NCBI GenBank assembly: GCA_963772625.1
Contig: CAVYXT010000017.1
Location: 5,079 to 69,078, forward strand
Length of the DNA stretch: 64,000 nt
Direction: 5' to 3'
From: an uncultured Actinomycetota bacterium
GTDB taxonomy: Bacteria > Actinomycetota > Actinomycetes > Actinomycetales > Microbacteriaceae
Program-made: the position numbers and the translations under genes
Notes under the pieces: generated by a model
The model's database searches: none
What the model was told of the DNA's origin: nothing
What the model saw: only the letters and a program-made list of their open reading frames with translations
Shown: positions 1 to 64,000 of the stretch, one piece after another
Position numbering within the stretch: the stretch's first letter is position 1
Layout: each line of letters begins with the position of its first letter

Positions 1-270
1 ATTGGCCGAGGCGATCGTCGGATCGACCTCTATCTCGCCGGCGAAGTCCCAGGCGCCGTACATCCCGAGGTGCACGCGCAACCAGAGGTCGTCGTCGAAC
101 TCGAGGAACATCTGCTTGCCGACGGCTCGGACAGCCGTCGCCGTGCGCCCGCTGAGGACGTTCGCGCCTTCGACGAAGCGCCCCTGAGGGCTGGATGCCG
201 CGACCACGCGTCCGACATAGTTACGGTCGAACTGGCGGGCGATCCGGTGGACCGAATGCCCTTCGGGCAT
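1..270 (-). CDS. Fpg/Nei family DNA glycosylase, N-terminal part (runs off the window start)
   Basis: Manual translation from ATG at 270 gives MPEGHSVHRIARQF...VGKQMFLEF...LRVHLGMYG, with the catalytic N-terminal PEG motif and HLGM motif. The start overlaps the rpiB stop. Confidence 0.9.
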   Translation of the reverse strand, partial: MPEGHSVHRIARQFDRNYVGRVVAASSPQGRFVEGANVLSGRTATAVRAVGKQMFLEFDDDLWLRVHLGMYGAWDFAGEIEVDPTIASAN

Positions 271-815
271 CAGCCGGCTTCGGGGTCGAACGAGCTGTCG
301 TCGTCGTCGAGGACGTCGGGCCGACCTGGGGCCGCACGCGGGTCGGGCTCGAGCGCGCCGTCCGCTTCGAACGCGGCGATCTGCGCGATCCTGCGAGCGT
401 GGCGCTCCTCGCCGGAGAACGGTGTCGCGATGAACCGGTCGATGAACGACGCCGCCTCCTCGAACGTGTGCTGGCGCGCGCCGATCGCGATCACGTTGGC
501 GTCGTTGTGTTCACGCGCGAGCTCCGCGGTCGCGATGCTCCACACCAGCGCCGCACGCACGCCGCGCACCTTGTTCGCCGAGATCTGCTCGCCGTTGCCC
601 GAGCCGCCGAACACCACCCCGAGCGTCTCGATGCCGGCATCCTGGTCGGCGACGACGGCCTGCGCCGCACGGATGCAGAAGGCCGGGTAGTCATCGAGTG
701 GCTCGTAGTCCAGCGGGCCGTGGTCGACGACATCGTGCCCCGCGCCCGCCAGGTGGTGCTGCAGCTGGGTGGAGAACTCGAGGCCGGCGTGATCGGTCGC
801 GATGTGGATGCGCAT
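270..815 (-). CDS. rpiB: Ribose-5-phosphate isomerase B
   Basis: MRIHIATDHAG...DDYP...GGSGNGEQISANKV...AREHNDANV. A TAGGAT -10 lies 7 nt before the ATG (leaderless). Confidence 0.93.
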   Translation of the reverse strand: MRIHIATDHAGLEFSTQLQHHLAGAGHDVVDHGPLDYEPLDDYPAFCIRAAQAVVADQDAGIETLGVVFGGSGNGEQISANKVRGVRAALVWSIATAELAREHNDANVIAIGARQHTFEEAASFIDRFIATPFSGEERHARRIAQIAAFEADGALEPDPRAAPGRPDVLDDDDSSFDPEAG

Positions 816-937
816 GGCTCCAATCCTAGGGAGCCGCCGTCGGCGTCGGGTTGCGCTGTCATAGGCTGAGGAGGTTGCCAGCGTCGGCCATCCGCCCGGC
901 CTCGCGACATCCGACCCCCTACACATCGGGAGCACCA

Positions 938-3482
938 GTGCCTGGAGAGAATCTCACCCGCATCGAGGCGCAGGAGCGCCGTGCGATCGTCGACACCCAC
1001 GCGTACGAAGTGGCGCTCGACCTGACCCGCGGACCCGAGGTCTTCGGTTCGCGCACGGTCGTGCGGTTCTCGGCGACATCCGGCGCCGACACGTTCATCG
1101 ACCTGATCGCCGCGGAGGTGCACTCGGTCACGCTCAACGATCGCGAAGTGCCGGTGTCGTCCTTCGCGGACTCCCGTATCGCTCTGACGAACCTCCAGGC
1201 GGAGAACGAGTTGATCGTCGATGCCGATTGCCTCTACACGAACACCGGGGAGGGCCTGCACCGCTTCGTCGACCCTGTCGACGACGAGGTCTACCTCTAC
1301 TCGCAGTTCGAGGTTCCGGATTCACGCCGCGTGTACGCGGTGTTCGAGCAGCCGGACCTCAAGGCGACGTTCCAGTTCACGGTCACCGCGCCCGAACCCT
1401 GGAAGGTGATCTCGAACTCTCCGACACCGGAGCCGAAGAAGCACGGCGACGGCCGGGCGACCTGGCGCTTCGAGCCGACCCCGCCGATCTCGTCGTACAT
1501 CACGGCGATCATCGCCGGTCCGTACGAGGAGACCTTCTCGGAGCTGACGAGCGCCTCCGGGCGGGTCATCCCGCTCGGGGTCTACGGCCGCAAGAGTCTC
1601 TGGCAGCACCTCGATGCGGACTACATCTTCGACAAGACGCGTCAGGGCTTCGCGTACTACGAGGAGAAGTTCGACTACCCCTACCCGTTCGCGAAGTACG
1701 ACCAGCTGTTCGTCCCCGAGTTCAACGCCGGCGCCATGGAGAATGCCGGCGCCGTGACGTTCACGGAGTCGTACGTCTTCCGCAGCAAGGTCACCGACGC
1801 CGTCAAGGAGCGTCGCGTGGTGACGATCCTGCACGAGCTGGCCCACATGTGGTTCGGCGACCTGGTCACGATGAAGTGGTGGAACGACCTGTGGCTGAAC
1901 GAGTCGTTCGCCGAGTGGGCCTCCACGATCGCGACGGCCGAGGCGACCGAGTGGACCGAGGCGTGGACCACCTTCAACGCGATGGAGAAGACCTGGGCGT
2001 ACCGCCAGGACCAGCTCCCCTCGACGCACCCCGTCGTCGCCGAGATCAACGATCTCGAGGACGTGCAGGTCAACTTCGACGGCATCACCTACGCCAAGGG
2101 CGGCTCGGTGCTCAAGCAGCTCGCCGCCTGGGTGGGGATCGACGCGTTCTTCGGTGGAGTCGCCGAATACTTCAAGAAGAACGAGTGGGGCAACACCGAG
2201 CTGCCCGATCTGCTGTCCGAACTCGAGAAGACGAGCGGACGCGAGCTGAGCACCTGGTCGAAGAAGTGGCTGGAGACCGCCGGCGTCAACACCCTCTCCC
2301 CCGTGCTCAACGAGGACGGCGCGGGCACGATCACGCGCTTCGCGATCACTGCAGACGGCACCGGCGGACTATCCGACGATTCGTCCGCACCGCCTGGGTG
2401 TCGGCTTCTACCAGGTCACCGGCGGTGCTCTCGAGCGCGTGCACCACGTCGAGCTGGACGTCGACGGCGACCTGACGGAGGTCCCCGAATTGAAGGGACT
2501 GAAGCGTCCCGACCTGGTCCTGCTCAACGACGAGGACCTCGCGTACGCGAAGATCCGGCTCGACGACCGTTCACTCAAGACGGCGATCGAGTTCCTCGGC
2601 CGCATCGCCGACCCGCTCGCGCGTTCCCTCGTGTGGGGTGCCGCGTGGGATCAGACGCGGGATGCCGAGTCCTCCCCCAGCGACTACATCGACCTCGTGC
2701 TGCGCAACATCGGGCGGGAGACCGAGTCCACCACAGTGCGCACGACCCTCGCGCAGCTGCAGCTCGCGGCGAACTCCTACGTCGCACCGGAGAAGCGCGA
2801 TGCCACACGGGCGAAGGTCGCCGACGGTCTGTGGGCTCTCGCACAGGCTGCCGAAGCCGGCAGTGACAGCCAGCTGCAGTTCGTGACTGCGTTCGCCACC
2901 GCGGCCTCGACGCCCGCCCACTGGGAAAAGGTGAAGTCGTTGCGCGACGGCCGGACGAGCCTCGAGGGCCTCGTGGTCGACACCGATCTGTCATGGCAGC
3001 TGCTCATCTCGCTGGCAGCCGGAGGCGTCGCCGACGCTGCGGCCATCGACGAGGCGCTCGCGGCCGACAACACGGCGAAGGGCGGCGAGTTCGCGGCACA
3101 GGCGAAGGCATCGATCCCCTCCGCTTCGGCGAAGCGCGCAGCGTGGAACTCCATCATCGAGAACGACGATCAGCCGAACACCATCGTCCGTTCCACGGCG
3201 CTCGGGTTCCAGCATCCCGCGACCGTCGCCCAGCTGGGCGAGTTCGTGGAGCGGTACTTCGATATGCTCCTGCCGATCTGGGATTCGCGCTCGTACCAGA
3301 TCGCGCAGTACATCATCGTGGGCTTCTACCCCGCGCCCCTGGCGAGCCTCGAGCTGCGCAACGCGACTCGCGCGTGGCTCGCCGCGAATCAGGACGCCGC
3401 GCCTGCGCTGCGCCGACTCGTGGACGAGAACCTCGCCGGCGTCGAGCGTGCCCTCGCGGTGCAGGAGCGCGACGCGCGGTAG
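938..3482 (+). pseudogene. pepN: Aminopeptidase N (M1 family), split by a +1 frameshift near 2351 (true lesion or sequencing indel)
   Basis: GAMEN and HELAH...NE motifs in ORF 851..2866. The C-terminal ERAP1-like part is in ORF 2439..3482. Span is 2545 nt = 848 codons + 1. Confidence 0.9.
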
Positions 3483-3492
3483 CGCGACTCCT

Positions 3493-3531
3493 GGATGCCC
3501 CGGCCTGCCGCCTCCGGTGGCCGGGGCATCC
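3493..3531. terminator. 13-bp GC-rich hairpin downstream of pepN; each arm carries the GGATGCC motif
   Basis: GGATGCCCCGGCC-N13-GGCCGGGGCATCC, 10 nt after the pepN stop; no U-tract. Confidence 0.6.
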
Positions 3532-3580
3532 GCACGTCCGCACAGATTCCACGGAGGGGCGCCGAACTAGGATCGGAACG

Positions 3581-4654
3581 ATGAACAGCGTCCTCCTCGA
3601 AACCGCCGTCGCGCCTGCTCCGTCGCTCTGGGAGCAGATCCTCGCAGCCGCCGTCGACATCGGGTGGCTCATTCTGGGCGTCTTCGGAATCATCATCGGC
3701 GCGCTCCTGCTCAGCTGGGTGCTCAAGCTGGTGATCCGGCGCGTCGTCGGTCGTATCGTCAACGGCGCGAAGAACAAGGCCAACGTCGACGACACGCAGG
3801 CGCTGGATCGCTCGCCGCTCGCTGCGGTGCGGCTCGTTCAGCGGACGCGGACGCTCGGGTCGATCCTGCAGAACATCGTGAACGTGACGATCGTGGTCGT
3901 GGCGCTGATGCTCACCGTCAATCTGCTCGCGCCCAACGCGCTGGGCTCCCTCACGCTGCTCACGGCGGCGGTCGGCGCCGGGCTGGGCTTCGGCGCCCAG
4001 AACATCGTCAAGGACGTGCTCAACGGGATCTTCATCGTCGCCGAGGATCAGGTCGGCATCGGCGATGTCGTCGACCTCGGGCTGGCGACCGGAATCGTCG
4101 AATACGTCAGTGTCCGCGTCACGAACGTCCGCGATGTGAACGGCACGCTGTGGTACGTGCGCAACGGCGAGATCCTGCGCATCGGCAACATGTCGATGGG
4201 CTGGTCGCGCGTGATCGTCGATCTCGCCCTCCCGATCGGAACCGACATCGGAGAGGTGGAGAACACGATGATGGAGACGATGAAGGATCTCGCGAAGGAT
4301 CCGAAGTGGCGCACCCGCATCATCGACAAGCCCGAGGTGTGGGGCTTGGAGTCGGTGTCGGGCGATGGCCTGGTGATCCGGCTCGTGATGAAGACGCGCG
4401 CGAACGCGAAGGACGATGTGGCTCGCGAGCTGCGGATGCGCGTGCTCAACGCCGTGGACGAGATGGGACTGACGCTGCCGCAGCTCAACTCGATCACCCT
4501 GAGCGGCCTGGAGGGCGCGCAGCGCGTGCGGGGCGCGAATCCGCCCAAGACGAAGCCGACGACGGTGACTCAGCCTCCTCCGCCCGAACGACCCGTCTGG
4601 CGACCGAAGCGAACACCGAAGCAGCCGCCCGAGACACCGCAGGGGTCAGCGTGA
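3581..4654 (+). CDS. Small-conductance mechanosensitive channel (MscS family)
   Basis: [31 protein letters not shown]...[11 protein letters not shown] signature. TAGGAT lies 7 nt before the ATG. Confidence 0.9.
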
Positions 4655-5110
4655 GCATCAGCTTCTACGACGAAGTCGGTGGTCACGAAACCTTCGTGCG
4701 CCTGGTCGACGCGTTCTACCGCGGCGTCGCCGACGATCCGGTACTGCGGCCGATGTATCCCGAGGAGGACCTCGGCCCCGCGCGAGAGCGCCTGACGCTC
4801 TTCCTCGAGCAGTACTGGGGCGGCCCTACGACATACAGCCGCGAGCGCGGCCACCCCCGCCTGCGGATGCGGCACGCGCCCTTCCACGTCAATCCCGACG
4901 GCGCGCGACCGCTGGCTCACCCACATGCGGGAGGCCGTCGACGAGCTCGGGCTCTCGCCCCTGCATGAGGCGACCCTGTGGGACTACCTGCAGCGCGCCG
5001 CGATGGCGATGGTGAACACCTTCGAGCCCACCGGCATCGGACCCTCCGCCGACGGACGCACCGGCACGTCGCTCCCCCTGGCGCCGCCGCCACCCAGCAC
5101 TCCGCTCTGA
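4651..5110 (+). pseudogene. Group II truncated hemoglobin (GlbO-like), split by a +1 frameshift near 4900
   Basis: SFYDEVGG...[20 protein letters not shown]...EQYWGGP...GHPRLRMRH, continuing in another frame as [13 protein letters not shown]. Span is 460 nt = 153 codons + 1. Confidence 0.85.
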
Positions 5111-5142
5111 GCCACTGACCGCCCGCCGACGAAGGAGTCACC

Positions 5143-6813
5143 ATGCCCGCATCGCCCACCGCCCGGTCCGCCGACGTGCTGATCATCGGCTGGGGACTGG
5201 CGGGATTGGTCGCCGCGAGCGAAGCGGTGGCGGCGGGCAAGCGCGTCGTCGTCGTCGATCAGGAACCCCGCACGAACCTCGGGGGGCAGGCGTGGTGGTC
5301 GTTCGGCGGGCTGTTCTTCATCGACTCGCCCGAGCAGCGGCGGATGGGAATCAAGGACTCGTTCGAGCTCGCGCACCAGGACTGGTTCGGCACCGCAGGC
5401 TTCGACCGCGCCGAGGACGCGTGGCCACGGCGGTGGGCCGAGGCCTACCTGCAGTTCGCGCACGAGGAGAAGCGCACGTGGCTTCGGCAGAAGGGAGTGG
5501 GCTTCTTCCCCGTCGTCGGCTGGGCCGAACGGGGCGGGTACACCGCGACAGGCCCGGGCAATTCCGTGCCCCGCTTCCACGTCACGTGGGGGACCGGCCC
5601 GGCCATCGTCGCACCCTTCCAAGGCGCGGTCGAAGAGGCCGAGGCCCGCGGACTTCTCACGATCCTCGCCCGCCACCGGGTCACCGCCCTTCTGACGGCC
5701 GACGGCGCGGTCACCGGAGCGGCGGGCGACATCCTCGCCCCATCGGGCGCTGCGCGCGGCATGGCCACCTCTCGAGAGGTGGTCGGCGAATTCGAGATCA
5801 CTGCCGGCGCCACCGTCGTCTCGTCCGGGGGCATCGGAGGAAACCACGACCTCGTCCGCAGCCAGTGGCCCGCACGGCTGGGCGCCGCGCCCACGTCGAT
5901 GGTCGCCGGCGTCCCGGCGTACGTGGACGGGTCGATGCTCGCGATCACCGGAGAAGCCGGCGCACGCCTGATCAACGGCGATCGCATGTGGCACTACGTG
6001 GAGGGCATCCAGAACTGGAATCCGGTCTGGCCGCGCCACGGCATCCGCATCCTGCCCGGCCCGTCCTCGGTCTGGCTCGATGCGACCGGTCACCGGCTGC
6101 CGGTTCCGCTGTTCCCCGGCTTCGACACGCTCGGCACGCTGGTCCACCTGCGCGCCACCGGGCACGACCACTCGTGGTTCGTCCTGTCGCGGCGGATCAT
6201 CGAGAAGGAGTTCACCCTCTCGGGCAGCGAGCAGAACCCCGACCTGACCGACAAGGACGTGCCGCTGCTGGTGAAGTCCCGACTCGGCAAGGGCGCCGCC
6301 GGGCCCGTACAGGATTTTCTGGATCACGGCGCGGATTTCGTCGTACGCGACAGCCTCGACGACCTGATCGCCGGTATGAGGGCACTCCCCGGCGGCGAGG
6401 TGCTCGAGGCCGAGCGGGTTCGCTTCGAGGTGGAGGCACGGGACCGCGAGATCGACAACGACTTCACGAAGGACGCCCAGATCGCGATGCTGCGCTCGGC
6501 ACGCGCGTATCGCGGTGACCGGCTCGTGCGCACCGCCCGGCCGCACCGCATTCTCGACCCGCAGGCGGGCCCGCTCATCGCCGTCAAACTGCACGTCCTG
6601 ACGCGCAAGTCGCTCGGCGGCATCGAAACCGACCTCGACGCCCACGCCCTGGCACCGGGCGGCGAACCCGTCCCCGGCCTGTATGCCGCGGGCGAGGCGA
6701 GCGGTTTCGGGGGCGGAGGCGTGCACGGCTACCGGGCACTGGAGGGCACGTTCGCCGGCGGATGCCTGTTCTCCGGTCGTATCGCCGGCCGAGCAGCCGC
6801 AGCCGCCGTCTAA
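5143..6813 (+). CDS. FAD-binding dehydrogenase (FAD_binding_2, KstD-like family)
   Basis: N-terminal GWGLAGLVAA dinucleotide fold; C-terminal TRKSLGGIETD...GLYAAGE...GTFAGGCLFSG. GGAG SD. Confidence 0.85.
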   Translation: MPASPTARSADVLIIGWGLAGLVAASEAVAAGKRVVVVDQEPRTNLGGQAWWSFGGLFFIDSPEQRRMGIKDSFELAHQDWFGTAGFDRAEDAWPRRWAEAYLQFAHEEKRTWLRQKGVGFFPVVGWAERGGYTATGPGNSVPRFHVTWGTGPAIVAPFQGAVEEAEARGLLTILARHRVTALLTADGAVTGAAGDILAPSGAARGMATSREVVGEFEITAGATVVSSGGIGGNHDLVRSQWPARLGAAPTSMVAGVPAYVDGSMLAITGEAGARLINGDRMWHYVEGIQNWNPVWPRHGIRILPGPSSVWLDATGHRLPVPLFPGFDTLGTLVHLRATGHDHSWFVLSRRIIEKEFTLSGSEQNPDLTDKDVPLLVKSRLGKGAAGPVQDFLDHGADFVVRDSLDDLIAGMRALPGGEVLEAERVRFEVEARDREIDNDFTKDAQIAMLRSARAYRGDRLVRTARPHRILDPQAGPLIAVKLHVLTRKSLGGIETDLDAHALAPGGEPVPGLYAAGEASGFGGGGVHGYRALEGTFAGGCLFSGRIAGRAAAAAV

Positions 6814-7496
6814 GTCTCGTCGTCGGCTGCCGCGCGCGTCTCGCGGACGGCGGTCATCCCGATCCGGGCCGGCCCGCGGAGGATGACGTGCCCGCGGGCG
6901 AGAGTGAGGCGGGTCCACGATCCCGCCGTCCGCACCATCGCGTCCTCCTCGCCGACGATGAAGCCCAGCGTGAACGCGGCGAAGGCGACACCGAGCGGCA
7001 GCCCGCCGAGCGCGTCGTCGGGCACGCCCCACACAGCAGCGCGCACGGCACGAACGGCATCCTCCCCGGGATTCTGCGGAATCGACTCCGCGACGGCTGC
7101 GATGCCCCACTGCGCGCGCGCAGCGAGCACAGACGCCGGCACGACACCCGCCTGCGCCCAGCCGGTCCGCGGAGGCGACACGCCGGTCCAGGAGGGCGAC
7201 AGTCCCACGTCGGGCAGTTGCAGCTGGGCGGCATCATCGGCGACGGTCGACAGCTCTGCGGCTTCGATCGCGATGTCGCACTCCAGCTCGGGATCCACCG
7301 GCAGGACCCGCATCGCCAGCACGGTGGGTGTCGAATCGAACAGGCCGCGCGGTGCGAACGGGGCTGAGGTCATCGTGAGCGTGCCCAGTGCAGCACGCAG
7401 TCGGACGGCACCGTCCCCGACCCGCGCCGTGCGACCGGCGAACGTCAGAGCGTCCGTGGCGGCGGCGGCATCCGGGAAGATCAGGCGCTGCGACAT
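6810..7496 (-). CDS. Conserved hypothetical protein
   Basis: 228-aa ORF (MSQRLIFPDAAAA...) filling the gap between genes. TAGTTT -10 lies 7 nt before the ATG. Confidence 0.7.
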   Translation of the reverse strand: MSQRLIFPDAAAATDALTFAGRTARVGDGAVRLRAALGTLTMTSAPFAPRGLFDSTPTVLAMRVLPVDPELECDIAIEAAELSTVADDAAQLQLPDVGLSPSWTGVSPPRTGWAQAGVVPASVLAARAQWGIAAVAESIPQNPGEDAVRAVRAAVWGVPDDALGGLPLGVAFAAFTLGFIVGEEDAMVRTAGSWTRLTLARGHVILRGPARIGMTAVRETRAAADDET

Positions 7497-7573
7497 CCGC
7501 CCTAAACTACCAACCATCGGCGTGCCGCCGGCCCACCGCCCAGACCGGAGACCCTGTTGATCGAGACCTCGTC

Positions 7574-8497
7574 GTGACCGACGCCGCTCAGCCCGCGCCC
7601 GAGGAGTTCACCCCCGATCCCGACCCGGTCGCCTCGATGCTCGCCGTTCTCGATCTGTCGCAGTCCGGCGCCAGAACCAGCGAAGACATCTTCACCGGGG
7701 TATCGCAGTCGATGCCCCTCGGCCGCGTCTACGGCGGTCAGGTCCTCGCGCAGTCGATCGTCGCCGCGGAGCGGACGATCCCCGACGGACGGTCCGCGCA
7801 TTCGATGCACGGATACTTCCTCCGGCCCGGCGATGCCTCCAAGGGGATCACCTTCGCCGTTGACCGCATCCACGACGGGCGGTCCTTCTCCACACGCCGC
7901 ACGCAGGCGTTCCAGGAGGGCGTTCCGATCTTCTCGATGATCGCCTCCTTCCAGGACGAGGACCCGGGCGTCGAGCATCAGGCCGAGATGCCGTCCGGCG
8001 TGCCCGACCCGGAGCGCCTGCCCGACATCGAAGATCACCTCGCAGGACTGCATCCGATGTCAAAGCGGCTGTTCATCGATCGCCCCTTGGATGTGCGCCA
8101 CTTCCCCTCGCCGATCTACCTGGGCGTCGAGGGCGAGCGTGTGCCGCACCAGGCGGTGTGGATGCGCGCGCGACGCGAGATTCCCGACGATCCGCGCATC
8201 CACCGCGCCGTGCTCGCCTACCTCAGCGACCTGACCATCCAGGAATCGATCCTTCGCGCCCACGGGGTGGCCTGGGCGACGCCGGGCCTGAAGGTGGCGA
8301 GCCTCGACCACGCCATGTGGTGGCACCGACCGGGCCGCGTCGACGAATGGATGCTGTACGTGCAGGAGTCTCCGAGCGCGCGCGGCGGCCGGGGGCTGGC
8401 GACAGGACGCATCTACTCGCGCGACGGCATGCTGTTGGCCACCGTCGCGCAGGAGATCATGGTGCGGGTGCCGGGACGGCCGTCGGCGGACGGCTGA
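7574..8497 (+). CDS. tesB: Acyl-CoA thioesterase II
   Basis: GRVYGGQVLAQS, HSMHGYFLRPG, DGRSFSTRR and ASLDHAMWWH motifs. Confidence 0.92.
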   Translation: MTDAAQPAPEEFTPDPDPVASMLAVLDLSQSGARTSEDIFTGVSQSMPLGRVYGGQVLAQSIVAAERTIPDGRSAHSMHGYFLRPGDASKGITFAVDRIHDGRSFSTRRTQAFQEGVPIFSMIASFQDEDPGVEHQAEMPSGVPDPERLPDIEDHLAGLHPMSKRLFIDRPLDVRHFPSPIYLGVEGERVPHQAVWMRARREIPDDPRIHRAVLAYLSDLTIQESILRAHGVAWATPGLKVASLDHAMWWHRPGRVDEWMLYVQESPSARGGRGLATGRIYSRDGMLLATVAQEIMVRVPGRPSADG

Positions 8498-8501
8498 CCT
8501 G

Positions 8502-9003
8502 TCAGCGCCGTCTGGCGTACTCGATCGGCTCGTCGAGGAACGGCGCCCATGCGGCGCGCTCAGCCTCGCCCCAGCGGGTCGGACGTCCGCTCTCGGTGTC
8601 GACGAGCACGACCACGGCGGACGCGCGGGCATACACGATCGACGACGCGTCGCCCTGCGGACTGTGCACCTCGTAGCAGACCTCCACGCTCGAGCCGCCA
8701 ATCCGACCGACCCACAGCTGGACGTCGAGCGGGCGCTGGCCGTACGGGACCGGCCGCAGGTACTCGATCTCCTGCCGCGCGACGAGTGTGGCACGAGTGC
8801 CGCCGCCCTCGAGGACGGACATGTCGAACACCGCGGTCGGCGCCGCTTCGGTGCCGTCCTCCGGCCGCCAGAAGGCGCGCAGCCGCGCTTCTTCGAGCAG
8901 CTTCAGCATCGACGTGTTGTTCACGTGCCCGAGCGCGTCGAGGTCTCCCCACCGCAGGTGGATGGGGACGTGCAGCCGGCGTGCGGCTCCCGGAACCGGC
9001 TCG

Positions 9004-9011
<8 letters not shown>
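8502..9011 (-). CDS. Acyl-CoA thioesterase (4HBT/YbgC hot-dog family)
   Basis: RWGDLDALGHVNNTS motif. The GTG start overlaps the ettA stop. Confidence 0.88.
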
Positions 9012-10686
<1,675 letters not shown>

Positions 10687-10752
10687 ATCCTGTCCAGTCT
10701 ACGGGCCGCCTGACCGCGCAGAATCACGCAGGCAGCGACCGCGGGAGGCGGA

Positions 10753-11271
10753 TCACCAGTCGATCGGGCGCGTCTGTCCGACCAGACACGTGCCCTCGGC
10801 GAGGACCGGTACGACCAGCGTGACCGGGCTGCCCGTCGCCGGGCCGACCTGGCCGACCAGGCACTCGTCACCCCAGCGCACGGAGAACTGGATACTCTCC
10901 GCCGGGTTGCCCACCGTGCTCTGATCCGGCGTGACCTGCATGGCGGCCCTGTCGAAGCCCGCGGCCACGAGGGCGTCGATGTACGCCCGGCCGGCTACAT
11001 TGTCCGGCGTGGCCCACACGGCGGCGGTCACGTCCGAGAAGAGCGCGAGGTTCTCCTCGGCTGTTCCTCCGGAAACGAGTGCTGGCTCGGCCGGCAGGGC
11101 GGGCGAGGGCGTGGCCGACGCCGGCGGGGCGGCGCTCGCGGACGGCTGCGAGCTGACCGCAGGCTCCGGATTCGAACACCCTGCGAGCGCGAGTGATGCC
11201 CCGACTGCGATGCATGTCAGCGACGCCCCCACACTGCGCGCACGACGAGGCGCGGGGTGGTGGGGGGACAC
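10753..11271 (-). CDS. Predicted lipoprotein of unknown function
   Basis: Signal peptide with lipobox LALAGC followed by a Pro/Ala/Ser linker. TAGACT lies 6 nt before the GTG. Confidence 0.75.
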   Translation of the reverse strand: MSPHHPAPRRARSVGASLTCIAVGASLALAGCSNPEPAVSSQPSASAAPPASATPSPALPAEPALVSGGTAEENLALFSDVTAAVWATPDNVAGRAYIDALVAAGFDRAAMQVTPDQSTVGNPAESIQFSVRWGDECLVGQVGPATGSPVTLVVPVLAEGTCLVGQTRPIDW

Positions 11272-11315
11272 GGTCAGAGTCTACGGCGGACCACCCCGCC
11301 CTCGATTCGCGCGCC

Positions 11316-11870
11316 TCAGAACGGCGTCTCCGCTCCGGCGAGCGCCAGGACCGGCTTCTCGGAGTCCACGCCGCCATCGTCCGCTCCGTGAATGGCCTCT
11401 TCCCCGCTCGATTCCGCCGCCGCGGTCTGTTCGAGGCCGGGGGTTGCCCACGAGTCCTCGGATGCCGCGCCCGGAGCCCACGAGTCGTCCGTCTGCGATG
11501 CCGACGATCCGGATGCCGGAACGTCGCGTGTGAAGCTCGTCGTGCCCCACAGCAGGTCGTGGCCGATCGCATCGACGTCGATCTCGACGGCAGTGCCGCG
11601 CCTCTCGCCCGATTCCCACCTGCGCACGCGCAGCCTGCCGGTGAGGATCACGCGGTCCTTCTTGTGCAACGAGTCGAACGCGTGCTCAGCGAGCCGTCGG
11701 TAGGCCGAGACCGTGTACCAGCTGGTCTCGCCGTCGACCCATGCTCCGGTCGTGCGATCGAGCCTGCGCTGCGTGCTCCCGACGCGGAACGTGGTGATCG
11801 TCAGACCGTTCGCGTTCTTCTTGTCGGGGTCGGTCCCGATGATTCCGACGATGGTGATGGTGTCGCTCAT
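11316..11870 (-). CDS. ssb: Single-stranded DNA-binding protein (secondary paralogue, SsbB-like)
   Basis: OB-fold TITIVGIIGTDP...FRVGSTQRR...W...TSWYTVSAYRRLAEH...VILTGRLRVRRW; acidic tail ending ETPF. GGAGAGGA SD. Confidence 0.88.
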   Translation of the reverse strand: MSDTITIVGIIGTDPDKKNANGLTITTFRVGSTQRRLDRTTGAWVDGETSWYTVSAYRRLAEHAFDSLHKKDRVILTGRLRVRRWESGERRGTAVEIDVDAIGHDLLWGTTSFTRDVPASGSSASQTDDSWAPGAASEDSWATPGLEQTAAAESSGEEAIHGADDGGVDSEKPVLALAGAETPF

Positions 11871-12017
11871 GTCAGTCCTCTCCGCCCGAGGACGGTCCTC
11901 GGGTCGCGCCGGTGCCCGAGTGCCCGTCGGGCACCGGCGCCATCTCAGAATGCTTCCGCCGGCGAGCCCGTGACCATGGACGGCGCGCCTCTGCGGAAAG
12001 CCCAACCGGTGGCCGCT

Positions 12018-12028
12018 CTGGGGAGGAG
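12018..12028 (-). promoter_or_regulatory. Shared upstream box CTCCTCCCCAG, 66 nt above the CATTCT -10 of ssb
   Basis: Same box and spacing upstream of yraN and the M23 gene; second half-site TCCGCAG at 11991-11997. Confidence 0.6.
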
Positions 12029-12068
12029 TCGTCGGCCAGCGACTCCCGCTCAGGAGGACAAACCGCGA

Positions 12069-12090
12069 TGTCGGAGGTCGCACTTATCTT
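12069..12090 (+). promoter_or_regulatory. PafBC/RecA-NDp-type DNA-damage promoter TGTCGG-N10-TATCTT
   Basis: Exact match to the mycobacterial consensus TGTCGG-N10-TANNNT. Confidence 0.75.
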
Positions 12091-12111
12091 CGAAGGAGAA
12101 AGGAACATGCC

Positions 12112-12375
12112 ATGAGCACTCTCCTCGAAACCCCGACTCCCGGCACGCCCCACCTCTCGCGTGCGGCGCATGTCCGGCTCGTCCCAGCCGCACCCGGACT
12201 GTGGCGCATCACCGACCGCGGTGGCCGGGTGATCGGCCATCTCCAGGCGATCCGCCAGGGCGATGACGTCCGATTCAGCGCGCGGCGATTCCACGCACCG
12301 AGCCGCGCGTTCCGCGAGCTCGGTGAATTCTGGTCGGCCGACGACGCGGTCGAGTGCGTGACTTTCGCTCGCTGA
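12112..12375 (+). CDS. Small hypothetical protein (87 aa)
   Basis: Strong SD GAAGGAGAAAGGA; ORF MSTLLETPTPG...ECVTFAR directly downstream of the PafBC-type promoter. Confidence 0.75.
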   Translation: MSTLLETPTPGTPHLSRAAHVRLVPAAPGLWRITDRGGRVIGHLQAIRQGDDVRFSARRFHAPSRAFRELGEFWSADDAVECVTFAR

Positions 12376-12379
12376 CCGC

Positions 12380-13804
12380 TCAGACCACGGCGTCCAGCTG
12401 CTCGGCCATCGCGACAGGCGCTCCGCTGCGCACGCGCGGCCATGCCTCGGCGAGGATGTCGACGGCTCCGACCAGGTCGTCCGGCGACGCGGTGAACGGG
12501 ATGCGGAGGTGCCGGTCGTGGCCACCGTCCACGGAGAAGCGGGGACCGGCCGACAGAAGCAGTCCGCGCGAGCGCACATCCATCACGAGTGCCGAGCTCA
12601 GCGGCGCGTCGAGCTCGATCCACAGCGAGACTCCGCCCTGTGCATGTGGTGCCCGCCATTCCGGCAGAGCTCGCGAGACCGCCGCCGCGACGGCATCCCG
12701 ACCGGTGCGAAGGACATGCGAGCGCTGTGCGACGACCGCGCCGAACTGGGGGAAGAGGGCCGCGGCGACTGCCTGCTCGAACTCCGGAGTGCCCAGGTCC
12801 TGTGCGGAACGGGCCGCCACGAGTCGTCGCACGAGGTCGGTCTCGCCGCGGATCCACCCGACCCGCAATCCCCCCCACACGGTCTTGCCGAGCGAGCCGA
12901 CGCGGACCACGAGCGCGGGATCGCCGTCGAGGAAGGCGGGCGGGACCGGCCCGCGGTCGATGTCGAGGTCGGCGGTTGTCTCATCCAGCACCAGGATCGT
13001 GCCCGCCCGTTCCGCGGAGTGCAGGATCGTGGCTCGCTCCGCTGCGGACATCGATCGACCGGTGGGGTTCTGGAAGTCGGGCATCAGGTACGCCATGATC
13101 GGCAGCGTCCGTGCGAACGCCTGCTCGGCGCGATCCAGATCCCAACCACCCGCCGTGGTCACCGGCACGCCGACCAGTCGGGTGCCGGCGCGACGGAGCG
13201 CGTCGGCCGCGTGGGGGTAGGTCGGCGTCTCGATCAGCACCCGATCGCCCCGGCCCGAGAGCACCCCCGCCAGGAGGTGGATGGCGCTCTGTGCGCCGGT
13301 CGTCACGATGATCTGGCCGGGCGAGGTCGGGACTCCGCGGTCGCAGTATCGGCGGGCGATTGCCTCCCGCAGTTCGATGCGGCCGAACACGTCGTACCCG
13401 ACGCGGGATACCAGCGACGACGCCGACGCCGCGACTTCGGAAATGACCCCGGCCAATCCCGGCCATGCCGGCGGACTCGCCTGCTGCAGATCGATCGCGC
13501 CGTCGCTGACGAGCGTGCGCCCGGGGTCCCGGCGACGCAGCGGCAGCGTCACACTGCCGGAACCGCGCGTGCTCGCGATGTGCCCGGAGTCGCGGAGGCT
13601 TCGGTATGCCGCGGCGACGGTGCTGCGGCTCACCTGCAGGAACGCCGCCAGTTCCCGTTCCGCAGGCAGCGCTGTGCGCGGAGCGAGCCTGTTGTCCAGG
13701 CACAGGAGGCGGATGCCGTCGGCCAGAGCTTCATACGCCGGTTCACGAGTGCGCCAGCCGCCGAGGGCGGCAGCGAGTGCGCGAGCAGATATCCGGGAGT
13801 CCAT
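12380..13804 (-). CDS. MocR/GabR-family (YczR-like) GntR regulator with PLP aminotransferase-like domain
   Basis: wHTH LPAERELAAFLQVSRSTVAAAY...TRGSG; AAT-like domain with GSLGKTVWGGLRVGW. TACTCT lies 6 nt before the ATG. Confidence 0.9.
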   Translation of the reverse strand: MDSRISARALAAALGGWRTREPAYEALADGIRLLCLDNRLAPRTALPAERELAAFLQVSRSTVAAAYRSLRDSGHIASTRGSGSVTLPLRRRDPGRTLVSDGAIDLQQASPPAWPGLAGVISEVAASASSLVSRVGYDVFGRIELREAIARRYCDRGVPTSPGQIIVTTGAQSAIHLLAGVLSGRGDRVLIETPTYPHAADALRRAGTRLVGVPVTTAGGWDLDRAEQAFARTLPIMAYLMPDFQNPTGRSMSAAERATILHSAERAGTILVLDETTADLDIDRGPVPPAFLDGDPALVVRVGSLGKTVWGGLRVGWIRGETDLVRRLVAARSAQDLGTPEFEQAVAAALFPQFGAVVAQRSHVLRTGRDAVAAAVSRALPEWRAPHAQGGVSLWIELDAPLSSALVMDVRSRGLLLSAGPRFSVDGGHDRHLRIPFTASPDDLVGAVDILAEAWPRVRSGAPVAMAEQLDAVV

Positions 13805-13821
13805 GGAGCCAGAGTATCCGA

Positions 13822-13858
13822 ATTGGACTGCACGGTTCGTGCCAATCACACGATTGGA
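13822..13858. promoter_or_regulatory. Putative MocR/YczR operator: ATTGGA (13822), inverted CCAAT (13842), ATTGGA (13853)
   Basis: Two direct repeats plus one inverted copy in the 61-nt divergent gap, the layout known for GabR/PdxR-type regulators. Confidence 0.6.
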
Positions 13859-13865
13859 TGGCTCT

Positions 13866-14495
13866 ATGGCTCGTCGCATCATCCAGCTCCTCTCCGGCCT
13901 TCTCCTCTACGGTGCGGGCTGTGCTCTCACGGTCGAGGCCGGACTGGGTGTCGACCCCTGGACGGTGCTCGCGCAGGGGATCTCCGTGCACACGGGCATC
14001 GGCATCGGCTGGGTGACGAACATCCTCGGTTTCCTCGTACTGCTCCTGTGGATTCCGCTGCGACAGCGACCAGGCGTCGGAACGATCGCGAACATCCTGC
14101 TCGTGGGCACGAGCATGCAGGTCGTGCTGTGGATCGTCCCTCCCATCAGCGGGGTGTGGGCCCAGATCGGCGTCCTGCTGGGAGGCATCCTGCTCGTCGC
14201 CGTGGCTTCGGGGCTCTATATCGGAGCCCGCTTCGGTCCCGGCCCCCGCGACGGCCTGATGACCGGGCTGCATGCTCGCCTGGGCTGGCCGATCTGGGGC
14301 TGCCGCGCCCTCGTCGAGGTCTCGGTGCTCGCAATCGGCTGGTTGCTCGGCGGCACCGTCGGCATCGGCACGGTGCTGTTCGCGGTCCTCATCGGACCGC
14401 TCGTCCACGCGGCGCTGCCGCTGCTGGACACGGCTCGCGCTCCGAAGGCGCGTATGCCTGCCGAGCGGGCGCGGCCGACGCGCGCTCCGGTCTGA
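13866..14495 (+). CDS. YczE/YitT-family membrane protein
   Basis: GLGVDPWTVLAQG, PGVGTIAN, GPGPRDGLMTG and GGTVGIGT motifs; divergent from the YczR-like regulator. Confidence 0.88.
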   Translation: MARRIIQLLSGLLLYGAGCALTVEAGLGVDPWTVLAQGISVHTGIGIGWVTNILGFLVLLLWIPLRQRPGVGTIANILLVGTSMQVVLWIVPPISGVWAQIGVLLGGILLVAVASGLYIGARFGPGPRDGLMTGLHARLGWPIWGCRALVEVSVLAIGWLLGGTVGIGTVLFAVLIGPLVHAALPLLDTARAPKARMPAERARPTRAPV

Positions 14496-14499
14496 CGCG

Positions 14500-14709
14500 T
14501 CAGTGCTCGCGGAACTCCGGCCAGTCGCTGCCAGGCGTCATCCGCGAGTGCAGGGCGTTCTTCGCGATCTCCATCGAGGGATACTTGCCGGCCGACGAAT
14601 CGGCGCCGGCCATGGTCACGGTGTAGCCGTCCTCGTCCTTGCGGATGCTGCCGACGACGCCGGACTGCCCGTAGGCCACCCACAGGCTGTGATGCGTTTC
14701 AGTGCTCAT
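14500..14709 (-). CDS. Small hypothetical protein (69 aa)
   Basis: MSTETHHSLWVAYG...DWPEFREH with a GAAGGGG SD; typical codon usage. Confidence 0.7.
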   Translation of the reverse strand: MSTETHHSLWVAYGQSGVVGSIRKDEDGYTVTMAGADSSAGKYPSMEIAKNALHSRMTPGSDWPEFREH

Positions 14710-14825
14710 CTGAACCCCTTCCGTGCCCCTCGACGCTACGCCCGCTGGTGCGGTGACGCCAGTGGTCCGAACGGGCGTGTCGCACACCGTTTCTCGGTGG
14801 CGCGGCGCAGTCGACCGGCGGCTCG

Positions 14826-14901
14826 TGGTGCCCCCGACAGGACTCGAACCTGTGACCGGCGGATTAGAAGGCCGCTGCTCTATCCACTGAGCTACGGAGG
14901 C
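14826..14901 (-). tRNA. tRNA-Arg (anticodon UCU)
   Basis: GCCTCCGTAGCTCAGTGGATAGAGCAGCGGCCTTCTAATCCGCCGGTCACAGGTTCGAGTCCTGTCGGGGGCACCA; 76 nt with encoded CCA. Confidence 0.95.
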
Positions 14902-14991
14902 GCGAAACAAGGTTATCGCGCCGCGATCAGCGGCCTGGAGACGCCCTCCAACCGGAAGCCGTGTCCGAGGCCCCTGACTAGGATGGACCCC

Positions 14992-15618
14992 ATGGTGGGG
15001 GCATCCGACAACGACCGGCTCGTGTGGATCGATTGCGAGATGACGGGCCTGGACCTGTCGGTCGATGAGCTCGTCGAGATCGCCGTCGTCGTCACCGACT
15101 TCGAGCTCCGGCCCCTCGATCCGGGGTTCTCGATCGTGATCAAGCCGGATGCGTCGGCGATGGCTCACATGAACGACTTCGTGACCGACATGCACCAGAA
15201 GTCCGGTCTGCTGACCGAGATCCCCGGCGGTGTGAGCGTCGCCGAAGCGGAGTTCGAGGCGCTCGAGTATATCCAGCGCTTCGTGCCGCTCGAGGGAAAG
15301 GCGCCCCTGGCGGGCAACACGATCGGCACCGACCGCATGTTCCTCGCGAAGTACATGCCGCGCGTGGATCGCTGGCTGCACTACCGCAACGTCGACGTCT
15401 CCAGCATCAAAGAACTCAGCAGGAGGTGGTATCCCAGGGCGTACATCCACGCCCCCGCGAAAGGTGGCGGTCACCGTGCTCTCGCCGACATCCGCGAATC
15501 CATCCTGGAACTGACCTATTACCGCTCCGCGGTCTTCGTGCCCGAGCCCGGCCCGACCAGTGACGGGGCCCGTGCCGCGGCGGCCGCCGCCGTTTCGTCG
15601 TTCGCTCCCGGAGTATGA
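14992..15618 (+). CDS. orn: Oligoribonuclease
   Basis: LVWIDCEMTGLD, LAGNTIGTDRMFL, HYRNVDVSSIKEL and HRALADIRESI motifs. TAGGAT lies 7 nt before the ATG. Confidence 0.95.
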   Translation: MVGASDNDRLVWIDCEMTGLDLSVDELVEIAVVVTDFELRPLDPGFSIVIKPDASAMAHMNDFVTDMHQKSGLLTEIPGGVSVAEAEFEALEYIQRFVPLEGKAPLAGNTIGTDRMFLAKYMPRVDRWLHYRNVDVSSIKELSRRWYPRAYIHAPAKGGGHRALADIRESILELTYYRSAVFVPEPGPTSDGARAAAAAAVSSFAPGV

Positions 15619-15654
15619 GAGAATTTTCGGGTTGCCCGCACGCGCGGGAGACAT

Positions 15655-15731
15655 GGTGGGTATAGCTCAGTTGGTAGAGCACCTGGTTGTGGTCCAGGGG
15701 GCCGCGGGTTCAAGTCCCGTTACTCACCCCA
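15655..15731 (+). tRNA. tRNA-His (anticodon GUG)
   Basis: G(-1)GTGGGTATAGCTCAGTTGGTAGAGCACCTGGTTGTGGTCCAGGGGGCCGCGGGTTCAAGTCCCGTTACTCACCCCA; C discriminator plus CCA. Confidence 0.95.
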
Positions 15732-16082
15732 ATGCTTGACATGGATGCCGCGGCTTTCGAGTCTCTCGTGGTCGACGAGCTCGATCGGCTTCCCGACGAC
15801 ATGGTCGAGGGGCTCGACAACGTGGTCTTCGTCGTCGAGGATCGCCCGGAAGACGGAAGCCTGGATCTGTTCGGCCTCTACGATGGATGGGCACTTACCG
15901 AACGCGATCGCTATGGTGCGGGCGAGCTGCCCGACCGCATCATCGTGTACCGCGAGCCGCACCTGGCCGCCTGCGATACCGCGGGCGAGCTGCGCGACGA
16001 GGTGCACACCACGCTCGTGCACGAGATCGCGCACTTCTACGGAATCGACGACGAACGACTCCACGAACTGGGATGGGCCTGA
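15732..16082 (+). CDS. Zincin-like metallopeptidase family protein
   Basis: PDRIIVYREP...TLVHEIAHFYGIDD (HExxH). Start at 15732 or 15741. Confidence 0.85.
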   Translation: MLDMDAAAFESLVVDELDRLPDDMVEGLDNVVFVVEDRPEDGSLDLFGLYDGWALTERDRYGAGELPDRIIVYREPHLAACDTAGELRDEVHTTLVHEIAHFYGIDDERLHELGWA

Positions 16083-16381
16083 TGGTGCTGCTCGCAACGC
16101 CCGACCTCGACGAGCAGGTGGGCACGCAGCTCGACCAGGAGACGATGCCGCCCTGGCAGACGGTCGTGTGGAACGACCCGGTCAACCTCATGAGCTACGT
16201 CACGCACGTCTTCCGCGAGTACTTCGGATTCGACCGGCCGCGTGCCGAGCAGCTGATGCTCGCGGTGCACCACGAAGGTCACGCCGTGGTGGCGGAAGGT
16301 GCTCGCGAGCAGATGGAGCTGCACGTGCAGGCCATGCACGACTACGGCCTGTGGGCGACCATTCGGCAGGCCCCGCGATGA
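16082..16381 (+). CDS. clpS: ATP-dependent Clp protease adaptor ClpS
   Basis: WQTVVWNDPVNLMSYVTHVF...MLAVHHEGHAVV...GLWATI. Confidence 0.92.
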   Translation: MVLLATPDLDEQVGTQLDQETMPPWQTVVWNDPVNLMSYVTHVFREYFGFDRPRAEQLMLAVHHEGHAVVAEGAREQMELHVQAMHDYGLWATIRQAPR

Positions 16382-16881
16382 GCGGCGCGCGCACGGTCGT
16401 GCTCGAGCTGACGCGGATGGAGGCCGCCCACCTCGCCGGACTGGTGACGCAGTTCACGGAGCTCCTCGAGGGTGCTGAGAGCGGCGCGGGCGACCCCGCG
16501 ATCGCTCGCCTCGTGCCGGATGCCTATGCGGACGACGCCGCCGCTGCGCAGGATTTCCGTGACGTGACGGAGAACGATCTGCTCGAGCGCCGCCGACAGG
16601 ATGCTGCGGCGGTGCTCGACTCGCTCCGCGAACCCGCCACGCTTCCCGACGACGCCGAGCCGGACGACGAGGTCCTCATGGAACTCGTGGAGCTGCGCCT
16701 GCAGCCCGAAGCCCTGCGGGCGTGGCTGCGCTGCCTGGCGGCGATCAGGCTTGTGCTCGCCACGCGCCTGGACATCCGCAGCGAGGACGATCACGACGTC
16801 GACGATCCTCGGTTCGGGATCTACGAGTGGCTCGGATATCGGCTCGACGGGCTGGTGCAGGCCGCGTCGGGCGACGAGTGA
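16378..16881 (+). CDS. DUF2017-like protein (actinobacterial clpS neighbour)
   Basis: DPAIARLVPDAY...WLRCLAAIRLVLATRL...IYEWLG; ATGA overlap with clpS. Confidence 0.8.
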   Translation: MSGARTVVLELTRMEAAHLAGLVTQFTELLEGAESGAGDPAIARLVPDAYADDAAAAQDFRDVTENDLLERRRQDAAAVLDSLREPATLPDDAEPDDEVLMELVELRLQPEALRAWLRCLAAIRLVLATRLDIRSEDDHDVDDPRFGIYEWLGYRLDGLVQAASGDE

Positions 16882-16888
16882 GCGGCCC

Positions 16889-17482
16889 TCACGGGATTGC
16901 GAAGACGTGCGTCGCCAGACCGGTAGGACCGTCGCGCGCGATGTGGCGCTCCTCCTGCTCAGCCCACCGGGTCCAGTGCGGCCGGAAGGTGTCGCCGTCT
17001 CGTTCCAGTGCCCGTCGCATGCGCGACCGCTGCGGTGATTCGAGCCACACGCGCACGTCACCGAGCCGGGCCGTCTCAGCAGTGAGCAGCCCCGAGCCTT
17101 CGACGATCAGCGGCAGCGAGGGGTCGACGGCATGCGCCTCGGCGGGAGCGGACGCGTCCCAGTCCCAGCGCTCCCACACCCCGATCAGCCCGCGCGCGTG
17201 CGGCCGGAGGATCAGGTCGCGGGCTGCCTCCACGCCGTCGGCGAGGCCGTCCCACCCTGGGTAGAGGGAGTCGAGGGCGACAAGCTGCACCCGCCCGCGG
17301 AGCGGCCACCGAGCGACCAGCCTCCGGGCCAGGGATGTCTTTCCGGAGCCGCTGCGGCCGTCGATGAGCACGACCGGATTCGACGCGGCGACGCCGACGA
17401 TCGCCGCGAGGACTTGGGAGGCCGCGATGTCGAGGGCGGCGGTGACGGGGTCGGCGTCAGCGCTTGAGCGCGCGGATGACAC
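16889..17482 (-). CDS. P-loop nucleoside/uridine-kinase-like protein
   Basis: VVLIDGRSGSGKTS Walker A; LDSLYPGW, LIVEGSG and VRVWLE motifs. Confidence 0.8.
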   Translation of the reverse strand: MSSARSSADADPVTAALDIAASQVLAAIVGVAASNPVVLIDGRSGSGKTSLARRLVARWPLRGRVQLVALDSLYPGWDGLADGVEAARDLILRPHARGLIGVWERWDWDASAPAEAHAVDPSLPLIVEGSGLLTAETARLGDVRVWLESPQRSRMRRALERDGDTFRPHWTRWAEQEERHIARDGPTGLATHVFAIP

Positions 17483-17777
17483 GGCTCAGTGCGCGACCGG
17501 TGACCCACACGAACGGAATCGCCACCGCGAGGAAGGAGACGATGTTCGGCTCGAACCGGAGATCGCCGCCGCGACGGACGTATGCCCCCAGCGGCACGGC
17601 ATAGCCGCCTCCTGCGCCTCCGCCGTTGCCCGCCTCGTCGGATCCTCCGCCGAAGCCGGACCACGTGATGGCGACCGGAACGATGCGGACGCCGTCGACG
17701 TCCACCTGCTCGCCGTAGGCGCTCTTCACGCCGAAGGTCGCGGACTGCTTGCCGAGCTCGAGTGCGATGTTGGGCAT
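17457..17777 (-). CDS. Small GerW/YtfJ-like membrane-associated protein
   Basis: VKSAYGEQVDVDGVRIVPVA...FGGGS...GGGAGGG...PLGAYV motif. TACCGT lies 6 nt before the ATG. Confidence 0.65.
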   Translation of the reverse strand: MPNIALELGKQSATFGVKSAYGEQVDVDGVRIVPVAITWSGFGGGSDEAGNGGGAGGGYAVPLGAYVRRGGDLRFEPNIVSFLAVAIPFVWVTGRALSRVIRALKR

Positions 17778-17833
17778 GTCTCCACGGTAGCGGGCCGAGG
17801 GCGGCAAGCCCAGCGCGGGGCGCCGGTTGGCGC

Positions 17834-19093
17834 TCAATCCATGAGCGGCGGCTTCGGGTGCGAGGGCGGAGACCCTCCCCCGCGCGCACCGCCGATCAGC
17901 GTTGCGCGCGTCACCGCTCCGCGCCCGAACCGCGCGGTCGCGTCGTCGAGTGCGCCCTCGACCCGACGCCACTCGGCGTCGTCATCCCACAGCACCGGCT
18001 CGCCGCCGCCGGCAGCGCGCAGCTTCTCGGCTCGAACTCCGACCAGCCGCACCGGCAGTGGTCGTTCGACCGAGCCGAACAGGTCCAGGGCCGCCTCGCC
18101 GATGCGCTGGCCGACGGCGGTCGGCTCGGGAAGGGTCTGCGATCGGCTGATCGTCGTGAAGTCCGCGAACCGGACCTTGATCGCGATCGTGCGCGCCTCC
18201 CACCCGTGCTTGCGCAGACGCGCACCGACGCGATCCGCGAGCCGGCGGAACTCCGAGCGCAGCACGGCCGGATCGTCGATATCGGTGAGGAATGTCTCCT
18301 CGTGGCCGACGCTCTTCTCCACCTGCTGGGTCTCGACACTCCTGGCATCCACGCCGCGGGCGAGGTGCCAGATGCGGTCGCCCATCGCACCGCCGAGCGC
18401 GCGGTCCAGGACCGGGCGCGGTGTCTCGAGCACATCCGCGACGGTGTGGATGCCGCGCGCCTCGAGCACCTCGGCGGACTTGGGCCCGATGCCCCACAGC
18501 GCACGCACGGAGCGCGGTGCGAGGAAGGCGGCGGTATCGGCCTCCGAGACGATCAGCAGGCCGTCCGGCTTGCTGATCGTGGACGCCATCTTGGCGACAT
18601 GCTTGGTGGCGGCGACGCCGATGCTGCAGGTCAGTCCGGTCTCGTCGAGTACGCGCTGACGCAGCATCCGAGCGATATGACCGGGCGTGCCCCACAGTCG
18701 CCGCGCGCCGCGCACGTCGAGGAACGCCTCGTCGATCGAGAGCGGCTCGACGAGAGGCGTCACGTCGTGGAAGATGCGCATGACCTCTTTCGAGAGTGCG
18801 ACATAGCGCTCGAAGTTCGGGCGCACCGTGATCGCGGTGGGACACAGGCGCAGCGCCTGCCCGACCGACATCGCCGAGCGGACGCCGAATCGGCGTGCTT
18901 CGTAGGATGCACTGGAAACGACCCCGCGTCCTTCGAAACCGCCGACGATGATCGGCTTGCCTCTCAGCGATGGGTCGTCGAGCACTTCTACGGACGCGTA
19001 AAAGGCGTCCATGTCGACGTGCAGGATGCCGGTGCCGGCGTCGTCCGCGCCGTCGGGCGAGACGAGCCGTCCCGTTCCGTCGCCCCGTCCCAT
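17834..19093 (-). CDS. dinB: DNA polymerase IV
   Basis: ILHVDMDAFYASVE, SASYEARRFGVRSAM, SIDEAFLD and KMASTISKPDG motifs. Confidence 0.95.
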   Translation of the reverse strand: MGRGDGTGRLVSPDGADDAGTGILHVDMDAFYASVEVLDDPSLRGKPIIVGGFEGRGVVSSASYEARRFGVRSAMSVGQALRLCPTAITVRPNFERYVALSKEVMRIFHDVTPLVEPLSIDEAFLDVRGARRLWGTPGHIARMLRQRVLDETGLTCSIGVAATKHVAKMASTISKPDGLLIVSEADTAAFLAPRSVRALWGIGPKSAEVLEARGIHTVADVLETPRPVLDRALGGAMGDRIWHLARGVDARSVETQQVEKSVGHEETFLTDIDDPAVLRSEFRRLADRVGARLRKHGWEARTIAIKVRFADFTTISRSQTLPEPTAVGQRIGEAALDLFGSVERPLPVRLVGVRAEKLRAAGGGEPVLWDDDAEWRRVEGALDDATARFGRGAVTRATLIGGARGGGSPPSHPKPPLMD

Positions 19094-19099
19094 GAGCCG

Positions 19100-19121
19100 A
19101 TGATCCCCGCAGCCGCCGACA
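19100..19121 (-). promoter_or_regulatory. PafBC-type promoter TGTCGG-N10-GATCAT, 6 nt before the dinB ATG
   Basis: Perfect TGTCGG with N10 spacing; the -10 has G instead of T at position 1. Confidence 0.65.
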
Positions 19122-19134
19122 ACTCGCTCGACGA

Positions 19135-20634
19135 CTACTGCGCGGCGCGCTCGAGGATCAGCTGGCGCACGCGCGCGGCATCCGCTTGACCGTGCATCGC
19201 CTTCATGACCGCGCCGATGATCGCGCCCGCCGCCTGAACCTTGCCGTCGCGGATCTTCGCCATCACGTCCGGCTGAGAGGCGAGGGCCGCGTCGATCGCG
19301 CTGATAAGGGCTCCGTCGTCCGAGACGACCGCGAGGCCGCGCCGGTCGATGACCTCCTGAGGTGTGCCCTCGCCCTGGATGACACCCTCGAGCACCTGGC
19401 GCGCGAGCTTGTCGGTCAGCGTCCCGGCGTCGATCAGTCCCTGCAGCGCCGCCACGTCGGCGGGCGAGACGAGCTCGGCGGCCTCGCGTCCGTGAGCGTT
19501 CGCGGTGCGGGTGATCTCGCCCGTCCACCACTTGCGTGCGGCGGCGGGTGTCGCGCCGGCGGCGATCGTCGCGGCGACCTCGGCCAGCAGGCCTCCGTTG
19601 GCGACGTCCTGGAATTCGAGGTCGCTGAAGCCCCATTCGCCCTTGAGCCGGCGGCGGCGCTCGGCCGGAGGCTCGGGAAGCGCGGCCCGCAGTTCCTCGA
19701 TGAGCTCGGCCGACGGCGCCACGGGCAGCAGGTCGGGCTCGGGAAAGTAGCGGTAGTCGTCGGCGTCGGACTTCGGGCGGCCCGGCGAGGTGGTGCCGGT
19801 GTCCTCATGCCAGTGCCGCGTCTCCTGCGTGATCGATCCGCCGTTCGCCAGGATCGCGGCCTGACGCTGGATCTCGTAGCGCACCGCCCGCTCGACCGAG
19901 CGCATCGAGTTCACGTTCTTGGTCTCGGTCCGGGTGCCGAGCTTCTCCTGGCCGCGGGGTCGCAATGAGACGTTGGCGTCGCAGCGGAGGTTGCCGCGCT
20001 CCATGCGCGCGTCGGAGATGTCCAGGGCCAGGACGATGTCGCGGATCGTCTGCACGTAGGCCTTCGCGATCTCCGGCGCGCGATGCTCGGTGCCGTAGAT
20101 CGGCTTGGTGACGATCTCGACGAGCGGCACTCCCGCGCGGTTGTAGTCCACGAGCGAGTACTCCGCACCCTGGATGCGGCCGGTCGATCCGCCGACGTGC
20201 GTGAGCTTGCCGGCGTCCTCTTCCATATGGGCGCGTTCGATGGGAACGACCACGCGCGTTCCGTCGGCGAGCTCCACCTCGACCGAACCCTCGAACGCGA
20301 TCGGCTCGTCGTACTGCGAAATCTGGTAGTTCTTGCCCAGATCGGGGTAGAAGTAGTTCTTGCGCGCGAAACGGCTGGACGGCGCGATCTGGCACCCGAG
20401 TGCAAGGCCCAGCGAGATCGAGTACCGCACTGCCTGCTCGTTGACCACGGGCAGCGAGCCGGGAAGTCCCAGGTCGACCGGCGCCAGGTCGGAGTTCGGC
20501 TCCCGGCCGAAGGAGTTGGGTGCGGCCGAGAACATCTTGGTCTTCGTGTTGAGCTCGACGTGCACCTCGAAACCGAGGACGGGCTCGAACAGCTCGAGCG
20601 CCTTGTCGAAATCCATCAGCTGATCCTTCGCCAT
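19135..20634 (-). CDS. gatB: Asp/Glu-tRNA amidotransferase subunit B
   Basis: [45 protein letters not shown] and [10 protein letters not shown] motifs. Confidence 0.97.
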
Positions 20635-20635
20635 G

Positions 20636-22168
20636 TCAGGCGACACCTCCCCGGACGGCCGCCGGCAGCGCGGGGGCACGGTCCAGCAGCGGCGCGCCCC
20701 ATGAGTCGAGGAGCAGCGCTTCGAGTGCCGCGCCGACCCGGTACAGAGTCGCGTCCTGGCGCGCGGCAGCCAGGAATTGGATGCCCACTGGCAGGCCGTC
20801 CTCCTCGGCCAGTCCGGATGGGATCGAAATCCCCGGCACGCCGGCGAGGTTCGCCGGGATCGTCGTGACGTCGTTCAGGTACATCTGCATGGGATCGTCG
20901 ATCTTCTCGCCCAGACGGAACGCCGTCGTCGGCGCGGACGGGGTCGCGATGACGTCGACCCGCGCGAACGCGGCGTCGAAGTCGCGCTGGATGAGCGTGC
21001 GCACCTTCTGCGCCGAGCCGTAGTACGCGTCGTAGTACCCGGCCGACAGGGCATAGGTGCCGAGGATGATGCGGCGCTTCACCTCGTCGCCGAAACCGGC
21101 CTCGCGCGTCGCCGCCATGACATCCTCCACGGTGGCGCTGCCCGAGGGTGTCACCCGCATGCCGAAACGCACGGAGTCGAACTTCGCCAGGTTGCTGGAT
21201 GCCTCGGCCGGGAGGATCAGGTAGTACGCCGCGACACCGAACTCGAAGTGAGGTGCGCTGATCTCGACGATCTCGGCGCCCTGCGCCTCCATGGCGGCCA
21301 GAGCGGACCGGAACGAGGCCGAGACGCCGGACTGGAAGCCGGAGTCGGGCAGCTCCCGGATCACTCCGACGCGGAGTCCGCGCAGCACGTCGCCGCGCGC
21401 CCCCTCGCGCGCGGCATCCGCGAAGGACGGCCACACGTCGGTGAGCGACGTCGAATCGTTCGGGTCGTGGCCGCCGACCACGTCGTGCAGGAGACCCGCA
21501 TCCAGGACGGTGCGCGTGACTGGCCCGACCTGGTCGAGGCTCGACGCCAGCGCGATGGCGCCATAGCGGCTGACGCCGCCGTAGGTGGGCTTCAAGCCGA
21601 CTGTGCCCGTGACGTGCGCGGGCTGGCGGATGGATCCGCCCGTATCGGAGCCGAGCGCGAGCGGCGCCTCGAAGGCGGCGACCGCTGCGGCTGAGCCGCC
21701 GCCTGATCCGCCCGGGATCCGGTCGAGATCCCACGGGTTGTGCGTGGCTCCGTACGCCGAGTGCTCGGTCGAGGAGCCCATCGCGAACTCGTCCATGTTC
21801 GTCTTGCCGAGCGGCACCAGGCCCGCGGTGCGGGCGCGGGCCACGACGGTCGCGTCGAACGGCGACAGGTAGCCCTCGAGGATCCGCGACCCGCTGGTGG
21901 AGGGCATGTCGGTCGTGACCAGCACGTCCTTGATCGCGAGCGGAACTCCCGCGACGGGACCGAGTGCCTCGCCCGCCGCCCGGCGCCGGTCGATGTCGGC
22001 GGCGACATCGAGCGCGTGATCGCTCACGTGCAGGAAGGCATGGATGTCGCCGTCGACCGCGGCGATCCGGTCGAGATGAGCCTGGGTGGCCTCGACGCTG
22101 GAGACCTCACCAGATGACAGCTTCGAGGCGAGATCGGCGGCGGACAGACGGATCAAGTCCGCGCTCAC
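20636..22168 (-). CDS. gatA: Asp/Glu-tRNA amidotransferase subunit A
   Basis: Amidase signature [13 protein letters not shown]...PGGSGGGS...[11 protein letters not shown]. Confidence 0.97.
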
Positions 22169-22464
22169 TGCTCCTCCCCCAGAATCGCGGTCACGCGGAA
22201 CCTGCCGTCGGCGGCGTCCGGGGCGTTCTGCAGCGCCTGGGCGAGCGTCAGCGTCTGACCGACCTCGTCGGCGCGGTAGACGTTCTGAAGCGGGATCGGG
22301 TGGCTCGTCGCCGGCACCTCGGGGGTCGCCACCTGCGACACCTTCGCGATGTTGTCGACGATCACGTCGAGCTGCCCGGTGAGGCGCTCGACCTCCTCGT
22401 CGCTCAGCTGGATCCTGGCGAGCACACCGAGATGGCGCACGAGATCGGGGGTGATTTCAGACAC
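22165..22464 (-). CDS. gatC: Asp/Glu-tRNA amidotransferase subunit C
   Basis: [17 protein letters not shown]...ATSHP...NAPD...FRVTAILGE; first gene of gatCAB. Confidence 0.95.
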
Positions 22465-22525
22465 TCGCCAAGTCTAGGCGGTCCGCAATCTGAGGCTTGC
22501 GGGGAGCCAGGCCTAGGCTGATCGG

Positions 22526-24226
22526 GTGACGACGTTCGAGCCTCCCCGCCCCTGGATCGCCAGCTATGCCGCGGGGGTGCCGGAAGACCTGGCCCCCGTC
22601 ACCGGATCGCTGGTCGACATCGTCCAGGCGTCAGCTCGGGACTACCCCGACGCCCCTGCCCTGCAGTTCTTCGGCCGCACGACCTCCTACCGAGAACTCA
22701 ACTACGCGATCGACCGCGCGGCCGCCGGTCTGCGCGATCAGGGAGTGCGGGCAGGCGACCCTGTGGCCATCGTGCTGCCCAACTGCCCGCAGCACATCGT
22801 GGCGTTCTACGCGATCCTCCGGCTCGGTGCCGTCGTGATCGAGCACAACCCGCTGTACACCCCGCGCGAGCTGCGCAAGCAGTTCGAGGACCACGGCGCC
22901 ACGCACGCGATCGTCTGGACCAAGGTGGTCTCGACCCTTCAGGAGTTCCCCGCCGACCTCGCGGTCACCTCCCTGGTCTCGGTGGATATCACCCAGGCGA
23001 TGACCCTGCGCACCCGGCTGGCGCTGAAACTGCCGCTCGCGCGGGCGCGCGAGGCGCGCACGGCCCTGCACGAACGGGTGAGCGGCACGGTGTCGTGGGA
23101 GTCCATCGTGAAGACCGCTCCTCTCCCGGTGTCGCATCCGAAGCCCGTCACTGACGACCTCGCTCTCATCCAGTACACGAGTGGGACGACCGGCTCCCCG
23201 AAGGGCGCCTCGCTGACGCACCGCAATCTCCTCTCCAACGCCGCGCAGGCGCGCGCATGGGTCCCCTCGATCGTCCGAGGCGACGGCTGCGTGGTCTTTG
23301 CGGTGCTCCCGATGTTCCACGCCTACGGGCTCACGCTGTGCCTGACCTTCGCCATGTCGATGGGGGCGCGACTTGTGCTGTTCCCGCGCTTCGACCCCGA
23401 CATGGTGCTCGAGGTCACCCGCAAGCACCCGGCGACCTTCCTCCCGCTCGTGCCGCCGATCGCGGACCGCCTCCTGAAGGCGGCGCGCGAGAAGGGCGTG
23501 TCGCTCGAGGGCACGCAGGTCGCGATCTCCGGAGCGATGGCGCTTCCGCACGAGCTGGTCGTCCCGTTCGAAGCCGCATCGGGCGGCTACCTCGTCGAGG
23601 GATACGGACTCAGCGAATGCTCGCCGGTGCTGATGGCCAATCCTGTCGCCGACAACCGCGTCCCGGGCACGGTCGGACTGCCTCTGCCCGGCACGGAGCT
23701 GCGCGTCGTCGACCCGGACGACCCGACGACGGATGTCGCGCCCGGCACGCGCGGCGAGCTGGTCGTGCGCGGCCCGCAGGTGTTCAGCGGCTACTACGGC
23801 AAGCCCGAAGAGACCGAGAAGGTCTTCGTCGACGGATGGTTCCGCACCGGCGACATCGTGACGGTGGACGAGGCGGGCTTCGTGCGGATCATCGACCGCA
23901 TCAAGGAGCTCATCATCACAGGAGGTTTCAACGTCGCGCCGACCGAGGTCGAGATCGCACTGCGCCAACATCCGCAGGTCGAGGACGCCGCGGTCGTCGG
24001 CCTGCCCAGCGCACAGTCCGGCGAGGAGGTCGTTGCGGCGATCGTCGTCGCCCCGGGTGCCGACATCGACCTGGAGTCGGTCCGCGAGTTCGCCCGCGGC
24101 ATCCTCACCCCGTACAAGGTTCCGCGGCGCATCTTCGTCGTCGACGAGCTGCCGAAGTCCCTCATCGGCAAGGTACTGCGGCGCCAGGTGCGCGACAGTC
24201 TGCTGGAACCGACGACAGGCGGGTGA
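22526..24226 (+). CDS. Long-chain fatty-acid--CoA ligase (AMP-binding)
   Basis: YTSGTTGSPKG, EGYGLSE, WFRTGD, DRIKELIITGGFNV and PKSLIGK motifs. Confidence 0.92.
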   Translation: MTTFEPPRPWIASYAAGVPEDLAPVTGSLVDIVQASARDYPDAPALQFFGRTTSYRELNYAIDRAAAGLRDQGVRAGDPVAIVLPNCPQHIVAFYAILRLGAVVIEHNPLYTPRELRKQFEDHGATHAIVWTKVVSTLQEFPADLAVTSLVSVDITQAMTLRTRLALKLPLARAREARTALHERVSGTVSWESIVKTAPLPVSHPKPVTDDLALIQYTSGTTGSPKGASLTHRNLLSNAAQARAWVPSIVRGDGCVVFAVLPMFHAYGLTLCLTFAMSMGARLVLFPRFDPDMVLEVTRKHPATFLPLVPPIADRLLKAAREKGVSLEGTQVAISGAMALPHELVVPFEAASGGYLVEGYGLSECSPVLMANPVADNRVPGTVGLPLPGTELRVVDPDDPTTDVAPGTRGELVVRGPQVFSGYYGKPEETEKVFVDGWFRTGDIVTVDEAGFVRIIDRIKELIITGGFNVAPTEVEIALRQHPQVEDAAVVGLPSAQSGEEVVAAIVVAPGADIDLESVREFARGILTPYKVPRRIFVVDELPKSLIGKVLRRQVRDSLLEPTTGG

Positions 24227-24244
24227 CTCCCGCCGCTTTCGAGC

Positions 24245-24552
24245 TCAGTCGGCGAGACCGTCGCGTGCCACCGCGACCGAATAGGGATACAACGTGGCGC
24301 TCATGACACCCGCCGCAACGGCCGGATCGGTCTCCATGACCGCGCGGGCGGAGGCCTCATCGGGTGCCTCGAAGATCGTGATGCCCCACGTCCCCTCTTC
24401 CACCTGCGTGCGACCGGCGAGGATGAGGATGCCCGCCTCCTTCAGCGCGACCAGGTAGCCGAAGTGCTCGGCAACGATCGCGGACTCTTCATCGGTCGCG
24501 GCGGCGACCATCTCAGGCCGCGTCGGGACGATCCGGTACACCCACTGCGCCA

Positions 24553-24553
<1 letters not shown>
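24245..24553 (-). CDS. YciI-family protein
   Basis: AEHFGYLVAL...LAGRT...IFEAPDEASARAVMETDP; start overlaps the ligA stop. Confidence 0.8.
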
Positions 24554-26919
<2,366 letters not shown>

Positions 26920-28020
26920 TCATGCGCCGACCGGTACAGCAGAGACGGTGCGGTCGATCGTGAACTGCCCGAGCACGCGGGTGCCGTCGTAGAGGACGGC
27001 TGTCTGGCCGGGCGCGACGCCGTCCAGCGGGGAATCCGGCGTCACCGTGACCACGCCCGCGCCCACGATCGCGCGCGCCGGCACCGGGTCGGCGTGCGCG
27101 CGGATCTGGACGTGGCACGGGAATTCGGAGGACACCGGCGCCGCGCCCGCCCACGTGTACTTCTGCCCGGCGATCTCCGCGGTCGCGAGCGCCTCCTTCG
27201 GGCCGACGACCACCGTGTTGGAGACGGGACGCACTTCCAGCACGAAGCGGGGCTTGCCATCGGGTGCGGGCACGCCGAGCGCCAGGCCGCGCCGCTGGCC
27301 GACCGTGAACGCGTGCGCACCCTCGTGCGAGCCCACGACCGCGCCGGAGCGGTCGATGATCTCGCCCCGTTCGGCGCCGACGCGGTCGGCGAGCCAGCCG
27401 CGCGTGTCGCCGTCCGGGATGAAGCAGATGTCGTGGCTGTCGGGTTTGTGGGCCACGGTCAGTCCACGCGCCTCCGCCTCGGCCCGCACGAGCGCCTTGG
27501 ACGGGGTATCGCCGAGCGGGAAGAGCGTGTGCGTCAGCTGCTGAGCGGTGAGCACCCCGAGGACATACGACTGATCCTTCGCGGCGTCGCTCGCGCGGTG
27601 CAGTTCCGGCTCGCCGGACGGTCCCTCGCGCAGGATCGCGTAGTGACCCGTGCAGACGGCATCGAACCCGAGGTCGAGGGCCTTCTCGAGCACCGCGGCG
27701 AACTTGATCCGCTCGTTGCAGCGCATGCACGGGTTGGGCGTGCGGCCGGCGCTGTACTCCGCTACGAAGTCCTCGATCACGTCGTCGCGGAACCGCTCGG
27801 AGAAGTCCCACACGTAGAACGGGATGCCGAGCCGGTCGGCGGCGCGACGGGCGTCCATCGCGTCCTCTATCGTGCAGCATCCGCGGCTGCCGGCCCGGAG
27901 AGTCCCACCCGCACGGGAGAGAGCCAGGTGCACGCCGACCACGTCGTGGCCGGCGTCCACGGCGCGCGCAGCGGCGACGGCGGAGTCCACCCCGCCACTC
28001 ATCGCCGCCAGCACACGCAT
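26920..28020 (-). CDS. mnmA: tRNA 2-thiouridine(34) synthase
   Basis: [41 protein letters not shown] and PGQTAVLY motifs. Confidence 0.96.
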
Positions 28021-28044
28021 GCGAAGAGTCTACGAGCGTGCGGC

Positions 28045-29259
28045 TCAGCCGAGCCTGGGAGCGCCCACGCGGCGCGACGAGAGACCGGCCGTGCGCGCCC
28101 GCTCGTACGCTGGGGGCAGAGCCGCGATCGCCACGTCGACATCGGCATCGCTGGTCGTGCGGCCGATCGTGATGCGCAGCGCGCTGCGGGCCGCGTCGTC
28201 GCCCAGCCCCATCGCGCGAACCACATGCGACGGCTCCGGGACCCCGGCCTGGCACGCCGAGCCCGTCGACACCGCGATGCCCGCGCCGTCCAGCAGCAGC
28301 AGCAGCGAGTCGCCCTGCGCGCCCGGGAACACCGCATGCAGATGGCCGGGAAGGCGCTCGGCACCCGCCGCCGAGACGCGCATCTCCGGTATCCGGTCAC
28401 GCAGGCCGGCTTCGAGCCGATCACGCATCGCACTGATCCGTGCCGCCTCGTTCGCGAGCTCCGAGACCGCGAGCTCGGCGGCGGTCGCGAACGCCGCCGC
28501 ACCCGCGGCATCCTGCGTGCCCGCCCGGAGGCCCCGTTGCTGTCCCCCGCCGTGCAGGAGCGGCTCGACCCGCGCCTCCCGGGCGACGACGAGCGCGCCG
28601 ACGCCGACCGGTCCGCCGAGCTTGTGGGCTGCGACGCTGAGCGCAACCAGACCGGCGCTGCCCGAGCCGGAGTCCCGGCGCAGCCCGCGAAAGGACAGCG
28701 GAACGTGGCCGAAGGCGCCGACGGCATCCACGTGCAGCGGCACGTCGGCACGCGCGCACGCCGCGGATGCCTCGACGAGCGGCTGCAGGGTGCCCACTTC
28801 GTTGTTGGCCGCGAGCAGGGTCGCCGCAGCGGCGTCGCCGCCCCCGACGGCGGCATCCCACGCATCGAGGTCCACCCGCGCGTCCCGGTCCACCGAGACC
28901 CACTCGAGCTCGGCGACCTCGTGGGCGTGCAGCCAGGTCAGCGTGTCGAGCGTCGCGTGATGCTCCGCCGACGGGGCGACGATCGCGACGCGCCCCGTCG
29001 ATTCCCGACGAGCACGGTAGAGCCCGGTGATCCCGAGGTTCACCGACTCCGTGCCGCCGGACGTGAACACGACCTCGACCGGATCGCAGTCCAGCGCCGC
29101 GGCGAGCCGCTCACGCGAGTCCTCGAGCACCCGCCGGGCGGACTGACCCGCGGTGTGGATCGAGGATGCGTTGCCGACCGCCTCGGTCGCGACCAGCCAC
29201 GCGTCTCGCGCCTCCGCCCTCAGGGGTGTGGACGCGGCGTGGTCGAGGTAGACGACCAT
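28045..29259 (-). CDS. Cysteine desulfurase (IscS-like)
   Basis: YLDHAASTP, FTSGGTES, AAHKLGGP (PLP Lys) and STGSACQAG (catalytic Cys); adjacent to mnmA. Confidence 0.92.
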   Translation of the reverse strand: MVVYLDHAASTPLRAEARDAWLVATEAVGNASSIHTAGQSARRVLEDSRERLAAALDCDPVEVVFTSGGTESVNLGITGLYRARRESTGRVAIVAPSAEHHATLDTLTWLHAHEVAELEWVSVDRDARVDLDAWDAAVGGGDAAAATLLAANNEVGTLQPLVEASAACARADVPLHVDAVGAFGHVPLSFRGLRRDSGSGSAGLVALSVAAHKLGGPVGVGALVVAREARVEPLLHGGGQQRGLRAGTQDAAGAAAFATAAELAVSELANEAARISAMRDRLEAGLRDRIPEMRVSAAGAERLPGHLHAVFPGAQGDSLLLLLDGAGIAVSTGSACQAGVPEPSHVVRAMGLGDDAARSALRITIGRTTSDADVDVAIAALPPAYERARTAGLSSRRVGAPRLG

Positions 29260-29314
29260 GCTTGTCCCCCGCTCGAGTAACCTGCCGGACCACGGCATTA
29301 CTACTGTAGAGCGC

Positions 29315-31403
29315 ATGGTTTCGTCCGACTCCCTCGCCGCGATCGTCGCGCGCGCGGGGCTGCTCAGTTCCGACCTCGACGACCTCGGGGTCACGTTGGG
29401 GCCGGAGGGCGGAACGCTGCGCGTCTGGTCGGGCTCGCGCCGGCGGGGTAGAGCTCGTGGTCTTCGACGACAGCGACCTCGACTGGATCACCGACACCAT
29501 CCCCCTTCAGCCGGTCGGCGGGGATGTGTGGAGCATCACCACGCCGCTCCTGCGCGCCGGCACCCGCTACTCCATCCGCGTAGACGGACCGCACGGGACC
29601 GGCAACACCTTCAACAGCGGCACCCTGCTGGTCGAGCCGTACTCCAAGGGCCTGGTCAGCGGGGGGTTCGAGGACTGGCGCTCCGTGGTCGTCGACGGAG
29701 GATTCGACTGGGGCGGGGTTTCCAAGCCCGACGTGCCGCTGGATCGCACGGTCATCTACGAAGGCCATGTCAAAGGAATGTCCAAGCGGCATCCGCTCGT
29801 GCCTCCTGCGCTGCACGGAACCTACGCGGGTCTCGCGCACCCCGCCATGATCGAGCATTTCCTCCGGCTCGGCGTCACCAGCATCGAGCTCCTTCCGGTC
29901 CACGCGTTCGCGACCGAGCCGCGCCTGCTCCAGCACGGGCTCACGAACTACTGGGGCTACAACACCCTCAACTTCTTCACCCCGCACGGCGCCTACGCGA
30001 CCGAGGCCAACCGCCGGCACGGCCCCGAGGCGATCCTGCGCGAGTTCAAGGGAATGGTGAAGCTGCTCCACGCGGCCGGCCTCGAGGTGATCCTCGACGT
30101 CGTCTACAACCACACTGCGGAGGAGGCCCTGGGCGGTCCGCGCACGAGCCTGCGCGGCATCGACAACCGCTCGTACTACCGCCAGCACGACAACGGCGAG
30201 TACATCGACGTGACCGGCTGCGGCAACTCGGTCAACACGACGACGGATGCCGCGGCGCGCCTGGTCCTCGATTCTCTCCGGTACTGGGCGAACGACGTGC
30301 AGATCGACGGCTTCCGCTTCGACCTCGCCGCGACGCTCGGACGGGATGCCGCGCACCGGTTCACGCCCGACCACCCGCTGCTGCGCGCGATCATCGACGA
30401 CCCAGCGCTCGCGGGCGTCAAGAAGATCGCCGAGCCATGGGATGTGGGTATGGGCGGCTGGCAGACCGGCAACTTCGGCGACGGCTGGCTCGAGTGGAAC
30501 GACCGCTACCGCGATCGCGTCCGCAACTTCTGGCTGAGCGACGTCGACTACGCGCGCCGCGCATCGACGGCACCGGTCGGCATCGGCGGTTTCGCGACCC
30601 GTCTCTCGGGCTCCTCGAACACGTTCGACGTCGAGCGGGGACCGCTGGCGAGCGTCAACTTCGTCACCGCACACGACGGGTTCACGCTGCGCGATCTGGT
30701 CTCCTACGACGTCAAGCACAATGTCGGCAACGGTGAGCAGAACCGCGACGGCGCCGACACCAACCGCTCGTTCAACCACGGCGCCGAGGGTCCCACCGCG
30801 GACGAGGGGATCCTGGCCACTCGGCGCAAGGCGATGCGCAACCTGCTCGGCACCCTTCTGCTGTCAGCGGGCGTCCCGATGCTCACCGCCGGCGACGAGT
30901 TCGCCCGCACGCAGCGCGGCAACAACAACGCCTACTGCCACGACTCCCCCCTCACCTGGATGCCCTGGCAGCACGCACCGTGGCAGGAGGATCTGTTCGC
31001 GCACGTGCAGCGCCTGATCCAGCTGCGTCGTGAGAACCCCGCACTGCGTCCGATCCGGTTCGCCAAGCTCGACCAGCGCACCCCCTCGGCCTCGGTCATG
31101 CAGTGGTACGACCAGAACGGCGAGACCATGCTGATCGATCAGTGGACCGACCCGGCGAACCGCACGATGCAGTACGTGGCAGCATCCACACCCGAGCGCG
31201 AGGAGTTCAATCGGATCCTCCTCATGGTGCACGGCAACGAGCAGCCGGTCGACGTCACGCTCCCGGCGATCGAAGGGGTCTCGACGTTCGTGTCGCTGTG
31301 GTCGAGCGCAGACGAGTCGCCCGATCTCGCCGCTGTGCAATTCCGCCCGGGAGACGTCGTCCCGCTCGTCGGAACCTCGATGCGACTGTTCCGCGCACGG
31401 TAG
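29315..31403 (+). pseudogene. glgX: Glycogen debranching enzyme GlgX, +1 frameshift near 29438
   Basis: GH13 motifs NYWGYNT, DVVYNHT, DGFRFDLA, IAEPWD and FVTAHDGF. The N-terminal 41 codons are in another frame. TACTGT lies 7 nt before ATG 29315. Span is 2089 nt = 696 codons + 1. Confidence 0.9.
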
Positions 31404-31465
31404 GCCACGGCGATCCGGCGCGCCATACTCTGTCCTCTCGGCGGGGTGCGCGGTAGGTTCGAGAC

Positions 31466-33550
31466 GTGGCCACGACGACGCGCTCCGCGCGCACCTCCCC
31501 CTGGCGCAGCGCCTCTCCGATCCCGGTCCGAGCGATAGCCGATGCGCAGTCCGAACGCACGACGACGACCCCGCGCATCCCGCTCGCGCTGCCCTCGCCC
31601 TCCGTTCCGGATGGGAAGTTCCGGCCCAGCGCGTTCGCCGGAGAAGTCGTCCCCTTCCGCACGACCTCGTTCCGCGAAGGTCACGACCGCATCGGCGTGC
31701 ATGTGCGGCTCTTCTCCCCCTCGGGCGACGAATCGCTTCACCGGCTGCATCCGCTCAACGACGGGTTCGACCGCTGGGAGACCGTGATCGCGCCCCTCGA
31801 GGAGGGTGTGTGGCGGTTTCGGTTCGAGGCATTCGCCGATGACTTCGCCACGTGGGAGCATGCGGCGGATCTGAAGATCGCTGCCGGCGTCGACGTCCCG
31901 GTCATGCGCGAACTCGGCGCCCTGCTGTTCGATCGCGCGGTCGCCGACAAGTCGCGACCGGCCGCGGAACGGCGGCAGCTGCAGAACGCCGCAAAGACGC
32001 TGCGCGATCCCGGTGCGAGCGACGAGGCCGTGCTCGAGATCGTGCACGATCCGGCGATCGCGGCGTTCTTCGCCGCGCGGCCCGTGGCCTCGCTCGAGAC
32101 CGTCGGCCCGAGCCTCGAACTGCTCGTGGAGCGCGAGCGAGCCGGCGTCGGCGCGTGGTACGAGTTCTTCCCTCGCTCCGAGGGAGCGCGCCGGTTGAAG
32201 GACGGCACGATCAAGAGCGGCACCTTCCGCTCGGCCATCCGCAGGGTGCCCGGCGTGGCCGCGATGGGCTTCGACGTGCTCTACCTCCCACCCATCCATC
32301 CCATCGGCCGGCTGAACCGCAAGGGGCGCAACAACACCCTCGACCCGCAGGCCGGAGATCCCGGATCGCCGTGGGCGATCGGCGCGGAGGAGGGTGGACA
32401 CGACACGGTCCACCCCGACCTGGGAACGCTCGCCGACTTCCGCGCGTTCGTCCGCGCCGCCCGCGCCGAAGGGCTCGAGGTCGCTCTCGATTTCGCTCTC
32501 CAGGCGGCGCCCGATCATCCGTGGGTCGCGGCGCATCCGGAGTGGTTCACGACCCTGCCGGACGGCAGCATCGCGTACGCCGAGAACCCTCCCAAGAAGT
32601 ACCAGGACATCTACCCGATCAATTTCGACAACGATCCGGAAGGCATCCGGAACGAGGCTCTGCGCGTGCTCCGGCACTGGATCGCGCAAGGGGTCAAGAT
32701 CTTCCGGGTGGACAACCCGCACACCAAGCCGCTCCAGTTCTGGGAGTGGCTGATCGCGACAGTGTCGGCGGATCATCCGGACGTCGTCTTCCTCGCGGAG
32801 GCCTTCACGCGTCCCGCCCCACTGCAGGGCCTCGCGCTGGCCGGGTTCCAGCAGAGCTACACGTACTTCACGTGGCGCAACACGAAGCTCGAACTCGAAG
32901 AGTTCCTCACCGGCCTCGCCCGTGACACTGCGGATTACCTGCGGCCGAACCTCTTCGTGAACACGCCCGACATCCTCACCGAGTACCTGCAGTTCGGCGG
33001 GCGGCCGGCCTACAAGATCCGTGCCGCGCTCGCTGCGACCGGGGCGCCCACCTACGGCGTGTACGCGGGGTACGAGCTGTTCGAGAACGTCGCGCGTCCC
33101 GGCTCGGAAGAGAACATCGACAACGAGAAGTACGAGTACAAGCTGAGGGACTGGGCGGATGCCGAGGCCCGCGGCGCATCGCTCGCGCCCTACCTCACCC
33201 GGTTGAACGAGATTCGGCGGCAGCACCCCGCGCTCGGACAGCTGCGCAACCTGAGCGTGCACTGGAGCGACGACGACGCGATCCTCGTCTTCTCGAAGCG
33301 GATCCCCGGCGAGCTCTCCCCGACCGGCCGTTCGGACACGATCCTGGTCGTCGCGAACGTCGATCCGCATTCGGTGCGCCAGACGATGGTCCATCTCGAC
33401 ACCCGCGTATGGGGCGTCGAACCGGGCGAGCCGTTCGAGGTGGAGGATCTCGTCACCGGTGAGCAATGGACCTGGTCCGACCACAACTTCGTCAAACTCG
33501 ACGCCTTCACCGAACCGGTCCACATTCTGCACGTGAAGGAGTCCTCATGA
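31466..33550 (+). CDS. glgE: Alpha-1,4-glucan:maltose-1-phosphate maltosyltransferase
   Basis: WYEFFPRS, YLPPIHPIG, YAENPPKKYQDIYP, FRVDNPHTKP and FLAEAFTRP motifs. Confidence 0.96.
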   Translation: MATTTRSARTSPWRSASPIPVRAIADAQSERTTTTPRIPLALPSPSVPDGKFRPSAFAGEVVPFRTTSFREGHDRIGVHVRLFSPSGDESLHRLHPLNDGFDRWETVIAPLEEGVWRFRFEAFADDFATWEHAADLKIAAGVDVPVMRELGALLFDRAVADKSRPAAERRQLQNAAKTLRDPGASDEAVLEIVHDPAIAAFFAARPVASLETVGPSLELLVERERAGVGAWYEFFPRSEGARRLKDGTIKSGTFRSAIRRVPGVAAMGFDVLYLPPIHPIGRLNRKGRNNTLDPQAGDPGSPWAIGAEEGGHDTVHPDLGTLADFRAFVRAARAEGLEVALDFALQAAPDHPWVAAHPEWFTTLPDGSIAYAENPPKKYQDIYPINFDNDPEGIRNEALRVLRHWIAQGVKIFRVDNPHTKPLQFWEWLIATVSADHPDVVFLAEAFTRPAPLQGLALAGFQQSYTYFTWRNTKLELEEFLTGLARDTADYLRPNLFVNTPDILTEYLQFGGRPAYKIRAALAATGAPTYGVYAGYELFENVARPGSEENIDNEKYEYKLRDWADAEARGASLAPYLTRLNEIRRQHPALGQLRNLSVHWSDDDAILVFSKRIPGELSPTGRSDTILVVANVDPHSVRQTMVHLDTRVWGVEPGEPFEVEDLVTGEQWTWSDHNFVKLDAFTEPVHILHVKESS

Positions 33551-35745
33551 CGACCACGACTGACAACCTGCTGGACGCCGTCGCCGCGGGATCCCACCAC
33601 GACCCGCATTCTGTTCTCGGCATGCATCTCGGAACCGACGCAGAGGGGGCTCCCGAGTGGACGATCCGCGCTCGGCGCCCGCTGGCACAGAGCGTCACCG
33701 CGGTGTTCGCGGACGGCACGCGCGTTCCCCTCGAGCACGTTCGCGCGGGGATCTGGGAGGGCCAGAAGGCCGGCGACGGCGGCAAGTACCAGCTGATCAC
33801 GACGTACGACGACGCCCCGGACTACACGGCCGAGGACCCCTACCGCTTCGGACCCGGCATCGGCGAGCTCGACCTCCACCTGATTCGCGAGGGTCGCCAC
33901 GAAGAGCTCTGGCGAGTCCTGGGCGCGCATGTCCGCCAACTGGATGGAACGACCGGCACGTCCTTCACCGTGTGGGCCCCGAACGCGCAGGCGGTGCGCG
34001 TGGTGGGCGATTTCAACGAGTGGGACGGACCCGCCCACGCGATGCGGTCGATGGGCTCCAGCGGCGTCTGGGAGCTGTTCGTCCCCGCGCTCGGAGTGGG
34101 CACGGCGTACAAGTTCCAGCTGCTCTCGCGCCGCGGGGACTGGGTGCTCAAGGCCGACCCGATGGCACGGTTCGCCGAGGTGCCGCCGGCGACGGCATCC
34201 GTCGTCACGGACTCGTCCTACACGTGGTCGGATGCCGCTTGGTTGAAGCGCCGGGCGACCACGCAGCCGGTCTCCCAGCCGATGTCGATCTACGAGGTGC
34301 ATTTCGGGTCGTGGCGTCCGGGGCTCTCGTACCGCGACGGCGCTGATCAGCTGATCGACTACGTGACCGCGCAGGGCTTCACGCACATCGAGTTCCTCCC
34401 CCTCGCCGAGCACCCGTTCGGCGGTTCATGGGGCTACCAGGTGACGGGCTACTTCTCCCCCACCAGCCGCTTCGGGACGCCCGATGATCTGCGGTATCTG
34501 ATCGATCGGCTGCATCAGGCGGGCATCGGCGTGATCATGGACTGGGTTCCGGGTCACTTCCCGAAGGATTCCTTCGCGCTCGCGCGCTTCGACGGGGAGG
34601 CGCTGTACGAGCACCCCGATCCGCGTCGCGGCGAGCACCGCGAATGGGGCACGTACATCTTCGACTACGGCCGCCCGGAGGTGCGCAACTTCCTCGTGGC
34701 GAACGCCCTGTACTGGTTCGAGGAGTTCCACGTCGATGGCCTCCGTGTCGACGCGGTCGCCTCGATGCTCTACCTCGACTACTCCCGCGAGGCGGGCCAG
34801 TGGGCGCCGAACGTGCACGGCGGGCGCGAGAACCTCGAGGCGATCCACTTCCTGCAGGAGGTGACGGCGACCTCCTACAAGCGGTATCCCGGCATCTCGA
34901 TGATCGCCGAGGAGTCCACCAGCTTCCCCGGGGTCACGGCCCCCACGAGCGGGGCGGGGCTCGGGTTCGGGTTCAAGTGGAACATGGGCTGGATGAACGA
35001 CTCGCTGCAGTACATCTCCCGCGATCCGATGTACCGCTCCCACCACGAGGGCGAGCTTTCCTTCTCCTTCGTGTACGCCTTCAGCGAGAACTACGTGCTT
35101 CCGATCAGCCATGACGAGGTGGTCCACGGCAAGGGCAGCCTGTTCTCCCGGATGCCGGGAGACCACTGGCAGAAGCTCGCCAACATGCGCGCCTTCCTGG
35201 CCTACATGTGGGGTCACCCGGGCAAGCAGCTGCTGTTCATGGGCCAGGAGTTCGGTCAGCTCTCCGAGTGGGCCGAGGGGCGCGGACTGGATTGGTGGAT
35301 CCTCGACCAGCCCTCTCACGCCGAGCTGCACGGTTTCGTCGCCACGCTCAACCGTGTGTACCGGGACCACTCCGCATTGTGGGCGCGCGACAGCGACGGT
35401 GCGGCGTTCTCGCGGCTGGGAGCACCGTCGTGGAATCCGAACGTCATCGCCTTCTCGCGTCGGGACTGGCACGGCAACACCATCGTCGTCGTGTGCAACT
35501 TCTCCGGCGTGCCGGTGCACGGGTTCGCGCTCGATCTGCCCGAGTCGGGCGTCTGGCACGAGATCCTCAACTCGGACGCGCAGGCCTACGGCGGCTCGGG
35601 GGTCGGCAACCTCGGTGTCGTTCAGGCCGGCGAGTCAGGCCGCGCCGTGATGGTCCTGCCGCCGCTGGGCGTGCTGTGGCTGCGACATGACGCGCAGGCG
35701 CACCTGCCTGCGCAGAAGCGGTCGGATCGCCTGCTGCTGCCCTGA
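33547..35745 (+). CDS. glgB: 1,4-alpha-glucan branching enzyme
   Basis: IYEVHFGSW, GSWGYQVT, DWVPGHFP, GLRVDAVASMLY, AEEST and SHDEVVHGKGS motifs. Confidence 0.97.
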   Translation: MTTTTDNLLDAVAAGSHHDPHSVLGMHLGTDAEGAPEWTIRARRPLAQSVTAVFADGTRVPLEHVRAGIWEGQKAGDGGKYQLITTYDDAPDYTAEDPYRFGPGIGELDLHLIREGRHEELWRVLGAHVRQLDGTTGTSFTVWAPNAQAVRVVGDFNEWDGPAHAMRSMGSSGVWELFVPALGVGTAYKFQLLSRRGDWVLKADPMARFAEVPPATASVVTDSSYTWSDAAWLKRRATTQPVSQPMSIYEVHFGSWRPGLSYRDGADQLIDYVTAQGFTHIEFLPLAEHPFGGSWGYQVTGYFSPTSRFGTPDDLRYLIDRLHQAGIGVIMDWVPGHFPKDSFALARFDGEALYEHPDPRRGEHREWGTYIFDYGRPEVRNFLVANALYWFEEFHVDGLRVDAVASMLYLDYSREAGQWAPNVHGGRENLEAIHFLQEVTATSYKRYPGISMIAEESTSFPGVTAPTSGAGLGFGFKWNMGWMNDSLQYISRDPMYRSHHEGELSFSFVYAFSENYVLPISHDEVVHGKGSLFSRMPGDHWQKLANMRAFLAYMWGHPGKQLLFMGQEFGQLSEWAEGRGLDWWILDQPSHAELHGFVATLNRVYRDHSALWARDSDGAAFSRLGAPSWNPNVIAFSRRDWHGNTIVVVCNFSGVPVHGFALDLPESGVWHEILNSDAQAYGGSGVGNLGVVQAGESGRAVMVLPPLGVLWLRHDAQAHLPAQKRSDRLLLP

Positions 35746-35756
35746 CCCGGGTCGCG

Positions 35757-36692
35757 TCAGAACAGCAGCGAAGCCAGGCGTCCCCGAGCGCGGATCACGC
35801 GCGGCTCCGTGTCGCCGATGAGCGCGAAGAGCTCGAGGAGCCTCTCCCGCACCGCGCCGCGCTCGTCGGAGGGCAGCGCTGCGAACAGGTCGAGCAGCCG
35901 AGCGAACGCGTCGTCGACGTGGCCGCCGGCGAGGTCGAGATCGGCGACCGTGAACTGCGCCTCGATGTCGGCCGGTGCGGCTGCCGCGGCTGCGCGCGCG
36001 TCCTTCAGGTCGACGCCCTGAACGCGATCGAGAAGCTTGACCTGGCCCAGCCCGGCACGCGCCTCATCATCGCGGGGGTTCTCCGCAAGGGCCTTCTCAT
36101 AGGCGGCGATCGCGCGGGGGTAGTCGCCCGCTTCGATCGCGTCGAACGCCTCCGCGTGCAGAGGCGGCAGCTCGGGCTCAGCAGGCTCGACGTCCGTCGC
36201 GGCATCCTCTTCGGCTGCGGTGTCGATCGAACCCGTGACGCCGTTCTGCGCAGCGAGCTGCAGCAGCTGGGCGAAGACCTCGCGCACCTGCTGCTCCGGG
36301 ACGGCGCCGGTGAACAGCGGCACCGGCTGACCGGCGACCAGTGCCACGACGAGCGGGATCGACTGCGCGCGGAACGCCTGCGAGAGCTGCGGGTTGGCGT
36401 CGACGTCAACCTTCGCGAGCACGAGCCGACCCGCGAGCTCGGTGACGACACGCTCGAGGATGGGGCTGAGCTGCTTGCACGGTCCGCACCATTCCGCCCA
36501 CAGGTCGATCACGACCGGCACCGTGCGAGAGAGCTCGAGCAGCTGCGGGAACGTCTCGTCGGTGACATCCATCACGAGCGACGGAGCGGAAACCGGCGCG
36601 GCATCCCCGTCGGGCGCGGCGGCCGGCCGATTGCGGAGAGCGGACAGGTCTACGGCCCCGCGGAGCGCGGCACCGGGCGTGACGTCGGTCAA
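35757..36692 (-). CDS. Thioredoxin + TPR chaperedoxin (YbbN/CnoX-like)
   Basis: WAEWCGPCKQL thioredoxin motif followed by TPR helices; ends LASLLF. Confidence 0.88.
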   Translation of the reverse strand: MTDVTPGAALRGAVDLSALRNRPAAAPDGDAAPVSAPSLVMDVTDETFPQLLELSRTVPVVIDLWAEWCGPCKQLSPILERVVTELAGRLVLAKVDVDANPQLSQAFRAQSIPLVVALVAGQPVPLFTGAVPEQQVREVFAQLLQLAAQNGVTGSIDTAAEEDAATDVEPAEPELPPLHAEAFDAIEAGDYPRAIAAYEKALAENPRDDEARAGLGQVKLLDRVQGVDLKDARAAAAAAPADIEAQFTVADLDLAGGHVDDAFARLLDLFAALPSDERGAVRERLLELFALIGDTEPRVIRARGRLASLLF

Positions 36693-38530
36693 CTGATCAC
36701 CTTCGCGTCGAGGATCTCGGAACCGTATCCGAGCAGGCGGATCTTCTCCGACGAGCCCTGACCGGGCACATAGAAGAAGAGCTGGTCGCTGAATGTGGTG
36801 GTGAAGCCGGTCGCCGACTGCTCAGCGCCCGCGAGGGTGCGGACAGTCGGGTTGGTGTCCAGCTTGATGACCGCGTCGGCGTTGGTCGGCGCGACGGTGT
36901 CCACCTCGTTCACGTTGATGGCGACGATCGCGCCGCTTTCGAGCGTCGCGAGTGCGAGCGGCGGGTGCGCACCCGGCACCGACGTGAACGACAGGCTGCC
37001 GGTCGAGGCAGCCGTGGCGTTGAACTCGGTGAGGCGCTGCTCGCGGTCGGCCGCGACGCTGACACGGAACTGGTCGCCCTCGGCCTCGAACTGCTCGTAG
37101 AACTCGCTCGCTTCGCCGTTGTTGATGACATCTGCGTACGCGGCGGCCAGCTGGTCGGGTGGCATCACCAGGAACGACGAGTCCGGCGGCACCTGTGTCG
37201 CACCGACATAGACCGGGGCGAGGTCGGGCATCTGCGTCGCCGCTTCGAGGTTCGACAGGTAGGTCAGCTTGTACGGCGACCAGGCATCTTCCTGCGTCAT
37301 GAGCATGATGCTCGCCGTCTTGTCCTCGGCGTCGTTGACGACCGCCATCACCGAACGCGGCCAGCCGTCGTACGCCTGCGGCAGGACGATCTCCAGGGGC
37401 TTCGTCGGGATGGCGGCAGGCACCTTGTAGTCGGTGATCGCGCCGCGCAGCGTGTAGTTCGTCGCGCGTTCGGCCAGGACCGCACCGTCCAAGCGGGTCG
37501 CGGCCAGCGTCGGATCGAGGCTCGCGTCCGCGGTGGCGGCGGTCTCGGCGATGCGGGCGATGATGCGCTCCGCCTGGGCCTCGGTGACCGCGGGCGCCTG
37601 CTGGCCCTCCGGAACGATGACGGATGCCGTGGGACTGGGCGTCGGCGAGCCCGTGAACTGCGGCCAGGACTCGGCCGAGCAGCCGGCGAACAGGAGCGCG
37701 GAGACCGCGACGGCGGGGATGACGACGAAGGCCTTGCGTCCGCCGGTCAGCGAGCGACGCGTCGGGGTGGCGCTGATCACGCCCTTGTCCGCGCCCTCGA
37801 CGGAGACGTCGATCGGCTCGGTGACCGGCATCGGCAGACCCTTGCGGCGGGGGCCGCGTGAACGGCGGGCGTGACGGATGCCGAGGATGTACAGGAATAC
37901 GCCTGCCGCCATGAGGATGGCACCGGCCACGATGAGCGGGCCGGCCCACGGCGTGACGCTCGCGATCGGCCATGAGACGGCGACATCCGACGGGGCCGCG
38001 GCCTCCCCGTCCGTGGCGACGAGCACGCTCATCTCCTCGGGAAGCTGCAGCGGCGCGATCAGGAGGTCTTCCTGCTGGAACTCGTCCAGCCACAGATCCG
38101 AGCCGACGGGACTGCGCACAGCGGTGGCCGCCTCGGTCGCGGTGCCCGCTCCGGCAGCCGGGGTCGGAGCGGCCGTCGCCTCGCCCGCGGCGGCGCTGCC
38201 TTCGGCGGCCTCGGGAGTGACCTCCTCCGAGACGATCTCACCGCCTTCGAGCGAGACCTGGATGTAGGTCGTGTCGGCCAGCCATGCCTGCATGTCTGCA
38301 CTGCGACCATAAGCGGCGAAGATCTCGCCATCGCCCTGTGCGCGAAGCGTCTGAGCGCCCGGCATCATGTTGAGCACGTCGCCGTCGATCAGGAGGTACG
38401 GGGCCTCACCGGAGACGGAGATGTCGGCGGTTTCGGTCTCCGGGCCTTGGAAGACGGTGCGCTGGGCGATGCCTGCGCCGATCATCAACGCGGCGAGGAC
38501 GAACGCCGCTACGGCCCAAACGAAACGCAC
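36689..38530 (-). CDS. Large membrane-anchored hypothetical protein
   Basis: About 613-aa ORF with an N-terminal TM, a central TM (PWAGPLIVAG...) and an internal lipobox-like LLFAGC; stop overlaps the ybbN start. Confidence 0.75.
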   Translation of the reverse strand: MRFVWAVAAFVLAALMIGAGIAQRTVFQGPETETADISVSGEAPYLLIDGDVLNMMPGAQTLRAQGDGEIFAAYGRSADMQAWLADTTYIQVSLEGGEIVSEEVTPEAAEGSAAAGEATAAPTPAAGAGTATEAATAVRSPVGSDLWLDEFQQEDLLIAPLQLPEEMSVLVATDGEAAAPSDVAVSWPIASVTPWAGPLIVAGAILMAAGVFLYILGIRHARRSRGPRRKGLPMPVTEPIDVSVEGADKGVISATPTRRSLTGGRKAFVVIPAVAVSALLFAGCSAESWPQFTGSPTPSPTASVIVPEGQQAPAVTEAQAERIIARIAETAATADASLDPTLAATRLDGAVLAERATNYTLRGAITDYKVPAAIPTKPLEIVLPQAYDGWPRSVMAVVNDAEDKTASIMLMTQEDAWSPYKLTYLSNLEAATQMPDLAPVYVGATQVPPDSSFLVMPPDQLAAAYADVINNGEASEFYEQFEAEGDQFRVSVAADREQRLTEFNATAASTGSLSFTSVPGAHPPLALATLESGAIVAINVNEVDTVAPTNADAVIKLDTNPTVRTLAGAEQSATGFTTTFSDQLFFYVPGQGSSEKIRLLGYGSEILDAKVIS

Positions 38531-38707
38531 GGAAAACACCTCTCTGGAGCCGCGGGGGAATGCGGCGGGCCATCGACTCGACATTTCAGACTAGCGAAAC
38601 CCACCTGAATGTCGACCGGGAGGGACCAATCCCGGGACTGGGCGCCACCTGTGCATATCCTGACCTGACAAGGTTCGGCCGGAAGCCGAGAGAGGCTGGA
38701 TCGCCAC

Positions 38708-39754
38708 ATGAAGGTGCACAACCCGTTCCGCGTCGCGTTCGTCGCCACACTCGGCGTGGGGCTGGGACTGGTGCTGATCGGCAGCATCCAGACACTGTCG
38801 ACCATCCTTCTGTACGTGGGTACGGCGCTGTTCCTGAGCCTCGGCCTCGAACCGGCGATCTCCTTCCTGGAGCGGCGCAAGCTGCCGCGCTGGGCGGCCG
38901 TGCTCATCACGATCCTCGGCGTGCTGGCCGTCTTCGCAGGCATCGTGCTCATGCTGGTGCCCATCATCGCGAGCCAGATCAGCCAGCTGATCGAGGCGAT
39001 CACCGAGCTCGTCGAGCGCGGCACGACCCTCGACGACTTCAAGGAGTGGCTCGGCGGCATCTTCCCCAATCTGAACGTCGACGAGGTCTTCGCCTTCGTG
39101 CAGGACTGGATCGAGAACCTCGACTACGCGTCGATCGGCGAGGGTGTCCTCGCCGTCGGCGCGTCGGTGCTCGCCGGTCTCGCCGGCGCCTTCGTGGTCC
39201 TGATCCTCACCATCTACTTCACCGCCTCCACGCCCAACCTCAAGGCCGCCGTGTACCAGCTGGTGCCGGCGTCCCGGCGCGCTCGGTTCATCGACATCGC
39301 CGAGCAGATCACGAAGTCCGTCGGCTACTTCGTCATGGGCCAGGTGACGATGGGCGTCGTCAACGGTGTGCTGAGCGCGATCTTCCTCTCCATCATCGGT
39401 GCGCCGTTCCCGGTCGTGCTCGCCGTCGTCGCGTTCTTCTTCTCGCTGATCCCCCTGGTCGGCACGCTGACCGGCTCGGCGATCATCGTGCTCACCTGCC
39501 TCGGACTGGGGTCGCCGACCACAGCGCTGATCGCTGCGATCTACTACCTGATCTACATGCAGGTCGAGGCGTACGTGATCTCGCCGCGCATCATGAACCG
39601 AGCCGTGTCGGTTCCCGGAGCCGTCGTGGTGATCGCGGCATTGGCGGGCGGGTCGCTCCTGGGACTCCTCGGCGCACTCATCGCCATCCCGGTCGCCGCC
39701 AGCATCCTGATCATCTACCGGCAGGTCGTCATCCCGCGACAGAACGAGCGCTGA
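38708..39754 (+). CDS. AI-2E family transporter
   Basis: 348 aa, multi-TM; LIPLVGT, QVEAYVISPRIM and GALIAIPVAA motifs. Confidence 0.9.
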   Translation: MKVHNPFRVAFVATLGVGLGLVLIGSIQTLSTILLYVGTALFLSLGLEPAISFLERRKLPRWAAVLITILGVLAVFAGIVLMLVPIIASQISQLIEAITELVERGTTLDDFKEWLGGIFPNLNVDEVFAFVQDWIENLDYASIGEGVLAVGASVLAGLAGAFVVLILTIYFTASTPNLKAAVYQLVPASRRARFIDIAEQITKSVGYFVMGQVTMGVVNGVLSAIFLSIIGAPFPVVLAVVAFFFSLIPLVGTLTGSAIIVLTCLGLGSPTTALIAAIYYLIYMQVEAYVISPRIMNRAVSVPGAVVVIAALAGGSLLGLLGALIAIPVAASILIIYRQVVIPRQNER

Positions 39755-40480
39755 TCACTCCTGGCCGAGCGGACCGTCCCACTCGGTGGGCAGGGGCAGG
39801 GCGTCCGGATTGATGGCGGCCACGATCTCGGTGAGGACCCGGCGCGTCTGGTTCTCGCCGACCCAGAGGTGCTTGCCGCCTTCGACGGCGATCAGCACCG
39901 CGTCGGGAACGGCGGCGAAGCGCTCGGCCGCGGCATCCGGTCGGAGATAGTCGTCGAACTCCGGGACGATGACGATGACCCGCCGTGAGTCTCCCGCCCA
40001 CGCGGCGACCTCCTCCGGCGTCGTGCGATGCAGGGGCGGCGAAAGCAGGATGACGCCTTCGACGTCGTGATCGAGCCCGTACTTGAGCGCCACCTCGGTG
40101 CCGAACGACCAGCCGACCAGCCAGGGGCGCGGAAGCCGGCGCTGACGCACGAAGTCCATGGCCGCCGCGAGATCGAACGACTCCGCGCCGCCTCCGTCGA
40201 ACTCGCCTTCGCTCGTACCACGGGGAGACGAGGTTCCGCGGGTGTTGAAGCGCAGCACCGCGAGGTCGGCGAGGGCCGGCAGTCGCGCGGCGGACTTGCG
40301 CAGAATGTGGGAGTCCATGAATCCGCCGGCGGTCGGCAGCGGATGCAGCGTCACGAGCGTCGCGACGGCATCTCTTGCCTCCGGCAGCGCGAGTTCCCCG
40401 ACGAGAGTCAGATCGTCGAGCGTCCGCAGCTCGATCTCCTCCCGCCGCGCCGGCAGCAGCACGGGTCCGCGGATGTCCAC
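39755..40480 (-). CDS. Alpha/beta hydrolase
   Basis: TLHPLPTAGGFMDSH, RFNTRG, GWSFG nucleophile elbow and GGKHLWVG. Confidence 0.85.
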   Translation of the reverse strand: MDIRGPVLLPARREEIELRTLDDLTLVGELALPEARDAVATLVTLHPLPTAGGFMDSHILRKSAARLPALADLAVLRFNTRGTSSPRGTSEGEFDGGGAESFDLAAAMDFVRQRRLPRPWLVGWSFGTEVALKYGLDHDVEGVILLSPPLHRTTPEEVAAWAGDSRRVIVIVPEFDDYLRPDAAAERFAAVPDAVLIAVEGGKHLWVGENQTRRVLTEIVAAINPDALPLPTEWDGPLGQE

Positions 40481-40481
40481 G

Positions 40482-40766
40482 TCAGGCGATCCTCCAGCAG
40501 TGCGTGTGCCAGTGCCGTCGCGCCGCCAGGTCAGCCTCATCCCCGAGCACGCCGTCCGCGCGCCACACGACCAGATGCGCCGTTGTCGCCGCAACGGTGC
40601 GCCCGCATCCCGGGCACACGTAGGTCTTCGATGCCTGGGTGGCCGAGACGGGCTGAACCGTCCACTCGACGCCGCGGCGCACCTCGGAGCGCTTCCAGCC
40701 GCTCACCAGCCGCTCGAATGCCTCATCGCCGGTCTCCTCGGAGCGTCGGCGGTTCGACCGCGGCAT
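40482..40766 (-). CDS. Small actinobacterial protein with CPGC and HWH..CW motifs (possible Zn binding)
   Basis: MPRSNRRR...KTYVCPGCG...HLVVW...RRHWHTHCW. Confidence 0.75.
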   Translation of the reverse strand: MPRSNRRRSEETGDEAFERLVSGWKRSEVRRGVEWTVQPVSATQASKTYVCPGCGRTVAATTAHLVVWRADGVLGDEADLAARRHWHTHCWRIA

Positions 40767-40771
40767 GGGGC

Positions 40772-41551
40772 TCAGTACCAGCCGACGGATTCGGAGTGGT
40801 CCCAGGCTCCGCACGGACTGCCGTAGCGACCGCCGATGTAGTCGAGACCCCATGCGATCTGCGTGGCCGGATTGGTCTCCCAATCGGCGCCGTGGCTGGC
40901 CATCTTGCTGCCGGGAAGGGACTGCGGGATGCCGTACGCGCCGCTGCTGGCGTTGTACGCGTTCACGCGCCACCCCGACTCCCTGTTCCACAGGGCGACC
41001 AGGCAGCCGAACTGGTCGTCGCCCCACCCGCGGGCGAGCACCATCTCGTATGCGATGGCCTGCGCCGTTCCGGGGTCGGGCGTGACGAACGGCGGGCGCC
41101 ATCCGGACGACGAGGATTCGGACGAAGATTCCTCCGCCTCCTCCACCACCGGCTCGGGAGTGGGAGTGGGAGTGGGAGTGGGAGTCGGCTTGGGGGTGAC
41201 ATACACCGTGTACCCGGCGCGGTCGAGATCGACCGCCGCGGCGGCCGCATCGGCGGTGGAGTCGACGATCAGGCTCTGGGCATCGCCGAGAGTGCTCGAG
41301 TACAGGGTGATCGGAATACGCTCTTCGGCGCTGGCTTCGGAGAGCGCCACGCCGGTCGGACCGACGTACGCGGCGACGAAGCCGATCGCCGCGAAGGCGG
41401 CGAAAACCCCCAGCACGCCACGGCGGCGCGACCACTTCGGCGTGGGAGATTTTGCGCTGCGCGTCGGTGAGATCACCGCTTTCTCGTCCGGGCTCACCAG
41501 ATCCTGACGGGGCATCCGTCGGGCGGGAATCATCTCGTTGCCGGAAGTCAC
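40772..41551 (-). CDS. Lytic transglycosylase-domain protein
   Basis: TM helix, TP linker, then CLVALWNRESGW...AYGIPQSLPGSKM...NPATQIAWGLDYI...RYG. Confidence 0.85.
   Translation of the reverse strand: MTSGNEMIPARRMPRQDLVSPDEKAVISPTRSAKSPTPKWSRRRGVLGVFAAFAAIGFVAAYVGPTGVALSEASAEERIPITLYSSTLGDAQSLIVDSTADAAAAAVDLDRAGYTVYVTPKPTPTPTPTPTPEPVVEEAEESSSESSSSGWRPPFVTPDPGTAQAIAYEMVLARGWGDDQFGCLVALWNRESGWRVNAYNASSGAYGIPQSLPGSKMASHGADWETNPATQIAWGLDYIGGRYGSPCGAWDHSESVGWY
41156..41185. repeat. Hexamer tandem repeat (GGGAGT)x5 encoding a (TP)n linker
   Basis: Five perfect copies inside the lytic transglycosylase gene. Confidence 0.85.
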
Positions 41552-41608
41552 AGTGTTCCGAGTCTACCCGGGGAGGCGGGAAGGTGCCATTCGGGGTGGA
41601 TTCCGCCG

Positions 41609-42172
41609 TCATGCGACGGCGAGGATCACCTCGATGACGGCGTCGAGCACGGCATCGACCTGTGCCTCGCGATACCCGCCGCGCTGCATCCGGAACGCCA
41701 CCGCCCGCACCTGCTCGACGGTGACCGATTCACCGGTTTCCAGGTACTTGGCGAGTTTGTCGGCGACGAGATCGACTTCGTCGATCCGGTAGCCGTAACG
41801 GAGCGTCCCGACCCGGTCGAAGCGGTGTCCCTTCGGCCGGGAGAGGCGGTCGAGCACCACCTGCGCGGTTTCTCGCGTCTGTCCGACCCATGCGTGGACG
41901 CCGCTGCTGCTCACCGCCGCTTCGCGCTCACGCGCGGCGAATGCGTCCTCGATGCGCCCGAGTGCCGCGTCGACGGCGGTGATCACGTAACCGCGGCGGA
42001 CGATCGGAAAGGCCGCCCGGCGCACGTCGGCGGCGCTCATCGGCTCGGCGCCGTCCTCGAACGCTTCGCGCGCGCGAAGGAGGAAGGCGTCCACGGCGCG
42101 CTTCTCGTAGCCCTTCTCGGACCCATGGGTCTCGGTGAAGGTGATCCTGGTCGATTCGGAAGTCGTCATCAT
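41609..42172 (-). CDS. DivIVA-domain repeat protein
   Basis: Four GY-x4-VD-x2-L-like repeats (KGYEKRAVDAFL, RGYVITAVDAAL, YGYRIDEVDLVA, GGYREAQVDAVL). Confidence 0.85.
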   Translation of the reverse strand: MMTTSESTRITFTETHGSEKGYEKRAVDAFLLRAREAFEDGAEPMSAADVRRAAFPIVRRGYVITAVDAALGRIEDAFAAREREAAVSSSGVHAWVGQTRETAQVVLDRLSRPKGHRFDRVGTLRYGYRIDEVDLVADKLAKYLETGESVTVEQVRAVAFRMQRGGYREAQVDAVLDAVIEVILAVA

Positions 42173-43212
42173 GCCGCCAGCGGGGAGAACAGGTAGTACA
42201 GCGCAAGCGCGGCGACCACGGACGGGAGGATCGAGTCCAGCCGGTCGAGCACTCCCCCATGACCCGGCAGCCACGAGCTCATGTCCTTGATTCCGAGGTC
42301 GCGCTTGATCATCGACTCGCCGAGGTCGCCTGCCGTCGCTGTGCCGAGGACGACCGCGCCCAGCACGAGTCCGGTCCACCACGGCAGCCCCAGCATGAAC
42401 AGCGCGAGCAGCACGCCCGCGATGAGAGCGGCGAGTGCGGCACCGGCGAAGCCTTCCCAGGTCTTCTTGGGGCTGATGCGAGGCGCCATCGGATGCCTGC
42501 CGAACGCGACGCCGGCCGCGTACGCGCCCGTGTCGGAGGCGACGGCGATGATGATGAAGCCGAGGACCCACCACTCTCCGCCGTCCTGGCGCAGAAGGAT
42601 GAGGCACAGGCCGGTGAGGAAGGGCACATACAGCTGGATGAATCCGGCGGTGAGCGCGTCGCCGAGCACCGCTCCATAGATTCGGCCGTCTTTGGCGAAC
42701 ATCTGCGCCACGAGCCGCCAGACGATGACCAGGGCGACGGCAACGAACACCGCGACCCAGTGCAGCCACAGGCCGACGAAGAAGCCGGAGAGAGCGAGGA
42801 CGGCCCCGATCACCAGCTGCGGTACGAGATCGACCTTGCGGCCGGCGCCGATCAGCGCGCGTCCGAACTCGAAGATGCCCAGCAGACAGGCTGCCAGGGC
42901 GAACAGGACGAAGACCCACTTCAGGAAGATCAGTGACGCAATCAGCACCGCTCCGATGGCAAGCCCGATCAGGGTCGCCACGATCAGGTCGCGCCCGGTG
43001 CGCTGCTTGATGCGCTCATTCGCTTCTTCGAACTCGGCGCGCGCCTGCGCGACCTGGTTCTCGAACTCGCTGCGGGCGGCGCGGACGTGCTGCATCGCCG
43101 GGTTCGTGTCTCCCGCAGGTGTGGTTCTGCGCAGGCTCGCGGCGTCCCGCCTCGTCCGCGGCGCGTCCGGCGGCGGTTCGCCTGCCCGTGAATCGCCGGA
43201 TGCGTCGGTCAT
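42169..43212 (-). CDS. cdsA: Phosphatidate cytidylyltransferase
   Basis: SDTGAY, SPKKTWEG and DLGESMIKRDLGIKDMS...PGHGGVLDRLDS motifs. Confidence 0.95.
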   Translation of the reverse strand: MTDASGDSRAGEPPPDAPRTRRDAASLRRTTPAGDTNPAMQHVRAARSEFENQVAQARAEFEEANERIKQRTGRDLIVATLIGLAIGAVLIASLIFLKWVFVLFALAACLLGIFEFGRALIGAGRKVDLVPQLVIGAVLALSGFFVGLWLHWVAVFVAVALVIVWRLVAQMFAKDGRIYGAVLGDALTAGFIQLYVPFLTGLCLILLRQDGGEWWVLGFIIIAVASDTGAYAAGVAFGRHPMAPRISPKKTWEGFAGAALAALIAGVLLALFMLGLPWWTGLVLGAVVLGTATAGDLGESMIKRDLGIKDMSSWLPGHGGVLDRLDSILPSVVAALALYYLFSPLAA

Positions 43213-43217
43213 CAGCG

Positions 43218-43772
43218 TTAGACCTCGAGGAGTTCGGCCTCTTTGCGCTTGAGCGCGTCGTCGATCGCGTCGACGTGGGCGCGCGTCAGCGCGTCGAGTT
43301 CCTTCTCGGCGCGGGCGAGCTCGTCTTCTCCGATGTCGCTCTTGAGGCTGTCGAGGTCGTCCTTGGACTTGCGTCGGATGCCGCGCACGTGGACCTTCGC
43401 ATCCTCGCCCTTCGCGCGGACGAGCTTGACGAACTCGCGGCGACGCTCCTCCGTGAGTTCGGGGAGGGTCACGCGCAGGAGGTTGCCGTCGTTCGTCGGG
43501 TTCGCGCCGAGGTTCGGGGTGTCGCGGATGGCCTGCTCGATCGCCTTGAGCGCCGACTTGTCGTACGGCGTGACCACGAGCGTGCGCGCCTCGGGATTGT
43601 TCAGCGACGCCAGCTGGGCGAGCGGAGTCGGGGTGCCGTAATAGTCGACCAGGATCTTCTGGAACAGCTGGGGGTTGGCACGTCCGGTGCGGACGGTCGC
43701 GAAGTCGTCCTTCGCACCTTCGACGGCGCGATCCATGCGCGATCCGGCATCGGCCAAGACGTCGGCGATCAC
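43218..43772 (-). CDS. frr: Ribosome recycling factor
   Basis: [26 protein letters not shown] and KVHVRGIRR motifs. Confidence 0.97.
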
Positions 43773-43824
43773 AGTGACTCCAATCGGTAGATCCAGCGCG
43801 CTCAGTCTAGTCGCGCCCCCGCCG

Positions 43825-44544
43825 TCAGACCGTGACGACGGTGCCGATCGATTCGCCCAGCAGGGCCTTGGTCACATTGCCCGCGGGCTCCATGCCGAAC
43901 ACGCGCATGTCCATCCCGTTGTCCATGCACAGGCTGAACGCGGTCGAGTCGACGACCTTCAGTCCTCGCTGCAGCGCGTCGAGGTAGGTGATCCGATCGA
44001 TCTTGGTCGCATTCGGGTCCTTGTGCGGATCGGCGGTGTAGACCCCGTCGACGCCGTTCTTGGCCACCAGCACTTCGGATGCACCGATCTCGAGCGCCCG
44101 CTGGGCGGCGACGGTGTCGGTGGAGAAGTACGGCAACCCGGCGCCGGCACCGAAGATCACGACCCGGCCCTTCTCCATGTGCCGCTCGGCGCGGCGCGGG
44201 ATGTACGGTTCGGCGACCTGTGTCATCGCGATCGCCGACTGCACGCGGGTCGCTGCGCCCGCCTGCTCGAGGAAGTCCTGGAGGGCGAGTGCGTTCATCA
44301 CGGTGCCGAGCATGCCCATGTAATCGGCTCGCCCGCGGTCCATTCCGCGCTGGCTCAGCTCCGCGCCGCGGAAGAAGTTGCCGCCACCGACGACGACGGC
44401 GATCTCGACACGATCGACCGCCGCGGCGATCTCGCGTGCGATCTGGCTGACGATGTCGGGGTTGACCCCCAGCTGGCCGCCGCCGAACGCCTCGCCCGAG
44501 AGCTTGAGCACCACTCGCCTGGTTCCAGTCGTCTCATCGATCAC
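43825..44544 (-). CDS. pyrH: UMP kinase
   Basis: [26 protein letters not shown] and FSTDT motifs. Confidence 0.97.
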
Positions 44545-44610
44545 GTGTCATCCTCTCCTCGCGTACAGAATCATCTAAGGGCATCGGGTGTGCCCTCTCC
44601 AAGGCAAGCG

Positions 44611-44642
44611 AAAAGGCCCGCATCCAGCGATGCGGGCCTTTT
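44611..44642 (-). terminator. Intrinsic (bidirectional-type) terminator after tsf
   Basis: AAAAGGCCCGCATC-cagc-GATGCGGGCCTTTT, a perfect 14-bp stem. Confidence 0.85.
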
Positions 44643-44649
44643 CACGGTG

Positions 44650-45477
44650 CTACGCGCCGACCTTGAAGCGGGCGAACCCGGTGAGGGTCAGACCCGCGTC
44701 CTTGGCGACCTGGGCGACGGACAGCTTATTGTCCTTCGCGTAGTCCTGGTCCAGGAGCGAGACCTGCTTGAAGAAGGCGTTCACGCGGCCCTCGACGATC
44801 TTCGGCAGAGCGGCCTCGGGTTTGCCCTCCTGGCGCGAGATCTCGGTGACGATCTCACGCTCCTTGTCCACGTCCGCCGCGGGGACCTCGTCGCGCGACA
44901 GGTAGGACGGGTTGGCGAACGAGATGTGCTGCGCGAGGCTGCGTGCAGTCTCCGCGTCGTCACCCGAGTAGGCCAGGACCACGCCGACCTGCGGGGGCAG
45001 GTCCTTGCTGGTCTTGTGCAGGTAGACCTCGAAATGATCGCCGGTCAGCGTGCGAACACGACGCAGTTCGACCTTCTCGCCGATGATTGCGGCCTCGTCG
45101 TCGATCAGCTGCGCGACCGTCGACGAACCGGCGGGCGCGGCCAGCGCGGTCTCCACCGAGTCCGCGGCGACAGCGGCCGCGGCATCCGCGACCTTGTCGG
45201 CCAGCGCGATGAAGCGGTCGTTCTTCGCGACGAAGTCGGTCTCGCAGGCCAGCTCGATCAGCGTGACCTTGCCGCTCTGCTCGCGGGCGGTGACCAGACC
45301 CTCGCTCGTGGAACGATCGGCACGCTTGGCGTTGCCCTTCGCACCCTTGAGGCGCAGGATCTCGACGGCCTTCTCGACGTCGCCGTCGGCCTCTTCGAGG
45401 GCCTTCTTGGTGTCGACCATGCCGGTTCCGAGCTGGTCACGCAGCGCCTTGATGTCGGCGATCGTGAAGTTTGCCAT
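44650..45477 (-). CDS. tsf: Translation elongation factor Ts
   Basis: IKALRDQLGTGMVDTKKAL, ELACETDFVAKN and KIVEGR motifs. Confidence 0.97.
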   Translation of the reverse strand: MANFTIADIKALRDQLGTGMVDTKKALEEADGDVEKAVEILRLKGAKGNAKRADRSTSEGLVTAREQSGKVTLIELACETDFVAKNDRFIALADKVADAAAAVAADSVETALAAPAGSSTVAQLIDDEAAIIGEKVELRRVRTLTGDHFEVYLHKTSKDLPPQVGVVLAYSGDDAETARSLAQHISFANPSYLSRDEVPAADVDKEREIVTEISRQEGKPEAALPKIVEGRVNAFFKQVSLLDQDYAKDNKLSVAQVAKDAGLTLTGFARFKVGA

Positions 45478-45519
45478 GTGTGGCGGCTCCTTGCTTGAGT
45501 TCAGTTGCGAAGTGGATGC

Positions 45520-45553
45520 CTCGGCGGGGCCGTCATGGAACGACCCCGCCGAG
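45520..45553 (-). terminator. Stem-loop between rpsB and tsf (terminator, attenuator or stabiliser)
   Basis: CTCGGCGGGG...CCCCGCCGAG 10-bp arms plus inner pairs; no U-tract. Confidence 0.5.
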
Positions 45554-45583
45554 TGCGCCTGCCGGCGCGAATGCCTGATCGGA

Positions 45584-46567
45584 CTACTTGGCGTCTTCGG
45601 CCTCGGCGGCCTCGACATCGGCGACGGGCTCGCCCGCCGCGTCTGCGATGGCCTCGTCGTGAGCCTCGGCACCGGCCACATCGTCGGCGGTCTCCGTCGC
45701 GGTCTCGCCCTCGACGGCCTGCTCTGCCTCGACGGCCTCGGCGAGGTCGTCGGCGGCGATGGCCTCATCGGCGACCTTCTCGGTCTCGGCGGAGGACTGT
45801 TCCGGCGCGCCCTGCTCGAGCAGCTCGCGCTCCCAGTCGGCGAGGGGCTCGGCGTCGGCCGACTCGTCGGTCGGGTTGTGGCGCTGGATGAGGCCCTCGG
45901 CGGCAGCGTCGGCGATGATGCGGGTGAGCAGGCCCACCGAGCGGATCGCGTCGTCGTTGCCGGGGATCGGGTACTGGAATTCGTCCGGGTCGGCGTTCGT
46001 GTCGAGGATGCCGATGATCGGGATGCCGAGCTTGGTGGCCTCGTTCACCGCGAGGTGCTCGCGCTTGGCGTCCACGACCCAGATCGCCGAAGGGGTCTTC
46101 GACATGTTGCGGATTCCGCCGAGCGACTTGTGCAGCTTGTCGAGCTCGCGCTTCTTCAGCAGCAGCTCCTTCTTGGTGAAGCCGCTGTCAGCGGGGTTCT
46201 CGTAGTCGAGCTCCTCGAGCTCCTTCATGCGGGCGAGGCGCTTGGAGACCGTCTGGAAGTTGGTGAGGAGGCCGCCGAGCCAGCGCTGGTTCACGTAGGG
46301 CTGGCCGACGCGGGTCGCCTGCTCGGCGATGATCTCCTGGGCCTGCTTCTTGGTGCCGACGAAGAGGACCGTGCCGCCGTGGGCGACCGTCTCCTTGACG
46401 AACTCGTACGCCTTGTCGATGTACGTCAGCGACTGCTGCAGGTCGATGATGTGGATGCCGCTGCGCTCGGTGAGGATGAAGCGCTTGACTTTCGGGTTCC
46501 ACCGGCGGGTCTGGTGTCCGAAGTGGACGCCGCTGTCGAGCAGCTGGCGAATGGTGACGACGGCCAT
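45584..46567 (-). CDS. rpsB: 30S ribosomal protein S2
   Basis: [38 protein letters not shown] and [10 protein letters not shown] motifs; acidic C-terminal tail. Confidence 0.98.
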
Positions 46568-46790
46568 GGCCGTTCTCCTGTTCTCGACGCTCGGAAGCGC
46601 CGCTTGCGGTTGTGTCTTCCGCCGGATCCGAATGGCCGGCGAGCCTGGTGCCCGGCACACTCCCGCTCCAGCGCGAAATCGCACTGTGAGACCGGTGGGA
46701 GGAGATGCCGCGCGTTCGTGAACCTGCGGTTCGCGTTCGCGCTCTGGGCACGCGTATTCACCCCGACAGGCGAGGTGTCCGTCCAGTGTA
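46568..46790 (-). promoter_or_regulatory. rpsB promoter (-10 TACACT at 46785-46790) and about 210-nt 5' leader, likely an S2 autoregulatory RNA
   Basis: Long untranslated leader with GGGGUG/ACAC elements. S2 leaders are known in many phyla; the fold was not computed. Confidence 0.5.
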
Positions 46791-46800
46791 TCAGCAGGCT

Positions 46801-46811
46801 CTCCTCCCCAG
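46801..46811 (+). promoter_or_regulatory. Shared upstream box CTCCTCCCCAG, 66 nt above the GAGGAT -10 of the M23 gene
   Basis: Second half-site TCCCCTG at 46832-46838; -10 lies 6 nt before ATG 46889. Confidence 0.6.
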
Positions 46812-46888
46812 CTTCCGGCGGTTCGGATCTGTCCCCTGCTTTCTCCGCGGCCACTGTCCAGGAGATTCGAGGGCGCGAGGATGGCCCG

Positions 46889-47473
46889 ATGCCGCGCCTC
46901 CCCCGACGTCATCACGGCCGCGCTGAGCGCGCGGCGGCAGCGGTGGGGACCTCGCTCCTGGTGCTTCTCGTTTCCTTCGCAGCTTCTGATCGTTCCGCGG
47001 CGCTTCTCGCGCCCCCGCCTCCTGCGAAGACGGTCACCTCCGCGTCGACGCCCGATCTTGCCGCCCTCGGCTGGATCTGGCCTGCGTCGAGGTTCCGGCT
47101 CGCCCGTCCGTTCGTCGCGCCCGCGCACAAGTACGGGCCTGGTCACCGCGGCGTCGACCTCGACCTCCTCGGCGATTCAGTCGTGCAGGCACCCGCGGAC
47201 GGCGTGGCGGCGTTCGCGGGGAGTGTCGCAGGCCGCGGCATCCTCACGATCGACCATGGCAACGGCCTCGTCACGACACTGGAACCGGTCGACACCGCCG
47301 TCGAGCCGGGCACACCCGTTCGTCGCGGTGAGGCAGTCGCGACGCTGGCTGCCGGCGGACACGCCGCGTCCGGGGCTCTGCACTTCGGCGTACGCCTGCA
47401 TGGCGAGTACATCAATCCGATGTTGCTGCTCGGCGGCGTGCCGCGGGCCGTCCTGCTGCCGTGTTGCGACTGA
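46889..47473 (+). CDS. Secreted M23 family peptidase
   Basis: Signal/TM, then GHRGVDL...APADG...HG...TTLEPV...LHFGVR; the second His motif appears replaced (TTLEP instead of YAH). Confidence 0.85.
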
Positions 47474-47493
47474 CGAGCTTCGGGTCCCGCCCT

Positions 47494-48402
47494 TCAAGCT
47501 CTCGGGTGCGCGAGGCGATACGTCGCGGCGAGCCGTTCGGACGAGACGTGGGTGTAGATCTGGGTGGTGCCCAGGCTGGCATGGCCGAGCATCTCCTGAA
47601 CGGCACGCAGGTCCGCTCCCCCGTCGAGAAGATGTGTGGCCGCCGAATGACGCAGCGCGTGCGGCCCGACCGCCGACGTGCCCAGCACCTTCCCCAGTTC
47701 CCGCGCAACCACGTCGTACACGGCGCGGGGTGAGATGCGTGCGCCACGGGTCCCGAGGAAGAGCGCGGAGCCCGAACCTGCAGTGTCGGTTCGCTCTCCC
47801 AATGCCGGGCGGGCGCGTGCGACGTAGGCTTCGACCGCGCGGCGAGCCGGCGCTCCGAATGGGACGACACGCTCTTTGGATCCCTTGCCGAGCACCCGCA
47901 GTGTCGCGCGGTCGAAATCCACGTCGTCGATGTCCAGGCCGGTGAGCTCGGACACGCGCACCGCCGATCCGTAGAGCACCTCGAGCATCGCGGAGTCGCG
48001 CAGATCGACGGGGTCGCCGCGAGACGCGCGCTCGGCGAGCCCATCGAGCATGCCCCGGACCCCGTCGGCGGTCGCAACCTGGGGAAGCGTTCGTCCGCGC
48101 TTGGGCGCCACGAGGCGCAGGCTCGGATCGGCCGCCACGAGGCCGGTCTCGGCGGCCCACGCGAAGAAGCCGCGCGCTGCGGCGGTGCGACGGGCGAGCG
48201 TGGACCGGGCGTCCCCGCGCTGCGTCGCTTGCCAGAGCCACTCGCGGAGCGCCTCGAGGTCGACCTCGGTCACGTCCGCATCGGCGACGGTCGCGGACAG
48301 ATCGCGCAGATCCGCCCGGTACGCCCGCACCGTCGCGGGCGAGAGGCGGCGCACGCGTTCGAGATGCTGCGCGTAGGCCTCAGCCGCCTTGTCGAGCTCC
48401 AT
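47494..48402 (-). CDS. xerC: Tyrosine recombinase XerC
   Basis: RDSAMLEVLYGSAVRVSEL, GKGSKERVVP, HALRHSAATHLL and LGH..L.TTQIY motifs; conserved position after dprA. Confidence 0.9.
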   Translation of the reverse strand: MELDKAAEAYAQHLERVRRLSPATVRAYRADLRDLSATVADADVTEVDLEALREWLWQATQRGDARSTLARRTAAARGFFAWAAETGLVAADPSLRLVAPKRGRTLPQVATADGVRGMLDGLAERASRGDPVDLRDSAMLEVLYGSAVRVSELTGLDIDDVDFDRATLRVLGKGSKERVVPFGAPARRAVEAYVARARPALGERTDTAGSGSALFLGTRGARISPRAVYDVVARELGKVLGTSAVGPHALRHSAATHLLDGGADLRAVQEMLGHASLGTTQIYTHVSSERLAATYRLAHPRA

Positions 48403-48452
48403 TGCTCCAGCATGCCCCGTCAGCGGATGGGTCGCGCCGCGGCGCACGGCTC

Positions 48453-49679
48453 TCAGCCCGATGGCACAGCCGGACGCGCGCGGCGCCACCCGCTGTCACT
48501 CCGCATGGCTGCGCCCTCGACGGCGAGTAGGCCCAGGATCGCCATGACATCCGCCGGGGCGAGTCCGCAGCGGCGGGCGATGTCGGTCACCTCCCGCCAT
48601 GCGCGAAAGCTCATCGCGTCGAGAACGCGGGTCACGTCATCTGTGCGGCCCCGCCCGCTGTCCGAGCCTTCAACCGGCCGATCGAACAGCGCCGGAGAAG
48701 GCCCGCCGAGCAGCTCGAGCGCTTCGTCCGCGTTGGTCACGCACCGTGCGTCGAACTCGCGCAGAAGCCGATGGCACCCGGCGGAGGCCGCGCTCGTCAC
48801 CGGTCCGGGCACCGCGCCGAGCGGGCGCGAGAGCGCCGCCGCATGCCCGGCCGTGTTGAGTGACCCGCTGCGCCACCCCGCTTCGACGACCACCGTCGCG
48901 TCGGCGAGTGCCGCGATGAGTCGATTGCGCTGAAGGAACCTCCACTTGGTCGGCGTGGTCGCGCACGGCACCTCGCTCACGACGGCGCCGGAGCCGGCGA
49001 TCCGCTCGATCAGGTTCGCGTGCCCGGCCGGATACGGCCGGTCCACGCCGCCCGCGAGCAGAGCGACGGTGATGCCGCCCGCCGCGAGAGCAGCTCGGTG
49101 GGCCGCGCCATCGATGCCGTAGGCGGCCCCCGACACGATGGAGACGCCGCGGCCGACGAGCTCGGCGGCCATTTCGACCGCGATGTGCTCGCCGTAGCCG
49201 GTCGCCGCGCGGGCACCCACGAGGGCGATCGACGGCGAGAGGCGCGACAGCGTGTCGACATCGCCCCGGACCCAGAGCAGGAGCGGCGCGTGATGACCCA
49301 GATCCGTGAGAGACGCGGGCCACTGCGCGTCCTCGGGTGTGATCACCGAGATCCCGGAGCGCCGGGCGACCTCGAGCGCGTCCTGGACGGCACTCCGCTT
49401 CAGCCGTGGACGCCACCGATCCAGGCCCTCCTGCCACTCCCGGGGAGTGATCCCGGCGGCATTCAGCACGCCCGGATCGCTGTCGGCCCTCACGACTTGG
49501 TCGAGTGCCGCCTCGGGTCCGAGCGCGCTCACGATCCGCCCCGCGACGCCGTCGCCGGGCTCGATGAGGCAGCTCCAGGTGTGCACGGCGTACAGCCGCC
49601 GGGCACGGTCGTCGTCCAGCTCTCCGTGCACGAGCGGAGCGAGCTCGGCTCGGACTTCGCGCGGGTGGGGCCGAGTCAT
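48453..49679 (-). CDS. dprA: DNA-processing protein DprA
   Basis: LWVRG, IALVGARAATGYG, VSGAAYGIDGAAH, FLQRNRLIAAL and VVEAGWRSGSLNTA motifs; C-terminal wHTH. Confidence 0.95.
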   Translation of the reverse strand: MTRPHPREVRAELAPLVHGELDDDRARRLYAVHTWSCLIEPGDGVAGRIVSALGPEAALDQVVRADSDPGVLNAAGITPREWQEGLDRWRPRLKRSAVQDALEVARRSGISVITPEDAQWPASLTDLGHHAPLLLWVRGDVDTLSRLSPSIALVGARAATGYGEHIAVEMAAELVGRGVSIVSGAAYGIDGAAHRAALAAGGITVALLAGGVDRPYPAGHANLIERIAGSGAVVSEVPCATTPTKWRFLQRNRLIAALADATVVVEAGWRSGSLNTAGHAAALSRPLGAVPGPVTSAASAGCHRLLREFDARCVTNADEALELLGGPSPALFDRPVEGSDSGRGRTDDVTRVLDAMSFRAWREVTDIARRCGLAPADVMAILGLLAVEGAAMRSDSGWRRARPAVPSG

Positions 49680-51205
49680 ATGGTGATGCCTTTCTTCATG
49701 AAGAGCGCGCGACCGATATCGTGCACGCTGGGGCTCGCGCGCCCGGCCAGATCGCCGAGCGTCCATGCGACGCGCAGGACGCGGTCGTAGCCCCGCAGCG
49801 TCAGCGACCCGCGTTGAAGTGCCGCGTCGATCGGGCGGCGGACCACAGGTGCGAGCGCGAGCGGTCCTTCGCGCAGCCAGGGGGCGGAGACGCGGGCATT
49901 GATGCGCCAGGGCGTGTCGCGCAGCCGATGCGCCGCGCGCGCCCGGGCTTCCGCAACGCGGGCGGCAGCGGCATCCGTCGTCACGGCGTCGACCGTGAGG
50001 TCAGCAGCGTGCGCGACCGAGACCCGAGCGAGTCCGAGCTCGATGTCGACTCGGTCCAGCAGCGGTCCCGAGAGCTTTCCCAGGTATCGCCGGATCGCCA
50101 TCGGCGGGCAGATGCAGCTCGCACCGCGAACCCCGTAGTTGCCGCAGGGGCACGGGTTGGTGGCCAGGATCAGCTGGAAGGAGGCGGGGAAGGATGCCGC
50201 GACCCCGGCTCGATGGATGGTGATCGCGCCTTTCTCGAGTGGCTGGCGCAGTGCGTCGAGCACGCTCGGCGGAAACTCCCCCACCTCATCGAGGAACAGC
50301 ACGCCGTGCGTCGCGCGCGCGATCGCTCCCGGCCGGAGCACGCGCGACCCGCCTCCGACGAGCGCCGCAATGCTCGCACTGTGGTGCGGCGCCTCCAGCG
50401 GCGGCCGCCGGGCGAGCGAGCTCACCGGGTCGCCCGAGAGGGATCGGATCGCCGCGACCTCCAGCGCCGCGGCGTCGTCGAGCGCGGGGAGGATCCCCGG
50501 GAGCCGGTTTGCCAGCATCGTCTTGCCGGCACCCGGTGGACCGCTCATCAGCATGTGATGCCCGCCCGCGGCGGCGGCGATCAGCGCCTCGACGGCGTCG
50601 CGCTGACCGATCACGTCCGCCAGATCGGCATCGCCGTGCTGCTCCCGTACGGATGCGGGCGCGGGAACCGGATCGAGCCGGCGCTCCTCGACGTCCGCGC
50701 CGTGCCACCGAGCGACGTCGGCGAGCGACACGGCACCCACGACTTCGATTCCCTCCACGAGCGAGGCCTCCGCCGCGTTCGCGTGCGGCACGATGACCCG
50801 GCGCTTGCCCTCACGGGCTGCCGCCATGACGGCCGGCAGCACGCCCGGCACGGGACGGAGGCGACCGTCCAGTCCGAGCTCGCCGATGTGCACCGTCTGC
50901 GCGATGGAGTCGGCATCCATTCGTCCCTGGGTCGCCAGCGACGCGATGGCGATCGCGACATCGAACCCGGATCCGTGCTTTGGCACGCTGGCCGGCGACA
51001 GATTCACGGTGAGCCGGCGTCGCGGCAGCGCGAGGCCGCAGTTCGCGCTCGCGTTGTGCACACGCTGCACCGCCTCGCCCAGCGCCTTGTCGGGCAGGCC
51101 GATGATGCGGAACTCCGGCGTCTGGTTCGAGAGGTCCGCTTCGACCTCGACCAGGTCGCCGTCCAGGCCGGTCAGCGCGATGGCCCACGTGCGCGCGGTC
51201 GTCAC
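49676..51205 (-). CDS. comM: YifB/ComM Mg-chelatase-like AAA+ helicase
   Basis: IIGLPD, TVNLSPA, GPPGAGKTM, APHHSAS, GVLFLDE, NPCPCG and SGPLLDRVD motifs. Confidence 0.92.
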   Translation of the reverse strand: MTTARTWAIALTGLDGDLVEVEADLSNQTPEFRIIGLPDKALGEAVQRVHNASANCGLALPRRRLTVNLSPASVPKHGSGFDVAIAIASLATQGRMDADSIAQTVHIGELGLDGRLRPVPGVLPAVMAAAREGKRRVIVPHANAAEASLVEGIEVVGAVSLADVARWHGADVEERRLDPVPAPASVREQHGDADLADVIGQRDAVEALIAAAAGGHHMLMSGPPGAGKTMLANRLPGILPALDDAAALEVAAIRSLSGDPVSSLARRPPLEAPHHSASIAALVGGGSRVLRPGAIARATHGVLFLDEVGEFPPSVLDALRQPLEKGAITIHRAGVAASFPASFQLILATNPCPCGNYGVRGASCICPPMAIRRYLGKLSGPLLDRVDIELGLARVSVAHAADLTVDAVTTDAAAARVAEARARAAHRLRDTPWRINARVSAPWLREGPLALAPVVRRPIDAALQRGSLTLRGYDRVLRVAWTLGDLAGRASPSVHDIGRALFMKKGITI

Positions 51206-51564
51206 CGCAGGTCCTCGAGATGCTCGAGGACGGCGGTCGCGGGATCGGGGCCGGTCAGAGCGACCGCGTCCAGCCGGAGCCGTCGACCCTGCGCCTCATC
51301 CGGGTGGGCCGCGATCCACGCGATGGCCAGGCGCCACATTCGACGCTGCTTGCGATCGTCGACCGCCTCGAACGGGTGCCCGAAGCCGTCGCCTCGGCGT
51401 GTCTTGACCTCGACGACGACCAGCTCGCCCGCGCGGGCGACGACGAGGTCGAGCTCCCCGTCTCTGATGCGCCAGTTGCGGTCGAGGACGACGTAGCCGC
51501 TCGCCTCGAGGTACCGCGCGGCCCGGTCTTCGCCTGCGCGGCCCAGCACATCCTTGGCTGCCAT
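51202..51564 (-). CDS. yraN: YraN (UPF0102) family nuclease-fold protein
   Basis: GRAGEDRAARYL...RNWR...GELDLV...VEVKTR...K..R...R.DAV. CACGAT lies 6 nt before the ATG. Confidence 0.92.
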   Translation of the reverse strand: MAAKDVLGRAGEDRAARYLEASGYVVLDRNWRIRDGELDLVVARAGELVVVEVKTRRGDGFGHPFEAVDDRKQRRMWRLAIAWIAAHPDEAQGRRLRLDAVALTGPDPATAVLEHLEDLR

Positions 51565-51642
51565 GAAGGCATCGTGACGCGGGATCCGACGAGCCAGCCC
51601 AGGGCATCACGACATCCGTGAATCAGCACCGGCTACGCGTAC

Positions 51643-51653
51643 CTGTGGAGGAG
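51643..51653 (-). promoter_or_regulatory. Shared upstream box CTCCTCCACAG, 67 nt above the CACGAT -10 of yraN-comM-dprA
   Basis: Second half-site TTCACGG at 51616-51622. Confidence 0.6.
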
Positions 51654-51714
51654 CGGGCTCCGGCCAGTCGGAGGTCTCGATACGCCGCGTGCGGCGGCGA
51701 CTAGACCTGGAGTG

Positions 51715-51755
51715 GCACCGCCTCAACGCGGGCTTCGCTCGCATTGAGGCGGTGC
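51715..51755. other. Long hairpin between yraN and the DUF2469 gene
   Basis: GCACCGCCTCAA-CGCGGGC-TTC-GCTCGCA-TTGAGGCGGTGC: 12 perfect bp plus an inner stem. Confidence 0.7.
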
Positions 51756-51775
51756 GACTCTAGGATGGAAACACC

Positions 51776-52099
51776 ATGGATGACGAAGTCTTCGAAGACT
51801 ATGACCGCGAACTGGAGCTCGCCCTCTACCGCGAGTACCGCGACGTCGTCTCGCAGTTCCAGTACGTGATCGAGACCGAGCGCAGGTTCTACCTCGCGAA
51901 CGAGGTCAACGTGGTGCGCCGAGACACCGAGCACGACTTCTACTTCGAGATTTCGATGACGGACGTCTGGGTGTGGGACATCTACCGCGCCGACCGTTTC
52001 GTCAAGTCGGTGCGCGTTCTGACGTTCAAGGATGTCAACGTCGAGGAGCTGTCGCGCCGCGACTTCCATCTGCCCGAGGAGCTTTCGCTGGACTCCTGA
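51776..52099 (+). CDS. DUF2469 family protein
   Basis: YDRELELALYREYRDVV...VETERRFYLAN...D.WVWD.YR..RFVK.VRV.TFKDVNVEEL. Confidence 0.92.
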   Translation: MDDEVFEDYDRELELALYREYRDVVSQFQYVIETERRFYLANEVNVVRRDTEHDFYFEISMTDVWVWDIYRADRFVKSVRVLTFKDVNVEELSRRDFHLPEELSLDS

Positions 52100-52130
52100 G
52101 GCCGTCGACGGCGAGCACCGGGGCGGTCGG

Positions 52131-52790
52131 TCAGAACAGTGTCGGCGAGCCGATGAAGGACCACGACGCGCGGTGATGGCGGCTGATGCCGTGCTCGAGG
52201 ATCGCGTCGCGGTGATCGGGGCTCGCGTAGCCCTTGTTGCTGGCCCAGTTGTACGCCGGCAGGTCGTCGTGGAGCTCGGTCATGAGGGCGTCGCGCGCCA
52301 CCTTGGCGATGACGGATGCCGCAGCGGCACTCGCACAGTCGCGGTCGGCCTTGATCACCGGGCGGATCGTCAATCCGGTGCCGCCCGCCGGCGTGATGTA
52401 GTCGTAGTTGCCGTCCAGCACGACGATCGCATCCTCCGGGACGACCCCGTGCGCACGCAGGTCCGCGAGGGCGCGGATGGTGGCGAGCCCGAGCGCTCGC
52501 ATGATGCCGATCTCGTCGATCTCGACGGAACTGGCCCATCCCACCGCGCTGGCGGAGACCCAGGATGCCGCGCGTGCGGCGACCTCGGCGCGTCGATGCT
52601 CCGGCACCAGCTTGGAATCGCGCAGGCCCTGCGGGATCCGCTTGCGCGAGCGCGGCGCGTCGATCATCACGGCGCCCACCGCGACGGGTCCGGCCAGCGC
52701 GCCTCTGCCCACCTCGTCGCACGCGATCAGGATCGCGTGCTCGCGCAGCAGACGCCGCTCGAGCGTCAGACGGGGCTCGGCCGGGCTCAT
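52131..52790 (-). CDS. rnhB: Ribonuclease HII
   Basis: CDEVGRGALAGPV, LRDSK, VLDG, AAASVIAKVARD and NKGY motifs. Confidence 0.95.
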   Translation of the reverse strand: MSPAEPRLTLERRLLREHAILIACDEVGRGALAGPVAVGAVMIDAPRSRKRIPQGLRDSKLVPEHRRAEVAARAASWVSASAVGWASSVEIDEIGIMRALGLATIRALADLRAHGVVPEDAIVVLDGNYDYITPAGGTGLTIRPVIKADRDCASAAAASVIAKVARDALMTELHDDLPAYNWASNKGYASPDHRDAILEHGISRHHRASWSFIGSPTLF

Positions 52791-52799
52791 CTCAGGCGG

Positions 52800-53591
52800 T
52801 CATTTCGCGGCAGGCTCCTCGACGGGCTCGTCGGAGGGCTCGGGAATGCCGGCGAACACCTCGTGGTGGAAGTCCAGCAGCCCGAAGCGGTCGAAGGGCC
52901 ACGTCGTGAGGAAGGCGCGTCCGACGACGTTGTCCTTCGGCACGAACCCCTTCCCCGGCTGGTCCTGGTTGTACCGCGAGTCCTTGGACGAATAGCGGTT
53001 GTCGCCGAGGACCCACAGGCTGTTCTCGGGGACGACCACGTCGAAACCGTCGCTGGAGGCGGGGCTGCCGGGGGTGGGGAGCTTGAGGTAGTCGGTCTCG
53101 TCGATCGGCACGCCGTTGACCGTGATCTGACCGATCTCGTTGCAGCAGACGACACTGTCGCCCGGAAGCCCGATGACCCTCTTCACGAGATGGTCATCGC
53201 TGTCCGGCGCCGAGAGGCCCACGAGCGAGAGCGCCCAGTCGAGTCCCTCCACGAGGAACGAGCGCTCCGGGTCGGTGCGCACCGGCAGCCACCCACCGGG
53301 GTCCCGGAACACGACGATGTCCCCGCGATCGTAGCTGTTGAACCGCGGCGTGATCTCGTCGACGAGGATGCGGTCGTTGACCATCAGGGTGGATTCCATC
53401 GACCCGGACGGGATGTAGAACGAGCGCACCAGGAACGACTTCACCAGGAACGACACGAGCACCGCGACGAGCACGATGATCAACACGTCGCGCAGGAAGG
53501 TGAGCCAGCCGCGTCGTCGATCACGGGTTCCGTTGAGCGCGGCGCGCGAGGTCGGAGTCGGCTCTGCGGCAGCCGTCTGCTCGGTCGTCAT
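52800..53591 (-). CDS. lepB: Signal peptidase I
   Basis: FYIPSGSMESTL, RGDIVVF, LVKRVIGLPGD and LGDNRYSSKDSR motifs. Confidence 0.95.
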   Translation of the reverse strand: MTTEQTAAAEPTPTSRAALNGTRDRRRGWLTFLRDVLIIVLVAVLVSFLVKSFLVRSFYIPSGSMESTLMVNDRILVDEITPRFNSYDRGDIVVFRDPGGWLPVRTDPERSFLVEGLDWALSLVGLSAPDSDDHLVKRVIGLPGDSVVCCNEIGQITVNGVPIDETDYLKLPTPGSPASSDGFDVVVPENSLWVLGDNRYSSKDSRYNQDQPGKGFVPKDNVVGRAFLTTWPFDRFGLLDFHHEVFAGIPEPSDEPVEEPAAK

Positions 53592-53705
53592 GTGGGTCCT
53601 TCTTCGGGCGTGCCGCAGGTCGGCGGGCCGCTGGATCAAGGGTCGCATACTCCATGCTTCGAATACGCCGAACCTGCGATGGAATTCGTCGTCGGAGGAA
53701 CGACG

Positions 53706-53733
53706 AACGCCCCAGGCCGGAGCCCGGGGCGTT
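53706..53733 (-). terminator. Hairpin after rplS
   Basis: AACGCCCC...GGGGCGTT arms, 14 nt below the rplS stop. Confidence 0.6.
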
Positions 53734-53747
53734 GCGAAGACGGAATG

Positions 53748-54095
53748 TCAGTTGTCGCGCTTCTCCTTGATCTTGGCCTTCTTGCCACGGAGGTTGCGCA
53801 GGTAGTAGAGCTTCGCGCGGCGGACATCACCGCGGGTGACGACCTCGATGTGGTCGATCACCGGGCTGTGCACTGGGAACGTGCGCTCCACGCCGACCTG
53901 GAAGCTGATCTTGCGAACCGTGAAGGTCTCACGCACGCCGTCTCCCGAGCGGCCGATGACGACGCCCTGGAAGACCTGGATACGGGAGCGGTTGCCCTCG
54001 GTGATGTTGACGTGCACCTTCACGGTGTCACCGGCGCCGAAGGCGGGGATGTCGGAACGAAGCGAGGCCGCGTCGACGGAGTCGAGGATCTGCAT
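53748..54095 (-). CDS. rplS: 50S ribosomal protein L19
   Basis: [25 protein letters not shown]...GVERTFP and RRAKLYYLR motifs. Confidence 0.98.
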
Positions 54096-54257
54096 GATCA
54101 ATGCTCTCTGCGGCCGCCACAGGTCGACCGCGGTACTAGGAGGAAAAGAAGTGTGCGTCGAAGGCTGTCGACGGAGTCTGACGGCCGGCTCCCCTGAGGC
54201 AGAGCCTTTGACACAAGGATCCATTCTGCCATGGATGCCTCGGCCCGCCAAAACGGC

Positions 54258-54746
54258 TCAGACGGTCGGGGGCTTCTCCGTGATCACGATGACGTCCCGC
54301 TCGGACGGCGCCTGCCGGGGCGCCTGAGCCGGGATGTAGCCGATTCCCGCCGGGGTGCGCAGCAGGATGTGCGACGGCTTCGCCTCACGCCACAGCTGCG
54401 CGAGTTCGAGCCAGAACAGGCCGAGCCCGGCGATCACCGTGAGCACCATGACCGGGACCCACCAGGCCTGATCGAAGAACCCCAGCGCGATCGTCAGGCA
54501 GTGCCAGACGGTGAACCCCAGCACGTCCCACCAGGACACCGCGCGCTCTGCGCGGACCGTTCCGCGCGCCCGGACCAGCAGCGTGAGCACGAGCTGCCCG
54601 ATGAAGACCGAAGGGATCGCGATGAACAGGACCCACAGGAATGCCCAGCCACCCGCGTTGAAGATCCCCCAGCCGACGAGCAGCCACAGGGGAAGCAGGA
54701 ACGCGGCCGGGATCAACCAGCCGAAGAAGGCGCGACGTACCCACAT
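54258..54746 (-). CDS. Hypothetical integral membrane protein
   Basis: 162 aa with about 4 TM segments. TAGCAT lies 6 nt before the ATG. Confidence 0.75.
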   Translation of the reverse strand: MWVRRAFFGWLIPAAFLLPLWLLVGWGIFNAGGWAFLWVLFIAIPSVFIGQLVLTLLVRARGTVRAERAVSWWDVLGFTVWHCLTIALGFFDQAWWVPVMVLTVIAGLGLFWLELAQLWREAKPSHILLRTPAGIGYIPAQAPRQAPSERDVIVITEKPPTV

Positions 54747-54854
54747 GGCTCGATGCTACGCCGGTCCCCCGCGGATGGGGTGGTGTCGACACGGAGCACG
54801 AAGCATCCTCCCAGCCACGGCATCCGACAGAATGGTTCCGACGGAAGGAACCCG

Positions 54855-55637
54855 ATGATCGAGCTGCGCACGCCCGCCGAGATCGAGGCGATGCGGCCCG
54901 CGGGCCGGTTCGTGGCCGAGGTGCTGGCCACCCTGCGCGACGAGACGGCTGTGGGCACCAACCTGCTGGCCATCGACCGTCGCGCGCACGATCTGATCCG
55001 GCGCGCCGGCGCCGAATCGTGCTACATCGACTACCACCCCTCATTCGGCGCGCGGCCGTTCGGCAAGGTCATCTGCACGTCGGTCAACGATGCGGTGCTG
55101 CACGGGCTCCCCTTCGACTACGCGCTGCAGGACGGCGACCTCGTGTCGCTCGACTTCGCGGTGGCGGTGGACGGGTGGGTCGCCGACTCCGCCGTCTCGT
55201 TCGTGGTCGGCACAGCCCGCGACGAGGACCTCGCGATCATCGACACGACCGAACGGGCGTTGGATGCCGCGATCGGCGCCGCGGTCGTGGGTCAGCGGAT
55301 CGGCGACATCTCGCACGCGATCGCGGAGGTCGCACACGCGGACGGCTACGACATCAACACCGACTTCGGCGGTCACGGCGTCGGGCGGATCATGCACGGC
55401 GACCCCCACGTGCCCAACGACGGCAAGGCCGGGCGCGGCTACCCGCTGCGCGCCGGCCTGGTGGTGGCCCTCGAGCCGTGGTTCCTGGAGACCACCGACG
55501 AGCTGATCACCGACCCGGACGGGTGGACGCTGCGAAGCGCCGACGGATCGCGCGGCGCGCACTCCGAGCACACCGTCGCGATCACCCCCGACGGCCCGAT
55601 CGTGCTGACGGATCGGTCGTGGCTCGGCGTCAGCTGA
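54855..55637 (+). CDS. map: Methionine aminopeptidase (type I)
   Basis: CTSVND..LHG, GDLVSLD, DSA, GHGVG...H and EP...HSEHT metal ligands. Confidence 0.93.
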   Translation: MIELRTPAEIEAMRPAGRFVAEVLATLRDETAVGTNLLAIDRRAHDLIRRAGAESCYIDYHPSFGARPFGKVICTSVNDAVLHGLPFDYALQDGDLVSLDFAVAVDGWVADSAVSFVVGTARDEDLAIIDTTERALDAAIGAAVVGQRIGDISHAIAEVAHADGYDINTDFGGHGVGRIMHGDPHVPNDGKAGRGYPLRAGLVVALEPWFLETTDELITDPDGWTLRSADGSRGAHSEHTVAITPDGPIVLTDRSWLGVS

Positions 55638-56001
55638 TCGCGAGGAAGAAGCTCAGCACCGTGAGGACGATGGTGACCGGCACCATCACGTAGCGCTCCG
55701 GCTTGCTGCGCGAGATCGCGTTCAGGAAGATCCCCAGGGCGAAGTAGGCGAAGACGACCCACATCGCCACGATCGAGAACAGCTCGGGGAACACGTCGAT
55801 CGCACCTGTGCGATCCCACGCGATCAGCGCGATGAGCGCGTAGATCAGGATCGCGACGACACTTCCGATGCGCAGGCGAGCCGGGAGCACCCGGTGCTGT
55901 CCACCCCACGCGAACCGGCCGATCGGGGCGCCGAGGGCGAGCGCCAGCTGGAATATCGCCAGGGCGGCGAGCAGAACGGTGAGGGCGAGAGCGAGAAGCA
56001 C
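55630..56001 (-). CDS. Hypothetical membrane protein
   Basis: 123 aa, 4 TM segments, LALGAPIGRFAWGG motif. TACGCT lies 6 nt before the GTG. Confidence 0.75.
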   Translation of the reverse strand: MLLALALTVLLAALAIFQLALALGAPIGRFAWGGQHRVLPARLRIGSVVAILIYALIALIAWDRTGAIDVFPELFSIVAMWVVFAYFALGIFLNAISRSKPERYVMVPVTIVLTVLSFFLAIS

Positions 56002-56027
56002 GGACGAAGCGTAGCGGTCCGCAGAAC

Positions 56028-56055
56028 CTCACAAGTGGACGGCATCCCCCGTGAG
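56028..56055. promoter_or_regulatory. NnaR-type operator CTCACA-N16-CGTGAG upstream of narK
   Basis: Inverted repeat with the same spacing as the site at 61277; -10 TAGCTT at 56110. Confidence 0.7.
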
Positions 56056-56160
56056 ATCGGTGAGACGCAGAGTTCACACGGGGAACGACCCCGCGAAATG
56101 CGGCCTCCGTAGCTTCGGACTCACAGGCTCCACCTCGCTGCGAATCTCCGGGAGATCACG

Positions 56161-57585
56161 ATGACCGAAGCGACCCTCACCGATGCAGGGGCGAACGCCG
56201 CGCCCGACACGACTCTCACGTCTCCACCGGCGGCCTCGTCCACCGGCCTCGTCCACCGCCGCGGACGCTGGATCGATGGCTGGGATCCTGAAGATCTCGC
56301 CCAGTGGGAGGGTCCCGGCAAGGCGATCGCGAAGCGCAACCTGGTCTGGTCGATCTTCGCCGAGTTCCTCGGATTCGTGGTCTGGCAGCTGTGGAGCATC
56401 GTCGCCGTCCTCCTGCCGACGGCCGGTTTCAGCCTGGACAGCAGCCAGATCTTCTGGCTCATCTCGATCCCGAGCCTGGTCGGCGCGACCCTGCGCATCC
56501 CCTACTCCTTCCTGGTGCCGATCTTCGGCGGCCGCAACTGGACGATCATCTCCGCAGGCCTGCTGCTGATCCCCGCCGTCGCGATGGCGATCTGCGTCGG
56601 CAACCCCGAGACGCCGTTCCCGGTGCTGCTTCTGGTCGCGGCGCTCGCCGGCTTCGGTGGCGGCAACTTCGCCAGCTCGATGTCCAACATCACGTACTTC
56701 TATCCGCAGCGCGAGAAGGGCTGGGCGCTGGGCCTCAACGCCGCCGGCGGCAACCTCGGCGCATCGGTCGCGCAGTTCGTCGTTCCGATCGTCGTGACGA
56801 TCGGCGCCGGGGTCGCGGTCAATCTGCCTCTCGCCGGGTGGATCTGGGTGCCGCTCATCCTGGCGGCGATGATCGGCGCCGCGCTGCGGATGAACAACCT
56901 GTCCTCGGCGAAGGCCGACTTCACCGGATCGGCCGCTGCGCTCCGCGAGCCGCACCTGTGGATCCTGGCGCTGCTCTACATCGGCACGTTCGGCTCGTTC
57001 ATCGGCTTCGCGAGCGTGTTCCCGAAGCTCATCGCCGACCAGTTCCCGGCGTTCTCGAGCATCGCGGTGGGAACGGCAGCCGTCTCGCTGGCCTTCCTGG
57101 GTGCTCTGGTGGGATCCCTCGCCCGCCCTCTCGGCGGCCGTCTGGCAGACCGCTTCGGCGGTGCGCGCGTAACGATCGGAGTCTTCGCAGCGATGGCCAT
57201 CATGACCCTGGCGGTCATGATGGTGATCCCGACCGGTCAGTTCTGGCTCTTCCTGGGATGCTTCCTGCTGCTGTTCGCTGCGGCGGGGGCAGGCAACGGC
57301 TCGACGTACCGGATGGTCCCGGTCGTGTTCGCCCTCCGCGGCAACGGCGACGCGGCGACGGGCGGGGACGTGTCATCCAAGCGCAAGGCCGCGGCCGCGC
57401 TCGGACTCATCTCGGCGATCGGCGCCTACGGCGGCTTCTTGATCCCGCAGGCCCTCAACCTGTCGAAGCTCGGCACCGGCAGCTACACCGGAGCGTTCTT
57501 CGTCTTCGTCCTCGCGTACGTCGCGCTGCTGGTCCTGACCGCGCTCGTGTACGGCCGCAAGCGCAGCGACGGATTCCGGATCTGA
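56161..57585 (+). CDS. narK: Nitrate/nitrite MFS transporter (NarK/NasA)
   Basis: WDPED, GGGNFASSM...AGGNLG (nitrate signature), YIGTFGSFIG and GNGSTY motifs. Confidence 0.92.
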   Translation: MTEATLTDAGANAAPDTTLTSPPAASSTGLVHRRGRWIDGWDPEDLAQWEGPGKAIAKRNLVWSIFAEFLGFVVWQLWSIVAVLLPTAGFSLDSSQIFWLISIPSLVGATLRIPYSFLVPIFGGRNWTIISAGLLLIPAVAMAICVGNPETPFPVLLLVAALAGFGGGNFASSMSNITYFYPQREKGWALGLNAAGGNLGASVAQFVVPIVVTIGAGVAVNLPLAGWIWVPLILAAMIGAALRMNNLSSAKADFTGSAAALREPHLWILALLYIGTFGSFIGFASVFPKLIADQFPAFSSIAVGTAAVSLAFLGALVGSLARPLGGRLADRFGGARVTIGVFAAMAIMTLAVMMVIPTGQFWLFLGCFLLLFAAAGAGNGSTYRMVPVVFALRGNGDAATGGDVSSKRKAAAALGLISAIGAYGGFLIPQALNLSKLGTGSYTGAFFVFVLAYVALLVLTALVYGRKRSDGFRI

Positions 57586-57590
57586 CACCC

Positions 57591-59714
57591 ATGACCGACA
57601 CGACCACCGGCGTCGCAACCGACACCCACTGCCCCTACTGCGCGCTCCAGTGCGCGATGACGCTGACGCGGGCGGATGGGGCTTCGGAGGGCTCGGCTCC
57701 GGTGGTCGTCTCGGGACGCGACTTCCCCACCAACCGCGGCGGACTGTGCAAGAAGGGGTGGACCTCGGCGGAACTCCTGCGCGCACCCGGCCGGCTGACC
57801 GCCCCGCTCGTCCGCGGTGACGACGGGCAGCTGCACGAGACGGGGTGGGATGTCGTGCTCGATCTCATCGCCACGCGCCTTCTCGCGACCCGCGCCGAGC
57901 ACGGCGCCGACGCGGTGGCGGTCTTCGGGGGCGGCGGGCTCACGAACGAGAAGGCCTACCAGCTGGGCAAGTTCGCCCGCCTGGCCCTCGGCACGAGCCG
58001 CATCGACTACAACGGCCGATTCTGCATGTCGTCGGCGGCCGCCGCCGGCAACCGGGCGTTCGGCATCGATCGCGGCCTCCCGTTCCCTCTGACCGACCTG
58101 GATGCCGCCTCGACCGTGCTCCTCCTGGGCACCAACGTGGCCGCGACGATGCCCCCGTTCATCGGGCACCTCACCGGTGCTCAGGATGCCGGTGGCCTGA
58201 TCGTCGTCGATCCGCGCCGGACGGCGACCGCGCGGCTGACCGACGAGGGCCGGGGCATCCACCTGCAGCCCACCCCCGGCACGGACCTCGCCCTGCTCCT
58301 CGGTCTGACGCACATCGTGCTCGCCGAAGGACTGGCTGATGCCGCCTACCTCGCCGACCGCACCGAGGGCTCCGACGCCCTGCGCCGCAGCGTGGCGGGC
58401 TGGTGGCCCGAGCGCGTCGCGTCGGTCACCGGCGTGCCGGCCGCGACGCAGCGCACGGTCGCCCGTCGCCTCGCCGCGGGAAACGGGGTCTACATCCTCA
58501 CCGGCCGTGGCGTCGAGCAGCACGTCGACGGCACCGATACGGCGACCGCGGCCATCAACCTGGCGCTCGCCCTCGGGCTGCCCGGACGGCAGGACTCGGG
58601 CTATGGCACGCTGACGGGGCAGGGCAACGGGCAGGGCGGCCGGGAGCACGGGCAGAAGTGCGATCAGCTGCCCGGCTACCGCAAGATCACCGATCCGGCG
58701 GCGCGTGCGCACGTTGCGGCCGTCTGGGGCGTCGACCCGTCCATCATCCCCGGCCCCGGCATCCCGGCCGTAGAGCTGCTGCAGTCGCTCGGCACGCCGG
58801 GCGGACCGCGGGCCCTGCTCGTCCACGGGTCGAACGTTGTGGTGTCCGCACCGAACGCATCCCACGTCCGAGCCGGGCTGGAGCGGCTCGACCTGCTCGT
58901 CGTGTCGGACTTCTTCCTCTCCGAGACAGCCGCGCTCGCCGATGTCGTCCTTCCGGTCCCCCAGTGGGCCGAGGAGGAGGGCACGATGACGAACCTCGAA
59001 GGGCGCGTTCTCCGCCGCCGCCGCGCGCTTGCCGCGCCGGACGGCGTGCGCGACGAGCTGTGGATCCTGGCAGAGCTCGCCCGCCGGCTCGACGCGCCGG
59101 GACGCTACCCGGTCGACGCGCGCGAGGTGTTCGACGAGCTGCGCCGCGCGTCGGCCGGCGGGATCGCAGACTACTCCGGCATCGACGACGCCCTGTTGGA
59201 TGCCGGTGCCCCGGTGCACTGGCCGTGCCCCGTCGGCTCGCTCGGCACACCCCGCCTGTTCGCCGACTCATTCGGCCACCCGGACGGACGGGCGCGCATC
59301 GTCATAGTCTCGCCCGCCGACCACGACGAGCGCGTACCCGCACCCGGAGAGCTGACGCTGATCACCGGTCGACTGCTCGAGCACTACCAGAGCGGCGCGC
59401 AGACGCGACGGGTCCCGGAGCTGGCGAACGCCCAGCCGGAGCTGCGCGCGACGCTGCACCCCGCCGCCGCCGAGCGATACGGGATCGCCGATGGCGACCC
59501 GGTGGAGCTCTCCAATGCTCGTGGAACCGTCCGCGCGACCGCGCTGCTGTCCGGCGACGTGCGGCCCGGCGACGTCTTCGTCCCCTTCCACTTCGCCGGC
59601 GACGGCACCGCGAACCTGCTGACCTCCGACGCGGTGGACCCCGTGTCGGCCATGCCCGAGTTCAAGACCGGCGCAGTCCGCGTGCGCCGGGTCGAGGAGG
59701 CGATCGTCGCATGA
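57591..59714 (+). CDS. Assimilatory nitrate reductase catalytic subunit (molybdopterin oxidoreductase, NasC-like)
   Basis: THCPYCALQC...GGLCKKG [4Fe-4S], DYNGRFCMSSA, GQGNGQGGREHG and TGR...HYQSGAQTRR motifs. Confidence 0.93.
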   Translation: MTDTTTGVATDTHCPYCALQCAMTLTRADGASEGSAPVVVSGRDFPTNRGGLCKKGWTSAELLRAPGRLTAPLVRGDDGQLHETGWDVVLDLIATRLLATRAEHGADAVAVFGGGGLTNEKAYQLGKFARLALGTSRIDYNGRFCMSSAAAAGNRAFGIDRGLPFPLTDLDAASTVLLLGTNVAATMPPFIGHLTGAQDAGGLIVVDPRRTATARLTDEGRGIHLQPTPGTDLALLLGLTHIVLAEGLADAAYLADRTEGSDALRRSVAGWWPERVASVTGVPAATQRTVARRLAAGNGVYILTGRGVEQHVDGTDTATAAINLALALGLPGRQDSGYGTLTGQGNGQGGREHGQKCDQLPGYRKITDPAARAHVAAVWGVDPSIIPGPGIPAVELLQSLGTPGGPRALLVHGSNVVVSAPNASHVRAGLERLDLLVVSDFFLSETAALADVVLPVPQWAEEEGTMTNLEGRVLRRRRALAAPDGVRDELWILAELARRLDAPGRYPVDAREVFDELRRASAGGIADYSGIDDALLDAGAPVHWPCPVGSLGTPRLFADSFGHPDGRARIVIVSPADHDERVPAPGELTLITGRLLEHYQSGAQTRRVPELANAQPELRATLHPAAAERYGIADGDPVELSNARGTVRATALLSGDVRPGDVFVPFHFAGDGTANLLTSDAVDPVSAMPEFKTGAVRVRRVEEAIVA

Positions 59715-61273
59715 CCCTGACCCCCGGCCCGCTCCGCGTACTCGTCGTCGGTTACGGCCCCGTCGGTGCGCGCTTCGCCGAGAATCTTCTTCCCGCCGTG
59801 CAGAACGGGCGGATCGCGCTGACCGTCGTCGGTGCGGAGCAGAGTGACGCGTACAACCGCGTGCTCGTCGCCGAATACGCCGTGGGTGCGGTGCAGCGCG
59901 AGTCGCTCACGATCGCCGACCGCGACGGCGTCGAGGCGGCGGGCGCGCGGATCCTCACCGGAGTCGCCGTGAGCGAGATCGATCGCGAAGGGCGGCTCGC
60001 CGTCCTGAGCGACGGTGAACGCATCGGATACGACCGGATCGTGCTCGCCACCGGCTCTCGAGCCAACGTCCCCACGCTGGACGGCGTACCCCGCACACCG
60101 GGGCACCGCCGCGCTGCGGGACGGGACGACGTCCTTCCGCGCGGCGTGACCACCCTGCGCGATGTCGAGGACGCGGACCGCATCCGGCACGCCGTGGCCG
60201 AAGGCCAGCGGATCGTGGTGCTCGGCGCAGGCGTCCTCGGTCTCGAATTCGCCCTCGCCGCGGCTCACGCCGGCGCCTCCGTCGCCGTGGTCCACCACGG
60301 GCCCCACCCGATGCCGCGCAATCTCGACCGCGGAGCGGGTTCCGTGCTGCGCCGGGCGGTCCACCGGACCGGAGTGTCGATCTTCGCCCACAGCCGCGCC
60401 GAGACGGTGCTGTTCCATACCGACGACGACGGACGTCCCAGGTTCGACCGCCTGCTGACCGCCGACGGCAAGGACATCGCCGGAGACCTCCTGGTGCTCT
60501 CGTGCGGAGTCTCGCCGCGCGATGAGCTCGCCGAGAGATCCGGGCTTCACGCGTCGTTCGGCATCGTCGTCGACCCGAGCCTGCGCAGCTTCATCGACCC
60601 GGCCGTCTTCGCCCTCGGCGACTGCGCCCACATCGCCGATCCCGCCGTGGTCGAGGCAGGCGGCCGCCTGACCGGAGCGCCGAGCGGACTCATCGGGCCC
60701 GGCTGGCGTCAGGCCGACTGGCTCGCCGCCCGCTTCATCGACGGCCTCGAGGACGTCGAGGCCGCCCTGCCCGCCGAGCGCGAGCCGTTGGTCATGCTCA
60801 AGGCCGAGCACGTCGACGTGGTGGCCGCGGGCGACGTCTCCGCCGACCCCTGGGACGACGACGTGCAGGGCAGGCACGTCTCGCAATGGGCGGATCCCGA
60901 GCACGGCCGGTACGCGAAGATGGTCTCCTCCGACGGCATCCTCACCGGATTCGTCTGCGTCGGGATGCCGCGAACCGCCGCCGAGCTGACCCTCCTCTAC
61001 GAGCGCGGCGACGAGCTGCCCGCCGACCGCTCGCTCCTGCTGCGCTTCGACGGTCCGGACTTCGACCCGACCGCCGCCGGGGCCGCGCTCTCGCCCAACG
61101 CGACCGTGTGCTGGTGCAACGGTGTCAGCGTGGGGCAGATCGACGATTCGATCACCGCCGGCAACACCACGGTCGACTGCGTCGGGCGCGACACCCGCGC
61201 GGGCACGGGCTGCGGCGGGTGTCGCACCCGCATCGCCGACATGCTTGCGCGCCATGCGGTGGAGCCCGTGTGA
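59711..61273 (+). CDS. FAD/NAD(P)H oxidoreductase with C-terminal BFD-like [2Fe-2S] domain (NasB-like electron transfer subunit)
   Basis: VVGYGPVG, YNRVL, LATGS, VVLGAGVLGLE and C-terminal VCWCNGV...AGTGCGGC motifs. Confidence 0.88.
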   Translation: MTLTPGPLRVLVVGYGPVGARFAENLLPAVQNGRIALTVVGAEQSDAYNRVLVAEYAVGAVQRESLTIADRDGVEAAGARILTGVAVSEIDREGRLAVLSDGERIGYDRIVLATGSRANVPTLDGVPRTPGHRRAAGRDDVLPRGVTTLRDVEDADRIRHAVAEGQRIVVLGAGVLGLEFALAAAHAGASVAVVHHGPHPMPRNLDRGAGSVLRRAVHRTGVSIFAHSRAETVLFHTDDDGRPRFDRLLTADGKDIAGDLLVLSCGVSPRDELAERSGLHASFGIVVDPSLRSFIDPAVFALGDCAHIADPAVVEAGGRLTGAPSGLIGPGWRQADWLAARFIDGLEDVEAALPAEREPLVMLKAEHVDVVAAGDVSADPWDDDVQGRHVSQWADPEHGRYAKMVSSDGILTGFVCVGMPRTAAELTLLYERGDELPADRSLLLRFDGPDFDPTAAGAALSPNATVCWCNGVSVGQIDDSITAGNTTVDCVGRDTRAGTGCGGCRTRIADMLARHAVEPV

Positions 61274-61276
61274 GAT

Positions 61277-61304
61277 CTCACAACCGCGGCGACCGCGCGG
61301 TGAG
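61277..61304. promoter_or_regulatory. NnaR-type operator CTCACA-N16-GGTGAG upstream of nirB
   Basis: Same motif and spacing as at narK; -10 TAGCGT at 61360. Confidence 0.7.
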
Positions 61305-61488
61305 AGAAACGTTGCGTCGCGGTAATCACTGCAGCACGGCCGCGGAAACCTCTGCCGCATAGCGTCGGGAGCAGTTCCCGCACCACGGCTCCGCCCCAAC
61401 GCACCACCCGCATCACCTGCGCACACCGCCCGCGACGACAGGAGATCCCGTGCCTCGCACTTCGAAACGAACGGATGCCGCGGCATCC

Positions 61489-61542
61489 GTCGCCACGGCG
61501 AAACAGAACGCACACGCGCGCGCAACACGCGCCGGATATGTT
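61489..61542 (+). promoter_or_regulatory. GlnR-like box array GTCGC-N6-GAAAC-N6-CACAC-N6-GCAAC plus -10 TATGTT
   Basis: 11-nt periodic xxxAC repeats resembling gTnAc-N6-GaAAc; -10 lies 6 nt before ATG 61549. Confidence 0.6.
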
Positions 61543-61548
61543 GCCGAC

Positions 61549-64000
61549 ATGCTCGAGCAGCAGGGGCACGATCGCCACGTCGTGGTCGTGGGCGCCGGAA
61601 TGGTCGCCCACCGCTTTGTGGAGAGCCTGCGCAGCCGCGACGCGGACGGCCTCTGGCGCGTGACGGTGATCGGCGAGGAGGACCGCCACCCCTACGACCG
61701 GGTCGGCCTGACGTCGTACTTCGCGGGAGCCAGCGCGGACGATCTGACGCTCCAGCGCTCCATCCTCGACGAGGACGATCGCGTGCGGTTCGTGCGGGGC
61801 GACGCGGTCGCCCGCATCGACCGGGAGGCGCGCCGCGTGACGACCGACAGCGGCCTCAGCGTCGGCTACGACACGCTGGTGCTCGCCACCGGCTCGTATG
61901 CGGCCCGGCTGACCGTCGACGGATTCGACCTGAACGGATGCTTCGTCTACCGCACCCTCGACGACGTCGAGGGTCTTCGCGCGTTCGTCGAGCGGCGCTC
62001 CGCGGAACTCGGCCGCCGGCTGCGGGGAACCGTCATCGGCGGCGGGCTGCTCGGGCTCGAGGCAGCCGGTGCGATGCAGGGACTGGACGTGGACTGCACG
62101 GTCGTGCAGTCATCGGACCGCCTGATGTCGGCTCAGCTCGACGCGCGCGGCGCCGACTCGCTGCGCCGGCTCATCGAGTCGCGGGGCATCGCAGTGCGCA
62201 CGGGAAGCGTGACCACCCGACTCGACCCGGATATCCGCGGCAACGTCCGTGGCCTCGAATTCCGCGAGGGCGACTACGCCGACACGGATGTCGTCGTCTT
62301 CACCGTCGGCGTGCGCCCCCGCGACCAGCTCGCCCGGGCGGCCGAGCTGAAGACCGAGCCCCGCGGTGGCGTCATCATCGATGCCGAGTGCACCACCTCA
62401 GACCCCCGTGTCCTCGCCATCGGCGAGGTCGCGAGCTTCGACGGCCGCTGCGTCGGACTCGTCGCTCCGGGTTACGCGATGGCCGAGGTAGCTGCGACCC
62501 GCCTGCTCGGGTCAGCCGCGACCTTCCCGGGATACGACGACTCCACCAAGCTGAAGCTGAACGGTGTCGACGTCGCCAGCTTCGGCGATGCCTTCGCCCA
62601 GACTCCGGGTGCCCTCGACGTCGTGTACGCCGATCCGGTGGCCGGCGTCTACAAGAAGCTCGTCCTGTCGGATGACGCGCAGACGCTGCTCGGCGGCATC
62701 CTCGTCGGCGATGCCAGTGCATACGGGATGCTGCGGCCGCTCGTCGGCGGACCGCTCGGCGCGGATCCCGCCGCGTACCTCATGCCGGAGGGCGCTGGGG
62801 ATGCGCTGGCGAACGCCGAGCTGCCCGACCAGGCGCTGGTGTGCTCCTGCAACAGCGTGACGGCGGGGACGATCCGCTGCGCCGTCACAGACGAGGGCTG
62901 CACGGACGTCGCCGGTGTGAAGGCCTGCACGCGGGCCGGCGCCGCGTGCGGTTCGTGCCTGCCGCTCGTCAAGACGCTCGTCGGCAAAGAGCTCGCCCGC
63001 AGCGGCGCCACCCTCAGCACCGCACTCTGCGAGCACTTCTCGCACTCCCGCGCGCAGCTGTTCGACGCCGTGCGGGTGTCGGGGCTGCGCACGTTCAGCG
63101 CGATCATCGACCGCTTCGGCACCGGCCGCGGCTGCGACATCTGCAAGCCGGTGCTCGCCAGCATCCTGTCCTCCCTCGGCCACGGCCACGTGCTCGACGG
63201 CGAGAACGCGACCCTGCAGGACACCAACGACCACGTCATGGCGAACATCCAGAAGGACGGCAGCTACTCGGTCGTCCCGCGGATCGCGGGGGGCGAAATC
63301 ACCCCGGAGGGTCTGCTGGCCATCGGGCAGGTCGCGAAGGACTACGGCCTGTACACGAAGATCACCGGCGGCCAGCGCATCGACATGTTCGGAGCCCGCC
63401 TGGAGCAGCTGCCCGAGATCTGGAAGCGCCTCGTCGACGCCGGCTTCGAATCCGGGCACGCCTACGGCAAGTCCCTGCGCACCGTGAAGTCGTGCGTCGG
63501 TTCGACCTGGTGCCGCTACGGCGTGCAGGACTCGGTCGGCATGGCGGTTCAGCTCGAGCTGCGCTATCGCGGTCTGCGGTCGCCGCACAAGATCAAGCTC
63601 GGCGTCTCGGGCTGCGCGCGCGAGTGCGCGGAGGCCCGGGGAAAGGACGTCGGCGTGATCGCCACCGAGGCTGGCTGGAACATGTACGTCGGCGGGAACG
63701 GCGGCTTCACACCTCGTCATGCGGTGCTGTTCGCCGAAGGGCTCGATGACGCTGCGCTCCTGCGGGCGATCGACCGCTTCCTGATGTACTACATCCGCAC
63801 GGCCGACCGCCTGCAGCGCACCGCACCCTGGTTCGAGGAGATGGAAGGCGGAGTCGACGCCCTGCGTGCTGTCATCTTCGACGACAGCCTCGGCATCGCC
63901 GAAGACCTCGATGCGGCCATGGCGCAGCACGTGGACGCGTACGAGGACGAGTGGAAGGCGGCCCTGGAGGACCCGGAGAAGCTCCGCCGGTTCGCGTCGT
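61549..64000 (+). CDS. nirB: Nitrite reductase [NAD(P)H] large subunit (runs off the window end)
   Basis: VVVVGAGMVAHRFVE, YDRVGL, IGGGLLGLEAA, BFD motifs CSCN...CGSC, QKDGSYSVVPR, KSCVGSTWCR and GVSGCARECAE; frame is open to 64000. Confidence 0.95.
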   Translation, partial: MLEQQGHDRHVVVVGAGMVAHRFVESLRSRDADGLWRVTVIGEEDRHPYDRVGLTSYFAGASADDLTLQRSILDEDDRVRFVRGDAVARIDREARRVTTDSGLSVGYDTLVLATGSYAARLTVDGFDLNGCFVYRTLDDVEGLRAFVERRSAELGRRLRGTVIGGGLLGLEAAGAMQGLDVDCTVVQSSDRLMSAQLDARGADSLRRLIESRGIAVRTGSVTTRLDPDIRGNVRGLEFREGDYADTDVVVFTVGVRPRDQLARAAELKTEPRGGVIIDAECTTSDPRVLAIGEVASFDGRCVGLVAPGYAMAEVAATRLLGSAATFPGYDDSTKLKLNGVDVASFGDAFAQTPGALDVVYADPVAGVYKKLVLSDDAQTLLGGILVGDASAYGMLRPLVGGPLGADPAAYLMPEGAGDALANAELPDQALVCSCNSVTAGTIRCAVTDEGCTDVAGVKACTRAGAACGSCLPLVKTLVGKELARSGATLSTALCEHFSHSRAQLFDAVRVSGLRTFSAIIDRFGTGRGCDICKPVLASILSSLGHGHVLDGENATLQDTNDHVMANIQKDGSYSVVPRIAGGEITPEGLLAIGQVAKDYGLYTKITGGQRIDMFGARLEQLPEIWKRLVDAGFESGHAYGKSLRTVKSCVGSTWCRYGVQDSVGMAVQLELRYRGLRSPHKIKLGVSGCARECAEARGKDVGVIATEAGWNMYVGGNGGFTPRHAVLFAEGLDDAALLRAIDRFLMYYIRTADRLQRTAPWFEEMEGGVDALRAVIFDDSLGIAEDLDAAMAQHVDAYEDEWKAALEDPEKLRRFAS

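What the first reader, a model, noticed from the sequence alone, without database searches (positions are those of the whole stretch)
193..62701. Strongly over-represented dispersed motif GGATGCC(G) / (C)GGCATCC, like a DNA-uptake sequence or HIP element
Seen: my manual read-through found about 83 copies of GGATGCC or GGCATCC (about 48 plus, 35 minus), about 62 of them the 8-mer GGATGCCG/CGGCATCC. A base-composition model at 70% GC predicts roughly 15 and 5, i.e. about 5-fold and 12-fold excess. The count may be off by a few, and this model ignores codon structure. Copies occur in several reading frames and often use GAT or GCA synonyms that appear uncommon here: GCG-GAT-GCC in tsf (45181), ACG-GAT-GCC in glgX (30245), ACG-GCA-TCC in glgB (34194). 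There is no strong strand polarity, unlike KOPS/Chi. The consensus CGGATGCCG is an interrupted palindrome (CGG-N3-CCG). Established: Neisseria and Pasteurellaceae uptake sequences and cyanobacterial HIP1 show this pattern. Inference: a DUS, a methylation/repair-driven motif (contains GGATG) or a nucleoid-protein site.
Basis: partly seen in the sequence, partly recalled or inferred. Interest (0 to 1): 0.8.

Follow-up and report, generated by a model that had tools for sequence, protein, structure and literature searches.

The report
Genome-wide 8-base self tag GGATGCCG
This Microbacterium genome carries about 4,000 copies of the 8-base word GGATGCCG, written into genes against normal codon habits and kept in place through evolution, which most resembles the "uptake sequences" a few bacteria use to recognise their own DNA and has not been described in this bacterial group.

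Summary
The window holds 83 copies of GGATGCC/GGCATCC (48 plus, 35 minus), 62 of them GGATGCCG. The whole 3.96 Mb Microbacterium genome holds 4,168 copies of the 8-mer, about one per kb and 6-13 times expectation.

The excess survives shuffles that keep amino acids and codon usage, where the word ranks first of all 65,536 8-mers. It occurs in every reading frame, on both strands and in intergenic DNA. All eight positions prefer the motif letter at synonymous sites. Orientation is balanced in every 100-kb window, so it is not Chi- or KOPS-like.

Half of the aligned copies sit at the same position in a species only 82% identical in DNA. Synonymous sites inside the word are conserved 4-5 times better than matched controls.

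The word is enriched across most Microbacteriaceae, at 2-35 times a control word. Three sampled genera carry other top words instead: GGAGGCGC, GCAGGAKC and GCGGATC. Two low-ratio Microbacterium species carry none. Three Microbacterium phages neither carry nor avoid it.

No C5-methylase or Vsr exists in this genome. A conserved orphan N6/N4 methylase is not sufficient for the enrichment.

The best reading is a DUS/USS-like self-recognition word kept by a sequence-specific reader during DNA exchange.

The parts
193..62701 (.). 83 dispersed copies of GGATGCC/GGCATCC (48 +, 35 -), 62 of them the full 8-mer GGATGCCG. They lie in coding DNA of all frames and in intergenic DNA, at about 1.3 per kb.
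   Evidence: the genome-wide density is the same
61471..61490 (.). Perfect 20-bp palindrome ACGGATGCCGCGGCATCCGT, made of two abutting inverted 8-mers, in the intergenic region between two + strand genes.
   Evidence: It is one of 36 genomic GGATGCC-N2-GGCATCC pairs. I expect about 1 by chance from copy number (my arithmetic).
3493..3531 (.). Terminator-like hairpin 11 nt after the stop codon of the pepN-like gene. The arms GGATGCCCCGGCC and GGCCGGGGCATCC are 13 bp and perfect, with a 13-nt loop.
   Evidence: positions
45180..45188 (-). CGGATGCCG inside tsf, read as ..G-GAT-GCC-G.. It uses the minor Asp codon GAT.
30244..30252 (+). CGGATGCCG inside the glgX-like gene, in the same xxG-GAT-GCC-G frame.
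34193..34237 (.). Two copies 36 nt apart in opposite orientation inside the glgB-like gene. The one at 34193-34201 is on the - strand and the one at 34229-34237 is on the + strand.

Best explanation
GGATGCCG is a lineage-specific genomic self tag. It is an 8-bp duplex word that an as yet unidentified sequence-specific DNA-binding protein reads as a unit, in either orientation. A restoring force keeps it at about one copy per kb of native chromosome. The most likely force is that of DNA uptake sequences (DUS/USS). During natural transformation, fragments or alleles that carry the word are preferentially bound, taken up or recombined. Alleles with the word therefore replace alleles without it (molecular drive, possibly helped by selection). 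Copies then accumulate wherever the protein code or an intergenic hairpin tolerates them.

Shown: the enrichment is real and acts on DNA as a whole word. It has no polarity, is conserved at synonymous sites, is specific to the family with dialects, and is missing from accessory islands and three phages.

For: 1. The word acts as a whole. At synonymous third positions, each of the 8 positions takes the motif letter far above codon-usage expectation when the other 7 match. Examples are position 4 T at 0.77 against 0.22, position 3 A at 0.70 against 0.13, and position 1 at 0.81 against 0.51. It is the top 8-mer under both codon-preserving nulls.
2. Coding does not explain it. All frames carry it, and sense and antisense counts are 1,595 and 1,780. 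Short intergenic DNA has 1.72 copies per kb against 1.28 in coding DNA.
3. There is no polarity. Plus/minus counts are binomial in all 32 windows of 100 kb (chi2 28.8, df 32).
4. The word is maintained. Against species G388 (82% nt identity, third-position identity 0.645), 121 of 241 aligned copies are at the same position. With amino acids conserved, xxG-GAT-GCC-G is identical in 67% of cases against 12% for matched controls. xCG-GCA-TCC is identical in 50% against 10%. Protein conservation at these sites is only average.
5. The distribution follows lineage. Across 200 Microbacteriaceae genomes from 95 genera, the ratio to a control word runs from 0.7 to 35 and is consistent within genera. 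Other families of the order show 1.5-4.
6. There are dialects. GGAGGCGC dominates in genus g52 and in one g71 species (about 0.9 per kb). GCAGGAKC dominates in g17 and GCGGATC in g67. All are balanced in orientation and share GGA[T/G].
7. Placement resembles DUS/USS. Convergent (3'/3') intergenic regions have 2.52 copies per kb and divergent ones 0.99. Inverted GGATGCC..GGCATCC pairs form hairpins after genes.
8. The word marks native DNA. Density falls about 4-fold in low-GC, poorly coding windows, although the composition expectation changes by less than 20% (my arithmetic). The longest motif-free stretch is a 14.5-kb accessory island. Three Microbacterium phages carry 5-8 copies against 3-5 expected.
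9. The machinery is plausible. A comEA-comEC-holA operon is present. Natural transformation has been shown in two Microbacteriaceae genera, Rhodoluna and Aurantimicrobium (PMC11577799).
Against: Natural transformation has not been shown for Microbacterium, and no motif-dependent uptake has been tested anywhere in the family. Rhodoluna, one of the two transformable genera, is a small, low-GC genome. The one Rhodoluna locus sampled here has no copy in 20 kb.

The word is only 8 bp with no flanking consensus. Its 6-13-fold excess is, from my own knowledge of the field, far below the excess of Neisseria DUS or Haemophilus USS.

The trait is patchy inside the genus. Two Microbacterium species have near-baseline counts and no replacement word.

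No receptor candidate was found. ComEC is universal. Type IV pilus ATPases do not track the motif.

From my own knowledge, the Gram-positive model systems take up DNA without sequence preference.

Every comparative result above is equally expected for any 'self tag' read by a chromosomal protein.
Confidence: 0.4

Rival explanations
1. The word is an epigenetic, HIP1-like tag. It contains the target of the conserved orphan N6/N4 DNA methyltransferase, and methylation-linked processes (repair, replication control or methylation-dependent transformation, as now reported for HIP1) keep it frequent.
For: An orphan PF01555 methyltransferase (G000:C14:42396-43433) is 70-81% identical across 187 of 201 Microbacteriaceae genomes. 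No nuclease is evident among its neighbouring genes. All 14 genomes that lack it have a ratio of 6.4 or less. Of the 72 genomes with a ratio of 8 or more, 71 have it. HIP1 is also conserved by selection, and a preprint reports that methylated HIP1 boosts natural transformation (10.1101/2024.09.10.611283).
Against: The enzyme is not sufficient. It is present in baseline genera (g17, g52, g48, g50) and in low-ratio Microbacterium G063. It is also present in families f7, f9 and f4, and G622 (f9) has no singular word. Its sequence stays about 78% identical between lineages whose words differ at 3 or more positions. G085 lacks it but still has a modest word. This genome has no C5-methylase and no Vsr. 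Transition neighbours are not depleted. The word is not a palindrome. The correlation has no phylogenetic correction.
Confidence: 0.15
2. The word is a non-polar Chi-like signal. A helicase-nuclease (AdnAB or RecBCD) recognises it, stops degrading and starts recombination. The word thereby marks own DNA and is selected in both orientations for repair of two-ended breaks.
For: The word is short, G-rich and over-represented in native DNA and varies between lineages, as Chi does between bacterial groups. It is absent from phages and islands. It is conserved in position. The HIP1 preprint also raises a Chi-like role for a hyper-abundant word.
Against: From my own knowledge, every characterised Chi is co-oriented with replication. 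Here orientation is exactly balanced everywhere. One copy per kb is dense for an 8-mer Chi. The excess of inverted pairs in hairpins and in 3' intergenic DNA has no counterpart in Chi biology. The trait is lost in some species of the genus, which is odd for a core repair signal.
Confidence: 0.15
3. The word is the binding site of an abundant chromosomal protein, such as a nucleoid-associated, condensin-loading or replication/segregation factor. It is selected for chromosome organisation.
For: The whole 8-bp word is recognised in either orientation. Thirty-six abutting inverted pairs could serve as dimer sites. Spread is genome-wide, positions are conserved, and the word is absent from phages.
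Against: Spacing is essentially exponential, with no sign of regular spacing or domains. Density varies 10-fold or more between sister species and falls to baseline in some. This fits a dispensable system better than a structural one. Much of the asymmetry of abutting pairs inside genes follows from codon phase (my reading of the frame counts and the pairs listed).
Confidence: 0.12
4. The excess is a by-product of codon usage, amino-acid composition or a context-dependent single-site mutation, for example deamination of GGACGCC to GGATGCC.
For: One frame of the reverse word, GGC-ATC-C, uses the two favoured codons and accounts for 1,200 7-mer copies. The commonest single difference between species is T/C at position 4.
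Against: The excess survives shuffles that keep amino acids, codon usage and codon plus next base. It is strongest where rare codons are needed. It is present in intergenic DNA. It involves all 8 positions. GGACGCC is not depleted overall. Two other families of the order, sampled at 62% and 73% GC, show only codon-periodic words.
Confidence: 0.02

Closest known systems
DNA uptake sequences: DUS of Neisseriaceae (ATGCCGTCTGAA family, with dialects) and USS of Pasteurellaceae
   Same: The word is short and non-palindromic, occurs about once per kb and is equally frequent in both orientations. It is written into genes in all frames. It is richer in intergenic DNA, especially at gene 3' ends and as inverted pairs in terminator-like hairpins. 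It is specific to a family, with genus-level dialects that share a core. It is depleted in foreign DNA and conserved in position between species.
   Different: The phylum differs (Actinomycetota, Gram-positive). The word is only 8 bp with no flanking consensus. The excess is about 10-fold, not the much larger excess I recall for DUS/USS. The trait is patchy within the genus. No receptor is known and no uptake bias has been demonstrated. Competence has been shown only in two other genera of the family.
HIP1 (GCGATCGC) of cyanobacteria
   Same: It is an 8-bp word at about one copy per gene, maintained at synonymous sites and varying between lineages. Conserved orphan methyltransferases occur in the same genomes, and a link to natural transformation has been suggested.
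   Different: HIP1 is a palindrome that contains the known sites of its orphan methylases. Here the word is asymmetric, the methylase's target is unknown, and the enzyme is found in genomes without any such word.
Chi sites and KOPS/SRS (polar chromosome words)
   Same: These are G-rich 5-8-mers, over-represented in the native chromosome and specific to a lineage.
   Different: Those words are strongly co-oriented with replication. This one shows no orientation bias at any scale tested.

Membership tests
DNA uptake sequences (DUS/USS) | Short asymmetric word, hyper-abundant at about 1 per kb, with both orientations equally frequent | tested here: met
   There are 4,168 copies in 3.96 Mb, 2,116 forward and 2,052 reverse. 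Orientation is binomial in all 100-kb windows.
DNA uptake sequences (DUS/USS) | The excess is independent of coding: all frames, intergenic DNA, and beyond codon usage | tested here: met
DNA uptake sequences (DUS/USS) | Family-specific, with dialects in related genera | tested here: met
   The word is enriched in most of 95 Microbacteriaceae genera. Other words dominate in g52, g17 and g67. Two of three other families sampled in depth show only codon-periodic words. The third (f7, G572) has a related word, CGATGCCG.
DNA uptake sequences (DUS/USS) | Over-representation at gene 3' ends and as inverted pairs in terminator-like hairpins | tested here: met
   Convergent intergenic regions have 2.52 copies per kb and divergent ones 0.99. 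There are 187 '+-' pairs against 89 '-+' pairs within 60 nt. Hairpins lie after genes.
DNA uptake sequences (DUS/USS) | Scarce in recently acquired DNA and mobile elements | tested here: met
   Density correlates with local GC (r = 0.70), and low-density windows are poorly coding. The longest motif-free stretch is a 14.5-kb accessory island. Three phages carry it at chance level. It is unknown whether the phages' host species carry the word.
DNA uptake sequences (DUS/USS) | The organism is naturally transformable and has the uptake machinery | tested here: inconclusive
   A comEA-comEC-holA operon and a Tad-type ATPase are present but are universal. Transformation has been shown in Rhodoluna and Aurantimicrobium, not in Microbacterium (PMC11577799).
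DNA uptake sequences (DUS/USS) | The word increases DNA uptake or transformation through a specific receptor | not testable with these tools
   This needs uptake or competition assays and identification of the receptor.
DNA uptake sequences (DUS/USS) | Word of 9-12 nt, often with flanking consensus, with a far larger excess than seen here (feature as I recall it, not checked in a paper here) | tested here: not met
   The core is 8 bp and the flanks carry 0.1 bit or less. The excess is 6-13-fold.
HIP1-type iterated palindromes | The word is a palindrome | tested here: not met
   GGATGCCG is not its own reverse complement. Only 49% of copies have the 5' C that would give CGG-N3-CCG.
HIP1-type iterated palindromes | Cognate orphan methyltransferase(s) whose sites lie inside the word and whose presence tracks its abundance | tested here: inconclusive
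   An orphan PF01555 enzyme looks necessary (71 of 72 high-ratio genomes have it). It is not sufficient, and it also occurs outside the family. Its specificity is unknown.
Very-short-patch (Dcm/Vsr) repair-driven words | A C5-methyltransferase plus Vsr endonuclease in the genome, and depletion of one-transition neighbours | tested here: not met
   G000, G388 and G100 give no PF00145 or PF03852 match. The neighbours GGATGTC and GGATGCT are 2.2x and 1.6x expectation, so they are not depleted.
Chi / KOPS polar words | Strong co-orientation with replication | tested here: not met
REP/MITE-type dispersed repeats | Copies share a longer element with conserved flanks, mostly intergenic | tested here: not met
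   No information lies outside the 8-mer. About 80% of copies are inside genes. Hairpin flanks differ between copies.

The most novel reading that the evidence does not exclude
Microbacteriaceae have a true DNA-uptake-sequence system, the first in a Gram-positive phylum. An unknown receptor binds GGATGCCG, or GGAGGCGC, GCAGGAKC or GCGGATC in other genera, and biases natural transformation towards DNA of the same lineage. The dialects would then act as barriers to gene flow between genera. The 2-35-fold range of enrichment would measure how much each species still exchanges DNA.
Probability: 0.3. Interest if true: 0.9.

Novelty: new variant of a known kind. Interest (0 to 1): 0.75.

Why it matters
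To my knowledge, sequence-specific self-recognition of DNA during transformation is established only in two proteobacterial families, and the purpose of HIP1 is still debated.

This is a third, independent case in high-GC Gram-positive bacteria. The word is easy to recognise, the dialects are clear, and closely related species differ by 10-fold or more in enrichment. Many cultured strains are available. Together these make the open questions directly testable: who reads such words, whether drive or selection maintains them, and whether they limit gene flow.

There is also a practical side. Adding the word to constructs might improve genetic manipulation of Microbacterium and its relatives. Motif density is also a simple marker of native against acquired DNA in these genomes.

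Tried and rejected
- Literature searches by sequence (GGATGCC, GGATGCCG) returned only primers. A search for 'Microbacterium' with 'DNA uptake sequence' returned nothing. A survey of abundant bacterial oligomers does not contain the word.
- The classical VSP mechanism was rejected.
- Polarity was rejected.
- Even spacing was rejected, because gaps are exponential.
- The orphan methylase as driver was followed through four searches and found necessary-looking but not sufficient.
- ComEC and pilus ATPases do not discriminate between motif-rich and motif-poor genomes.
- No prophage was evident in this genome's motif-poor regions, so public phages were used instead.
- A first conservation test on 20-kb loci of distant species was too small to read. 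It was replaced by 400 kb of the closest species.
- One fetch from genomes was partly wasted on non-existent contigs.
Full report
**Observation**

GGATGCC/GGCATCC occurs 83 times in the window (48 on the + strand, 35 on the -). Dinucleotide-preserving shuffles give 15.7 +/- 3.5, and none reaches more than 23. The 8-mer GGATGCCG occurs 62 times against 7.2. CGGATGCCG occurs 25 times against 3.4.

The window is C17:5079-69078 of a 3.96 Mb, 69% GC draft genome. That genome has the same density throughout. It holds 5,074 copies of the 7-mer against 928-1,426 expected under Markov orders 0-3. It holds 4,168 copies of the 8-mer against 320-738. GGATGC is the most deviant 6-mer even under a maximal-order Markov model (z = 27). 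Tsf comparisons place the genome in Microbacterium.

**Is it a coding artefact?**

I called 3,356 genes with a codon-usage model. They cover 80% of the genome.

In genes the word sits in three main settings (7-mer counts):
- xxG-GAT-GCC on the sense strand: 1,586 copies
- GGC-ATC-C on the antisense strand: 1,200 copies
- xxG-GCA-TCC on the antisense strand: 849 copies

Two of these settings need minor codons. Asp GAT is 22% of Asp codons overall but 69.5% in the context G|GAY|GCC. Ala GCA is 8.7% overall but 65% in G|GCN|TCC.

I ran two kinds of shuffle. The first keeps every protein sequence and each gene's codon usage. It gives 272 sense and 517 antisense copies of the 8-mer, against 1,595 and 1,780 observed. 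The second also keeps each codon together with the following base. It gives 267 and 655. In both nulls GGATGCCG ranks first of all 65,536 8-mers, and nearly every other top word is an overlapping fragment of it.

Short intergenic regions (20-150 nt) have 1.72 copies per kb, more than coding DNA at 1.28 per kb, although their GC is lower.

I then took all places where seven of the eight letters match and the eighth falls on a synonymous third position. The motif letter is chosen far above codon-usage expectation at every one of the eight positions. Examples are position 1 at 0.81 against 0.51, position 3 at 0.70 against 0.13, position 4 at 0.77 against 0.22 and position 7 at 0.85 against 0.40. 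This rules out a single-site context-dependent mutation. It shows that the 8-bp word is favoured as a unit, as expected for protein-DNA recognition.

**Anatomy**

An alignment of all copies shows an 8-bp core. Position 8 is G in 82% of copies. There is a weak C before the core (49%) and after it, and nothing further out. The 'CGG-N3-CCG interrupted palindrome' is therefore at most a weak feature.

One-mismatch neighbours are not depleted. The transition neighbours GGATGTC and GGATGCT are mildly enriched, as decayed copies would be.

Orientation is balanced. The genome has 2,116 forward and 2,052 reverse copies. The plus/minus split is binomial in all 32 windows of 100 kb (chi2 28.8, df 32) and is unrelated to GC skew.

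Gaps between copies are close to exponential, with a slightly heavy tail, so there is no regular spacing.

Inverted pairs in the order GGATGCC..GGCATCC are in excess: 187 within 60 nt against 89 for the opposite order. There are peaks at gaps of 2, 8 and 9 nt. Inside genes, I attribute much of this asymmetry to codon phase. The abutting pair reads D-A-A-A-S in the two commonest frames (my reading). Many intergenic pairs, however, sit at the apex of longer perfect hairpins a few bases after a stop codon.

The window has two examples. One is a hairpin with 13-bp arms, 11 nt after the pepN-like gene (3493-3531). The other is a perfect 20-bp palindrome at 61471-61490.

Among short intergenic regions, density depends on the flanking genes:

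| Intergenic class | Copies per kb |
|---|---|
| Convergent (3'/3') | 2.52 |
| Tandem | 1.83 |
| Divergent (5'/5') | 0.99 |

**Native against foreign DNA**

Density per 20 kb ranges from 9 to 43 copies and correlates with local GC (r = 0.70). The poorest windows also have few confident gene calls. By my arithmetic, the composition expectation changes by less than 20% over that GC range, so the 4-fold drop is real.

The longest motif-free stretch (14.5 kb, C4:683-697 kb) is an accessory island.

I checked three phages of Microbacterium hosts: temperate Min1 and lytic BAjuniper and Franklin22. They carry 5, 8 and 5 copies against 3-5 expected. They would carry about 40 at host density. The word is thus neither copied onto DNA that merely replicates in these cells nor avoided as a restriction target would be. 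One caveat applies: I could not verify that these particular host species are motif-rich.

**Evolutionary maintenance**

The closest species representative, G388, is 82% identical in DNA. I fetched 400 kb of it and aligned 240 orthologues codon by codon. Amino-acid identity is 87%, and third-position identity where the amino acid is the same is 0.645.

Of 241 aligned copies in this genome, 121 are at exactly the same position in G388. The table below covers copies whose overlapped amino acids are conserved. Controls are 8-mers in the same frame with the same third-position letters.

| Setting | Motif identical in G388 | Matched controls identical |
|---|---|---|
| xxG-GAT-GCC-G | 67% (39/58) | 12% (n = 476) |
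| xCG-GCA-TCC | 50% (15/30) | 10% (n = 343) |
| xxC-GGC-ATC-C | 83% | 45% |

At sites where both proteins would allow the word, G388 has it in 68% of cases when this genome has it. It has it in 24% of cases when this genome does not. Protein conservation at motif sites is only average (61-67% against 65-71%). A restoring force therefore acts on the word itself. Both selection and biased replacement fit this result.

**Phylogenetic distribution**

The survey tool compares the word with its reverse, GCCGTAGG. That control is itself somewhat rare, and other families of the order give ratios of about 1.5-4. Against this baseline:
- This genome scores 23.
- Eighteen further Microbacterium species score 3.7-32.
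- Two hundred Microbacteriaceae genomes from 95 genera score 0.7-35, with values consistent within genera.
- Named examples are Humibacter 20, Lacisediminihabitans 14, Parafrigoribacterium 11, M. bandirmense 14 and Microbacterium sp. Marseille-Q6965 3.5.

I sampled 200-260 kb from genera at baseline. Each has a different singular word:
- G070 (genus g52): GGAGGCGC, 255 copies against 43.5 expected (z = 32).
- G128 (g17): GCAGGATC, GCAGGAGC and CGCAGGA.
- G085 (g67): GCGGATC, 84 against 14.

All three are balanced in orientation. A family-wide count shows GGAGGCGC is high only in the three g52 genomes, in one of three g71 species, and modestly in g45. The words share a GGA[T/G] core (CGGATGCCG against CGGAGGCGC), so they look like dialects.

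Other samples gave different results:
- Two other families (G020, G025) and G622 show only codon-periodic words.
- G572, from family f7, has a related word, CGATGCCG (70 against 14).
- Two low-ratio Microbacterium species have no replacement word, so the trait is patchy inside the genus.

**Search for a driver**

The classical methylation/repair mechanism is excluded here. This genome, G388 and G100 have no C5-methyltransferase and no Vsr.

I found one DNA methyltransferase, an orphan N6/N4 enzyme (PF01555) among metabolic genes. It is 70-81% identical in 187 of 201 Microbacteriaceae genomes. All 14 genomes without it have low ratios, and 71 of 72 genomes with a ratio of 8 or more have it (Mann-Whitney p = 1e-4, with no phylogenetic correction).

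The same enzyme is also present in several places where the word is not enriched. These are baseline genera, low-ratio Microbacterium G063, and families f7, f9 and f4. G622 (f9) has no singular word. So it is not sufficient, and its link to the word is weak.

ComEC is present in every genome tested. This genome has a normal comEA-comEC-holA operon. Tad-type ATPases are universal. PilB/PilT-type ATPases are scattered without relation to the motif.

Natural transformation has been demonstrated in two Microbacteriaceae genera, Rhodoluna and Aurantimicrobium (PMC11577799). It has not been demonstrated in Microbacterium.

**Interpretation**

The following is shown. The word is a real, whole-word, DNA-level tag of the native chromosome. 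It is read in either orientation, maintained in place, and specific to a bacterial family with dialects.

The combination of features is that of DNA uptake sequences:
- no polarity
- about one copy per kb
- dialects
- a preference for 3' intergenic DNA and hairpins
- scarcity in islands and phages
- a continuous range of enrichment between species, as expected for a balance between drive and mutation

I therefore take a DUS/USS-like self-recognition word as the most likely explanation (confidence 0.4).

Several points count against it. The word is short and the excess modest. Competence is unproven in this genus. No receptor was found. The trait is patchy.

The rivals predict almost the same comparative patterns, and only experiments can separate them. 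They are an epigenetic HIP1-like tag tied to the orphan methylase, a non-polar Chi-like signal, and a site for an abundant chromosomal protein. A recent preprint reports that methylated HIP1 enhances natural transformation (10.1101/2024.09.10.611283). If so, these categories may overlap.

**Novelty**

I found no description of this word or of any uptake-type sequence in Actinomycetota. Earlier notes of this scan report similar tags in two other phyla. These are unchecked AI notes and I did not use them as evidence. I file the finding as a new variant of a known kind of feature (hyper-abundant genomic words), not as a demonstrated DUS.

Noticed in passing
G000 genome-wide; also G235, G063, G070 samples: AGGCGCT/AGCGCCT is a second, weaker over-represented word. 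It has 1,576 copies against 947 under a maximal-order Markov model and is the top 7-mer in several other Microbacteriaceae samples. AGCGCC is a Type III m4C site reported in a Microbacterium strain (PMC8259958).
   Followed up: no
G000:C14:42396-43433 (outside the window): An orphan N6/N4 DNA methyltransferase (PF01555) is 70-81% identical across Microbacteriaceae and three other families of the order, comparable to Tsf. No nuclease is evident among its neighbours, and its target is unknown.
   Followed up: partly
L185 (phage BAjuniper) and L186 (phage Franklin22): GCGATCGC, the cyanobacterial HIP1 word, is the most over-represented 8-mer in two lytic Microbacterium phages (20 copies against 3.8, and 32 against 5.0).
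   Followed up: no
G000 coding sequences: 8-mers containing CCTGG/CCAGG are 3-4 times rarer than an amino-acid and codon-usage shuffle predicts. The deficit disappears when codon plus next base is preserved, so it is a codon-boundary effect.
   Followed up: partly
L173-L180 (G572, family f7): The top words assemble to GACGATGCCGTCC (CGATGCCG has 70 copies against 14). This shares ATGCCG with the Microbacterium word. By coincidence it shares ATGCCGTC with the Neisseria AT-DUS.
   Followed up: no
window 61471-61490 and 3493-3531: A perfect 20-bp palindrome ACGGATGCCGCGGCATCCGT lies in an intergenic region. A hairpin with 13-bp arms built on the motif lies 11 nt after the stop of the pepN-like gene.
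   Followed up: partly
G000:C4:683066-697545: This is the longest motif-free stretch (14.5 kb, 66% GC). It is an accessory island with few confident genes. Going by the sequences alone, these seem to include a papain-like peptidase and a large protein of unknown function.
   Followed up: partly
G089 against G170 and G230 (genus g71): Within one genus, one species has the GGAGGCGC dialect at about 0.75 per kb and less GGATGCCG. Its congeners have only GGATGCCG.
   Followed up: no

Follow-up and report, generated by a model that had tools for sequence, protein, structure and literature searches.

Three promoters in the window

The window, a 64,000-nucleotide stretch of a Microbacterium genome, carries a second single-strand DNA-binding protein gene (ssb2), an M23 family peptidase gene and a yraN-comM-dprA operon. 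Each is preceded by an 11-mer, here called Box 1, on the sense strand of the downstream gene, as a preliminary description of this DNA had reported. A second half-site (Box 2) ends 27 nt after each Box 1, and -10-like hexamers begin 66 (ssb2), 66 (M23) and 67 nt (yraN) after it, again as described.

On the minus strand ssb2 (11316..11870) encodes 184 aa (Pfam SSB, E = 2e-16). Its Box 1, CTCCTCCCCAG (12018..12028, minus), is kept in 11/11 same-genus ssb2 upstream regions, and Box 2, TCCGCAG (11991..11997, minus), has its TCC 27 nt after the TCC of Box 1. The hexamer is CATTCT (11947..11952, minus), with a predicted transcription start near 11940, and ortholog upstream regions in relatives have CATTCT or CAATCT at this position. 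The resulting 5' leader of about 70 nt (11871..11940, minus) contains two hairpins followed by the SD sequence GAGAGGA; it is structured, with a fold energy of -49 kcal/mol (z = -5.66 relative to shuffles), and the hairpin sequence is conserved among relatives. Leaderless ATGs are confirmed for M23 (46889) and yraN (51564). In ssb2 the ATG three bases past CATTCT is out of frame and the real start is the ATG at 11870 (minus).

The M23 peptidase gene (46889..47473, plus strand; 194 aa; Pfam Peptidase_M23, E = 1e-13) has Box 1, also CTCCTCCCCAG, at 46801..46811 (plus), only 10 nt from the -10 of the divergent rpsB (TACACT, 46785-46790, opposite strand), an arrangement conserved in relatives. Box 2 is TCCCCTG (46832..46838, plus) and the hexamer GAGGAT (46877..46882, plus) lies 6 nt ahead of the leaderless ATG. 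At the third promoter Box 1 is CTCCTCCACAG (51643..51653, minus), with a box-like element in 22/22 same-genus orthologs, and Box 2 is TTCACGG (51616..51622, minus), extended TTCACGGATG, for which the ortholog consensus is cTCTCCACGGATG. The hexamer CACGAT (51571..51576, minus) leads into yraN (51202..51564, minus), the first gene of the operon. The start of comM, encoding a Mg-chelatase-like AAA+ helicase (49676..51205, minus), overlaps the yraN stop, dprA (48453..49766, minus) overlaps comM, and xerC (47494-48489) follows, overlapping the end of dprA.

Together with the further members found in the genome, these promoters define a two-box module in which Box 1 has the consensus [C/T]TCCTCC[C/A]CAG, centred at about -81, and a second TCCNCNG copy, Box 2, has the consensus TCC[A/C]CnG, centred at about -54. 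They form direct repeats with a spacing of exactly 27 bp. For an activator, sites centred at -54 and -81 would be unusual. The -10 element follows Box 1 by 64-68 nt. It keeps A(-11) and T(-7), but its first T is usually missing: position -12 is C or G in most cases, and T is absent from 15/19 member promoters. The boxes are not followed by a -35 element. The start codon lies 6-8 nt past the -10, and most module genes are therefore leaderless, the first letter of the start codon (A or G) being the predicted transcription start.

Distribution in the genome and among relatives

Within the window the string CTCCTCCMCAG has three exact matches where 0.13 are expected from shuffles, and none of 100 shuffles reached three. 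In the whole 3.96-Mb genome there are only 14 exact copies, 11 of them intergenic and promoter-like, and 9-10 of those 11 have the full architecture. The looser NNCCTCCMCAR matches 66 times; 11 of these matches have a Box 2, a correctly placed -10 and a start codon, against a chance level of about 0.2 estimated from the non-member matches. A position weight matrix scan, trained on the same sites that rank highest in it, gave 19 matches of at least 20 bits, compared with one in the reversed-sequence control.

The preliminary description had named matches ahead of comEA/comEC, comF, tad/flp pilus genes, recA or radA as what would support it, and the matches are indeed specific and fall mostly at promoters of DNA-related genes. 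Among the DNA-uptake genes, comEA-comEC, comFC and the gene for a TadA-type pilus ATPase (tadA) have this module at unchanged spacing, and a variant precedes recA, which joins yraN-comM-dprA and ssb2 as DNA-processing genes. Beyond comEA-comEC, comFC, tadA and recA there are about 15 further genes with the module, mostly DNA-related; they take in the M23 wall peptidase and around a dozen nuclease-like or unknown genes. The domains found are SLBB and HHH_3 in ComEA, Competence and Lactamase_B in ComEC, T2SSE in TadA and a PRTase with a zinc ribbon in ComFC, with SSB, M23, Ogt-like, DUF4192 and DUF222-HNH among other members. The predicted leaderless ATG of tadA does not share the frame of the ORF, in which the first ATG lies about 104 nt downstream. 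At comEA, tad and recA the -10 is a canonical TANNNT, and these promoters may do without activation.

Orthologous upstream regions keep both box and spacing. In about 24 Microbacterium species the boxes are kept ahead of all five gene sets tested (yraN, comFC, comEA, ssb2 and M23): a box-like element is present in 88/89 same-genus upstream regions against 22/89 coding controls, and the box pair in 63/89 against 5/89. Of the proximal columns, only A at -11 and T at -7 relative to the ATG are strongly conserved; among yraN orthologs A is kept in 21/24 and T in 20/24. Two copies of TCCACAG precede yraN across the class Actinomycetes, including Rhodococcus, Antrihabitans, Streptosporangium, Microbispora, Oerskovia, Cryobacterium, Curtobacterium and others. 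The pair is absent upstream of yraN in the sampled outgroups (Bacteroidaceae, Longimicrobiaceae, Coriobacteriaceae and Acidimicrobiales).

These data bear on two further readings of the boxes. One is that they act in RNA, as an anti-Shine-Dalgarno sequence or a riboregulator in a leader of about 90 nt, or recur by chance because the sequence is GC-rich and SD-like. CTCCTCC can pair with GGAGGAG, and AGGA lies 7 nt ahead of the ATG in four member genes. The box is not a Shine-Dalgarno sequence, the nearest divergent start codons being 84-240 nt away, and the boxes are about 50 times as frequent as chance predicts. From box to start codon the sequence does not fold better than its shuffled versions (z = +1.0 to +1.75), and there is no Rfam match; the inter-box sequence is not conserved but A(-11) and T(-7) are, placing the boxes upstream of the transcript. 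We regard this reading as scarcely credible. Another is that the boxes are elements of an alternative sigma factor or sites of an actinobacterial regulator that is already known, for example MtrA or PafBC. In Corynebacterium, MtrA targets include M23-type peptidases, and in this genome comFC is directly downstream of a gene that synteny suggests is lpqB of the mtrA-mtrB-lpqB cluster. A TGTCGG-N9/10-TANNNT element of PafBC type occurs at the recA promoter and at the ORF divergent from ssb2, although it is absent from the three window promoters. A 65-nt gap between box and -10 cannot be a -35/-10 pair, and the MtrA motif, GTnAC-n4/6-GTnAC with an 11-bp period (PMC6265350, PMC13189361), is unlike TCCNCAG at 27 bp, making such an assignment very improbable.

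The original observation is real and much larger than first reported, and its reading as the mark of a competence regulon is supported by gene content and conservation. We consider it probable that the 11-mer is the promoter-distal half of a putative two-box operator defining the natural-competence regulon of this Microbacterium. In the literature searched, we found no earlier description of this operator.

A candidate reader of the boxes

At C15:50265-50543 the genome encodes a 93-aa winged-helix protein of the Xis/BldC type (HTH_17). In its own leaderless promoter the place of Box 2 is taken by a perfectly conserved TTATCCACAG, a box that is identical to the oriC boxes of this genome and conserved in 22/24 Microbacterium species; TCCACA[A/G] boxes precede HTH_17 homologs in 24/29 genomes across the class. 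Such a box would provide autoregulation or feed-in. The gene is divergent from a SAF/CpaB gene, the same pair as in M. luteus, and family, size and synteny suggest that it is the ortholog of Mlut_14660. The latter, an HTH_17 "excisionase family" protein, is likewise encoded divergently from a SAF-domain Flp-pilus gene (Torasso Kasem et al. 2021, PMC8467076). In that organism Mlut_14660 and the divergent Mlut_14650/40 SAF-CpaB/CpaE locus are genetically linked to comEA/EC promoter activity and transformability, and almost every mutation that de-represses the comEA/EC promoter was mapped in or around Mlut_14660 (PMC8467076).

The predicted fold matches the Pukovnik Xis and BldC-DNA complexes (PDB 6AMA, 6AMK, 4J2N) with an rmsd of 0.9-1.3 A. 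BldC of Streptomyces binds direct repeats head to tail (PMC5859096), which fits an operator built of direct repeats. BldC recognises AT-rich repeats (AATTxxxxC) that follow one another without a gap every 9 bp (PMC5859096), whereas those of the module are C-rich and 27 bp apart, and the candidate has in addition a long helix and a conserved ASFPELWG tail. We put the HTH_17 protein forward as the best candidate for the reader of the boxes, an identification that we hold at somewhat less than even confidence. In the mechanism that we propose, the reader would be a sequence-specific protein that sits head to tail on the two repeats and helps RNA polymerase at intrinsically weak promoters, so that all module genes would be switched on together, presumably on some inducing signal.

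The main rival as binder is DnaA. The earlier caveat that the box resembles a DnaA box was apt: the core is that of the DnaA box and the HTH_17 promoter box equals the oriC boxes, so DnaA could be the reader. The state of replication initiation in the cell would then act directly on competence and recombination genes, with the HTH_17 gene as one more DnaA target or as the middle step of a cascade that runs from DnaA through HTH_17 to the com genes. Canonical copies (TT[A/C/T]TCCACAG) at oriC, dnaA and dnaB share TCCACAG including its trailing G, and like DnaA boxes the sites are asymmetric and in direct orientation. The yraN Box 1 (TCCTCCACAG) is one base off an oriC box (TTCTCCACAG). The C/G variation (TCCAC or TGCAC) falls on the position that is degenerate in the E. 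coli consensus TTATNCACA. Box spacing varies between lineages (18, 27 or 31 nt), as would suit boxes bound by monomers, and apart from DnaA no protein of this genome has a DnaA C-terminal domain. The high-affinity box is TTATCCACA, or TTGTCCACA in Mycobacterium and Streptomyces (PMC4285127), and Box 2 is a perfect copy of one or the other in other lineages such as Arthrobacter, Microbispora and Dactylosporangium.

Box 1 nevertheless differs from the oriC boxes of the same genome. As CTCCTCC[C/A]CAG it has T2 replaced by C, being always TCC at DnaA-box positions 1-3 within the genus (C at positions 2 and 3 in 17/17), and the critical A7 is replaced by C in 11/17 sites, while the oriC, dnaA and dnaB boxes all keep TT and A7. 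Box 1 is thus a distinct motif under conservation, not a randomly degenerate DnaA box. The spacing is fixed at 27 bp and not the 11-12 bp of oriC boxes, the gene set is one of competence and recombination instead of replication, and the M. luteus genetics lead to the HTH_17 protein and not to dnaA. Regulation by DnaA itself seems to us rather unlikely.

A separate question is the direction of control. The M. luteus authors favour a repressor with transcriptional interference, although binding of the protein to the com promoters was not demonstrated there (PMC8467076). Applied here, the operator and its HTH_17 binder would be as proposed, the protein nucleating at the boxes and silencing the promoters, for example through an Xis/BldC-like filament or bend, and its removal would allow competence. 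In favour of repression, the comEA/EC promoter becomes more active in rich medium when Mlut_14660 carries point mutations (PMC8467076), proteins of the BldC type form oligomers along DNA with a repeat of 9 bp (PMC5859096), and comEA, tad and recA have good TANNNT boxes here. However, the boxes are upstream of the -35/-10 region and do not overlap it, there is no periodic sequence signal between the boxes and the -10, and the T missing from -12 in most member promoters suggests that these promoters depend on activation. In M. luteus, deletion of the gene was not achieved; its alleles are missense or 5'UTR changes that recur, and mutations in clpX/clpP have the same phenotype. This pattern is just as compatible with a gain of function or with a stabilised activator. 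Repression is, in our judgement, unlikely, though not by a wide measure.

Relation to other competence systems

To our knowledge Actinobacteria have no ComK, ComX or TfoX. CRP-S sites with Sxy (PMC1635313), ComK boxes and the ComX/SigX cin-box likewise unite uptake and processing genes under one short motif. The gene classes are common to these regulons of other phyla (comEA/EC, comF and pilus genes; dprA, comM, ssb and recA), and as with CRP-S the motif resembles a non-canonical version of a global regulator's site. The motif, its geometry (-81/-54 at leaderless promoters), the phylum and the presumed factor are different. In Bifidobacterium pseudocatenulatum the competence-induced set consists of genes orthologous to those of the module: tad, comEA-EC, dprA-comM-yraN, an SSB gene and a WXG100 gene rise together by more than 10-fold, and tad, comEA-EC and dprA-comM-yraN are essential for transformation; a regulator or motif was not reported (PMC13660472). 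The M. luteus study did not define a binding site, operator or regulon (PMC8467076), whereas a cis-element and its genome-wide target set are defined here from sequence alone. A box at a fixed distance ahead of uptake, processing and recombination genes would represent a previously undescribed switch that turns natural competence on or off in Actinobacteria, and it points to a small DNA-binding protein, or else to the replication initiator DnaA, as its possible reader.

The two-box module in the window and its genome

The preliminary description reported a shared 11-mer on the sense strand of three downstream genes, and these copies lie where it placed them, at 12018-12028 (-) before ssb2, 46801-46811 (+) before the M23 peptidase gene and 51643-51653 (-) before yraN. 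In the window the exact sequence CTCCTCCMCAG (Box 1) has three copies where 0.13 would be expected, and none of the shuffled sequences had as many. Also confirmed were the second half-sites that end 27 nt past Box 1 (TCCGCAG for ssb2, TCCCCTG for M23 and TTCACGG for yraN) and the -10-like hexamers CATTCT, GAGGAT and CACGAT, which begin 66, 66 and 67 nt past Box 1 of ssb2, M23 and yraN respectively. Predicted leaderless start codons 6 nt past the hexamer hold for M23 (ATG 46889) and yraN (ATG 51564), while the true start of ssb2 is 11870, and its promoter would yield a leader of ~70 nt.

The host genome, G000, in which the window is C17:5079-69078, is 3.96 Mb in size with 69% GC, and its nearest named relatives are all Microbacterium. 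Box 1 has just 14 exact copies in it. Three are clearly non-promoter or fit poorly, two being inside coding regions and one 43 nt ahead of a start codon; the remaining 11 are intergenic. Alignment of the intergenic copies gave one common architecture, numbered here with the first base of Box 1 as 0. Box 1 has the consensus [C/T/A]TCCTCC[C/A]CA[G/A] at positions 0-10, Box 2 has the consensus TCC[A/C]CnG at positions 31-37 with a TCC-to-TCC distance of 27 nt, and a -10-like hexamer whose second base is A and whose sixth is T begins 64-68 nt past Box 1. An ATG or GTG start codon follows 6-8 nt past the hexamer. No -35 element is recognisable in the aligned promoters, and 15 of 19 member promoters do not have a T at -12. 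AGGATG was considered as a conserved third element and rejected, being found in only four members and representing one form of the -10 plus G; CGGATG, considered as a separate element, varies in position and overlaps a GGATGCC word.

Among 66 looser matches to Box 1, 11 have Box 2, a correctly placed -10 and a start codon, where about 0.2 would be expected by chance according to our own estimate from non-member matches. A two-box weight matrix found 19 matches of at least 20 bits in the genome against one in a reversed-sequence control, although the matrix was trained on the top-ranking sites and only the newly found matches therefore carry weight. Chance and an alternative sigma factor are either excluded or unlikely as explanations of the boxes.

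The preliminary description predicted that support would come from further competence genes, and this is what the genome contains. The shared motif precedes genes of DNA uptake and DNA processing, with comEA-comEC, comFC, tadA and recA joining yraN-comM-dprA and ssb2. The comEA-comEC(-holA) promoter has the -10 TACGTT and a predicted leaderless GTG, and the genes behind it encode a ComEA with SLBB and HHH_3 domains and a ComEC with Competence and Lactamase_B domains. The comFC gene, coding for a phosphoribosyltransferase with a double zinc ribbon, directly follows a gene assigned by synteny as lpqB. At the T2SSE/TadA pilus ATPase gene the leaderless ATG that the module predicts does not share the frame of the ATPase; the gene is followed by further reading frames including one judged by reading of its sequence to have a TadE-like N-terminus. 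At recA (contig C2:110475 (+)) the boxes CTCCTGCACAG-N20-GTCCACAC keep their customary spacing to a promoter of the PafBC type, TGTCGG-N9-TAGCGT. Having both the module and a PafBC-type -26 element, recA may bring together signals of DNA damage and of competence.

Other members include at least seven AbiEi_4-wHTH/DUF559-REase paralogs (C16:180725, C2:54282, C2:667046, C16:194830, C13:36313, C11:306814 and C2:515020) and three DUF222-HNH genes (C5:102458, C1:2970 and C13:2771), and this nuclease-like gene set appears to be co-regulated with DNA uptake. An Ogt/MGMT-like gene outside the window (C16:432316-432840 (+)) reads PVHR at the active-site PCHR and thus encodes an alkyltransferase-like (ATL) protein without the acceptor cysteine. 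The remaining members are a DUF4192 protein gene, a WXG100-like gene and several genes for membrane or unknown proteins. Taken as a prediction from sequence, the cis-module and the competence regulon are very probably real.

Two of the window promoters have neighbouring features of their own. The predicted ssb2 leader (window 11871-11940 (-)) has its 5' end at the foot of a terminal hairpin, GCGCCGGTGCCCG...CGGGCACCGGCGC, followed by a second hairpin and then the Shine-Dalgarno sequence; both hairpins are very stable, together giving -49 kcal/mol (z = -5.66), and the sequence of the first recurs in several Microbacterium species. The leader may be an mRNA-stabilising or autoregulatory element. 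Divergent from ssb2 is an 87-residue reading frame (window 12040-12375 (+)) that matches no Pfam family, with a PafBC-type TGTCGG-N10-TATCTT upstream and a possible 15-codon upstream reading frame whose stop runs into the ATG of the 87-residue frame (ATGA); in relatives a LexA-box-like TCGAAC-N4-(G/T)TCGA lies in the gap between the two genes. In window 46785-46811, Box 1 of the M23 promoter is 10 nt from the divergent rpsB -10 TACACT. Relatives share this arrangement, and a protein bound at the box could therefore influence transcription of rpsB-tsf as well. The rpsB leader is ~215 nt long and partly conserved.

Conservation of the boxes and known operators

Orthologous upstream regions within the genus keep the boxes when five target sets are compared with coding controls. 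A box-like element was present upstream of yraN in 22/22 (control 1/22), comFC in 20/21 (5/21), comEA in 23/23 (13/23), ssb2 in 11/11 (2/11) and M23 in 12/12 (1/12). The corresponding values for the box pair were 14/22 (0/22), 11/21 (1/21), 20/23 (3/23), 10/11 (0/11) and 8/12 (1/12). When 24 yraN orthologs are anchored on the ATG, proximal conservation is confined to three columns, A(-11), T(-7) and C(-1). Transcription is accordingly predicted to begin at the start codon itself, which leaves the boxes outside the transcript on its upstream side. The predicted starts have the features of leaderless promoters, namely a -10 that carries A(-11) and T(-7) and lies 6-7 nt ahead of the start codon, and no Shine-Dalgarno sequence; the same geometry is found at comEA, comFC, M23 and the gene for a small HTH_17 protein considered below. 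Box 2 of the yraN and comFC orthologs (L001-L053) is often extended to TCCACGGATG(C), overlapping a GGATGCC word. Within a subclade, a TGCAC variant of Box 1 shows a trend towards changing together at several promoters, as co-evolution would predict, but one genome (G007) mixes both forms.

Across the class Actinomycetes two copies of TCCACAG precede yraN at a lineage-specific spacing, which is 18 nt in Rhodococcus and Antrihabitans, 27-28 nt in Oerskovia, Cryobacterium, Curtobacterium and Herbiconiux, and 31 nt in Microbispora and Streptosporangium; in Arthrobacter Box 2 is TTAYCCACATAG. The boxes were absent upstream of yraN in the sampled outgroups, namely Bacteroidaceae, Longimicrobiaceae, Coriobacteriaceae and Acidimicrobiales.

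Several known elements can be set aside. The caveat that the box is an SD-like sequence (GGAGGAG) of divergent genes is rejected, as the divergent start codons are 84-240 nt away. An RNA element was also rejected: an Rfam scan of the window matched only two tRNAs and nothing at the promoters, and the stretches from box to start codon fold no more stably than shuffled sequence (z = +1.0 to +1.75). The MtrA operator is a direct repeat, GTnAC-n4/6-GTnAC, with a period of ~11 bp, whereas the TCCNCAG boxes have a spacing of 27 bp. PafBC / RecA-NDp promoters have TGTCGG(TG) 8-10 nt upstream of TANNNT, and the TGTCGG element is missing from all three window promoters; a PafBC-type element is present in addition to the module at recA and one DUF222-HNH gene.

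Candidate readers of the boxes

The preliminary description noted a likeness to DnaA boxes, and this is borne out in that the competence boxes share the TCCACAG core of the TT[A/C/T]TCCACAG boxes that occur 11-12 nt apart in the oriC, dnaA and dnaB regions of G000. Taking a DnaA box as a 9-mer matching TTATNCACA, or TTGTCCACA in Actinobacteria, Box 2 and the box in the HTH_17 promoter fit the core or the full consensus. Box 1 differs, having an invariant TCC in the genus where DnaA boxes have TTN; C stands at position 2 in 17/17 sites and replaces the key A7 in 11/17, and no oriC, dnaA or dnaB box of G000 shares these changes. By this comparison Box 1 looks like a motif in its own right, conserved as such, and not like a DnaA box that has decayed. 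The genome encodes no DnaA paralog, DnaA being the only protein with the DnaA C-terminal domain (Bac_DnaA_C). DnaA itself may read the boxes, at odds well below even. Upstream of dnaB (C7:3220-3290 (-)) three canonical DnaA-box-like sites, TTCTCCACAG, TGTCCACAG and TTATCCACAA, precede a TAGCGT -10, which suggests that this replicative helicase gene is under DnaA control.

The favoured candidate is one of six HTH_17 matches in G000, a protein of 93 residues encoded at C15:50265-50543 (-), divergent from a SAF-domain (CpaB-like) gene. Its promoter reads gTTATCCACAGc, 37 nt, CATAAT, 6 nt and ATG, and with this spacing its box falls precisely where a leaderless module promoter has Box 2. The arrangement is retained in 22 of 24 Microbacterium species, and homologs have TCCACA[A/G] boxes upstream in 24 of 29 genomes sampled across the class. 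The protein is of the Xis/BldC type, with a match to PF12728 and to TIGR01764 (E = 1e-8). Its structural model (pLDDT 87-93 over residues 11-60) resembles mycobacteriophage Pukovnik Xis and BldC-DNA complexes, Foldseek giving an rmsd of 0.9-1.3 Å and a probability of 1.00 at marginal E values of 3e-3 to 2e-2 against 4J2N and 6AMA/6AMK. BldC molecules line up head to tail on direct repeats (PMC5859096), and a two-box operator of direct repeats would be consistent with such binding by the HTH_17 candidate. A BldC-like filament on a third phased TCC box was rejected, as 18 + 45 aligned promoters gave no periodic signal between the boxes and no positional enrichment of a TCC box phased at 9 bp in the stretch from Box 2 to the -10. 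The Microbacterium protein departs from the class consensus in the HTH and wing and has its own ASFPELWG tail, a divergence that seems to parallel the genus-specific Box 1.

Genetic work in Micrococcus luteus bears on the same family. Nearly all mutants with a constitutive comEA/EC promoter had SNPs in Mlut_14660, its 5'UTR or the divergent SAF gene, and clpX and clpP were also mutated; Mlut_14660 is an HTH_17 excisionase-family protein whose deletion was not achieved, its binding to the com promoter was not demonstrated and no operator was known (PMC8467076). We tentatively regard the HTH_17 protein as the reader of the boxes, an assignment with a little under an even chance of being correct; the probability left by the HTH_17 protein and DnaA falls to another factor.

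Direction of control and meaning for competence

The boxes stand clear of the core promoter, with no overlap. The M. luteus Mlut_14660 alleles look like gain-of-function changes. Control of the module promoters by activation is an evenly balanced proposition, repression is less probable, and mixed control takes the remainder. It is conceivable, if improbable, that competence across the class is gated by a two-reader switch on DnaA-box-like sites, with DnaA at the proximal and the HTH_17 protein at the distal box; speculatively, this fits the HTH_17 promoter having only a canonical proximal box. In such a switch DnaA would report replication or nutritional status at the promoter-proximal box, that of the HTH_17 promoter included, while the HTH_17 protein, possibly under ClpXP turnover, would read the distal box. 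Uptake of DNA, recombination through RecA, DprA and ComM, and remodelling of the wall would thereby be confined to one defined state of replication. Competition between the HTH_17 protein and DnaA at oriC is a further possibility, and would account for the failed deletion in M. luteus.

A 2026 study of M. luteus states that the competence regulon and its upstream regulators are unknown (PMC12849477), and we found no description of the box in the searchable literature. In Bifidobacterium pseudocatenulatum the tad, comEA-EC and dprA-comM-yraN clusters are required for transformation and are co-induced more than 10-fold together with an SSB and a WXG100 gene (PMC13660472). The module supplies a testable regulatory code, comprising a defined operator, a genome-wide target list that unites pilus, uptake, processing, recA and wall-remodelling genes, and a specific candidate regulator from a family that already has genetic support in M. 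luteus. The list also points to many unstudied genes as competence-associated, among them those for the AbiEi-DUF559, DUF222-HNH, DUF4192 and cysteine-less Ogt-like proteins. The module could explain why competence genes are retained in genera never seen transforming, such as Microbacterium, Rhodococcus and Streptosporangium, and hints at a way to turn competence on for the engineering of laboratory and industrial strains.
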